DNA of 37,754 nucleotides from an uncultured Planctomycetales bacterium (lineage in GTDB: Bacteria > Omnitrophota > Gorgyraeia > Gygaellales > Profunditerraquicolaceae). Of this stretch, positions 1 through 37,754 are shown piece by piece (the stretch's first letter is position 1; each line of letters starts with the position of its first letter). The stretch is taken from contig CAZAPM010000004.1 in the NCBI GenBank assembly GCA_964487475.1, positions 1 through 37,754 on the forward strand, in the 5' to 3' direction. The position numbers and the translations under genes are program-made. A model generated the notes under the pieces. The model had not been told where the DNA came from and did no database searches. It worked only from the letters and a program-made list of their open reading frames with translations.

Positions 1-513
1 ATGCTCCAGATGGAAATACTTCTGGACGATGGCCAGGACGCTCACCGCGAATCCGGTGATGATGATGGCGTGCATCAGCACGTCGAAATCGCGCCGGGTA
101 CGCAGGGAATGCAGCAGCATATAGAACACCCCGCCGAAAGCCGCCAGCCGCAGCAGGTATCCTGCGCTGACCCAGGGGCAGATGCTCACCGGAAATCCCG
201 GCGCCTGCGCCGGCTCCGGGACGAAATTCGCATACAGCGCCTGGGCCTGAGGAGACACGACCTTCAGCAGCGCAGGCGGCAGGGGCACGAGCTGAAAGGC
301 CGCCACCAGCGCGAACAACAGCAGCGGCCAGCACATCCCGGTACGCAACAGGGGCTTGGGGTCGCTCCAGGCGCTCCACAGGAACCAGCATGCCGCCAGC
401 GCCAGACAGCTGGACGTCAGTATGCTGAAAGAAAGGCTGGTGACGCTCCCGTACGAAAAACAGCTAACCGCGATAAGTGCCGATAAGGCGAGATGAACTA
501 CCAGGGCAGGCAT
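1..513 (-). CDS. O-antigen ligase / Wzy-like polytopic membrane protein (3' end runs off the window)
   Basis: Not in the ORF track. Manual translation from ATG at 513: MPALVVHLALSALIAVSCFSYGSVT...LVAAFQLVPLPPALL...HAIIITGFAVSVLAIVQKY. Several hydrophobic segments, QLVPLP motif, directly downstream of wzc. Confidence 0.7.
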   Translation of the reverse strand, partial: MPALVVHLALSALIAVSCFSYGSVTSLSFSILTSSCLALAACWFLWSAWSDPKPLLRTGMCWPLLLFALVAAFQLVPLPPALLKVVSPQAQALYANFVPEPAQAPGFPVSICPWVSAGYLLRLAAFGGVFYMLLHSLRTRRDFDVLMHAIIITGFAVSVLAIVQKYFHLEH

Positions 514-518
514 GCAAA

Positions 519-2378
519 TTAACTTTTCTTCCCTTTATCCTCAGCGTAATAATAGTGGTAATAATAATACGAGTCTTCCTTCTTCACATTGACGTTATTG
601 AGCACCGTCCCCATGATCTTGGCCTTCACTTCGAAGAGCCTCTGCTTGGAACGCAGCACCACGTCGATGTTCAGATGATTCGCCATCACCACCAGGATCA
701 CGCCGTCCACCATGTTCGCGAGTATCGAGGTATCCGCGACGGTAAGCACGGGAGGGGTATCGATGATCACCCGGTCGTACCGCTCCCGCAGATCGGCCAG
801 CAAAGCCCGCATCTTCTGAGAGGTCAGCAGCTCCGCCGGATTGGGCGGACGGGGCCCGCTGGGCATCAGGAAAAGGTTGGGGATATAGGTCTTGAGGATG
901 GAGGATTCCAGGTCGGAGGCGCCGGCGAGATAACTGCTCAACCCGCTCTTGTTGTCCACGCCGATCGAATTCGCGATGCGGGGACGGCGCATATCCGCCT
1001 CCACCAACACCGTTCTTTCGTTGGAGTTGGCGAACACGGTAGCCAGGTTGATGGAGACCGTGGTCTTGCCTTCCTTAGGATACGTGCTGGTGATCAGAAA
1101 CGTCTTGAGGGGCCGGTCTTCCGGAGAGGAGAAAATGATGGAGGTCCGGATGGAACGGTAGGCTTCCGCAATGCGCGCGGTGGGAGCCTTATAACAGATG
1201 AGATCGATATCCTTCGATTCCTTCACGGACTTAAGCTCGGTCTTGGCCGACGGGACGTACCCCAGGAAGGGCAGCTTCACGTACAGCTCGACGTCGTCGG
1301 CGCTCTTGATCGTCGAATCCAGGTATTCCAGGACAAAGGCCAGGCCCAGCCCCAGGATCAGGCCGAACATGGCTCCGGTCTGCATATCCCGCGGACGGTT
1401 GGGAGTGAACGGCGACTGCGGCACGGTCGCCGGGTCGATGATACGCATGTTGGTGGTCTGGAATTCCTTGGAGAGCTCGGTCTCCTTTGTGCGCATGGAA
1501 AGCTGCTGATAGAGGAACTTGTTCTGCTCGACCTCTCCCTTGAGCTGGTTATACTGCACCATCCGCTCGTTCAGGGCGAAGAGCTTCTTGGTCTCATCCT
1601 CGATGCTCTTATCCAGCGCTTCGATCTTGGAGGTCAGGGCGATGATCCGGGGATGCTTATGCTTATATCTCTTGGAAGCCTCCAGCAGGTCGTTCTGCAG
1701 ATTGATGCGCGCGTTCTTGAAATTCTCCAGGACCCCCTGGGCCCGGCGCTCGACCTCGGGATCGGTGACCATGGTGTTCTTGAGCATATACTCGTTCAGG
1801 TCGGCTTCGGCTTTTTCGAGTTTCTTCTTGATCTCCTGCAGCTGCGTCTCCAGCGCGCCGGTGGCGGACTTGTTCCCCTCCCGCCGGCTCTCCAGATCGT
1901 ATTGGATAAAGGTATTGGCCAGGGCGTTGGCGAATTTCGCCGCCTTGATCGGGTCGGTGGAGGTATAACTGATGCTGATGATCTGCGTCCCGGGCACGTA
2001 GTTGACGGAGGCGCCGCCCAAGAACGCGCTCTCGGGCTCCTGCATCCCCGCGAATGACGTATCGCCGGAATCGATGAGTTTCTGCACGACCCTCTTGGCA
2101 AGAGAACGCGAGGTGAGGATATTGATCTGGCTTTGCAGGTATTCGCGGTCGATCATCGGCGCCATTTCGTACGGCTGCTGCACGGGGAACACCCGCTGCG
2201 TATTGCGCTCGATGACCAGCTTGGCTGCGGTCTGATAGAGAGGAATCTTCTTGTAGGTCTGGAAAGTAAAGTAGGAGAAAACTACCGTGAAGCAGGCTGC
2301 GATCACCCACAACCGGCGCTTGAAAATTACCAGGTAATCACGTATCGTGACTTCTTTTATCTGTGATGAAGGAAGCAT
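519..2378 (-). CDS. wzc: Polysaccharide co-polymerase / BY tyrosine autokinase
   Basis: N-terminal TM, coiled-coil periplasmic region, second TM, Walker A (STYPKEGKTT), A' (VEADMRRP), B (VIIDTPP), C-terminal Tyr cluster YYYYHYYY. Confidence 0.95.
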   Translation of the reverse strand: MLPSSQIKEVTIRDYLVIFKRRLWVIAACFTVVFSYFTFQTYKKIPLYQTAAKLVIERNTQRVFPVQQPYEMAPMIDREYLQSQINILTSRSLAKRVVQKLIDSGDTSFAGMQEPESAFLGGASVNYVPGTQIISISYTSTDPIKAAKFANALANTFIQYDLESRREGNKSATGALETQLQEIKKKLEKAEADLNEYMLKNTMVTDPEVERRAQGVLENFKNARINLQNDLLEASKRYKHKHPRIIALTSKIEALDKSIEDETKKLFALNERMVQYNQLKGEVEQNKFLYQQLSMRTKETELSKEFQTTNMRIIDPATVPQSPFTPNRPRDMQTGAMFGLILGLGLAFVLEYLDSTIKSADDVELYVKLPFLGYVPSAKTELKSVKESKDIDLICYKAPTARIAEAYRSIRTSIIFSSPEDRPLKTFLITSTYPKEGKTTVSINLATVFANSNERTVLVEADMRRPRIANSIGVDNKSGLSSYLAGASDLESSILKTYIPNLFLMPSGPRPPNPAELLTSQKMRALLADLRERYDRVIIDTPPVLTVADTSILANMVDGVILVVMANHLNIDVVLRSKQRLFEVKAKIMGTVLNNVNVKKEDSYYYYHYYYAEDKGKKS

Positions 2379-2407
2379 TCCTAACTCCTTGTCCGGTAAC
2401 GCGTTTT

Positions 2408-2435
2408 ATTATAGCATGGCGGAGCGCCGGCGCAA
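2408..2435 (-). promoter_or_regulatory. sigma70-type promoter upstream of wzc
   Basis: TTGCGC-N16-TATAAT with extended -10 (TGnTATAAT); AAGGAG RBS before the ATG at 2378. Confidence 0.65.
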
Positions 2436-2453
2436 GTGTTTTATTGCGAATTT

Positions 2454-3218
2454 TCAGAGAAAACGCCGGACGAGCCGGGCAAAACCGCTGCGGGAACGCG
2501 CGAGCGCCTGCGGCGTCAGCGAAACGAGATAACGGTCCCACCACGTTTCTTCCCAGAGATGGATGCAATACGAGGAGGAAAAATCGGCGGGCTGCGCGCT
2601 CCAGAGCAGCGCCGGCTGCCAGAAGAGAGGGTAAAAGAATGCCCGGGGGCCGAGCACGTGCACCTGCCGGGGAGCGAGCGCCCATAATATCTTAGGCAGG
2701 ATCACCGAATGGAAATCCCAGCGGGTCCGGTCGAAATCCCGGTACTGGCTGCGCCAGCGCCGGATGAATTCGCAGTGCGGCTGCGCCAGGATCACCGCGT
2801 TGCACAATCCGCGCTGTCCCTGCCGGCCCATCACGCACTCGTGCCGCAGCAGCGGGGTGAACGGCTTGAGGCTCACCACGTCCATATCGAGATATATCCC
2901 CCCCTGCCGGGAAAGGATATCCAGCCGCAGCACATCCGCCCGGTGCGCATAATGCACCAGCGGCTTGCCGAATACCGTGCGCGCGCAGCGCACGCGCCGC
3001 GCCTCGAGGTATTTCTTCGCGCACCGCCACCATTTCCCCGACGGCTCGTACGCGTAATGCAGCCGGATCGCCTCGGGACGGTGCACTTCGAATGCCGACT
3101 TGACCGCCAGATAATGCACGAAGGAGAACGGCCTTCCCCCGAAATCCCGGCGCATGCCGAAACAGAAATGGATCACCTTGGGGATCTGCGCCACCGCGTC
3201 AGGTCCTTTCTCATGCAC
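2454..3218 (-). CDS. Glycosyltransferase, GT32/OCH1-like DXD family
   Basis: IPKVIHFCF, ADVLRLDIL..QGGIYLDMDV and LCNAVILA motifs. Confidence 0.85.
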   Translation of the reverse strand: MHEKGPDAVAQIPKVIHFCFGMRRDFGGRPFSFVHYLAVKSAFEVHRPEAIRLHYAYEPSGKWWRCAKKYLEARRVRCARTVFGKPLVHYAHRADVLRLDILSRQGGIYLDMDVVSLKPFTPLLRHECVMGRQGQRGLCNAVILAQPHCEFIRRWRSQYRDFDRTRWDFHSVILPKILWALAPRQVHVLGPRAFFYPLFWQPALLWSAQPADFSSSYCIHLWEETWWDRYLVSLTPQALARSRSGFARLVRRFL

Positions 3219-3859
3219 GAGACCACATCCTCCCCGTGATAGGCGAATCCCGCATAATGCACGATGTGTGCGCGCGCCCTGCGCCGCCAGATCGAAGCTC
3301 CCGGGACCCGCATGGTATTCCAGGAAGCATCCAGCTCCGTCACCGGATACCGGCCGGAGAGGATGCGCGCGTTAAGGAAGGACTGCTCGTACATCCCCAT
3401 GGAGAGCATGCGCTTCGGCAACGCAAAAAGCCGCCGGTGAAGCGACGGGACCACCATCACCCCGGTATTGAAATAGGACCCGTCCCATCCGGAGAACCGG
3501 GGCCGGCGGTACAGATGCAGCGCTTCCCGCAGGGAATCCGCGCGGTCCATCACCCTGCCCTCATTGTACAGGCCCAGCGTATCCGCGGGCACGTGCGAAA
3601 AAATATCCGGGCAGCGCTCCCGCACCAGGATATCCACGTCGAGATACACCAGCCGGTCATACCCTTCCAGGAGCGAGCCGGCCAGGAATTTCTCCCAGTG
3701 CGGAGTGGGAGATCCGCGCAGCAGCGGTTTCGAAAGCACAAAGAACGCGGCGTCGATCCGGCGGGCATACCTGCGCATATACGGCAGGGACACCTTCGCG
3801 ATGCGGACTGCCTCCCTCCCGATCGCCACCGTAAAGACCACCCGCTTTTCCTTGCTCAT
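3173..3859 (-). CDS. Glycosyltransferase, GT8-like
   Basis: YLDVDIL (DXD), YFNTGVMV, EQSFLN, WN..., HIVHYAG. Confidence 0.8.
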   Translation of the reverse strand: MSKEKRVVFTVAIGREAVRIAKVSLPYMRRYARRIDAAFFVLSKPLLRGSPTPHWEKFLAGSLLEGYDRLVYLDVDILVRERCPDIFSHVPADTLGLYNEGRVMDRADSLREALHLYRRPRFSGWDGSYFNTGVMVVPSLHRRLFALPKRMLSMGMYEQSFLNARILSGRYPVTELDASWNTMRVPGASIWRRRARAHIVHYAGFAYHGEDVVSCMRKDLTRWRRSPR

Positions 3860-4845
3860 AACAGCTCCTGCGCCAAAGCCAGGACCCGCGCGTACTCGAA
3901 ATTACCGTCTGGGTCGGGATTATGCCGGAACCGCGCGGGCGCGCAGCGCACCAGCAGACCGGCACGGCAGAATTCCCGCAGGCAGCGGCGCACGCCGCGC
4001 CGATCCCCCAGGGAATCCGCCAGCTGCGTTTCGGTCAGCGCCCGGCGCTTGAGCAGCGCCATCACCCCGCACCCGGTCGCAGTCCCCAGCAGTTTCAAAG
4101 AAGGCATGACATCGCACATCTCCTCCCGGCTTTTCTTCCTGGCGAAAGCATCCCCCTGCTGCTGCCGGATATACTCCTTCAAAAGCATCCGCGCCACGCG
4201 GGAGCCCTCGGGCTGCGCGATAAGACGCAGCCCCTCCTCCTGTACCCAGCCACGGGAGAACAATCCTCCGGCGAGATTCGGCCACGGATACGCGCTTACG
4301 TAATGCCTCCCCCGCGCGATCCTCTCGAACGCCCATCCGTCATGCCGCCCGTGCGCCAGCGCATACCGCAGCTGGTCCAGCAAATGCGAAATACTCCAGA
4401 CCCCCACCGAATTCTGGCTGTAATACTGGAAATCCTGCGGGGTGCGGTAAAAACGCACCCCTCCGATCACCTCGCGTTTCCAGGATACGGGACAATACCC
4501 TCCGGCGATGAATGCGACGTGATCAAGCCGGTGCTCCTGCGCCGTCTCCATGATGTGCGTTACCCGCGCGGGACTGAACGGATACAAAGGGAACTTCTCC
4601 TCCAGCATCACCATCACGGATACCGCCGCGGGATACTGCCGGCGGATCTCTCGAACTCCTTCCCGCAACCTGAACACCCAGCTGGAGGAATTCACCCGCA
4701 CCGTGCGCGGTCCGGAAAGGTGCCTGCCGTGATCCGTGACCCACCACAACGGAGGATGCTGCGGCCAAAGGTTTTCCAGAAGCTCCTGCAGCGCCGGGCA
4801 GAAACGCTCGAAGGAACGGGAGGTCACCGCCAGCACCGGGATCAT
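3856..4845 (-). CDS. Hypothetical protein: GT-A-like/glycan-locus domain with a possible C-terminal winged HTH
   Basis: Start refined to ATG 4845 (AAGGAG RBS, ATGA overlap). SWVFRLREGVREI..VMVMLEEKF..GVWS..W.FE resembles uncharacterised glycan-locus proteins; C-terminal TETQLADSLG..VRRCLREFCRAGLL is HTH-like. Confidence 0.5.
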   Translation of the reverse strand: MIPVLAVTSRSFERFCPALQELLENLWPQHPPLWWVTDHGRHLSGPRTVRVNSSSWVFRLREGVREIRRQYPAAVSVMVMLEEKFPLYPFSPARVTHIMETAQEHRLDHVAFIAGGYCPVSWKREVIGGVRFYRTPQDFQYYSQNSVGVWSISHLLDQLRYALAHGRHDGWAFERIARGRHYVSAYPWPNLAGGLFSRGWVQEEGLRLIAQPEGSRVARMLLKEYIRQQQGDAFARKKSREEMCDVMPSLKLLGTATGCGVMALLKRRALTETQLADSLGDRRGVRRCLREFCRAGLLVRCAPARFRHNPDPDGNFEYARVLALAQELL

Positions 4846-5219
4846 GCGCGCTCCTTGCGGATACTGCCCGCCAGCACGGATGCCAGTTTCACGCGGTCGC
4901 GCCGGATCAGGGGATTCCAGCTCTGCCAGTTGATCACCGACCGTATGGCCCTGGTCGCCGGAGCGCGCACTCCGCTGTTCCAGGCCAGGCTGTACATCGG
5001 AGGTTTTCCGGGGGAGAGGATCTCCCTGACCAATCCCGCCTGCTGCAGGAGAGAAAGATGGCGGCGCATCTGTGCGGGAGCGACCCCCATCACCTGCGCG
5101 AGCACGTCTGAGGTAAGCATCCACCGCTCGAGCACCAGCACGACCCGCACCCGGATGCGATGCGAAAGCGCCCGAAAGATCAATACCGGCTCACGAGGAA
5201 CGGTCATACGCTTAGACAT
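4842..5219 (-). CDS. ArsR/SmtB-like winged-helix protein
   Basis: IFRALSHRIRVRVV...LAQVMGVAPAQMRRHLSLLQQAGLV. Start at 5219 or 5207, coupled to the upstream stop. Confidence 0.75.
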   Translation of the reverse strand: MSKRMTVPREPVLIFRALSHRIRVRVVLVLERWMLTSDVLAQVMGVAPAQMRRHLSLLQQAGLVREILSPGKPPMYSLAWNSGVRAPATRAIRSVINWQSWNPLIRRDRVKLASVLAGSIRKERA

Positions 5220-8200
5220 CCCTGAATAACGGCAGATACTGCCCCTCGATGACCGCATCCCAGGTATACTGCGCCGCGACCCTCCTGCGGCCGGCCGCGC
5301 CCAGCGCAGCGCGGAGGGACGCGGAATCCAGAAGCCGGTTCAGCCTCTCCGCCAGGGCATCCACATCCCCCGGCGGGACCAGGAACCCGGTCTTTCCGTC
5401 GATCACGATATCCTGCAGCCCGCCGCATTTGCTGGCGACCACCGGCTTTCCCGCTGCCATCGCCTCCAGGGCCACGATACCGAAAGGCTCATCCCAGAGG
5501 GAGGGGATCACGCAGATATCCGCATCCCGGCACAACGCCAGCGCCTCCTCCCGGGAGCTCCACCCGGCGTAATCCACAAAAGGAGCGCGCACCTTGCCTA
5601 AGGTAGTCGCGGTAAGCAGGAAATCCTTCCGGCTGCGGTAAAGTTTCGCGCACGCGGCCAGCAGCACCTGCAGGCCCTTCTCCTCTTCGTTGACCCGGCC
5701 GCTGATAAGGATACGGAGCATGGTTTTTTTGCCGGCCGCCGGAGGAACCGCGGGAAAATCCGCCAGGCTGACCCCGGAAGGGATCACGCGCACGTTCCGG
5801 TTGAAAGGGCGCAGCAATTTCGCCAGCTTCCCGTTATACACGATCACCCCGTGCGCCTGGGAGACCGAATCCTTCACCCTGCGGTGAAAGGACGGGGAAA
5901 AACCGTCGCTCAACATGAACTCCTTTGCCCCCACCCCTCCCGCCCCCGGCCCCTGGATGCACGAACGCATACAGGCTAGGCACTCCTGGCGGCGACGGAG
6001 AAAATCATGGGGACAGACCGCATGGTCCCGGAAACGGATCCCGTTCTCGCGCAGACAGACGTTCTCGTACGCATAGAAACGCAGGTATCTGCGGTATCCC
6101 TGCAGCGCGGAGAACACATGGGGTTTGAGGCTCCATCCGTCGCCGATGAAGACGTAATCCGGGTCGAACGCATCGACCGCCTTGCGGATCCGCGCTCCGA
6201 CCAGGGAAGGCAGGAACGTCTCCTGGGTGAAGGATATCTGGTGCACGGGAAACTCCAGCCGGCCGCTCACCTCGCCGCGCACGAAAAGCTTGTCGTAGTA
6301 GGGGACAAAAAGCTCGACCCCGTACCCTCTCCTGGCCAGTCCCGTCGCTACCTCCTTGAGGTCATACCCCGCGCCTCCTCCGGGAGGCCAGCGGAACATC
6401 AGGTCCACGAACGCGATGCGGGCTTTTTCCGCACGCGGACCGGGGACGCGCTCCACGGCTGCAGCCTCCGGTTCCGCCGCCGCGTGTGCCTGTGCGCGCA
6501 ACTGACGAGAAAGCACATGCCGCTGCCATCTGCTTCGGGCAAGCGCCAGGGCCGCTTCCAGGTCACGCCCGCTCATCTCCCTGGTTCGCACGATGGAGCT
6601 CCTGTCCCCGTCATAATCCTTCCAGGATGCCGCGCGCAGCCTGCCTTCCTTGGCCAACTGCGCGTGATACGCCGTTCCGGGAAAAGGGGTAGTGAGGGAG
6701 AACTGCGCCGAATCCGGGTTAAGTTTGATGCAATACTCGATGGTCCTGGCCACGGTATCCTTCGTCTCTCCGGGAAGCCCGATGGTGAAACTCAAATGCA
6801 CCTTGATCCCCAGCTGCGTGCACCAGCGCACCGCTTCTTCGACGCGGCGCAGATCGAGGGATTTTCCGCAGGCATCCACCAGCTCCTGGCATCCGGACTC
6901 GACACCGAACTTGATCGAACGCATCCCCGCAGCCTTCATGGCCGCCAGGACGCTCCGGTTTCCGGCATCCGCCCGCGCCATTGCCGACCAGGGCACGGAT
7001 ATCCCTTCATTCCGCATCGCCCGGCACAGGGCGCGCATCCGGGAAGCGCCGATATTGAACGTGTCGTCGTCGAAATACACGCCGGCAAAACCATATGCTT
7101 CCACCGCCCCGGAGATCTCCCGGGCCACCCGCCGAGGGTCCCGGGAACGGTACTTCCGGCTGCCGTATAACACCTGAGGCCACAGACAGAAAGAACAGCC
7201 GTACGGGCACCCGCGGGAAGCCATGACCTGCAGCGCGGGGGACGGCACTCCCGAACCGGGGTCGTTATAGTTGTACATGGGCAGGGTCGCACGCTCCGGA
7301 TACGGCAGCGCATCGAGGTCAGGCACGCTTCCCCGTCGCGGGGAGGACTTGACCACGCCCAGACTGCGGTAGACGACCCCCTCTACGTTGCGCACGCTGC
7401 GGCCTTCGCGCACACACCGCACCAGACGGGATAAAGACGATTCGTACTCCCCTACCAGCGCAAGATCTATTTCCGGATGAGCCGCCAGGATCTCCCCGGC
7501 CTGGGAGGAAACATGCGGGCCGACCAGCACCACTATCGGCTCCGGGCCGAAGGCCTTAAGCTTGCGCACCCAGGCCATGTCCTCTTCGAAGGAAGGCGCG
7601 GAGGTCTCCAGCACCACCATCCGGGGCTGGGCCCCCCTGACCCGCTCCAGGCACTCCTCACCGGTCAACCCCTCGGCAACGGCATCGATGAGATTCGCCG
7701 CCACCCCCTGCCGCAACAGCACTGCGGTCGCATACGCCATGAAGAAAGGAAAGGGGACATATCCCGGCACCCGCTGGTCTCCCCGCTCCATGGTAAAAGG
7801 CCACCGGGAACCCGCGCGCACTCCGATCCTTTTTTTCCCTCCCCAGGGAGGATTGACCAGCACCACCCGGAATCCCTGCGCATACAGCCGCTCCCGGTCC
7901 GACTCCTCTTTGATCCTGGACAAAGACACTCTGACCATCAGCCAATATTCCCGGGGCATGCGCAACCAGCGTTCCCATCCCCGGCCCGCCTTTTCCACGA
8001 ATTTCACCGGCGCCTGCGGCAAAAGCGCCCGCCAACGCTCGCACAAACCGTTACTCGCGGCGTCACTGCGGAAAGGAAGGATGCCCCAGGCTTTGGCCGT
8101 GGCCGCCGCCTCCTTGCCCAGCCGCTCCACGCAGGGATGCACCGCGGCAAAGAGATGCTCGCACACTTCCTGCGGCACCTCGGACTTGACCAGCGCGCTC

Positions 8201-9363
8201 TTGATCTTCGCGAGCACTCCCAATGCCGCCTGGGAGACCACGGACGCGGGAAAATTGGAGTACTCGCGCATGAAAGAAATGTCCTCCAGCAGCCCGCGCA
8301 TGGCCAGCGCGACGTCGACCCCCAGCAGATGATACCGCTTATCCCGGTCGTTGCGGCGGCGCAGCACCTCGAAACGCACGAGATCGTGGCAGACCTTATG
8401 GTCCAGCCTGTCGAACATGACGTATCTTCCGGACATCTCCCCGCGCGGGGTACGGAACCACCGCCAATACGTATTGCCCAGGCTCTCCAGGGTATCGGTG
8501 CGCAGATGACGGGCCACGGCCCTGGGCTCATAGACGGTGTGATACCCGAGCAGGCGCACCTTCATGCTCATATCGGTATCCTCGTGGTTGACCCGGAAAC
8601 GTTCGTGGTATCCTCCGGCATCGATGAGCGCCCGGCGCCGGAACACGGAATTGCATCCGAACACGGAAGGAGGATCGACCTTGCGTGCCTCGCCCCGCTC
8701 CTGCGCCATGTGCACCTGTCTCCACTGATCGACCGCGGTCAGGGTCAGGGATTCGATAAGCCTTCCCCCCGCGGCCGCGACATCCTTTGCGAGGACCTCC
8801 CGCATGAGATGCTCCAGCCAGAACATGTCCGGCACCACATCCGCATCCACGCTGGCGATAAAATCCCCCTGCGCCCGGGCAAGTGCGGTGTTGCGTGCCG
8901 CGCTTAAACCCTGATTACGGGGATGCCGCACCACCTTGACCGGGAAACGCCCGGCGAGCCGTTCGCTTCCGTCCGTCGAGGCGTCATCGATCACCAGTAT
9001 CTCTTTGACGGGATAGCTTTGCCGGCAGACCCCCTCCAGGCAACGGATGAGGTACTGCCGCGAATTATACGAAGGCACGTAAAAAGTCACCGCGTGCCGC
9101 CGGGCCAAAGGATGCGCCGCCGCCTCGCGCCGCGCGTTCCGGACCTGCGGCTGGCGCGGATCGAGCGCAAGAGAACGGGCATACCACCGGGCGGCGCTGT
9201 AATAAAGCCCCTGCGCATCCAGGGAAGCGGCGAGAAGGTTGCAGTGCGCCGGCTCCAGCCCGCGTAACGCGTCGGCACGCAGATAGTACGCACAGGCATA
9301 TGCATGCTCCCTGCGCGCGCGCATGGATTCGGCAACGTTCAGATAGTACTCCCGTGTATTCAT
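5212..9363 (-). CDS. Multidomain TPR / GT2 / B12-binding radical SAM / GT4 fusion (1383 aa)
   Basis: N-terminal TPR-like helices; GT2 motifs (VPSYNS, VIDDASTD, GLSAARN, VDADV, EDTD); B12-binding region (VLVNPP, LVGPH, GEYE); SRGCPYGCSFC radical SAM motif with FDDDTF and GVESG; C-terminal GT4 (PSLWDEPFGIVALEAMAAG). Confidence 0.9.
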   Translation of the reverse strand: MNTREYYLNVAESMRARREHAYACAYYLRADALRGLEPAHCNLLAASLDAQGLYYSAARWYARSLALDPRQPQVRNARREAAAHPLARRHAVTFYVPSYNSRQYLIRCLEGVCRQSYPVKEILVIDDASTDGSERLAGRFPVKVVRHPRNQGLSAARNTALARAQGDFIASVDADVVPDMFWLEHLMREVLAKDVAAAGGRLIESLTLTAVDQWRQVHMAQERGEARKVDPPSVFGCNSVFRRRALIDAGGYHERFRVNHEDTDMSMKVRLLGYHTVYEPRAVARHLRTDTLESLGNTYWRWFRTPRGEMSGRYVMFDRLDHKVCHDLVRFEVLRRRNDRDKRYHLLGVDVALAMRGLLEDISFMREYSNFPASVVSQAALGVLAKIKSALVKSEVPQEVCEHLFAAVHPCVERLGKEAAATAKAWGILPFRSDAASNGLCERWRALLPQAPVKFVEKAGRGWERWLRMPREYWLMVRVSLSRIKEESDRERLYAQGFRVVLVNPPWGGKKRIGVRAGSRWPFTMERGDQRVPGYVPFPFFMAYATAVLLRQGVAANLIDAVAEGLTGEECLERVRGAQPRMVVLETSAPSFEEDMAWVRKLKAFGPEPIVVLVGPHVSSQAGEILAAHPEIDLALVGEYESSLSRLVRCVREGRSVRNVEGVVYRSLGVVKSSPRRGSVPDLDALPYPERATLPMYNYNDPGSGVPSPALQVMASRGCPYGCSFCLWPQVLYGSRKYRSRDPRRVAREISGAVEAYGFAGVYFDDDTFNIGASRMRALCRAMRNEGISVPWSAMARADAGNRSVLAAMKAAGMRSIKFGVESGCQELVDACGKSLDLRRVEEAVRWCTQLGIKVHLSFTIGLPGETKDTVARTIEYCIKLNPDSAQFSLTTPFPGTAYHAQLAKEGRLRAASWKDYDGDRSSIVRTREMSGRDLEAALALARSRWQRHVLSRQLRAQAHAAAEPEAAAVERVPGPRAEKARIAFVDLMFRWPPGGGAGYDLKEVATGLARRGYGVELFVPYYDKLFVRGEVSGRLEFPVHQISFTQETFLPSLVGARIRKAVDAFDPDYVFIGDGWSLKPHVFSALQGYRRYLRFYAYENVCLRENGIRFRDHAVCPHDFLRRRQECLACMRSCIQGPGAGGVGAKEFMLSDGFSPSFHRRVKDSVSQAHGVIVYNGKLAKLLRPFNRNVRVIPSGVSLADFPAVPPAAGKKTMLRILISGRVNEEEKGLQVLLAACAKLYRSRKDFLLTATTLGKVRAPFVDYAGWSSREEALALCRDADICVIPSLWDEPFGIVALEAMAAGKPVVASKCGGLQDIVIDGKTGFLVPPGDVDALAERLNRLLDSASLRAALGAAGRRRVAAQYTWDAVIEGQYLPLFRDV

Positions 9364-11102
9364 GGCAACAGTACTCCTTGAGAGGCAAACAGGTCTGCGA
9401 ACTCCGCGTTCGACCGCAACAGCTCCCGGCCTTCTCCCTCGACCAGGCCCCGGGATCCGAAAAAGAATACCCGCTGCGCCGCCACCACGGTAGAAAGGCG
9501 GTGGGAAACGGTGATCACGGTCATGTGCGGATACTGCGCGGCGATGTTGCGCATAATGGTCTCCTCGCTGTACGCATCCATGGACGCCATGGCTTCATCG
9601 AGCACCAGCACCGAGGGTCGCTTCACCAGGGCCCTGGCCAGGGCCACGCGCTGTTTCTGGCCGTCGGAAAGCTTGCAGGCGTCCTCTCCGATGACGGTAT
9701 CATACCCCTTGGGCAACGCCGCGGCGAATTCCTCCACCAGGCATATCCGGGCCGCTTCCTCGATATCCGCGCCCGGCTGCCCGTATGCGATATTGCGCGC
9801 CAGCGTGTCATTCCACAGGAACGGCTCACGGAAAGATACCGCGACCCGGGACACCAATTCCCTGCGGGAAATTTCCGGCAAGGGGACCCCGCCCAGGGAC
9901 AACGCCCCTTTCCAGGGCTCGTGCAGCTTAAGCAACAGCAACACCAGCGTCGTCTTTCCGCACCCCGATCTTCCGGCAAAAGCCACCCGGCTTCCCGCAG
10001 GGATATCCAGGCACACTCCGGAAAGCACGGGGGTCAGACTGCGGTACCCGAACCAGACATCCTGAACGCGCATCCCCAGGGGCTGCGCGGACGGCAGCCG
10101 GCAGCGCAACGCGGAAACCCGCTCCTCGACCGGGAACTGCTGCCAGATCTGCAAGAGCTGCCGGTACGAAGTCCGCGCATAAAGGAACGATTCGAACGTA
10201 CGGGTGAACTCGAGCTGTATCTCCATGATCTGCCCGAGATACAAGGTGAGCGCGCCCAACGTACCGATGCTCGCCTCCCCCCGCACCACCTGCAGGCCCG
10301 CCCAAAGGGTGAACACTCCGGTGAGCACTCTCACCAGAAAGCTATTGACGAACTCCCCTCCCAGATCGACGCGCGATACCTTGATGCTGGTGCGGATGAA
10401 TGCGATGCGCTTGGCCAGGTACGTCCTGGTCTCGTAGATCTCCGCCGCGAACGCCTTGACCAGCTTGATGTGCAGAAAGAACTCCGCCATGCGGCGGAAC
10501 ACCGTCTCGCAATCCCGGTAAAGGCCGTCCCAGAGCAGCATACGGCGGCGGCGGAAGCGGGAATTGAGCAAGAACAGCACCGGACCGACCAACAACGCTC
10601 CCAACGCAAGCTTCCACTGCAAAAAACAAAGCATGGTCATGATCGCCAAGGCCCGCAGCACCTGCACCCCCATGGCCGTGACCTTCATCCCCAGGAAATC
10701 CGCCACCTGGTCCACGTCATGGTTGATGCGGTAAAGATGCTCCCCCTGGCTCTTGTCGTCGAAATAGGACAACGGCAGGGACGCGAGCCGGGAGAACGTG
10801 CGCCGGGAGATGACAAAACCGAGACGCAATTTCAGAGTGCTCTCGAAATACCCCTTGATCCCCGTCGCGGCTCCGCTGACGATGAACGTCGCGGCCCCGA
10901 TCATGGTATAGACCACGAAAGAGCCGACATTATGGTTGAGGAACGAATGGTCTATCACCAGCTTGGCCAGCAGCGGGTTCAGGAATCCCGACAGCAGGGC
11001 CACAAGGGACGCGCAGGAGATCAGCACGATCTCCTTACCGTACCCGCGCAAGAGCCTTACCATCGCCAACCCCTCTTTATACGCTTGCGGTGGAACAGGC
11101 AC
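9360..11102 (-). CDS. ABC exporter, fused permease + ATPase (no C39 peptidase domain)
   Basis: TM domain then Walker A GRSGCGKTT, signature LSDGQKQR, Walker B VLVLDEA, H-loop VSHRL. Start uncertain (11108/11102/11063). Confidence 0.9.
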   Translation of the reverse strand: MPVPPQAYKEGLAMVRLLRGYGKEIVLISCASLVALLSGFLNPLLAKLVIDHSFLNHNVGSFVVYTMIGAATFIVSGAATGIKGYFESTLKLRLGFVISRRTFSRLASLPLSYFDDKSQGEHLYRINHDVDQVADFLGMKVTAMGVQVLRALAIMTMLCFLQWKLALGALLVGPVLFLLNSRFRRRRMLLWDGLYRDCETVFRRMAEFFLHIKLVKAFAAEIYETRTYLAKRIAFIRTSIKVSRVDLGGEFVNSFLVRVLTGVFTLWAGLQVVRGEASIGTLGALTLYLGQIMEIQLEFTRTFESFLYARTSYRQLLQIWQQFPVEERVSALRCRLPSAQPLGMRVQDVWFGYRSLTPVLSGVCLDIPAGSRVAFAGRSGCGKTTLVLLLLKLHEPWKGALSLGGVPLPEISRRELVSRVAVSFREPFLWNDTLARNIAYGQPGADIEEAARICLVEEFAAALPKGYDTVIGEDACKLSDGQKQRVALARALVKRPSVLVLDEAMASMDAYSEETIMRNIAAQYPHMTVITVSHRLSTVVAAQRVFFFGSRGLVEGEGRELLRSNAEFADLFASQGVLLP

Positions 11103-12144
11103 GCGCACCCTCCTTTGCCGCCATATGGTCAGCCAGCTCGCAGTAATACGGCACGGGAAGCTCCATCTCTCCCGTCTCCAACAGGGCTTTGCCGGGACAG
11201 GATTCGCACCAGGCCCGTTTCCGGCACATACGGCAGGCGGAGCCCTGCGCCGGCCTGCGGGATCTCAACCAGGCCATCGCCTTCCGGTACGCATCCCCGA
11301 CCCCTGTCGACAAGACATCGAACGCGGGAGTGCGCAGGGTCACGCACATCACCAGCCTGCCGTAAGGGTCGATGCGTATCCCCTCCCCCCCTTCGACCGC
11401 ACAGGCAAAGACCTCGGAGTCCTTTTTTATCCGGCAGGTCTCGTCGCTGAACGCGCCGAACCCGAACTTCCGCACCAGGTCCCGGGCCGGCACCCGCAAT
11501 GCGCATGGCGCGGTATCGCCGTTGAGACGGGGAAGCACGATGAAATCAAACGCAACGTGACGTGTCCATGTGCGGAGGAATGCCCGCAGGGAAGCGATCT
11601 CGTGCGCATTATCCCTGGTGACAACCGCCTTAATGCGCAACGGGATACTTCCGCGGACCATCCTTTCGAGCCCCCGCACCGCCTTCCCGAATGACCCGGG
11701 CACTCCGGTGATCCTCTCGTACGTGCGGGGATCCGCCCCGTTGACCGTGACCTCCACGCAGAACGGAGGCCGCTTCTCCATCAATCTGGCCATGGCCGGC
11801 GAAAAGGAATAGGCATTGGTGAACACCGTGATCAGGAACCCCTGTGCTTTCGCATAAGAATATATCTCGGGGAAGTCCTTCCGCATCAAGGGGTCCCCTC
11901 CGGTAAAGCACAGCCAGGGAGCGCCGCATCCCCTGATCTCCCGTATGACCTTCTTGACCGCAGCGGTATCCAGCTCGCGGGCGACATGCTCCGGCGTATT
12001 ATAGCAATCACTGTAGCAGTGGCGGCAATGCAACCCGCAGGAAAAGGTCAGCTCGAACTCGCAAAGGGAAAAACCGCCGTCTCCGGCCTTACGGGAATGC
12101 GCCCTTTTACTGAACGTCTTATATGCAAGCGTTTTCATCGTCAT
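11077..12144 (-). CDS. Radical SAM/SPASM peptide maturase #4
   Basis: ELTFSCGLHCRHCY, FTGGDP, and a 7-Cys SPASM domain (C..IDPYG..C...CRMC-x5-CESC-x18-C). Confidence 0.9.
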   Translation of the reverse strand: MTMKTLAYKTFSKRAHSRKAGDGGFSLCEFELTFSCGLHCRHCYSDCYNTPEHVARELDTAAVKKVIREIRGCGAPWLCFTGGDPLMRKDFPEIYSYAKAQGFLITVFTNAYSFSPAMARLMEKRPPFCVEVTVNGADPRTYERITGVPGSFGKAVRGLERMVRGSIPLRIKAVVTRDNAHEIASLRAFLRTWTRHVAFDFIVLPRLNGDTAPCALRVPARDLVRKFGFGAFSDETCRIKKDSEVFACAVEGGEGIRIDPYGRLVMCVTLRTPAFDVLSTGVGDAYRKAMAWLRSRRPAQGSACRMCRKRAWCESCPGKALLETGEMELPVPYYCELADHMAAKEGARACSTASV

Positions 12145-13552
12145 GAGGGACCAGATATCCCTGCGTTACCAGCGTGCGCACTGCGCGGCACTGCTGCCCG
12201 TTATCCGGGAAGAAATGCAACCGGGCGGGAACACCGGTCGAACGGCAGCACCCGGAGAGCGCCGACCACTCCCTTTCAGAAAACCGCACCCGGCGAGAAA
12301 CTGCGCCTGCGCGCTCCTCTACCTCCCTGGCCCTGTCCCGGCACCGCACGTCGAAGAAACCGGCCCACGCACTGCCCGGCGCCACCTCGGGCGGCAACCC
12401 GGCAGACGCGAACGCTCCCTGGACGCGCATGACCGACCCCGGTCCGCTGCATACCCTTTTTCCGGGATACGGCGATTCCGCGGGGACACGGGACAGATAC
12501 GACAGCGCCCGGCGCAACCCTCCCGGCGCAGCCGATTGCTCGCGACGCACGAACTGTCGGAAAAGATGCGCCTCTGCGGCAGATACGCGCAGCGCACCCC
12601 GCATGGCACGAGCCAGGTCCGAAAGCGAGAAACGCACGCCATGCCTGGTCGGATACGTGCGTACCCGGCCTGCGGGGAATGCCGCGGCCACTGGGGCCAA
12701 ACCGGCGAACTCGGTCACTACGGGCGCCACTCCGCACGCCATGGCTTCCCGCACCGCGATCCCGAAATTCTCGTCCTCGTGCACCGACGGGCAGACACAG
12801 GCGTCGGCCGACCAGAACAACGCCCGCAGGTCCTCCCTCCCCAGGGAAGGATGCACCCTGATCCTGCCCGCGCCCGGAAAATCCCGCGCCTCGCGCGCCA
12901 GCCATTGCGCAAAACCGCCTTGCTGCGCGTCATCACCGGCAATGGTGATCACCCATTCCGCAGGGCCGTACCATTGCGCGCACCGCAGGAACTGCAGCAC
13001 GCCTTTCGAAGGGAGCAGTCTCCCGGCATATACCAGATGCCGCTGGGTGCTGCGCACTCCCCACGCCCTGCGGCCGGCGCTGCGCTCCCGTGCTCCCGGG
13101 ATACGGAAGAACTCCGTATCCACCGGAGGAGGGAACACCTCCATGCGCGGTGCGTCCTTCCCCAGGAACGCGCGCATCCGGTCCCTCTGGAACTGCGTGG
13201 AAACCAGCTCGACCTGCGCCTTCGGCAAACGCCTGGCTGCCAGCAGGTGCTGCGGCAGAAGGTGGGAACCCAAAGAAAGCCTCAGCAGCCTGTGCCGCAC
13301 CCGGCCCCAGCGTTTCCCTCCGAAGAACCGGTTGGTGACGATCAGCACCGCGTTCGGTTCTTTCAACAATCCCTCCAGAAGAGATTGGCCGATCAGGGTT
13401 TCCATGACGGTGACCCGGGCCATCCTCTCCAGACAGGAAAAAAAATACCTCTTATACCGGCGAACCGAAACGCTCTCTCCCTGCCCCGGTCCCGGGCACA
13501 TCCTGCTGCCGGCACTCAAATAATCCTCTCTGAACACATATCCCTGCATCAT
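12119..13552 (-). CDS. Glycosyltransferase family 4
   Basis: YAGRLLPSKG and CPSVHEDENFGIAVREAMACG. Start refined to ATG 13552 (ATGA overlap). Confidence 0.85.
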   Translation of the reverse strand: MMQGYVFREDYLSAGSRMCPGPGQGESVSVRRYKRYFFSCLERMARVTVMETLIGQSLLEGLLKEPNAVLIVTNRFFGGKRWGRVRHRLLRLSLGSHLLPQHLLAARRLPKAQVELVSTQFQRDRMRAFLGKDAPRMEVFPPPVDTEFFRIPGARERSAGRRAWGVRSTQRHLVYAGRLLPSKGVLQFLRCAQWYGPAEWVITIAGDDAQQGGFAQWLAREARDFPGAGRIRVHPSLGREDLRALFWSADACVCPSVHEDENFGIAVREAMACGVAPVVTEFAGLAPVAAAFPAGRVRTYPTRHGVRFSLSDLARAMRGALRVSAAEAHLFRQFVRREQSAAPGGLRRALSYLSRVPAESPYPGKRVCSGPGSVMRVQGAFASAGLPPEVAPGSAWAGFFDVRCRDRAREVEERAGAVSRRVRFSEREWSALSGCCRSTGVPARLHFFPDNGQQCRAVRTLVTQGYLVPHDDENACI

Positions 13553-14505
13553 GATCCCACCCGAGACCTGACAAAACCGACGACCGTACCGCGTTTGGCC
13601 GCCTCCAGGACCGCGCTGGGGACGCGGGAAGAAAAATCCTGCATGAGCTCCGTCACCGCGCGCACCAATTCCCCGTCCCAGAAAGGCCACATCACGTTCT
13701 GCGAAAGCATCTGCCAGGCCCGGGCGGGGGACAACGCGCGCATGCGGTGCGCGCGACGGGCCCGGCGCAGAAAGAACAGACGGCCGACTTTTTCGCTGCG
13801 GCAGAACCTTCCGGGCTCGGAAAGATACTCCCCGAACTCCCCGAACCAGGGAGAAGAATACATGCGGTACCCCGTGTTCCCCCGGATCACGAACACCCTC
13901 TCATCGTTCAATACGGCCGCATCCTTGCGCGCATACCACCACCGGGCCAACGTGCTTTTCCCGCTTCCGGAGCGACCCGAGAACACCAGTCCTCCTGCCC
14001 GCGTATCGGAAACCGCGCTGCCGTGGATCACGAAACCCCGGCGATGGTACGCCAGATACTGCAGCAGGTACACCTCCAGGAAATAATACACCAGTTCGTA
14101 CGGCGCCCAGGTGCACGGCGCTCCCCGCGGCACCACCAGCACCGCGTGCGCCTGCTTCCTTCCCGGATCGTACCGCACCAGGTACTCCCTTCCGACGAGC
14201 CTGCTCTCATAGCAATACCCCTTTCCGCAACGGAACAGGTTCCAGTTCGCCCTGGCCTCATGCGGGACATAGGCGCAGAACAAGCGCTTGCCTTTACGCC
14301 ACGCCGGGACGCGGTGCGCAACCTCCACCCGTACGCGCAGATCGGGCGGGCGGCGGCTGCGGGAACGGAAGGTCCTCAGGCCCCGGCGCTCCACCTGCCC
14401 CTCCCCTTTCCCCGGGCCGGTACGCAGCGGGAAACGGCTCGTAAGCTCCACGAGCACCCCGGCGATCATCAACCTCACCCGCGGTTCTTTCGACATGGCG
14501 CTCAT
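13549..14505 (-). CDS. HPr-kinase-related P-loop protein (ScmC/PadeK-like)
   Basis: IHGSAV....GGLVFSGRSGSGKSTLA...VLNDERV, plus SSPWFGE. Start refined to ATG 14505 (ATGA overlap). Confidence 0.8.
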   Translation of the reverse strand: MSAMSKEPRVRLMIAGVLVELTSRFPLRTGPGKGEGQVERRGLRTFRSRSRRPPDLRVRVEVAHRVPAWRKGKRLFCAYVPHEARANWNLFRCGKGYCYESRLVGREYLVRYDPGRKQAHAVLVVPRGAPCTWAPYELVYYFLEVYLLQYLAYHRRGFVIHGSAVSDTRAGGLVFSGRSGSGKSTLARWWYARKDAAVLNDERVFVIRGNTGYRMYSSPWFGEFGEYLSEPGRFCRSEKVGRLFFLRRARRAHRMRALSPARAWQMLSQNVMWPFWDGELVRAVTELMQDFSSRVPSAVLEAAKRGTVVGFVRSRVGS

Positions 14506-15371
14506 ACCGGAGGAGCGGACGCATACACCAGCCGGTCCACTCCCATCCGCGCAATACGTGACTCGTCGACCGAATCGTTGCGGTAAAAATGGGTATTCCC
14601 CCTCAACAGCAGGGGCAGAGGGAACGACGCATGCTCCAGGGAGAACACGTAACGGGCGCACTGCTGACTGCAGGGCCGGCGTTTCCGCATCGTTGATTGC
14701 GGCCCGTCGCACCCCGCGCTGGGACAGTAGAAGGTCGTGCTGACATAGACGAACGGCACATACAACGATGCCGCGCGCACCCCCTGTCCCAGGCTCACCT
14801 TAACCCCGTGCAACGGATTGTCCAGCTCGATGCGGCGCACCCCCATCCCGGAAAGGCACTTCTGCAGGACGGGGACCGACCCGGCGTTGCTGCCCCGGTA
14901 ATACTCATCCATGGCCGGCGGCAGCTTCACCTGCATGACCAGGACGCGGTCGGAGTGCTCCGGGTCTGCGTGACGCATCATGGCCGCGGGAGCGCGCTTA
15001 AGGACCCGGGCGAGCGTAGGACAGCGTTTCTGTTTGACCAGCAGCCTTCCCAAGACCGGCTCCAGGGAAGGAAAACGCTCATGCAGCAGCCGCAGCACGC
15101 CCCAGTCATTAACCACCACTTCGCAGGCACCGGCCTGCCCGGAGAGCGCACGGCAAAGCTCCTCCACCCGGTCCAACCCCTCATCGGTCACATAGGGAGT
15201 CACCAACGTGAAGCGCATATCCGCATCATGCGTCCGGCGCACCAGCGCCTCCAGCGCAGGCAACGACGGGATCCGCCGCTCGCAGAATTCGCTGCCAAAA
15301 TACACCCGGTCATACCCTTCGGGCAACGGCCGGTCAAGGGCTTCCTGAGAAAGGAAGAGCGCTTTTTCCAT
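14502..15371 (-). CDS. U32-family Fe-S protein, UbiV-like subunit
   Basis: DRVYFGSEFCERR (cf. UbiV D.IYLGE.VC.KR), EVVVNDWG, RRIELD, C-terminal YC...C....C...C. Start 15371 (TGATG overlap). Confidence 0.7.
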   Translation of the reverse strand: MEKALFLSQEALDRPLPEGYDRVYFGSEFCERRIPSLPALEALVRRTHDADMRFTLVTPYVTDEGLDRVEELCRALSGQAGACEVVVNDWGVLRLLHERFPSLEPVLGRLLVKQKRCPTLARVLKRAPAAMMRHADPEHSDRVLVMQVKLPPAMDEYYRGSNAGSVPVLQKCLSGMGVRRIELDNPLHGVKVSLGQGVRAASLYVPFVYVSTTFYCPSAGCDGPQSTMRKRRPCSQQCARYVFSLEHASFPLPLLLRGNTHFYRNDSVDESRIARMGVDRLVYASAPPV

Positions 15372-16399
15372 CAAAACCCCCTCACCTGGGGATAATAACA
15401 ATTGTTGCCCCGGCAGGGACCGGGGTATCCGAACGCTTTCCGGTAGTTATCTTCGACCGCCTGGAAATATCCCTCGCGGGTCAGGTGCGCGTCCTGCAAC
15501 AGAAGGCTCGACTGCTTGATGAACCGGGTATCCAAGAGACGCTTCCCGGCATCCAGCTGCCTGCCCACGATCTTCACGGAAGCCACTCCCGCCCGCGCAA
15601 GGTCGTAGAGCGCACAGGCTCCGCACTCCGTGCCGTCGCTCAAGTGCTTGAACATCGTCGGCCTTACGGCAGATCCCGGCAGGGATCCGCCCGTCACCGC
15701 ATCGTTGACTCCGACCTGGTATTGCAGCGCGCAGGCATCACCGTGAACCTGCAGGTCATAGCTGGCGAAGACGTCCAACCGGCAGGAATCCTTCTGGCGC
15801 CGGGGGGGCATATGCCTGCCGGCATACGCATGCATGAACGTGCAGAAACCGTCGATATGTACGCATAACGTATTGAGCACGAACGCTTCGAACTCTACGG
15901 AGGGGAATGCGTTGATCATCCGGCCCATCCCGCCGATATCGGTCTGCCGGTCGAACACGATCCTGGCTGCGCCCAGATCGGAAAAGAACGCGCAGGCCTG
16001 GGAATTGAACACCGTCCCGCCGGTCGAGACGTGCAGACGCGGCACCTGAGACTGTTCCCGCAGCGTGAGCAGCAGGCCCAGATCCGCGACGATATAGGCA
16101 TCGATGGGCAAACGGCTCAACCGGCGGAGGATACGCGCCAGCAGAGGATACTGCTCCCGCACGTACAATCCGTTGACCGCCAGCGCGACCGGAACGCCTC
16201 TGCGGTGCGCCAGGTCCAATGCCCGGCCCAGCTCCTTGAGGTCGGTAAAATTACTCGCCCCTCCCTTTCTCTCGAACTCCAGACTGGTGTACTCTTTCTC
16301 CCAGGCCGGATCAAGATAGCCGCAATACAGCTCGTCCGCGCCCGCATCGATGAGCGGGACGACCTCCTGCGCGGACTTAAAGGGCACGTTGATCTTCAT
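15371..16399 (-). CDS. U32-family Fe-S protein, UbiU/RlhA/TrhP-like subunit
   Basis: IDAGADELYCG, IVADLG, HVST, LCVHIDGFC, GDAC, CGAC, GVASVKIVGRQ (cf. KIEGR). GAGGA RBS before ATG 16399. Confidence 0.85.
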   Translation of the reverse strand: MKINVPFKSAQEVVPLIDAGADELYCGYLDPAWEKEYTSLEFERKGGASNFTDLKELGRALDLAHRRGVPVALAVNGLYVREQYPLLARILRRLSRLPIDAYIVADLGLLLTLREQSQVPRLHVSTGGTVFNSQACAFFSDLGAARIVFDRQTDIGGMGRMINAFPSVEFEAFVLNTLCVHIDGFCTFMHAYAGRHMPPRRQKDSCRLDVFASYDLQVHGDACALQYQVGVNDAVTGGSLPGSAVRPTMFKHLSDGTECGACALYDLARAGVASVKIVGRQLDAGKRLLDTRFIKQSSLLLQDAHLTREGYFQAVEDNYRKAFGYPGPCRGNNCYYPQVRGF

Positions 16400-16406
16400 C
16401 GGGTCC

Positions 16407-17390
16407 TCAAAACAATGCCGGGAGCTTTTCCCATCCCGGAAGGCGTTTGACCACATGCACCAGGCAGCCGCCCGAACATCCGCCGCTGCGCATATGCGTG
16501 CACGAAAAACACTTGTCCAGCGCTCCCAGCCGTTTCAGATGCGCGGAGCGCCTCAGGAAATACGCATCCAGTTCCTGTTCGTCGCGAAAATCCTTCAAAG
16601 AGAGCCCCGCCGAGGTCTTGGCGGCCATCCCGTAACAGCGGTATACCCGCAGGTCCGGGGAGACTTCCACGGGAGGAAAACAGTTGGTCTCGGGAACGAA
16701 CCCTACGTTCTCCTTCAACAACCGCAGCTGCGGACGGGTGAACGCGCAACGGATGAAGCCGTAATCCGAGAACCAGGTGATGCCCCTGGCCCTGCTCTCC
16801 TTGGAAAAAAGCACCATCCGGCGCACTGCCCGGGCATGGTCTGCGAGAGGGATGAATTCGTTCGCTCCCTCCAGGGAAGGACAGGAGATCGCCCAATTGA
16901 TCGTACGCCTCAAACGGTACCGGTCTATCAGGTCATACAGGAACGCCGGGTCAAAATCCAACCGGGAGATCCGGAAGCTCAGCACCGCCTTTTCCCCCAG
17001 GGATCCCAGCGCAAAGAACAGGCGCTCCCTGTCCGCCGCGGAATACTCCCGGGGATGGCGGATATTCACCAGCACGTCGACAAGGGAATCCCTGCCCGAA
17101 AGGAATTTTGCGGTCGAGGATCCCATCACCCCGTTGGAGAAGAGCGCGATACGGAATCCGTGCGCTTCGACCGTGCGGTAGATCTTCTCGAAACGGGGAT
17201 GCAGTGTCGGTTCTCCTCCGATCATACGGAAGGTGTCCTGCCGGGACGCTTTCAGGAATGCGATGGCGGCGCGCAGATTACGCGCGGAGATCGCCAGCGC
17301 GGAAGGCCGCTTCTTCGCCAGGCGCATCGCATCCTTGGCAAAACAATAGGGACATCTCAGGTTGCAGTAATACGTCAAGGCGAAGTTCAT
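16407..17390 (-). CDS. Radical SAM protein #3 with SPASM/twitch-like domain (divergent from #1/#2/#4)
   Basis: TYYCNLRCPYCF, IGGEPT; C-terminal C-x14-C...CFSC-x7-CSGGC. Start refined to ATG 17390. Confidence 0.88.
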   Translation of the reverse strand: MNFALTYYCNLRCPYCFAKDAMRLAKKRPSALAISARNLRAAIAFLKASRQDTFRMIGGEPTLHPRFEKIYRTVEAHGFRIALFSNGVMGSSTAKFLSGRDSLVDVLVNIRHPREYSAADRERLFFALGSLGEKAVLSFRISRLDFDPAFLYDLIDRYRLRRTINWAISCPSLEGANEFIPLADHARAVRRMVLFSKESRARGITWFSDYGFIRCAFTRPQLRLLKENVGFVPETNCFPPVEVSPDLRVYRCYGMAAKTSAGLSLKDFRDEQELDAYFLRRSAHLKRLGALDKCFSCTHMRSGGCSGGCLVHVVKRLPGWEKLPALF

Positions 17391-17397
17391 CGGCTTC

Positions 17398-18438
17398 CTA
17401 ACGTTCCCCGGAACGGACTGACTCGGCAAATTGCCTGCTGCGCGGGTCGCACGCCGAAAGGTCCCGGGAGAAGAGCCATCCTCTGGCCGGGCACCACGTA
17501 CAATAAGGCCTCAGCCGGCACCCCGCGCAATCCCCTGCGCCATCCCGCTGTATCCTGCGGCGCAATTTCTCTTCCATAGACCTCCACGCGCGCGCAAAAG
17601 AGGTCCCGCCCAGCGCGATGCGCGGATACTCCAAAAGCACACACGGCTTCAGCGCTCCGTCCGGAGTGATGGCGCACTGTGCACGCCCCGCTCCGCAGGG
17701 GAAACGCACCCGCGAAGGGACCGGCTCCTGAGCGCGCACCTTACGGGGGACTTTCCCGGATGCACCCGTCTCGCCGCATCCCGCGGATCCCGTCGCGACC
17801 GCCGCATACGCAAACGGCCCCTCATCCCCGTCCAGCCTCGGCTGCAGCATGTCATCGAAACGGCACTCGGCACCGTGCTCCCTGGCGAAACGGGCGATCT
17901 GCGCACGCTCCCGCGCGTTCTCCCGCAGCACGCAACACTTGAACCCCATCGGCACACGCCGCGTGCGCAACAGAGACACCGCCCGCATCACCCGCGCGAA
18001 CGCACCGCGCGTCCCGGTGATCCGGTCGAACGGCCTCTCGCGCAAAGAGGGGATGGTGATATCCACCCGCTGTACCCCCGCAGCGGCCAGCCTGTCCGCG
18101 CAAGGCGCATCGATCAGCGACGCATTGGTATACACCTGCACCGTAAACCCCCGGCGGCTCGCATACGCCAAAAGAGGGAAAAAACCGGGCCGCAACAGCG
18201 GCTCCCCTCCGGTGAACCCCAGCATCAGCGCGCCGGCATCCGCTAATTCGTCAAGCAGCGCCCTCATCCGGGATAAGGGGACTTCTTTTATGCTGCGGTA
18301 CGAACGCGGCACGTAACAATGGCCGCAGGAAAAATTGCACCGGTACGTCAGCTCGCACATGACCCGCAACGGGATGCGTTTCTCCGCGGCTTCCCGGCGG
18401 CGGGCGGCGAGATACTCCCGCAGCGCTATGGCGCGCAT
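17398..18438 (-). CDS. Radical SAM/SPASM peptide maturase #2
   Basis: ELTYRCNFSCGHCY, FTGGEP; SPASM CGAG..C.ITPDG..PC...CAGC-x5-CTWC. Start refined to ATG 18438. Confidence 0.9.
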   Translation of the reverse strand: MRAIALREYLAARRREAAEKRIPLRVMCELTYRCNFSCGHCYVPRSYRSIKEVPLSRMRALLDELADAGALMLGFTGGEPLLRPGFFPLLAYASRRGFTVQVYTNASLIDAPCADRLAAAGVQRVDITIPSLRERPFDRITGTRGAFARVMRAVSLLRTRRVPMGFKCCVLRENARERAQIARFAREHGAECRFDDMLQPRLDGDEGPFAYAAVATGSAGCGETGASGKVPRKVRAQEPVPSRVRFPCGAGRAQCAITPDGALKPCVLLEYPRIALGGTSFARAWRSMEEKLRRRIQRDGAGDCAGCRLRPYCTWCPARGWLFSRDLSACDPRSRQFAESVRSGER

Positions 18439-19496
18439 GCGTACGCGCCCTGCGCTGCAGCCATCTGACAATAATATTCCACTGCCGACTCGTCATCCCC
18501 CGTCTCCAGCGCCGCTCGCGACGGACACCAGAAACATTCGTAACGCCGGGCACAATCACGGCAGAGACTCTCCCCCCTGAAACGCTCCCGGGAGACTTCC
18601 CGGATCACCTCGAGGTACCTGGAAAGCGGCGCGCGGTCGACATGGAACGCATGCGCCCGGGAGAACTGGCAGAACTTGACAAAACCGAACGGGTCGATGA
18701 CACACTGCTGCTGCCAGCTGTTGCACGCGTATTTCGCCTCCCGCGCCTGCGCCCCTCCCTGCGGGACACACACCCGCGGCATTCGCAGGTCCGCCTCCAT
18801 CTCCTTATCCTCGCGCACCATCTCCTGCAGCTGCGCGGGGGTCACGCGATGCGCGCACGGTTCAAGGCCGCCATCGAGACGGGGCACCACCACATAATCG
18901 TATTTGAAACGGTGCAGGCCGTTGCCCGGCCGGCCGAATAATTTCTCCGCAGACCTCTTGATCGCCGCGATCTCATGACGGTTCTCCTTAAGACACACCG
19001 CTTTCACGATCGTAGGGACCCCTCTGGACTTTAACCGGGAAAGGCCGGCATGCGCGCTCGCGCACGCGCCAGCGACGCCGGTCACCGCGGCATAGGTTTT
19101 TTCCGAAATGCCGTAGAGAGAGGCCTCGACGCACACCGGAGGAGAAGCGCCAAGGGCGCGCGCCACGGGTTCATCCACCAGCGCCGCATTGGTGAACACC
19201 GTGACCAGCAGTCCTTTGCGCTTCGCGTACCGGTACAATGCCAGAAAATCGCGGCGCAGCAGGGGCTCTCCTCCGCTGAACGTCACTCCCAGGCAGCCCA
19301 TACCGACCAGCATGTCCAGGACGCGTTTCCATTGCGAAGTCGAAAGTTCGTCGGAGACGTTTCCCGCGCCGCGGCAATAACAATGCACGCAGGAAAAATT
19401 ACACCGGTAGGTCAATTCAATATGACAATATGCGGGGAAAGGATTGCGCCGGAAAAGCGACCTCCGGGCTCGGCAACCCAAGGTAGTATTTTTCAC
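18426..19496 (-). CDS. Radical SAM/SPASM peptide maturase #1
   Basis: ELTYRCNFSCVHCY, FSGGEP; 7-Cys SPASM C-x17-C...CRDC-x5-CFWC-x18-C. GTG 19496 chosen to avoid overlap with the precursor (start uncertain). Confidence 0.9.
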   Translation of the reverse strand: MKNTTLGCRARRSLFRRNPFPAYCHIELTYRCNFSCVHCYCRGAGNVSDELSTSQWKRVLDMLVGMGCLGVTFSGGEPLLRRDFLALYRYAKRKGLLVTVFTNAALVDEPVARALGASPPVCVEASLYGISEKTYAAVTGVAGACASAHAGLSRLKSRGVPTIVKAVCLKENRHEIAAIKRSAEKLFGRPGNGLHRFKYDYVVVPRLDGGLEPCAHRVTPAQLQEMVREDKEMEADLRMPRVCVPQGGAQAREAKYACNSWQQQCVIDPFGFVKFCQFSRAHAFHVDRAPLSRYLEVIREVSRERFRGESLCRDCARRYECFWCPSRAALETGDDESAVEYYCQMAAAQGAYACAP

Positions 19497-19533
19497 GACC
19501 GGAAGAAACAGGGCAAAGGACCTAAAGGAACTC

Positions 19534-19743
19534 TTAAGAAGAGGCGGAAAAACTCGCCCACGGGCCAAACCCGCTTACCGTGGATTTGGAGAATGCGGTC
19601 TGACAATATGAGGTAAAGGTATTTCCGGTCCCTGCACCGCCATACCTGCTCACCGTGCTGCACTGACACGCCAACACCGCTTGTTCGGGGTTAAGCTTGA
19701 TCCTGGTGATCTCCGGCTTGAACTTCGACTTTTTCTTCATCAC
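19534..19743 (-). CDS. Putative RiPP precursor peptide (69 aa)
   Basis: MMKKKSKFKPEITRIKLNPEQAVLA-CQCSTVSRYGGAGTGNTFTSYCQTAFSKSTVSGFGPWASFSASS. Lies between PqqD and rSAM #1; GAGGGAG RBS; start overlaps the PqqD stop (GTGATG); charged leader and Ser/Thr/Gly/Cys/aromatic core. Confidence 0.85.
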   Translation of the reverse strand: MMKKKSKFKPEITRIKLNPEQAVLACQCSTVSRYGGAGTGNTFTSYCQTAFSKSTVSGFGPWASFSASS

Positions 19744-20120
19744 GCTCTCCCTCTTCGGCTGTTTTTTTTGCTGACGGGAATGTTCCTGTCCCTGGATGCC
19801 GCCTTAGCCTTAGCCTTAGCCTTGGCCTTAGCCTTGGCCGGCGCCAGTGCCTTGATCTGATGCAGCTCCCGGACCAGCTCTTCCATCAACGCGATCGCCT
19901 TGGTCTCGGTCACTTCGAATTCCCCGGTCACCAGGGTGACGATCTCACCCATGGTCCTTTTTCCGTTTATCAGCTCCCAAACCCGGGCAGCGGAAGCGTT
20001 CAACGAGTATATGGAATTGATATCTTCTGTGGATTTCAGGATAGGCAGGAGGATTATCTCTTCATCGATCCGCCGGGTCACCATATTGGGATTTTTAGCC
20101 AGCACTAACTTAGTGTCCAT
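19740..20120 (-). CDS. Stand-alone PqqD-family RiPP recognition element with basic C-terminal tail
   Basis: VTRRIDEEIILLP...IYSLNASAARVWELINGKRTMGEIV...EFEV is a typical PqqD pattern; strong GAGGAGG RBS. Confidence 0.92.
   Translation of the reverse strand: MDTKLVLAKNPNMVTRRIDEEIILLPILKSTEDINSIYSLNASAARVWELINGKRTMGEIVTLVTGEFEVTETKAIALMEELVRELHQIKALAPAKAKAKAKAKAKAASRDRNIPVSKKNSRRGRA
19801..19836. repeat. In-frame hexamer tandem repeat (GCCTTR)x6 encoding (KA)6
   Basis: gcctta gcctta gcctta gccttg gcctta gccttg. Confidence 0.9.
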
Positions 20121-20146
20121 GAAGCAACCTCCTCATAATTTTTTTT

Positions 20147-20175
20147 ATTATAGCAATAGAACCCGGTTCACGCAA
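20147..20175 (-). promoter_or_regulatory. sigma70-type promoter for the PqqD-precursor-maturase operon
   Basis: TTGCGT-N17-TATAAT with extended -10 TG; followed by an A-tract and GAGGAGG. Confidence 0.75.
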
Positions 20176-20180
20176 GATGT

Positions 20181-20600
20181 TTATGGCGTTACGCGGGGCC
20201 GTCCGGCCCTCTTCAAGGCCGCCTTGCCCCTCCTGGCCCAATAACGCAGCCGTGCTGCCAGAAGCGCCGCTGCGGGCATCCCCAGGACGAAGACCTTCCC
20301 GCCCCGGGAAACCGCGGCGACCGTCCCGAGGATATCTGACGGCCGGACTTCGGCATCGAAATGCAGACTGTTATCTCCCCGTACCCGGTAGATGCTTCGA
20401 CCTTCGCGCACGACGATACGATGGACTCGGTGACACACCAAAGTCCCCGCAGGCTGCGTCCGGTACAGGATCACATCGCCTTTACGGGCCCTGTCCGAGC
20501 CCCGGCATTCTACCAGCAGCGTATCACCGGGCCGGATGAGCGGTTCCATGCTATTGCCCGTCGCACGGTGCCATGATAATCCGTTATGCCGCGTTTCCAC
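20181..20600 (-). CDS. Soluble S24/S26-family peptidase (Ser-His type)
   Basis: GNSMEPLIRPGD, GDVILY, VCHRV, RGDN..FD; no N-terminal TM. GTG 20600 has a GGAGG RBS. Confidence 0.85.
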   Translation of the reverse strand: METRHNGLSWHRATGNSMEPLIRPGDTLLVECRGSDRARKGDVILYRTQPAGTLVCHRVHRIVVREGRSIYRVRGDNSLHFDAEVRPSDILGTVAAVSRGGKVFVLGMPAAALLAARLRYWARRGKAALKRAGRPRVTP

Positions 20601-21666
20601 CCCTGCCCCTCCATTTTTCCCCGGCCAAACCTGCCGCATCCCGGGCCCGGCGCCGGAACGCCAAACTGCTTGCGGCATAATACCAGGCCATAAAATGAAG
20701 CCGCCCCAGACGCGATCCTCGGTCGGTCCCCGACCACAGGCGCTGCGGATGCAGCCACGGCCCGAGCGCCGTTCGCCTGGCCCAGGAAGGACGCGGCACC
20801 TGGGCGGAAAGGTCCTGCGCGGCGGCGCATCGGAAAAGGCGCGCCGCCGAGATCAACGCAAAATAAGGCTGATAGCCTCCGTGCCGGCCGCACCACTCCC
20901 GCACCTGATCCCGGCGCAACGAACCCTGCCGGGAATGCAACAGTTGGGCCAGATCGAAAAAATAACGGGTTTCCAACGGCTCTGTCTCGCTTATCGCCAC
21001 CAGCATCAGATACCACGCCAGGTCCTCGTCGCTCGGCCAACGCACGGCAGTATCGTGAACGGAGATCTGCCGGCTGCGCTCCCAGAAAAGCCCTTCCTCG
21101 CACGACACCGAGGCGCTGCGCAACCCGGCATGCACTTCCACCATCATCCCTTTCTCCGGAGCGACGTCCTTGAGGGCGCATACCGCCTGCTGCGAACCCC
21201 TGCCTCCGGGGTAAGACACGTCATATCCGTTGCGGCGCATGATCTCGCATGCGAAGGAAAAATCCTCTGGCCGGACCAACACATCGCTATCCACCGGAGC
21301 CCGGCGCATCGCGCAATCGCCGTACAAATACCAGGACAAGAGCGCCCCCTTCAAAGGGATGACCTCCATCCCCTGCTGCGCGAATTCCCGCACCAGGGCC
21401 AGGATCCGTTGCAATGCGCGCTCCGCTGCGAGCGCATTGAAGATGACCTGTTCCTTGAGACGGTCCCGGGCTTCCCGGGAGACGGACTCGACACCGCAGG
21501 ATCTCATCTGCGCGTACGCTACAGAAAATAGCCCGGAGCGCAGCGCCAGGTCCACGAACTCTTCCGATTCGCGGCCGGAAAGACGGGGAACGGAGAAGGA
21601 CGATACGGGAGAGGCGGAAAAACAGGATTGCAGCAGCCGCTGCAAAAGAAGGCTCGAGGCTTTCAT
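20584..21666 (-). CDS. Nucleotidyltransferase family protein (NTP_transf_5-like)
   Basis: IPLKGALL...YG....R...DSDVLV and VEVH motifs. Start refined to ATG 21666. Confidence 0.85.
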   Translation of the reverse strand: MKASSLLLQRLLQSCFSASPVSSFSVPRLSGRESEEFVDLALRSGLFSVAYAQMRSCGVESVSREARDRLKEQVIFNALAAERALQRILALVREFAQQGMEVIPLKGALLSWYLYGDCAMRRAPVDSDVLVRPEDFSFACEIMRRNGYDVSYPGGRGSQQAVCALKDVAPEKGMMVEVHAGLRSASVSCEEGLFWERSRQISVHDTAVRWPSDEDLAWYLMLVAISETEPLETRYFFDLAQLLHSRQGSLRRDQVREWCGRHGGYQPYFALISAARLFRCAAAQDLSAQVPRPSWARRTALGPWLHPQRLWSGTDRGSRLGRLHFMAWYYAASSLAFRRRARDAAGLAGEKWRGRGGNAA

Positions 21667-21700
21667 GGGAGCACGCGCGGGGATACCTGCGCCGGACGGT

Positions 21701-22573
21701 TTAGAAGAACGATTCGGGGACCATGACCGTGTCCCCTTCCTGGAGGAGTACGTCACGGGATACGTCCCCGCTGCGCATGATATCGGCGACCGGCACCGGG
21801 ATGACTTTCTTCACGCCTTTTTCCATGCGCACCACCCGGGTCCCGTTCTGGGCGGCGGTCGAGGTGAATCCGCCGGCCAACCCTACGGCCTCGCTGGCCC
21901 GCAACCCTTTGCGCATCGTATATACCCCCGGCTTGGCCACCTGGCCCATGACGGAAAAGCGGCCGTACTCCTCGACCACGATGATATCGTCACCCTTGAT
22001 CTCGATATCATAGTCGGTACGGTCAAGGATACGCTCGTAGTCGACGTAAAAAGTGTCCTTGCGGCCCCGGTTATCGCGGATGATCTTGACCGCAGCGGTG
22101 TTGGCGGAGTCGGTGAACCCTCCGGCCAGCGCCACCGCCTGGGTGAAGCTCAAGCGTTCCTTAAGCTGGTACGACCCGGGACTGCGGATCGCGCCCAGCA
22201 TGGATATCTTTTTCGAATACTCTTTGACGAACGCCCGCACCTGCGGGTTGACCAGGTAATCCTGCGCCAGGAGTTCCGTGATATTGGCCTCCAGCTCCCG
22301 CAGGGTCAGGCCGACCGCCCGGATATTGCCGAGATAAGGATAGTTCACCGTCCCGTCCTGGGCCACCCGCACCGTGGTGGAGAAATCCTCTTCCCCGTAT
22401 ACGGTGATCTCGAGGATATCGTCGACAGAGATCAGATACTCCTTGTTCAGCCCGGACCGCTGCATATCCCGGTCATTCTGCGCGTCGGAAGACACGGTCT
22501 TCGCCACGATCAGCCCCAGACACATCATCGCCAGTACCGCATGCCTGACAAACACCTTCGAGTGCGTACGCAT
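21701..22573 (-). CDS. wza: Polysaccharide export OPX protein (Poly_export + 2 SLBB), short form
   Basis: Signal peptide; YLISVDDILEITVYGE..VRVAQDGTVNYPYLG; two SLBB repeats (AGGFT); ends VPESFF. Confidence 0.92.
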   Translation of the reverse strand: MRTHSKVFVRHAVLAMMCLGLIVAKTVSSDAQNDRDMQRSGLNKEYLISVDDILEITVYGEEDFSTTVRVAQDGTVNYPYLGNIRAVGLTLRELEANITELLAQDYLVNPQVRAFVKEYSKKISMLGAIRSPGSYQLKERLSFTQAVALAGGFTDSANTAAVKIIRDNRGRKDTFYVDYERILDRTDYDIEIKGDDIIVVEEYGRFSVMGQVAKPGVYTMRKGLRASEAVGLAGGFTSTAAQNGTRVVRMEKGVKKVIPVPVADIMRSGDVSRDVLLQEGDTVMVPESFF

Positions 22574-22591
22574 ATATATTCTCCCGAACCG

Positions 22592-23926
22592 TTAGAATTT
22601 AGCCGATGAAGTGATGGTCACCAGGTTGACGTTGTGATTTTCCTCGATGCTCGAGCTGACCCGCTTACGGGAATACCCGAACGAGAAATCCAACCACTGT
22701 TTGAAGGCATAGGAAAGGCCCAGCCCGATGGTACGGGTGTTCTGGTCCTGCGAAGGTATGGAGGAGCTCGGGAAGAGCTCGTCCGTCACCACATAACTGA
22801 ACCCCAGATTAAGCTTGGGGTTGAAGGCCAGCCGGTGGTTCGCGGCGAAGGTGTAGGAATTCGTGACGGCACGCGCTTCGTCGTCAACGAAGGTCTCCCT
22901 CAGCCGCGAAAAGGCGAAGGAAAAATTCGTACGGTCGCTGAAACGATATCCGATGTTCTGGGTAAACGCAAAGGCATGGGAATCGTCGCCGGATTTGGCG
23001 TCAGTCTCGCCGTAATCGATCCCGCTGGAGACGCTGACCTTGGGCGAAAGCACCCCGGCGAGGGACAGACCCCACTCCTGGCCGCGGGAATCCCCGCTGT
23101 GCCCCCGGGGATGCATCTCCCGGCTGATGGCATAATCCATGGAAAGCCTGGTCCTGGTACCTAAGCGCAGGAACTGGGCCACGGAAAGCACGTCGGACCA
23201 CATATTATCGTTGCGGTTGACCGGCTCGTTGAAGGTATCGAGACGCGCATACCCGACGTTGAACCCGTAGCGGTTGAACGCCCGGCCTAAAGAAGTGCTG
23301 AAGGAATTCTCTATCGAGCGGTCCATCTCCGTATCGCTCCAGCCGAGCTTTTCGGTGTTGATATAGTTACTGGTGATGGAATTGCCGATGGTGAAACTGT
23401 ACAACCCCAGGCTCATCGTCTGGTCCAGGGAAGCGGTCAGCGAACCGGCGTTATCCCCGGCGCGTTTCTGGTTATACGTCGACTCCAGGTGCATGTCAAA
23501 GGCCGTACTTTTACCCAGCGAGACATTGCTGGTCCTGAAACCCGGAGTGATGGAATAGATCCAGTCCGATTTCTCCGGAAGGGTGTCTTCGTCAAGATTG
23601 TCGTTGAAAGAGACCTGGGTGATGAGATACGGGTGGGATTTGGAGAAAAAGCCCTTGAGCGGATTTTTGCCGGTTTTGGCGGTCCGCCGCTCAGACGCCC
23701 CGGAGGGAGGGCTGCCGGCGCGCGCGACCCTTCGCTCGACAAGCTTAAGCTGCGCTTCCTGCATCGATTCCGCCATGGCGGCATCGCGCTGCTGCATCCT
23801 GTTCAGGGTCTGCATGACCAGGCGCTCCCTGCCGGGAGAAACCGGCACCTGACCCCACGCGGGAGCCGCAGAGAAAAAAAAAGCTCCCGCAACAAATGCC
23901 CCTGCCACGGTAAGCGTTTTTCTCAT
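22592..23926 (-). CDS. EPS-associated outer-membrane beta-barrel protein
   Basis: Signal peptide (AAPAWG), alternating hydrophobic strands, SDWIYSITPG, C-terminal Phe; adjacent to wza. Start 23926 or 23944. Confidence 0.8.
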   Translation of the reverse strand: MRKTLTVAGAFVAGAFFFSAAPAWGQVPVSPGRERLVMQTLNRMQQRDAAMAESMQEAQLKLVERRVARAGSPPSGASERRTAKTGKNPLKGFFSKSHPYLITQVSFNDNLDEDTLPEKSDWIYSITPGFRTSNVSLGKSTAFDMHLESTYNQKRAGDNAGSLTASLDQTMSLGLYSFTIGNSITSNYINTEKLGWSDTEMDRSIENSFSTSLGRAFNRYGFNVGYARLDTFNEPVNRNDNMWSDVLSVAQFLRLGTRTRLSMDYAISREMHPRGHSGDSRGQEWGLSLAGVLSPKVSVSSGIDYGETDAKSGDDSHAFAFTQNIGYRFSDRTNFSFAFSRLRETFVDDEARAVTNSYTFAANHRLAFNPKLNLGFSYVVTDELFPSSSIPSQDQNTRTIGLGLSYAFKQWLDFSFGYSRKRVSSSIEENHNVNLVTITSSAKF

Positions 23927-23960
23927 CGGTCCGGATGCTGACAATGATCCTTTCCTGTTC

Positions 23961-24350
23961 CTATGCCTGCGGCTTTTTCGGGGTGGCGCGCTGGTAAACC
24001 CGCGACACCTGCCGGTCGATCAATACTCTCAGTGAATCATCCAGATCTATGAACTGGGCGCCGATCTCATACTGCGAATTCTTGATCACCTCTTTGGCCC
24101 AGACCACTTTCGCCAGCGCGGACACCGAAGTATCCACCGACGGAAAATTAATGCGCATCTCCAGAAGATTGGATATGGCGATATACTCCTTGGTGCGCAG
24201 ACACACCCCGCCCGCCCCGATATCCTTGATGGAGGCGGTGACGAACGCCCCTTTCGCGGCCTTTTCCGAAAAAAGCTTGTATTTGACCAGGTGATAGGCC
24301 TTGAGGCGGATGAATTTCCGCTTATCTTCAAAATTCCGCATCTTGTTCAT
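23961..24350 (-). CDS. PilZ-domain c-di-GMP receptor
   Basis: RKFIR (RxxxR), DIGAGG (D/NxSxxG-like), AKVVW, IGAQF. Confidence 0.88.
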   Translation of the reverse strand: MNKMRNFEDKRKFIRLKAYHLVKYKLFSEKAAKGAFVTASIKDIGAGGVCLRTKEYIAISNLLEMRINFPSVDTSVSALAKVVWAKEVIKNSQYEIGAQFIDLDDSLRVLIDRQVSRVYQRATPKKPQA

Positions 24351-24357
24351 TTCTTTT

Positions 24358-24386
24358 AAGTTACCACGGCACAATGGCACTGTCAA
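24358..24386 (-). promoter_or_regulatory. sigma70-type promoter for the pilZ-barrel-wza operon
   Basis: TTGACA-N17-TAACTT with extended TG. Confidence 0.65.
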
Positions 24387-24419
24387 GAAAATAGTTAAAC
24401 GGGGGGAAACCGGAAAACG

Positions 24420-25142
24420 CTATTCTTCGTTGGGAAGACAGGAAGCGTTGCGCTCCACGTATTCGATGAGGGATTCCTGCAGTTGCGGAGTGATCCCTTT
24501 GAAGGAAACCCCGATCCCGGGATAAAGATGCGGCTGCACCTGTTTATCCGCCAGCCACACCACCGTCGCGTCGATCTCCAGCGGCTCGTTGCGCGGAGGA
24601 AGCGAGAAGGACAGGGACACCTCGTCCCCCAGGGTGAACTTATGGCATCCGAACACGTACATGCCCACCCCGCTGACATTGATCATCTCCGCGTCTTCGC
24701 ACACCGGTTCGCGGGAGAACTTCCGGCGCACCGTGATCTTGATATCCACCGGCAGCCTCCGGCAACGCCGCCGCAGCTGCATCCTGCGGATATCTTCGAT
24801 GGCCTTCTCCTCTTTGAAGCTCAACAGCGCCAGCTCCTCGCTGGGGAACTGCTCGATGACCTTATCCACCCCGGCCACGGCAAAAAGGTTGCGGTACTGC
24901 ATGGCCACATTGGCGAGCTTGAGCCTGCCGCCCCGGTTGGAGACTTCCTTATAGGCGATCACCAGCGCGGAGATACCCATATAATCGATCAGCCCCACTT
25001 CCTCGAAATTACACAGGATATCGGAATACCCCTCCCGCAGGCACTGCCCCACCGCCTCGATGAAGAGTGCGGCGTTGACATCCAGCGTCCCGCGCAGGTC
25101 CAGGATGATGACGTTCTCTTTCGCTCTGAGGTTTATCTCCAT
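24420..25142 (-). CDS. STAS (anti-sigma antagonist-like) + PilZ domain protein
   Basis: N-terminal ILDLRGTLD..ILCNFEEVGLIDYMGISAL..GGRLKLAN; C-terminal RRCRR..NVSGVG..ATVVW..GIGVSF. Confidence 0.85.
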   Translation of the reverse strand: MEINLRAKENVIILDLRGTLDVNAALFIEAVGQCLREGYSDILCNFEEVGLIDYMGISALVIAYKEVSNRGGRLKLANVAMQYRNLFAVAGVDKVIEQFPSEELALLSFKEEKAIEDIRRMQLRRRCRRLPVDIKITVRRKFSREPVCEDAEMINVSGVGMYVFGCHKFTLGDEVSLSFSLPPRNEPLEIDATVVWLADKQVQPHLYPGIGVSFKGITPQLQESLIEYVERNASCLPNEE

Positions 25143-25174
25143 ATATAAAGTCTACCACACTCCGGGAAAAGTTT

Positions 25175-25747
25175 CTACCGCGAGGATTTGACCAGCATGT
25201 CGAATTCCACGTTCACCCGCTGCGACGGGGTCTTGGCTCCCAGCACCGTCTGCTGCGCCGTATGCGGGATAAGATACACGCGTAAGGCAGAGGCTCTGCG
25301 CTCCATCACCGTAAGGCTCACCCCGTCGATCGCCACCGATCCCCGGTCCACGCACCACTTCAGGTACGCGGGAGGAACGGAGATCTCCAGGACCAGATTC
25401 CCCCGCAGCAGCCGCTTCGAGGTGATCACTCCGATACAATCGACATGCCCGCTCACGAAATGCCCGCCGATCCGGTCATGTACGCGCAGCGCCCGTTCCA
25501 GGTTGACGCGCATCCCCGCGGCGGCGAACTGCAGCGTGGTCGACTGACGGGTCTCGGCCATGACCTCGAAGGTAAGGGAGGTTTTCCCCACCGCGACCAC
25601 GGTCAGGCAGACCCCGTTGACGCTGATGCTCTCCCCCGTCTTGGTGCCTTCCCGCGCGAGCGTGCAGGCTACCTCCAGCTCCCAGACCCGGGAGGACTGG
25701 CGGATGCGCACGATACTTCCCTGTTCCTCAACTATACCGCTGAACAT
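25175..25747 (-). CDS. ribE: Riboflavin synthase (alpha chain)
   Basis: MFSGIVEE, SISVNGVCLT, VNLERA, GGHFVSGHVD. Confidence 0.96.
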   Translation of the reverse strand: MFSGIVEEQGSIVRIRQSSRVWELEVACTLAREGTKTGESISVNGVCLTVVAVGKTSLTFEVMAETRQSTTLQFAAAGMRVNLERALRVHDRIGGHFVSGHVDCIGVITSKRLLRGNLVLEISVPPAYLKWCVDRGSVAIDGVSLTVMERRASALRVYLIPHTAQQTVLGAKTPSQRVNVEFDMLVKSSR

Positions 25748-26834
25748 ATCCCTCCACCAGAATATCCTCTCCCACCCGCCGCAGGGAAACCCCGGTGAGT
25801 TTCAGGGCCCGGTCGATCCGGGAAACCCCCCGGCCCATGACCGAACCGAGCGCGTGCTTTCCCCCGACGATCTTAGGACTGATGAAAAAAAGGACCCTGT
25901 CCACCAGCCCCTCGTCGAAGAGAGACCCGTTGAGCGTCCCTCCGCCCTCGACCAGGACGGAGGATATCCCCATGGCGGCGAGTTTCTTCATCATGTCGCG
26001 CAGGCTCACCTGCCCGTCCCGCTCCTTCACTTCCAGGATCGTGGCTTTTCCGGCCAGAAGCTGCCGGTTCGCGGTCTCCTGCCCTTTTTCTTTCGGCAGG
26101 GTCACCAGGATCACTTTTGCCCCGGAGGCGAAGATATTGGCGTTGACCGGAGTGCTCAGGTTACTATCGACGATGACCTTGACCGGCTGCTTCTTGGAGA
26201 ACCAGGCATCCAGCCGCGGGTTATCCCGGAGCACCGTATTGATCCCCACCATGATCGCGTCATACTCCTGGCGCATCCTATGGGCCAGGGACCGCGCCTT
26301 GTCGCCGGTGATCCATTTGGAATCCCCGGTTTCGGTGGCGATCTTCCCGTCCAGGGACTCCGCGGTCTTGACCGTCACGTAAGGCATCCGGCGGGTCATG
26401 AACTTGATGAAGGGCTGATTGATGGCGCGCAGTTCCTCTTCCAGTATCCCCGCGCGCACCTTGATGCCGTTCGCCTTAAGCAGCGCCAGCCCCTTGCCGT
26501 TATTAAGAGGGTTGGGATCGATCATGCCCGCGCAGACTTCCCTGATACCGCTGCGGATCACCTTATACACGCAGGGCGGGGTCCGGCCGAAATGGGTACA
26601 GGGCTCCATGGTCACGTACAGCGTCGCGCCTCTGGCTTTTGTCCCGGCTTCGTCCAATGCCACGACCTCGGCATGGAGTCCGCCGGCCCGGGCATGATAG
26701 CCCTGGCCCAGGATGCGGCCTCCGCGCACCACCACCGCTCCCACCAACGGATTGGGGGACGTGCGGCCTTTGGCCCTGCAGGCCAGCTGCATGGCCAGGC
26801 GCATATACTTTTCCGCAACGGTGACCCGGGGCAT
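25728..26834 (-). CDS. ribD: Riboflavin deaminase/reductase
   Basis: PNPLVG, HAE, EPCTHFGRTPPC, SLDGKIA, LVEGGG. Confidence 0.97.
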   Translation of the reverse strand: MPRVTVAEKYMRLAMQLACRAKGRTSPNPLVGAVVVRGGRILGQGYHARAGGLHAEVVALDEAGTKARGATLYVTMEPCTHFGRTPPCVYKVIRSGIREVCAGMIDPNPLNNGKGLALLKANGIKVRAGILEEELRAINQPFIKFMTRRMPYVTVKTAESLDGKIATETGDSKWITGDKARSLAHRMRQEYDAIMVGINTVLRDNPRLDAWFSKKQPVKVIVDSNLSTPVNANIFASGAKVILVTLPKEKGQETANRQLLAGKATILEVKERDGQVSLRDMMKKLAAMGISSVLVEGGGTLNGSLFDEGLVDRVLFFISPKIVGGKHALGSVMGRGVSRIDRALKLTGVSLRRVGEDILVEGYVQRYS

Positions 26835-27664
26835 CAGGCACTCCTCCGCGCGGCAAGCTTCTCCACGTACTCGTAGGGCAGTTTCATCACTCCCAGATCG
26901 ATATCCGGTTTGGCATGGCCGTGGAAATCAGACCCTCCGGTCACCGCCAGCCCCAGCGTTGCCGCCAACTGCAGATAATAATTCACCATGGACTGGGAAT
27001 GCTCCGGATAAAAGACCTCGAGCCCTTTAAGCCCTAACGCGGCGAACTCGCCGATCAGCTCGTCCCTGCGCATGGTGTAGGGATGCGCCAGCACCGGCAC
27101 TCCTCCCGCTCCCAGGATCAACCCGATCGCATCCTTCGGCGGCAATTTGAACCCGCCGACATACGCCGGCCCCCGGTCGCCGATGAATCTCTGAAATGCT
27201 TCCTGTACCGAAGACACGAACTTGCCTCCCGCCAGGGCGCGGGCCACATGCAGCCGGCCCACCGATCCACCGGTCGCCAACGCGAACACCGCCTCGGAAG
27301 TGACGCCTAAACCCAGCGCATTGAGCTTCTCTACCATCTTATAGATACGCGCGCGGCGGGCTTCCTGCAGGAAGGAAAGCGTGCGCAGCAGGGCAGGCTG
27401 CGTATGATCGATATAATACCCCAGCATGTGGATCTCGGTGCCGTCAAGTTCGGAGGTGAGTTCGATCCCGGGGATCACCTCCACTCCGGCTTCCCGGCCG
27501 CAGGATAAGGCCTCCTCCAGCCCGTCGACGGTATCATGGTCGACCACGGCGATCGCCGACACCCGGTTCTTTTTTGCCAGCGCCACCAGTTCCCGGGGAG
27601 AGAGCGTGCCGTCGGAACAATTGGTATGGAGGTGCAGGTCGGCGGTGCGGTCGCGATCGCTCAC
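26834..27664 (-). CDS. PHP-domain phosphoesterase (TrpH/YciV-like)
   Basis: [28 protein letters not shown]. Confidence 0.92.
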
Positions 27665-28074
27665 GGATGCTTCTCGGCCTTGATCTTGTCCAGGATGCCG
27701 TTGACGAACTTGCCCGCCTCCACTCCGGAATACTTCTTCGCCAGCTCCACCGCCTCGTTGATCGCCACCTTAGGGGGGATATCCTCCCGGTGCAGAAGTT
27801 CATAACACCCGAGGCGCAGGATATTGCGGTCCACCGCCGCCATGCGGGAAAGATGCCAGTTATTGGCATACTCCATCAGCTTCTTGTCGATCGACGCGCG
27901 CTGCGCGCAGGTGCCGCTGACCAGTTCCAGGGCAAAGTCGCTTACCTGCGGGTCAACCGGTTTTTCCTGGGTCTGGACCAGCAGGGACAATGCCTCCCGG
28001 CCGTCGCCTCCGGTGATATCCACCTGATACAATACCTGCAGGGCGAATTCCCTGGACTGCGTTCTCTTACGCAT
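27661..28074 (-). CDS. nusB: Transcription antitermination factor NusB
   Basis: [37 protein letters not shown]. Confidence 0.97.
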
Positions 28075-28091
28075 ACTCTGACCTTTCTATG

Positions 28092-28562
28092 TTATTTCTT
28101 GAGCTTGTCGAAAAGATTCGCCATCTCGATGGCGGAAAGCGCGGCGTCGCTGCCCTTATTGCCGTCCTTGGTGCCGGAGCGTTCGATCGCCTGTTCGATG
28201 GTATCCGCGGTGATCACCCCGAAGATCACGGGCACCCCGGACTCCTGCGCGACCGCCGCAACGCCCTTGGCCGCTTCGGAAGCCACGAACTCGAAATGCG
28301 GAGTGGCGCCCCGGATCACGGTCCCCAGGCAGATGATCGCGTCAAACGATTTCCCTGCGGCCATGCGCTTGGCCGCTGCGGGGATCTCGAACGCGCCCGG
28401 CACCCAGGCCACGGTGATATCATTCTCATCCGCGGCGTGACGGACCAGGGTATCGATACACCCCCCCACCAGCTCCTTGGTCATGAAATCGTTGAAACGG
28501 GAAGCCACGATCCCGAATTTTTTCCCTTTTGCTATGAAATTACCCTCGATCACCTTTGCCAT
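28092..28562 (-). CDS. ribH: 6,7-dimethyl-8-ribityllumazine synthase
   Basis: [25 protein letters not shown]. Confidence 0.97.
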
Positions 28563-28572
28563 CTCCCACCCC

Positions 28573-29784
28573 CTAGATTTTCAGGTTATGCCCCAGCTTT
28601 TCCTTCTTCGTCTTGAGATACTTGTAATTCAATTCGTGCGGCGCCACTTCCAGCGGCACCCTTTCGGTGACCTTCAACCCGTGCCCCTGCAAGCCTACGA
28701 TCTTCCTCGGGTTGTTGGTCAGGAGCCGGATATTGCGGATGCCTAAGTCCGCGAGGATCTGCGCGCCGATCCCGTAATCGCGCAGGTCGGGCTTGTACCC
28801 CAGCGCTTCGTTCGCCTCCACCGTATCCATGCCCTTATCCTGCAGGTCGTACGCCTGTATCTTGGCCGCCAGGCCGATCCCCCGGCCCTCCTGCTTCATA
28901 TACAGCACCACTCCCCGCTTCTCTTTATCGATAAGCTCCATGGCTTTTTTAAGCTGCGCCCCGCAATCGCAGCGCAGCGAACCGAACACGTCCCCGGTCA
29001 GGCATTCGGAGTGCACGCGCACCAGCACCGCGTCCGGCCCGGAAACATCCCCCATCACCAGCGCGGTGTGCACCTGACCGGAGAGCAGATCGCGGTAGAG
29101 GATCATCCGGTACGTGCCGGATACCGTGGGCAGCGTGGCTTCGGAAGCCCGTTCGATCAGTTTCTCGGCGCGGCGCCGGTACTCGATCAGCGCGGCGATG
29201 GAACACATCTTGAGGGCGTGCTTCTTGGCGAACTCCACCAGCTGCGGGAACCGCGCCATGGTCCCGTCGTCGTTCATGATCTCGCAGATGACCCCGGCAG
29301 GATACAGTCCCGAGAGCTTGGCCAGGTCGACGGAAGCTTCGGTATGGCCTGCCCGCACCAGCACCCCTCCCTTGACCGCCCGCAGCGGGAACACGTGCCC
29401 CGGCCGGACCAGGTCCTCGGGCCGGGAACGCGGATCGATCAGCACGCCGATGGTGTGCGCCCGGTCGAAGGCGGAGATCCCCGTAGTCACGCCCTTGGAC
29501 GCGTCCACCGAGATCATCCAGGCCGTGGAAAAAGGGTCCTTGCCCGTGGAATGCGTGCGTCCGTAGAGCATCGGATCGAGCTCGAGGGACTTTAAACGCT
29601 CCTCCTCCATGGGCACGCACACCAGGCCGCGGCCGAATTTAGCCATGAAGTTGATATGCTCCGGACGGGCGAAGGATGCCGCCATCACCAGATCGCCTTC
29701 GTTCTCCCGCTCCTCGTCGTCGACCACCACGACCATGCGGCCTTTTTTCAGGTCTTCAAGTATCTCAGGGATGGTACTGAACAT
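28573..29784 (-). CDS. ribBA: DHBP synthase / GTP cyclohydrolase II
   Basis: [46 protein letters not shown]. Confidence 0.97.
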
Positions 29785-29795
29785 ATGCTTTCTCC

Positions 29796-29829
29796 AAAAA
29801 AAACCCCGAAGGGATAGACCTTCGGGGTT
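29796..29829 (-). terminator. Intrinsic terminator, expression platform of the FMN riboswitch
   Basis: AACCCCGAAGG-TCTATC-CCTTCGGGGTT followed by a U-run. Its 5' arm (CCCCGAAG) is complementary to the aptamer 5' end (CTTCGGGG), giving an antiterminator. Confidence 0.88.
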
Positions 29830-29845
29830 AGAATGAACCGTTTTA

Positions 29846-30020
29846 CTCTTCTCGTATCTGGACTCTCTCCGCCTTCCGCGTCACACCCGGCCTAAAAGGA
29901 TAGGCCGGTGTTTCGCTTTCTGCGAAACCATCGGCTCCGGAATCACGCCGGATCTGCGACCCGTAAGGGACGCTCGCGGGCTGAACCGCCGGTCAGGAAT
30001 TTCACCTTGCCCCGAAGATT
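29846..30020 (-). ncRNA. FMN riboswitch (RFN element) with a ~60-nt insertion
   Basis: TCTTCGGGGCAAGGTGAAATTCCTGACCGGCGGT..AGCCCGCGAG...AGATCCGGCGTGATTCCGGAGCCGATGGT[insert]AGTCCAGATACGAGAAGA, upstream of ribBA. Confidence 0.93.
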
Positions 30021-30025
30021 ATGTA

Positions 30026-30054
30026 AGTATAACAGGCCGCAGGCGGGTTGTCAA
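30026..30054 (-). promoter_or_regulatory. sigma70 promoter of the rib operon
   Basis: TTGACA-N17-TATACT; predicted start coincides with the aptamer 5' end. Confidence 0.85.
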
Positions 30055-30072
30055 CCCTCCCGCGGCGTACGA

Positions 30073-30183
30073 TCAGTGGGCGTGCGCACCATTCACTGCA
30101 GGATCCTCCAGCTTCTTGATGAAGCGGGCGGGGTCCTTCTTGAACTCCGCAACGCACCCCGGACAGCAGAGATTGTACACTTT
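30073..30183 (-). CDS. YHS/TRASH metal-binding domain protein, C-terminal fragment
   Basis: KVYNLCCPGCVAEFKKDPARF; 5' part lost in the gap. Confidence 0.75.
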   Translation of the reverse strand, partial: KVYNLCCPGCVAEFKKDPARFIKKLEDPAVNGAHAH

Positions 30184-30283
30184 NNNNNNNNNNNNNNNNN
30201 NNNNNNNNNNNNNNNNNNNNNNNNNNNNNNNNNNNNNNNNNNNNNNNNNNNNNNNNNNNNNNNNNNNNNNNNNNNNNNNNNNN
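30184..30283. other. Assembly gap (100 N)
   Basis: Run of exactly 100 N; true length unknown. Confidence 0.99.
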
Positions 30284-30432
30284 TTCTCCCCGGCCACCTC
30301 TTCGATCACCAGGTATGTGGCCTCCTTGGGCTTGTGCGCGACCTTAAGCAAAGTATCGGAGAACTCCTTTGCGATCTGCGCCTTCTGCTCCTTCGTCAAC
30401 TTTCCCACCACCTTCAGATTCACGTATGGCAT
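30284..30432 (-). CDS. 4-oxalocrotonate tautomerase family protein, N-terminal fragment
   Basis: M-P(1)YVNLKVVGKLTKEQKAQIAKEFSDTL...KP.EATYLVIEEV; 3' end lost in the gap. Confidence 0.85.
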
Positions 30433-30452
30433 AGTCTTTTCCTTTCTGGCCT

Positions 30453-31052
30453 TTAGTGCGAAAGCACGAAAATCCCGGTCTGGGCCCGCAGGTTGGGCAG
30501 CAGGTGCACCTCCCTGTCCTTGCCCAGGTATTTACGCTCCAGCACGCGGACCTTCTTGGCCCGGCAATAATCCTCGAAATCGTAAATGCTTAAGAACCGG
30601 ATGTTCGGGCTCTCGTTCCAGCTGAAGGGCAACGGACCGGTCATCGGCGCCCGCCCCTTGAAAAAAAGCTGGCAACGGGACCGCAGATGGGCGAAGTTCG
30701 GGAACCCCACCACTACGTTCCTGCCCACCCGCAGCGCATCCAGGAACACCCGGTCGAAATGCTGCACCTGCTGCAGGCTCTGGTTGAGGATCACGTAATC
30801 GAAGGACTGGTCCGAATAATCGGAAAGTCCGGAATCGATGTCCCCGTGCAGCACGTTGAGCCCCTTGGCCACGCACTGATAGATCTCCCGCTCGTCGATC
30901 TCGATCCCGTGCCCCTTGCACTGGCGCCGGGAAACCAGCAGATGGAGAAGGTCCCCGCTGCCGCACCCCAGATCCAGCACGGTCGACTTTGCCGGGACCA
31001 GCCCCATGATCACCTGATGGTCAAAACGCACCCCGCCCGCCGCTTCTTTCAC
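30453..31052 (-). CDS. metW: Methionine biosynthesis protein MetW
   Basis: VLDLGCGSG, FDYVILNQSLQQ, FPNFAH; follows metX. Confidence 0.92.
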   Translation of the reverse strand: MKEAAGGVRFDHQVIMGLVPAKSTVLDLGCGSGDLLHLLVSRRQCKGHGIEIDEREIYQCVAKGLNVLHGDIDSGLSDYSDQSFDYVILNQSLQQVQHFDRVFLDALRVGRNVVVGFPNFAHLRSRCQLFFKGRAPMTGPLPFSWNESPNIRFLSIYDFEDYCRAKKVRVLERKYLGKDREVHLLPNLRAQTGIFVLSH

Positions 31053-31056
31053 CGGA

Positions 31057-32193
31057 TCATCTCCCGCCTTCCTGATACACTTTACGCAGAAAATGCGTCA
31101 ACAGATGCGTCTCTTCCTCGGTCTCCAGCAGGAACGCGTCATGGCCGTAGGTGGAATCGATCTCGCAGAAACTCACCTCCACCCCCGCCACTTTGCACGC
31201 CCGGATGATCTCCTTGGACTGGTACGCCGGATACAGCCAGTCCGACTTGAACGCCAGCACCAGCACTTTCGCCGAAAGCCCGGGGAACACCTCTGCCAGA
31301 GGCCGGCCGCGCGTCACATCGAAGTTATCCATCGCCTTGGTGATATACAGGAAAGAGTTCGCGTCGAAGCGGCGCACGAAACTGTCGCCGCGGTAACGCA
31401 AATACCCTTCCACCTCGAAATCGGCGGTGAACTTGAAAGGGTTCCTGTCGTTCAACCGCACCCGGCCGAACTTCTCCTCCATCGAAACGTCGCTCATGTA
31501 GGTGATGTGGCCGATCATCCTGGCCACGGCCAAGCCCTTGGCCGGCGGCGTCCCTTCGTAATACCGGCCTTCCTTCCAATGCGGGTCGGCCATGATCGCC
31601 TGGCGCGCCACCTCGTTGAAAGCGATCTGCTGCGGCGAATGCCTCAGCGCCGTGGCGATCGGCACCGCGGTGCGCAGCCGCCGGGGAAAAAGGGACATCC
31701 ACTCCAGCACCTGCATCCCGCCCATTGAGCCGCCTACTACACAAAGCAACGTATCTATACCGAATGAATCGATCAGCTCTTTTTGCGCGCGCACCATATC
31801 CCCGACGGATATCAGGGGGAAATCCAGCGCGTACGGAAGACCCGTCGCGGGATTCACGCTGGAAGGCCCGGTGGAACCTTTGCACCCTCCCAGCACGTTC
31901 GCGCAGATGACAAAATACCGGTCGGTATCCAGGCCCTTTCCCGGGCCGATCAGATCGTCCCACCATCCGGGCTTGGCATCCCCCTGATGGAATCCTGCCG
32001 CGTGCGCGTCGCCGGACAAGGCATGGAGCACCAGCACGGCATTCGACTTCTCTCGGTTAAGGGACCCGTACGTCTCGTAGGCCAGGCATACCTGCCCCAG
32101 CCGCTCCCCGCTTTCCAGCACGAACGGATGCGCCGTACTGCCGAAGGTGAACGTCTTCGTCTCTACGATCCCGACACTACCCTTGGTATCCAT
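31057..32193 (-). CDS. metX: Homoserine O-acetyltransferase
   Basis: [31 protein letters not shown]. Confidence 0.95.
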
Positions 32194-32202
32194 AGTGGTG
32201 TA

Positions 32203-33138
32203 TTATCCCACAAACTCCTGATATAGCCAAGTGGAAAGGTAACGCTCGCCCGTGCTGGGAAGCACCGTGACAATGGTTTTGCCTTTCGACTCCGGCCGTT
32301 TCGCGACTTCGATCGCCGCCCATACCGCCGCGCCGCTGGAAATCCCGGCGAAGATCCCCTCCTCTTTTGCCAGGCGGCGGGCGATCACCCCCGAATCCTC
32401 ATGCTTCACGGTAATGATCTCGTCGATCACCCCCCGGTTGAGTATCCCCGGCACGAACCCCGCGCCGATGCCCTGTATCTTGTGCGGCCCGGGCTTGCCT
32501 CCGGAAAGCACCGGGGAATCCGCCGGCTCCAACCCGATGACCTTCACCGAAGGCTTGCGGCCTTTAAGCACCTCGCCTACTCCCGTGATCGTGCCTCCGG
32601 TACCGACCCCCGCGATGAAGATATCCACCGCTCCGTCCGTATCCCTCCAGATCTCCTCCGCCGTGGTCCTGCGGTGTATCTCCGGATTGGCCGGGTTGTT
32701 GAACTGCTGCGGCACGAAACTATTCGGGGTGACCTTGGCCAGCTCCTCCGCTTTCTCCACCGCGCCCCGCATGCCCTTGGGGCCTTCGGTCAGCACCAGC
32801 TCCGCGCCCAGGATGCGCAGCAGCTGCCGGCGCTCCATGCTCATGGTATCCGGCATGGTCAGAATGAGCCGGTACCCTTTGGCCGCGGCCACGAACGCCA
32901 GGGCAATGCCGGTATTCCCGCTGGTCGGCTCGATGATCACCGAGTCCTTCTTCAGGATCCCCCGCTTCTCCGCATCCTCGATCATCGCCACGCCGATGCG
33001 GTCCTTGACGCTGGAAAGCGGATTGAAATACTCGAGCTTGGCCAGAATGGTCGCGCCCGTCTCTTTGCCTACCCGGTTCAAACGCACCAACGGAGTATTG
33101 CCTACCGTTTTAGTGATATCCTCGTATATTTTAGCCAT
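32203..33138 (-). CDS. cysK: Cysteine synthase A
   Basis: [42 protein letters not shown]. Confidence 0.97.
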
Positions 33139-33147
33139 GGCACTCCC

Positions 33148-34452
<1,305 letters not shown>

Positions 34453-34716
34453 TTAGATGCCGCTTCCCTCGGAAAATATCTCTACGATAGTTCTGACCGC
34501 TTCCTTCTCGTCCGGGCCGTTGGCGATCACCGCCACTTCCGCCTTCGCCGCCGCCCCCAGAGTCAGCACATCCACGATCGAGCAGCTGTCGGCGAACTTG
34601 CATTCATGGCAAAGCACGATCTTGGATTTGAACTTCCTGGCGCATTTGACCACCTGCGCGGCTTTTCGCAAATGCAATCCTTCATCATTCGTGATATTGG
34701 TTTTGGCTATTTCCAT
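34453..34716 (-). CDS. HPr-family phosphocarrier paralogue (Cys-rich, C-terminal EGSGI)
   Basis: GLHLR (His15), ADSCSIVDVLTLG (Ser46 region), NGPDE.EA. Confidence 0.88.
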   Translation of the reverse strand: MEIAKTNITNDEGLHLRKAAQVVKCARKFKSKIVLCHECKFADSCSIVDVLTLGAAAKAEVAVIANGPDEKEAVRTIVEIFSEGSGI

Positions 34717-34718
34717 AT

Positions 34719-35159
34719 TTATATTGAGTACGCCAGCACCTCCTGGCGGCTACCCACTCTCTTCGCTAGATCCTCAAAGGTTATATTGTCGATTATCCCT
34801 GATATCGCCTGATCCACCTGACACCACACTTCACGGAAGACACAATTATAGGTATAGGAGCAACCCATGTAGTCCTTATCCGTGCAGGCGATGGGCTTGG
34901 TCGATCCGTCTATGAAACGGACCACCTCCCCCAGCCGTATCTGTGAAGGGGGCTTTGCTAACAGATACCCGCCTTCCTTACCCCGGCGGCTCTCGACAAA
35001 CCCGCCTTTCTTAAGCTCCAGCAAAACCTGCTCCAGGAATTTAATGGGCATATCAGCGCCCTTTGCCAGTTCATTGATGGTAACTACGCCTGTCTCGTAA
35101 TGTAAGGCCAGCTCCAGCAGGGCCTTTAAAGCGTAATCACCTTTATACGTTATCTTCAT
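34719..35159 (-). CDS. Rrf2-family regulator (CymR/IscR-like, three Cys)
   Basis: KGDYALKAL, FLEQVL, SRRGKEGGY.LA, C-x7-C-x5-C; C-terminus LAYSI. Confidence 0.93.
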   Translation of the reverse strand: MKITYKGDYALKALLELALHYETGVVTINELAKGADMPIKFLEQVLLELKKGGFVESRRGKEGGYLLAKPPSQIRLGEVVRFIDGSTKPIACTDKDYMGCSYTYNCVFREVWCQVDQAISGIIDNITFEDLAKRVGSRQEVLAYSI

Positions 35160-35183
35160 GCAATTGTTCTCCTATAATTACTA

Positions 35184-35232
35184 TAATCCCTATCGACATA
35201 GTAGAGTTTAACACAACTATCATTTTTGTCAA
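35184..35232 (-). promoter_or_regulatory. Promoter of the Rrf2-cys/met operon with an overlapping putative Rrf2 operator
   Basis: TTGACA-N16-TAAACT with extended TG; 27-bp imperfect palindrome TAAACTCTA-N9-TAGGGATTA at 35184-35210. Confidence 0.65.
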
Positions 35233-35243
35233 GTTTTTTTTGC

Positions 35244-36020
35244 TTATTTTGTTTTAGAGATGAGCTCCAATGCCACCTTCCTGCCTGCCAGCAGCATACC
35301 CCCGAAGACAGGCCCCATCCGCGGTCCGCCGAACACCGCATTCGCGCACATGCCGCAGGCATATACGCCCTGGCATATCTGCCTGGAGTGCGTCACGATC
35401 GTTCGCTCTCCCGCGTGCGCATGCATCGACCCCTCCCCCATGGTCTTTCCCGTGGAAGTCTTCAGGGGTATCCCGGACTTGCGCTCAATGAGTCGGGCGA
35501 TCTCTGCGGGGTGCCCGGTCGCATCCACCACGTACTTTGCGCGCATGGTGATCGGGTCGACGTGAAGGCCGGCCGTCTCCACCGCGGTCCAATTAAGCAC
35601 CAGGCCGCACACCCTCCTGCCCCGCACCATCACGTCTTCGACACTGATGAGGTTAAACACCTTCAAACCCGCCTGCACGGCGCGGGAACATATCGTCGAG
35701 ACCGACTCGACCGAATCGGCGAGGTGGTACCCCGGCGCATACTGCCGCACCTTAACCCCCAGCTCCTGCAGCAGCGCCCTGGCCTCGTCCTGCACCACGA
35801 TCTCGTTGAACATCATCCCGCCGCCCCACATCCCTCCTCCGATGGAAAGCTTGCGCTCGTAGAGCACCACCTTGCGGCCGGCTTTGGCGAGAAAGTATCC
35901 GCACACCAGCCCGGCAGGGCCTCCCCCCACGATCGCCACGTCGACATCCAGATGTTCGACGAACTTCTTCTGATAGGATTCGACTATCGCTTTGGAAATG
36001 ACCACCTCATCCAATACCAT
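35244..36020 (-). CDS. thi4: Sulfide-dependent (His-type) thiazole synthase
   Basis: [39 protein letters not shown] riboswitch upstream. Confidence 0.95.
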
Positions 36021-36065
36021 GTTCCCTCCTCCGGCCCGCAGGCCATGTACGGATCATACCGGCGG

Positions 36066-36104
36066 AAAAAGAAAAAGCCCGTCATAGCGGCGCTCATGAC
36101 AGGC
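36066..36104 (-). terminator. Intrinsic terminator downstream of the TPP aptamer
   Basis: GCCTGTCAT-GAGCGCCGCT-ATGACGGGC followed by TTTTTCTTTTT. Confidence 0.8.
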
Positions 36105-36123
36105 GTACCCTTACAGGCATTCA

Positions 36124-36220
36124 TCCTTCCCTCCGCTGGCATTATCCAGATCAGGTTTCTCGGGTAATCCGCTTGGCGCGCGGAACTCTCAGGCCGAAAT
36201 CACGACCTCCCCGTTGTCTA
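36124..36220 (-). ncRNA. TPP riboswitch
   Basis: GGGGAG..CTGAGA...ACCC..AACCTGATCTGGATAATGCCAGCGGAGGGAA upstream of thi4. Confidence 0.92.
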
Positions 36221-36230
36221 ATTCGCAGGT

Positions 36231-36259
36231 ATGATAACATCCCCTTTTATCTCTGTCAA
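36231..36259 (-). promoter_or_regulatory. sigma70 promoter of thi4
   Basis: TTGACA-N17-TATCAT with extended TG. Confidence 0.78.
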
Positions 36260-36279
36260 GTTTACGATATACTATCTGT

Positions 36280-36771
36280 ATGTCTGCTGACCCCGGATCC
36301 ATACGCCGCATGCTCATCGGCCGGAAGATCACCGTAGCCGTTGCCGAATCCTGTACCGGAGGACTGCTCTCCAAAATGCTCACCGATCCTCCGGGAAGCT
36401 CCGCATATTTCCTGCTGGGCGTGACCGCGTATGCCAACAGCGCCAAGACGCGCGTGCTGGGGATCCCCGGGGCGCTGATCAGGGAAAAGGGCGCGGTATC
36501 CAAGGACGCGGCGGTGGCCATGGCGCGGAGGATCCGCAGGCTCGCCGGCGCGGATATCGGTATCGGCACCACCGGCATTGCCGGGCCCTCCGGCGGCACC
36601 TCCCGTAAACCGGTCGGCACGGTGTATATCGCGCTGGCCGACGCCAAAGGTGCCATGGCGAAAAAACTATCACTGCGCGGCAGCCGGCAGATGATCAGGG
36701 CCCGCGCGGCAAAGGAAGCGCTGGCGCTCCTGTCCCAGCAACTGACGGCAACGAGGAAAAGGGATAGATGA
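36280..36771 (+). CDS. cinA: CinA C-terminal domain / NMN amidohydrolase (PncC)
   Basis: AVAESCTGG, PGSSAYF, AYANSAK, GAVS, TTGIAGP.G...KPVGTV. Confidence 0.93.
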   Translation: MSADPGSIRRMLIGRKITVAVAESCTGGLLSKMLTDPPGSSAYFLLGVTAYANSAKTRVLGIPGALIREKGAVSKDAAVAMARRIRRLAGADIGIGTTGIAGPSGGTSRKPVGTVYIALADAKGAMAKKLSLRGSRQMIRARAAKEALALLSQQLTATRKRDR

Positions 36772-37340
36772 GAGCGTTCATTGCGTTGGAACTTCCCGCG
36801 GAAGTACAATCCTACCTGGCGGCGGTGCAGAAAATACTGCGGGAAAGCGGCTGCGGGATAAGCTGGGTCAAGCCTCCCCAGATCCACCTCACCCTCAAGT
36901 TCCTGGGAGAGATATCCGAAGAGTCGTCGCTGCGCATGCAAAAAGAGCTGGAGTCGATCGCTTTGGCAACGCCCTCCTACACCCTCTCGCTGGGAGCGCC
37001 GGGGGCTTTTCCCAGCATCGCGAAACCGAAAGTCATCTGGATGGGTATCGAACGTGGCGCGGCAGAGACGGAAAGATTAGCCGGATCGATCGAGGAAATG
37101 ACGCAGCGGGAGGGGATCCCGAAAGAGGAGCGGCCCTTCACCTCGCATTTGACACTCGGCAGGATACGCACTCCGGAGAGGTTGTTCCGCATCACCCAAA
37201 TACTCGAAAAAATGCGCGAAGAACCCCTGCCGCATGAGGTCACCTGGCCTGCCGGCCCTCTGGCGCTTTTCAAAAGCACGCTCACCCCCCAGGGGCCGCT
37301 TTATACCCCGCTCAAAGAGGTCAGCCTTACCACGACCTGA
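36768..37340 (+). CDS. thpR: RNA 2',3'-cyclic phosphodiesterase
   Basis: MRAFIA and two HLTL (2H) motifs; ATGA-coupled to cinA. Confidence 0.93.
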   Translation: MRAFIALELPAEVQSYLAAVQKILRESGCGISWVKPPQIHLTLKFLGEISEESSLRMQKELESIALATPSYTLSLGAPGAFPSIAKPKVIWMGIERGAAETERLAGSIEEMTQREGIPKEERPFTSHLTLGRIRTPERLFRITQILEKMREEPLPHEVTWPAGPLALFKSTLTPQGPLYTPLKEVSLTTT

Positions 37341-37754
37341 AGCACCAGATTGGCATACACGCCCGCCACGACATCGTCGATCATGATCCCGAAGCTTCCA
37401 TGCATACGCTGCAGCCTGAATGCCGGGTACGGCTTGGCGGTATCCAGGAGCCGGAAGAGCACGAACCCTAAAAATACGATCCTGGGGGAATACGGCAGGA
37501 AACTCAAGGTAATCAGCATCCCGGCGACCTCGTCGATCACCACACACCCGGGATCTTTACGGCCGAACATTTCTTCCGCCCTGCCTGCGGTCAGGAACCC
37601 CGCGGCCAACACTCCCAGCACCGCCGCGGCCAGCGCCAGCGGAGAATCCTTGAGCAGAAAATACACGCCCAGACCGGCCAAGCTTCCGAAGGTGCCGGGG
37701 ATCAAAGGCAGCAACCCCACCCCGCATACCGTGGATGCCGCAGCCACCAGGAAT
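37301..37754 (-). CDS. pgpA: Phosphatidylglycerophosphatase A (5' end probably outside the window)
   Basis: PGTFGSL, KDPGCVVIDEVAG, FRLLDTAKP.P, GIMIDDVVAG. Confidence 0.93.
   Translation of the reverse strand, partial: FLVAAASTVCGVGLLPLIPGTFGSLAGLGVYFLLKDSPLALAAAVLGVLAAGFLTAGRAEEMFGRKDPGCVVIDEVAGMLITLSFLPYSPRIVFLGFVLFRLLDTAKPYPAFRLQRMHGSFGIMIDDVVAGVYANLVLQVVVRLTSLSGV

Follow-up and report, generated by a model that had tools for sequence, protein, structure and literature searches.

Described systems closest to the locus

The set LppA/B/K/S/N/D for linear polyphosphorylated peptides (LPP) described by Popov et al. 2026 comprises a stand-alone RRE, a SipW-type peptidase with a Ser-His-Asp triad, an HprK-like kinase, an NTP transferase as well as an MsbA-like exporter, has no lasso cyclase, combines a conserved leader with a variable core, gives a linear product without a ring enzyme and sits in capsular polysaccharide loci (PMC13381572). 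LppK phosphorylates an internal Ser, Ser3, rather than the final residue, and leader cleavage by LppS is assisted by the RRE; deletion of lppN caused no change in the heterologous host, and the authors suggested that LppN requires a partner that the core does not supply (PMC13381572). In the paeninodin/pseudomycoidin lasso clusters, which also have a stand-alone RRE, an HPr-kinase homologue acts on the Ser at the C terminus, and a hexose is placed on the phosphate only with the nucleotidyltransferase (PMC8498205). UbiU-UbiV, an adjacent long/short pair with conserved Cys sets, TrhP and RlhA perform O2-independent, prephenate-dependent hydroxylation as Fe-S proteins of the U32 family, for which quinones and RNA are known as substrates (PMC10990095). 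Two further systems are comparable in part, the SynChlorMet cassette (TIGR04248, 04249, 04250, 04251) with PqqD, an HPrK-like protein and several radical SAM (rSAM)/SPASM enzymes, and the sactipeptides and ranthipeptides with a Cys core and rSAM/SPASM maturases (StsA/StsB, NF045558, NF045574).

Organization of the gene cluster

In the window, by which we mean the whole stretch of 37,754 nucleotides analysed here from an Omnitrophota genome, 18 co-oriented genes including that for the peptide lie on the minus strand and are flanked by wza and wzc (Table 1). With the chosen starts, neighbouring genes overlap at 12 of the 17 junctions, and the gap size varies between -26 and +60 nt. Pfam matches above cut-off are NTP_transf_5, Peptidase_S24, PqqD, five Radical_SAM, Peptidase_U32 (in the first U32 protein only), two GT4, GT2, B12-binding, ABC, HTH_20, GT8 and Gly_transf_sug; the stretch thus physically encodes five domains each of the rSAM and GT types. 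Gene content, order and strand agree with the first-pass annotation, which had counted 17 genes, one fewer than with the peptide included, and had rightly listed a short peptide but given it 69 residues instead of the 68 read from the ATG at 19740. Contigs from three studies (biogas fermenter, wastewater and sludge) cover the stretch without indels or joints; three runs fill all 30 bins and a fourth fills 28 of 30, with no single piece spanning the whole.

We consider it probable that the stretch contains a 13-gene peptide-maturation cassette (from the NTase to the ABC exporter) inside a wza-wzc polysaccharide locus, whose product would be cross-linked via Cys, phosphorylated on its last Ser, glycosylated and exported, and that the last five genes serve the polysaccharide. 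The gene order, the intact catalytic motifs, the conserved precursor family and the co-occurrence of the core genes are observed directly.

Table 1. Features of the cluster and its flanks; fractions give occurrence among the 44 relative cassettes
Feature	Position	Strand	Basis
Wza-like polysaccharide export protein, flank/host locus	21701..22573	-	Pfam Poly_export and SLBB
NTP_transf_5 nucleotidyltransferase (NTase), 360 aa, cassette member	20584..21666	-	Pfam, 115.9 bits vs cut-off 31.2; 26/44
S26/SipW-type leader peptidase, 139 aa, Ser-His-Asp triad	20181..20600	-	PF00717; 25/44
Candidate internal promoter, extended -10 TGnTATAAT, weak -35	20147..20175	-	Read from sequence; 5' of pqqD and precursor
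Stand-alone PqqD/RRE with Ala-Lys tail	19740..20120	-	Genome's only PF05402 match; 39/44
Precursor peptide of 68 aa, with the leader ending near residue 24 and a core that holds Cys25, Cys27, Cys46 and terminal Ser68	19534..19740	-	Family alignment
rSAM/SPASM 1, core	18426..19496	-	CxxxCxxC and 7 conserved SPASM Cys; 38/44
rSAM/SPASM 2, core	17398..18438	-	Pfam and conserved Cys; 38/44, an upper bound, since generic SPASM proteins fall under this label too
rSAM 3, optional, distinct family	16407..17390	-	2/44
U32 protein A, UbiU-like, Cys motif intact	15371..16399	-	PF01136, 98 bits vs 22.4; genome's only PF01136 match
U32 protein B, UbiV-like judging from its position and Cys pattern	14502..15371	-	Four conserved Cys
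Core kinase with HPrK/PEPCK fold; retains His, Walker A and Asp	13549..14505	-	Alignment and fold match; 43/44
GT4 (GT-B) with extra C-terminal domain, cassette-linked	12119..13552	-	EX7E motif; GT-B fold
rSAM/SPASM 4, core	11077..12144	-	Conserved Cys; 38/44
MsbA-type ABC exporter without peptidase domain	9360..11063	-	Pfam; 21/44, any ABC type 30/44
GT2/B12-rSAM/GT4 fusion, 1383 aa, likely polysaccharide tailoring	5212..9363	-	Pfam; 0/44
ArsR-like HTH protein, not cassette-linked	4842..5219	-	Pfam; 0/44
Hypothetical protein, 329 aa, possibly GT-A-like with C-terminal HTH, not cassette-linked	3856..4845	-	Weak leads only; 0/44
GT8, likely polysaccharide synthesis	3173..3859	-	Pfam; 0/44
GT32-type DXD glycosyltransferase, likely polysaccharide synthesis	2454..3176	-	Pfam; 0/44
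Wzc-like chain-length/tyrosine kinase, flank/host locus	519..2378	-	TIGR01007 and TIGR01005 matches

Comparison with the described systems

The window encodes the whole LPP core, namely a SpI-like peptidase, an RRE encoded on its own, a kinase similar to HprK, an NTP transferase plus an MsbA-like transporter. It also shares with LPP the absence of a lasso cyclase, the pairing of a conserved leader with a variable core, and the setting in a polysaccharide locus. Unlike the LPP systems, it combines a core containing Cys with three rSAM/SPASM enzymes that are conserved (the terms radical, SPASM and U32 are absent from the main text of the LPP paper), its leader lacks the LPP motif YxxPxVLxHQxIxFETxxS, its conserved Ser/Thr is terminal and not Ser3, and its host belongs to a different phylum. 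Among characterised systems LPP, which the first-pass annotation did not name, is a closer relative than SynChlorMet, and the cassette can be described as an LPP chassis with added rSAM enzymes. The paeninodin-type clusters share the kinase, nucleotidyltransferase and RRE, whereas neither a lasso cyclase (asparagine synthetase-like) nor a B2 protease was matched among the 22 locus proteins, and rSAM/SPASM enzymes are found here instead. The four SynChlorMet models gave weak matches, all far below cut-off in the HMM search (ScmC 16 vs 125, ScmD 19.6 vs 100, ScmE at most 76 vs 400, ScmF at most 80 vs 400; NCBIfam), and the cassette differs in its three or four rSAMs and in having a peptidase, NTase, exporter and U32 pair, so that the resemblance drawn in the first-pass annotation is distant only. 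No curated precursor or maturase model of sactipeptides or ranthipeptides reached its cut-off: StsA (NF045558) matched 2 of 38 precursors weakly (18.8 vs 42) and StsB scored 62–76 vs 625, and the stand-alone RRE, kinase, NTase and S26 peptidase of the cassette also set it apart. Two earlier suggestions hold in that a short peptide, an RRE and maturases recur among the 44 relative loci, as in a RiPP cassette with a conserved precursor, and that no characterised RiPP class among those found matches it.

The precursor family and the radical SAM/SPASM enzymes

Judged from its family, the 68-aa peptide is a real precursor: a short ribosomal peptide with a conserved leader (F-x-P-x-I-T-R-I-K-L-N-P-E-Q-A-V-L) and a variable core, linked to an RRE and maturases. 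Its gene is single copy in its own genome. The family was found at 39 loci, and a search of 401 Omnitrophota genomes gave matches in 39, about a tenth. A further search yielded 1,283 relatives among 3,249 candidates, and no study of the family was found in the literature. The recently described LPP chassis is here joined to three conserved rSAM enzymes, in a family that counts at least 1,283 precursor clusters and occurs in that tenth of the sampled genomes from an almost uncultured phylum. At 18 of 70 precursor loci not one core gene was seen nearby. Across 38 aligned peptides, Cys25 and Cys46 are invariant and the rest of the core is hypervariable, with Cys as the only invariant core residues; Cys27 is conserved in the family as well. 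The last residue is Ser or Thr in 120 of 120 relatives (background 25%) and in 107 of 117 locus peptides.

Each core rSAM keeps seven SPASM Cys in its family alignment, and all three occur together in 31 of the 44 relative loci. With seven Cys, a SPASM domain keeps one iron site open, a feature of enzymes that form thioethers. The conserved Cys and this domain are compatible with thioethers from Cys S to an alpha, beta or gamma carbon, and we slightly favour a route in which the three core enzymes would form such bridges from Cys25, Cys27 and Cys46. It is unlikely, in our view, that they instead make C–C or aromatic cross-links or epimerise, with the Cys binding metal or forming disulfides. 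An aromatic residue (Tyr, Trp or Phe) directly follows CxC in 105 of 120 relatives and the sactipeptide and ranthipeptide models stay below cut-off, which would fit such chemistry; yet the window peptide, with Ser at that position in place of the aromatic residue, keeps all three rSAMs, and the open iron site and the invariance of Cys alone argue for thioethers. The number of Cys does not follow the number of rSAMs across loci.

The remaining core genes and the proposed pathway

The window holds a compact copy of the cassette, with one precursor, one RRE, intact catalytic motifs and an optional U32 pair. Catalytic residues of the kinase and the peptidase are conserved among relatives, with S, H and D of the peptidase invariant in 13 of 13 aligned sequences; against TIGR02228 the peptidase scores 50.1, just under the cut-off of 51.85. 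The kinase has no Pfam match, and its AF2 model (pLDDT 92.8) matches PEPCK and HPrK/P. The NTase diverges from its relatives (22–28% identity), and PqqD is fused to the precursor at loci L063 and L064. As for the cassette GT4, its only ortholog found among 400 other genomes sits in a cassette. A GT4 linked to the cassette in this way is a candidate for the partner suggested for LppN. With regard to a possible RRE fold in its C-terminal domain, this domain begins strand-strand-strand-helix in the AF2 model and has MftB as an atlas match (0.81), a lead only; hhalign against PqqD was negative, and the fold searches covered GT4 residues 1–357.

We infer all product chemistry from these genes. PqqD very likely binds the leader motif F7-x-P9-x-I11. 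The kinase would likely phosphorylate Ser68, and with similar confidence the S26 peptidase is expected to cleave the leader, probably after Val22-Leu23-Ala24, and the ABC transporter to export the product. More tentatively, the NTase and the cassette GT4 could add a sugar, probably onto the Ser68 phosphate; this compact copy bears on the role of NTP_transf_5 enzymes and on capsule linkage in LPP and paeninodin clusters. Together with the polysaccharide, the product would likely have its role on the cell surface or within the matrix. A bolder and rather improbable proposal is an undescribed RiPP class: three rSAMs would cyclise the Cys core, O2-independent hydroxylation of the peptide would fall to a UbiU/UbiV-like pair, and the terminal Ser would receive a phospho-sugar linker, made by the kinase, nucleotidyltransferase and GT4, through which the peptide is coupled to the Wza/Wzc-exported capsule. 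If true, it would give the first peptide substrate for U32 enzymes, and the hypervariable core would be a peptide label displayed on the Omnitrophota cell surface.

The U32 pair and rSAM 3

A U32 domain was found in protein A, with Cys ligands conserved in A and B. Protein B has no Pfam or NCBIfam match, and we take it to be UbiV-like from its position and its four Cys, which are conserved in 31–33 of 33 relatives. The two resemble UbiU-UbiV as an adjacent long/short pair, but lie within a peptide cassette and not in a ubiquinone pathway context. A housekeeping role as ubiquinone or tRNA hydroxylase is very improbable: UbiU and TrhP are the top NCBIfam matches of what is the sole PF01136 protein of the genome, which also has one UbiA-family gene elsewhere, but the scores are far below cut-off (76.6 vs 440 for UbiU, and 48.2 vs 534), the U32 query matches only 22 of 401 genomes, UbiD is not matched in the own genome (94.6% complete), and UbiT is not adjacent, with a lone weak SCP2 match in a 377-aa frame elsewhere.

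The U32 pair (in 8 of 44 cassettes), rSAM 3 and the standalone GT4 are, by their distribution, optional, yet their nearest relatives sit in the same cassette type. The top three U32 matches in 400 other genomes lie 8–10 kb from a precursor, and the trees place the two window proteins with precursor-linked loci only, one in a clade of 4 (support 99) and the other in a clade of 5 (support 98); these are quick trees without bootstrap, and half of their U32 rows were gathered because they were near precursors. A rSAM 3 ortholog of 44% identity adjoins a U32 pair of the window's clade in cassette L058. The pair, perhaps with rSAM 3, may hydroxylate the core without O2 using prephenate, a tentative assignment with aromatic residues as the best guess; the genome encodes chorismate mutase. 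The locus bears on whether U32 proteins can hydroxylate a peptide. It is also possible, though we think it doubtful, that the peptide core is matured as described while some other envelope component, for instance a sugar or lipid, is the target of the U32 pair and rSAM 3, which would simply accompany these loci. Their rarity in cassettes and the quinone and RNA substrates of known U32 enzymes would fit this, as would U32 matches without a precursor match in 13 of 21 other genomes, with pairs in B12-rSAM/PMT/GT loci, and distant rSAM 3 relatives in such precursor-free loci in 4 of 7 other genomes. The precursor-only clade speaks against it, as do the position of these genes between the precursor-linked rSAM and kinase genes, the occurrence of rSAM 3 with a U32 pair in the YcaO/B12-rSAM cluster L116, and the precursors of U32 loci, which are slightly longer and richer in aromatic residues (0.116 vs 0.087 in 11 vs 15 loci, with p about 0.04, although related loci are not independent of one another).

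The last five genes and the polysaccharide locus

The giant fusion gene and the ArsR-like, hypothetical, GT8 and GT32 genes have no counterpart in any of the 44 relative cassettes, and most likely they serve the surrounding wza-wzc polysaccharide locus. Four rSAMs and one GT are accordingly assigned to the peptide, and the earlier reading, in which every one of the five rSAM and five GT domains acts on a single precursor, finds no support; decoration by the kinase, NTase, U32 pair and a single GT4 stays plausible. The B12-rSAM subfamily of the giant gene was matched 77 times in 72 other genomes, never closer than 20 kb to a precursor match; just two of these matches lie on the contig of one, 24 and 53 kb away. 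The putative TPR at the start of the giant gene has no Pfam match. From the ABC exporter through GT32, neighbouring genes overlap by 4–8 nt, with wzc directly after; being translationally coupled to the ABC gene, the last five could have a strain-specific role on the peptide. A reading in which the peptide is the target of all 18 genes and ends up methylated and glycosylated several times is nevertheless improbable: another B12-rSAM family adjoins 8 of 44 cassettes, so such tailoring exists in the system, but the relatives in the own genome sit in glycan loci, and that of the GT2 domain (best, 47%) lies in an ABC-2 exporter glycan locus without precursor or PqqD. Polysaccharide export or assembly genes occur in 19 of the 44 cassette loci, and the wza-cassette-wzc arrangement is found in 3 others.

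The peptide cassette and its locus

The precursor family is real, and the window carries a real RiPP cassette, intact and uncharacterised, that comprises about 13 genes and lies in a polysaccharide locus. The contig, C4, belongs to a genome of 1.87 Mb and 94.6% completeness; it contains a run of 18 minus-strand genes bounded by a Wza-like gene and a Wzc-like gene, in which, with the starts chosen, 12 of the 17 internal gaps are overlaps. The first-pass annotation had described a 17-gene RiPP cluster with five radical SAM (rSAM) and at least five glycosyltransferase (GT) domains; Pfam confirms that five of each are physically present within the run, but the genes number 18 and the peptide cassette is smaller. 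The kinase, the second U32 protein and the hypothetical protein have no Pfam match, and neither has the putative TPR region that the first-pass annotation placed at the start of the giant gene. Sequencing runs from three studies (biogas fermenter, wastewater and sludge) cover the stretch without indels or joints, no single contig spanning it; none of the data sets listed as covering it is of RNA. Recent horizontal gain of the cassette was rejected, as GC3 is inconspicuous (0.67–0.81 in the cassette ORFs, genome median 0.76). The promoter/terminator scan gave site counts no higher than chance. Three minor features of the window are the promoter-like site in the 60-nt gap before pqqD, which suggests separate expression of the RRE and the precursor, a basic C-terminal extension of PqqD, and a scaffold gap outside the cassette finding.

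Coordinates of features in the window and in comparison loci from other genomes
Feature	Sequence	Position	Strand	Remark
Precursor	window	19534–19740	−	68 aa
Promoter-like site	window	20147–20175	−	extended −10, strong RBS
PqqD C-terminus	window	19740–19830	−	Ala-Lys repeat and basic tail, absent from aligned relatives
GT4	window	12119–13552	−	GT-B fold, EX7E motif intact
Giant gene	window	5212–9363	−	GT2/B12-rSAM/GT4 fusion
Hypothetical protein	window	3856–4845	−	weak GT2-like and HTH leads only
Scaffold gap	window	30184–30283		100 consecutive N
PqqD–precursor fusion	L063	9612–10139		in frame
PqqD–precursor fusion	L064	9889–10422		in frame
Divergent precursor	L188	5362–5553	−	Ser-terminal
UPF0489-TPR protein	L011	8224–9702		family found in 13/44 cassettes

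The precursor family

In the alignment, the precursor relatives share the leader end I-K-L-N-P-E-Q-A-V-L followed by x-C-x-C (or x-C-C), and a third Cys usually lies 17–24 residues further on in a hypervariable core. The profile matches 1,283 proteins among 3,249 candidates and 39 of the 401 genomes of the phylum, with a single match in the window's own genome. According to their titles, 32 of the 39 loci with precursor relatives are from Candidatus Omnitrophota/Omnitrophica/Gygaella, three from Elusimicrobia, two from Planctomycetales, one from Clostridia and one is unclassified, which makes Omnitrophota the probable affiliation of the window's genome. Nothing above cut-off was found for the precursors in Pfam and NCBIfam, and the named proteins among the 120 listed profile matches are all 'hypothetical' except one mislabel. 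The last residue is Ser in 108 and Thr in 12 of these 120 relatives (120/120 Ser/Thr, versus a background of 25%); since the profile used for ranking covers the peptide tail, the terminal residue was counted independently in the peptides found in loci, where 107 of 117 end in Ser or Thr; some of the exceptions are truncated or broken peptides. With so many relatives, a shared leader, a hypervariable core and recurring PqqD and maturases, the original proposal of a RiPP with a short precursor peptide is borne out. PqqD is fused in frame to the precursor in two loci. The profile misses some precursors, because one was found outside its matches in L188, in a cassette of PqqD, kinase, rSAM, B12-rSAM and ABC genes; a search of 12 U32 loci for divergent, motif-less precursors gave none that was convincing. 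One Omnitrophota genome (loci L021, L026–L029, L031–L034 and L036–L040) has 13 or more contigs with CC-type precursors, over 25 in total; they are often in tandem, mostly lack a nearby maturase and look like a combinatorial precursor library.

Conserved gene set and boundary of the cassette

From 79 mapped precursor loci, eight duplicates and one with the peptide cut at a contig end were removed, and from the remaining 70, 18 without a core gene (13 of them from one precursor-scattering genome, the others mostly short contigs) and eight under 12 kb, leaving 44 loci, each covering about 10 kb per side, among which kin are not independent. PqqD is present in 39/44 cassettes, the kinase in 43/44, and the rSAM/SPASM enzymes rSAM 1, 2 and 4 in 38/44 each (the rSAM 2 label being an upper bound) and all together in 31/44. 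The nucleotidyltransferase (NTase) occurs in 26/44, the S26 peptidase in 25/44, and an ABC exporter in 30/44 (MsbA-type in 21/44), while the accessories are rarer: the U32 pair in eight, the window-type GT4 in two, a related GT4 in five and rSAM 3 in two. Wza, Wzc, Wzy, WecA or WecG accompanies 19/44 loci, and three other cassettes lie between wza and wzc as in the window. The UPF0489-TPR protein, not in the window, is usually encoded right upstream of pqqD.

The giant fusion, ArsR-like, hypothetical, GT8 and GT32 genes each occur in 0/44 cassettes; from this and their position, the last four are placed outside the cassette. Across 72 other genomes, the B12-rSAM domain of the giant gene finds 77 matches; only 11 of these genomes have a precursor match, and the two lie on the same contig in only two genomes, 24 and 53 kb apart. 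Relatives of its GT2 and B12-rSAM domains in the own genome lie in glycan-type loci without PqqD or precursor. The earlier picture of five rSAM and five GT domains around one precursor is not supported.

Catalytic state and proposed maturation

The enzymes examined retain their catalytic or ligand residues: CxxxCxxC and seven SPASM Cys in rSAM 1, 2 and 4, the Cys sets in both U32 proteins, Ser, His and Asp in the S26 peptidase (13/13), and His, Walker A and Asp in the kinase (invariant in 50/50). For the predicted kinase model, the matches to PEPCK (E 3e-8) and to HPrK/P (E 2e-5) have TM-scores no higher than 0.3–0.5, and a sequence search of solved structures with the kinase and U32 A gave no meaningful match. 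The extra domain of GT4 may be RRE-like.

PqqD would bind the leader motif F-x-P-x-I, on its sequence a variant of the motif [Y/W]xxPx[L/V/I] that PMC13381572 gives for leaders of lasso peptides and linear polyphosphorylated peptides (LPP); W-x-x-P is present in some relatives. The core rSAMs would then bridge the conserved Cys through thioethers. The main alternative is an aromatic cross-link made by the same enzymes, because Tyr, Trp or Phe directly follows CxC in 105 of the 120 listed relatives. One rSAM per Cys was rejected as a rule, as the two counts do not track across loci. The S26 peptidase would cut after V-L-[A/S/T], in keeping with the small-residue rule for the cut site of the peptidase; this residue is small in 102 of the 120 listed relatives. 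The kinase would phosphorylate Ser68, by analogy with lasso kinases acting on a terminal Ser, and the NTase and GT4 might add a sugar, as happens in pseudomycoidin (both in PMC8498205). The U32 pair may hydroxylate the core with prephenate, as used in hydroxylation by U32 proteins (PMC10990095); chorismate mutase is encoded in the genome. Export would fall to the ABC transporter.

The cassette would work like LPP plus radical-SAM chemistry. Set against LPP as described in the main text of PMC13381572, it falls outside the family, with another leader motif and with rSAMs among its core genes. Family models of Pfam and NCBIfam fit no lasso, SynChlorMet or catalogued sactipeptide cluster; the suspected SynChlorMet resemblance is only distant, and the view that no characterised RiPP class matches is supported for the classes compared. 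No account of the precursor family, or of U32 enzymes acting in RiPP biosynthesis, turned up in the literature searched, which covers few subscription papers, and passages of PMC6423787 and PMC9902471 do not describe the family.

The U32 pair and other accessory enzymes

The cassette carries a testable U32 pair. U32 A has matches in 21 other genomes, 8/21 with a precursor match versus 30/379 among genomes without a U32 A match, and the three best (53%, 47% and 36%) lie 8–10 kb from a precursor. In quick and FastTree trees, the window's U32 proteins fall in clades of four and five members, all precursor-linked, which sampling near precursors inflates. Many other U32 pairs are in B12-rSAM/PMT/GT loci without precursor. 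GT4 has one ortholog among 400 other genomes, within a cassette, and another in L020. rSAM 3 matches 7/380 other genomes, the three best in cassettes (two already in the query alignment, the third being L188 with its divergent precursor) and four in precursor-free loci; distant relatives adjoin U32 pairs in two loci, L116, which also has YcaO and B12-rSAM, and L117, which has GNAT and AMP-binding enzymes. The rSAM 3 family also occurs in YcaO and B12-rSAM clusters (L112, L113 and L116). Large precursor-free loci (L082–L095, L100, L189–L192 and, in the own genome, L102 and L104) carry many B12-rSAM, rSAM/SPASM, PMT-type and GT2 genes, with frequent U32 pairs, and resemble a so far unstudied system of this phylum for tailoring the envelope. 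One of them, L085, holds six U32 A-type genes, five in tandem.

Follow-up and report, generated by a model that had tools for sequence, protein, structure and literature searches.

Within the 37,754-nucleotide stretch of DNA analysed here (the window), a small gene very likely encodes the RiPP precursor of a large, unnamed and very diverse family, and we are all but certain that it is the precursor for the adjoining cassette (Table 1), which, judged from its genes, is the LPP gene set plus three radical-SAM enzymes. In the pathway we propose, the adjacent PqqD/RRE would hold the precursor leader, the three radical-SAM/SPASM enzymes would likely convert the conserved cysteines to thioether cross-links, the HprK-like kinase would likely phosphorylate the last Ser, and the NTP_transf_5 nucleotidyltransferase would likely add a sugar to the phosphate; the S26 peptidase would likely cut after Ala21, followed by predicted ABC export. 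This would yield a stapled phosphoglycopeptide whose body is hypervariable and which would probably work at the cell surface together with the capsule. The locus would work like an LPP/pseudomycoidin tailoring line with an added SPASM trio. We consider this explanation as a whole evenly balanced, every chemical step being deduced from an observed gene, its conservation, its cassette and intact catalytic motifs.

Table 1. Features of the precursor locus, in order along the minus strand. Counts refer to the 48 loci with a CxC-type precursor.
Feature	Position	Strand	Remarks
Wza-like polysaccharide export protein and outer-membrane barrel	21701..23944	-	upstream flank
NTP_transf_5 nucleotidyltransferase	20584..21756	-	PF14907, 115.9 bits; DxD motif; PsmN/LppN-like by family; 18/48
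S24/S26 peptidase (archaeal SpI/SipW-like)	20181..20678	-	predicted leader peptidase; Ser43-His83-Asp102; 17/48
PqqD/RRE, discrete	19740..20120	-	PF05402, 45.5 bits; translationally coupled to precursor; 34/48
Precursor peptide gene	19534..19740	-	68 aa + stop; single copy in genome
F7-x-P9-x-I11	19708..19722	-	predicted RRE-binding motif
K15-L23 (KLNPEQAVL)	19672..19698	-	near-invariant block; spans predicted cut A21-V22
C25-x-C27 Cys pair	19660..19668	-	predicted cross-link donors
C46, third conserved Cys	19603..19605	-	variable spacing
S68, C-terminal Ser	19537..19539	-	predicted phosphorylation and phosphoglycosylation site
rSAM/SPASM paralogue 1	18426..19568	-	true start probably near 19499; 35/48
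rSAM/SPASM paralogue 2	17398..18471	-	31/48
Accessory rSAM, different type	16407..17429	-	no orthologue in fetched loci
Accessory pair: peptidase-U32/UbiU-like and unannotated partner	14502..16456	-	PF01136; both in 7/48
HprK-like kinase	13549..14499	-	His, Walker A and ND[DE]R motifs; PEPCK/HprK fold; 29/48
Accessory GT4 glycosyltransferase	12119..13690	-	3/48
rSAM/SPASM paralogue 3 of conserved trio	11077..12144	-	30/48
MsbA-like ABC exporter	9360..11108	-	only membrane and ATPase domains found; 26/48
GT2 / B12-dependent rSAM / GT4 fusion	5212..9363	-	accessory or glycan pathway; B12-rSAM genes in 10/48
Wzc-like chain-length tyrosine kinase	519..2378	-	downstream flank

The open reading frame at 19,534-19,743 (minus strand), which an initial annotation made from the sequence had read as a RiPP precursor with an RRE-type leader, is real, and its translation agrees with the one given there. 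The likelier start is the ATG at 19,740, which yields 68 residues, follows a GAGGGAG ribosome site 6 nt upstream and overlaps the PqqD stop as TGATG; the database copy of the precursor (P0001) is likewise 68 residues long. A promoter and terminator scan returned one weak hairpin at chance level. Homologues of the precursor adjoin PqqD and radical-SAM genes and their conservation is biased towards the leader; the check on these two points, which had been put forward along with the RiPP assignment, refuted nothing.

A word-seeded search yielded 15 proteins including the query, whose alignment served as the profile source; in it 17 columns, all of them located from F7 to C27, do not vary, which is far beyond chance. 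The profile matched 862 cluster representatives (50% identity clusters) at E <= 0.001, of which 150 are the matches listed, and it found matches in 31 of the 401 genomes of the window's phylum. It also brought in 71 loci from species-representative genomes, 55 of which carry an Omnitrophota or Omnitrophica title, while the remaining ones come under Elusimicrobia, Planctomycetales and further names; the precursor family belongs mostly to Ca. Omnitrophota. A same-family genome (L006) and a locus titled Ca. Omnitrophota (L045) have identical precursors, which suggests this phylum for the window. No Pfam family was found for the precursor, no NCBIfam model scored above its cut-off in the 55 members tested, and a PDB sequence search with the precursor gave no match; the best protein atlas match (0.88), an unnamed Omnitrophota-rich cluster, serves as a lead only.

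From 167 matches in the loci, 139 precursors were kept, with 4 dropped as incomplete, 8 as lacking the motif and the rest as duplicate or masked. These 139 distinct complete locus precursors comprise 74 of a CxC type, 55 of which were taken into alignment A2, and 64 of a CC type. Throughout the family the leader FxPxI-TRxKLNPEQAVL, the CxC (or CC) pair, a third Cys and a C-terminal Ser/Thr are conserved, and little else. The C-terminal residue, which is absent from the initial annotation's description of the precursor, is Ser in 146 and Thr in 9 of the relatives in the protein set (155/155, background 22%), a set picked by a profile that includes the tail columns, although the matched stretch mostly stops around position 55, ahead of the tail. 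In the locus precursors Ser/Thr is final in 130 of 139, compared to 21% in the core, and in 70/70 full-length CxC cores; six of the nine precursors without it have cores of only 10-19 residues. The second Cys is found in 154/155 relatives, the CxC pair is invariant in 55/55 CxC-type sequences, and the third Cys, present in 70 of the 74 CxC cores, lies 7-36 residues past the second. Further conserved columns of the full-length CxC cores are an aromatic residue at Cys1+3 (58/70; 137/155 in the protein set) and Gly at +6 (44/70), with weaker biases elsewhere; the window peptide has Ser at both positions. Besides the C-terminal residue, the CxC cores contain no further fixed Ser/Thr column, and across the family the core length ranges from 10 to 81 residues.

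The CC subfamily (e.g. L085:1997-2182) combines a W-x-x-P-x-I leader with S-C-C-D, Arg/Lys at +6 (53/60), Gln before the third Cys (46/60) and a fourth Cys 4-12 residues later. Truncated precursor copies, with cores of 10-19 residues and no final Ser, stand beside intact ones at L038, L044, L051, L053 and L090, a pattern that would fit a fast gain and loss of copies. In one Omnitrophota genome, 37 different CC-type cores are present in small scattered groups, mostly apart from enzyme genes (L075, L081-L084, L087, L089-L091, L096, L097, L099 and L101), which suggests combinatorial use of one enzyme set.

As counted in the initial annotation, the 44 residues after QAVLA contain 3 Cys, 10 Ser, 6 Thr, 7 aromatic residues (4 Phe, 2 Tyr, 1 Trp) and no Asp or Glu; there is one Arg. 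The family as a whole does not avoid acidic residues, which are missing from only 13 of 74 CxC cores. Both CQ and STVS do occur twice in the core, but their interpretation as functional duplicated motifs did not hold up among relatives: two copies of STVS are found in 1/155 (the window peptide itself) and two of CQ in 3/155. Shuffling the window core 100,000 times gives a repeat of at least 4 residues in 4.7% of cases, which makes the observed one borderline; across the family such repeats occur in 8 of 139 cores compared to 2.5 expected, an excess we read as low complexity. The two STVS codon runs are 9/12 identical and use different Ser codon families. Judged from these sequences the pair may be an old micro-duplication; as a function, internal duplication is not supported.

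In the leader, the predicted RRE-binding residues are nearly invariant (F in 153/155, P in 155/155 and I/V in 154/155 relatives). Hereby FxPxI is one residue shorter than [Y/W]xxPx[L/V/I], whereas the CC subfamily retains W-x-x-P-x-I. The PqqD/RRE profile matches TbiB1 (5v1u), LppB (9x8z) and PbaB1 (9x90). At its C-terminus the window's PqqD also has a tail of some 33 residues with Ala/Lys repeats (19,740-19,850) that is absent from homologues. A Sec signal peptide was rejected because the leader lacks a hydrophobic stretch (11-residue hydropathy at most 0.35). The S26 peptidase scores 50.1 bits with TIGR02228, just below the cut-off of 51.85, and its homologue at L068 reaches 55.1 bits. In the LPP system, the SpI-type Ser-His-Asp peptidase LppS cuts the leader RRE-dependently 13 residues from the leader Pro, the register being Tyr -16, Pro -13, Val -11 and phosphorylated Ser +3 (PMC13381572). 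Setting P9 at -13 places A21, invariant in 155/155 relatives, at -1; in the same register the CC subfamily has Trp at -16, three residues before the P position (44/64), Ile at -11 and Ser at +3 (55/64). Because of this register and the invariant Ala21 we lean slightly, by analogy, towards a leader cut between A21 and V22 (EQA-VL), three residues before the site proposed initially. Glu at -3 is unusual for signal peptidase and counts against this site. The cutting step itself is weakened by the presence of an S26 gene in only 9 of 21 large loci and by two S26 homologues without the catalytic Ser. These homologues (L072:6207-6611 and L062:9159-9464) have Cys or Asn in its place, and the L062 copy looks truncated.

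The initial reading combined a cut after VLA, so that the core starts at Cys25, with aromatic-X-X cyclophanes and thioethers on the duplicated motifs and with modification of dispersed Ser/Thr by the kinase and glycosyltransferases. V-x-A does fit the classical -3/-1 rule, the residue before Cys1 is small in 137/155 relatives, most relatives have the aromatic residue at Cys1+3, and glycosyltransferases are common nearby. However, 18/155 have Q, V, N, Y or F directly before Cys1, and genome loci add W, M and I to this list, compared to Ala21 at -1 in every relative; moreover, the repeats and the aromatic motifs named are unconserved and GT4 recurs in only 3/48 loci. We thus regard this reading as distinctly unlikely and continue with the cut after Ala21.

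In the window the precursor lies between PqqD/RRE and the run of rSAM genes, with the S24/S26 peptidase and NTP_transf_5 upstream; downstream follow the U32 pair, the HprK-like kinase, GT4, a further rSAM, the ABC exporter and the GT2-B12-rSAM-GT4 fusion, the whole set being bracketed by the Wza-like and Wzc-like genes. A cassette of RRE, three SPASM paralogues, HprK-like kinase, NTP_transf_5, S26 peptidase and ABC exporter recurs with the precursor, often among polysaccharide genes. Counts were made over 48 CxC loci, many of them shortened by contig ends, and over the 21 of at least 15 kb (large loci); L054, a duplicate of L053, was excluded from the locus counts and from the genome copy-number and motif/clade analyses. 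The 21 large loci contain the rSAM trio in 18 cases, PqqD in 19, the kinase in 19, the ABC exporter in 17, NTP_transf_5 in 14, S26 in 9 and a glycan gene in 16. Over the 401 genomes, in which related genomes are not independent, the kinase is present in 28 of the 31 that bear the precursor compared to 38 of the 370 others. The window's genome has one copy each of RRE, S26, NTP_transf_5, kinase and precursor, all at the window locus, and the pairing of enzymes and precursor is therefore unambiguous.

The predicted structure of the kinase (pLDDT 91) matches the PEPCK/HprK fold in a fold search, and its profile gives P-loop-level matches only against PDB sequences. Among HprK-like RiPP kinases, LppK and BsfK are reported to act on Ser3 (PMC13381572; PMC10368454), and PsmK phosphorylates the C-terminal Ser, as, according to the citation there, does PadeK (PMC6993621). 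LPP position 3 is occupied by Ala in the window peptide and by residues other than Ser/Thr in 17 of the 29 CxC loci with a kinase, where most kinases nevertheless retain their motifs, whereas all 29 end in Ser/Thr. Because of this distribution the last residue appears to be the likeliest kinase site, and by analogy with PsmK we think it quite probable that the last Ser of the window peptide would be phosphorylated. By an LPP-like logic, the ancestral site would instead be the residue before Cys1, with the C-terminal Ser serving export or another enzyme. In the CC subfamily this residue is indeed Ser in 55/64 and lies 15 residues past the leader Pro position, exactly like the LPP Ser3 used by LppK and its BsfK counterpart, but the Ala of the window peptide and the 17 CxC kinase loci without a hydroxyl residue there leave this alternative very improbable; in the CC subfamily the residue could be a second site. 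The earlier proposal of Ser/Thr as sites for the kinase stays plausible.

For the sugar, PsmN, a nucleotidyltransferase of an uncharacterised family, is required for the hexose on the phosphate (PMC6993621), and by this analogy there is a slightly better than even chance that the window's nucleotidyltransferase would place a sugar on the phosphate. LppN was inactive when tried in a heterologous host (PMC13381572), and the sugar step may therefore need glycan-locus partners.

The radical chemistry is the weakest step. Of the four rSAM enzymes that had been assigned to the precursor, three recur as orthologue groups and the fourth, the accessory one, finds only N-terminal matches of about 23-34% identity in the 71 loci. 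The three form separate clades (36/36, 35/36 and 31/31; supports 0.53, 0.80 and 0.94) and retain the CxxxCxxC SAM-binding and the SPASM auxiliary cysteines. Among solved structures their profile matches the sactisynthase SkfB best (115.7 bits), then PqqE (92.4), and the top NCBIfam matches are NirJ2, MftC and AhbD, all far below cut-off. In a motif-based mapping of the six-position active site the commonest residues are Y/T/F/T/Q/F, Y/T/Y/T/L/M and Y/T/F/T/N/L; the reference profiles are Y/T/I/S/K/L for StsB and F/F/T/S/H/Q for CteB (PMC10288494), and agreement with StsB in this mapping extends to no more than three of six positions (1, 2 and 4). Four-Cys cores (88/139) outnumber three-Cys cores (31/139), and a rule of one enzyme per Cys is thus not exact. 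Because the conserved Cys residues have no fixed acceptor and SkfB is the best structure match, thioethers are favoured, and we judge it just probable on these sequence grounds that the trio would form them. Apart from the aromatic (+3) and Gly (+6) columns, both Ser in the window peptide, no conserved column of thioether acceptors was found. The cysteines named as rSAM sites in the initial annotation remain plausible, whereas the aromatic motifs FTS, YCQ, FSK and WAS lie in the unconserved part; as cyclophane sites they are not supported, there being no conserved aromatic column there and the only conserved one (Cys1+3) being Ser in the window peptide.

Two other roles for the trio have to be weighed against thioether formation. 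A SPASM paralogue might decarboxylate the C-terminal Ser/Thr, or cross-link Cys to it, with the kinase acting on a variable internal Ser/Thr. We keep this reading alive because the best family matches are of the MftC, AhbD and NirJ2 types; MftC decarboxylates a C-terminal residue (PMC10288494), PapB can join Cys to one (PMC12373016), and the peptide tails are rich in Ser/Thr. The match scores, however, are well under cut-off, the CxC cores offer no other fixed Ser/Thr column to the kinase, and a strict hydroxyl residue beside a kinase and an NTP transferase has a direct precedent in PsmK/PsmN, which makes the reading unlikely. Alternatively, the cysteines could be free, in disulfides or in a metal site, and the trio could have polysaccharide or a cofactor as its substrate instead of the peptide, as a commonest count of four Cys, a resemblance to heme-pathway NirJ/Ahb enzymes and the setting in a glycan locus would allow. 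Odd Cys counts are nonetheless frequent (the three-Cys cores above), and the trio travels with RRE and precursor in 18/21 large loci compared to 5 and 4 for Wza and Wzc. A hypervariable core is, moreover, unlike the fixed precursors of cofactors. We consider this alternative improbable, and thioether formation remains the preferred chemistry.

The locus was compared with four described systems. With the LPP system of Bacillota (LppA/K/B/S/D/N) it shares the SpI-type Ser-His-Asp peptidase, a discrete RRE, the HprK-like kinase, the NTP transferase, the MsbA-like exporter, the location in a capsular polysaccharide locus, a conserved leader with a variable tail and the Pro-to-cut register (PMC13381572). 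The leaders differ (FxPxI..KLNPEQAVL compared to YxxPxVLxHQxIxFETxxS), the window family has conserved Cys and a C-terminal Ser/Thr where LPP has Ser3, and its three SPASM enzymes (18/21 large loci) contrast with an LPP pathway described without them and with a linear product (PMC13381572). The main text never uses the term 'radical SAM', and the supplements, as far as these are available, have it a single time, in a column head (PMC13381572). LPP membership was rejected on leader, Ser3 and linearity. Phosphorylated lasso peptides (pseudomycoidin with PsmK/PsmN, PMC6993621; PadeK; Bsf, PMC10368454) share the HprK-like kinase, the NTP transferase, a discrete RRE and a lasso-like leader motif, and in those of the pseudomycoidin/paeninodin type the kinase is reported to target the C-terminal Ser, as proposed for the window peptide. 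The window family differs in its much longer, Cys-bearing cores and in the rSAM trio, and a lasso peptide was rejected: there is no B2 peptidase, PF13471 being unmatched in the genome (94.6% complete), and no Asn-synthase-like cyclase among the window ORFs scanned, PF00733 matches lying on other contigs.

The SynChlorMet cassette likewise combines PqqD with several PqqE/MftC-like SPASM proteins, and kinase homologues match ScmC weakly. It was rejected because ScmA (TIGR04252, cut-off 35) has no match at the locus and a genome best of 12.2 bits elsewhere, ScmD (TIGR04248) reaches 18.8 bits of a cut-off of 100, ScmE (TIGR04250) and ScmF (TIGR04251) 59-80 of 400, and ScmC (TIGR04249) 14-25 of 125 in kinase homologues with no match for the window kinase; the literature searched contains no paper under the name SynChlorMet. 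The StsA/StsB sactipeptide of Streptomyces sparsogenes shares an MftC-like SPASM enzyme, a discrete RRE and alternating Cys near the leader (PMC10288494). The window peptide, in contrast, has no Gly-x-Gly-x-Gly hairpin acceptors of the StsA type, the StsB model scores 62-76 bits against a cut-off of 625, and the StsA family was rejected with 18.8 bits for NF045558 (cut-off 42) and 1/55 members matching at all. The gene-level features of sactipeptides and ranthipeptides, namely a SPASM-type rSAM, an RRE and a Cys-bearing precursor, are all present; as to triceptides, the aromatic motifs named initially are unconserved, and the aromatic residue at Cys1+3 is conserved in the family but missing from the window peptide. 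Omnitrophota clusters and RRE-rSAM clusters are treated only generically in the available parts of PMC9902471 and PMC7470986, and the literature searched, whose coverage stops short of most subscription papers and bioRxiv supplements, contains no description of the precursor family or the cassette.

The backbone gene set is thus already published with LPP; the new part is the added rSAM trio, in a family for which no description was found. The peptide family is common, lacks annotation and occurs in a phylum of which little more than genomes is known, and it bears on questions stated in the LPP paper, namely the role of the NTP transferase and why capsule loci are involved (PMC13381572). If the proposed pathway is true, it would join radical cross-linking and C-terminal phosphoglycosylation, which we found described only separately, and the SPASM trio would provide macrocyclisation tools that tolerate cores of 10-81 residues of nearly unconstrained sequence. 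A more specific possibility is surface display, in which one promiscuous enzyme set would staple hypervariable peptides and anchor each via a last-Ser phosphodiester to the capsule glycan; we regard it as doubtful, and if true it would provide uncultured Omnitrophota with a coat of variable peptides that serves in host recognition or conflict.

The accessory enzymes seem to vary with the composition of the core, which is what one would expect of enzymes that use the peptide as substrate. One of them, a UPF0489-TPR protein (L054:503-2035 and homologues, 23 loci) that carries the arginase-type metal motifs DxHxD and DxD, is present in 19/48 CxC loci and is a candidate peptide arginase, with a weak peptide-arginase match (40 bits, cut-off 350). 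Cores beside it contain on average 8.8% Arg compared to 3.5% in the 15 loci without it (Mann-Whitney p = 0.0002, uncorrected for kinship and truncated loci); in the window's genome only a short TPR match was found. The U32/UbiU-like pair recurs in the cassette, often directly behind extra precursor copies (L036, L038, L044, L050, L051, L058 and L068), and is possibly an oxygen-independent hydroxylase acting on the peptide. Within the window, the fusion protein is unusual in its length of 1383 residues and has no full-length homologue in the fetched loci, and an ORF of up to 422 residues in the glycan locus (3856-5124) has neither a Pfam/NCBIfam match nor a homologue there. A type I phosphodiesterase/nucleotide pyrophosphatase is encoded among the cassette genes of three CC-type loci (L085:4275-6029, L100:6028 and L087:14263), in two of which its gene sits between PqqD and the kinase.
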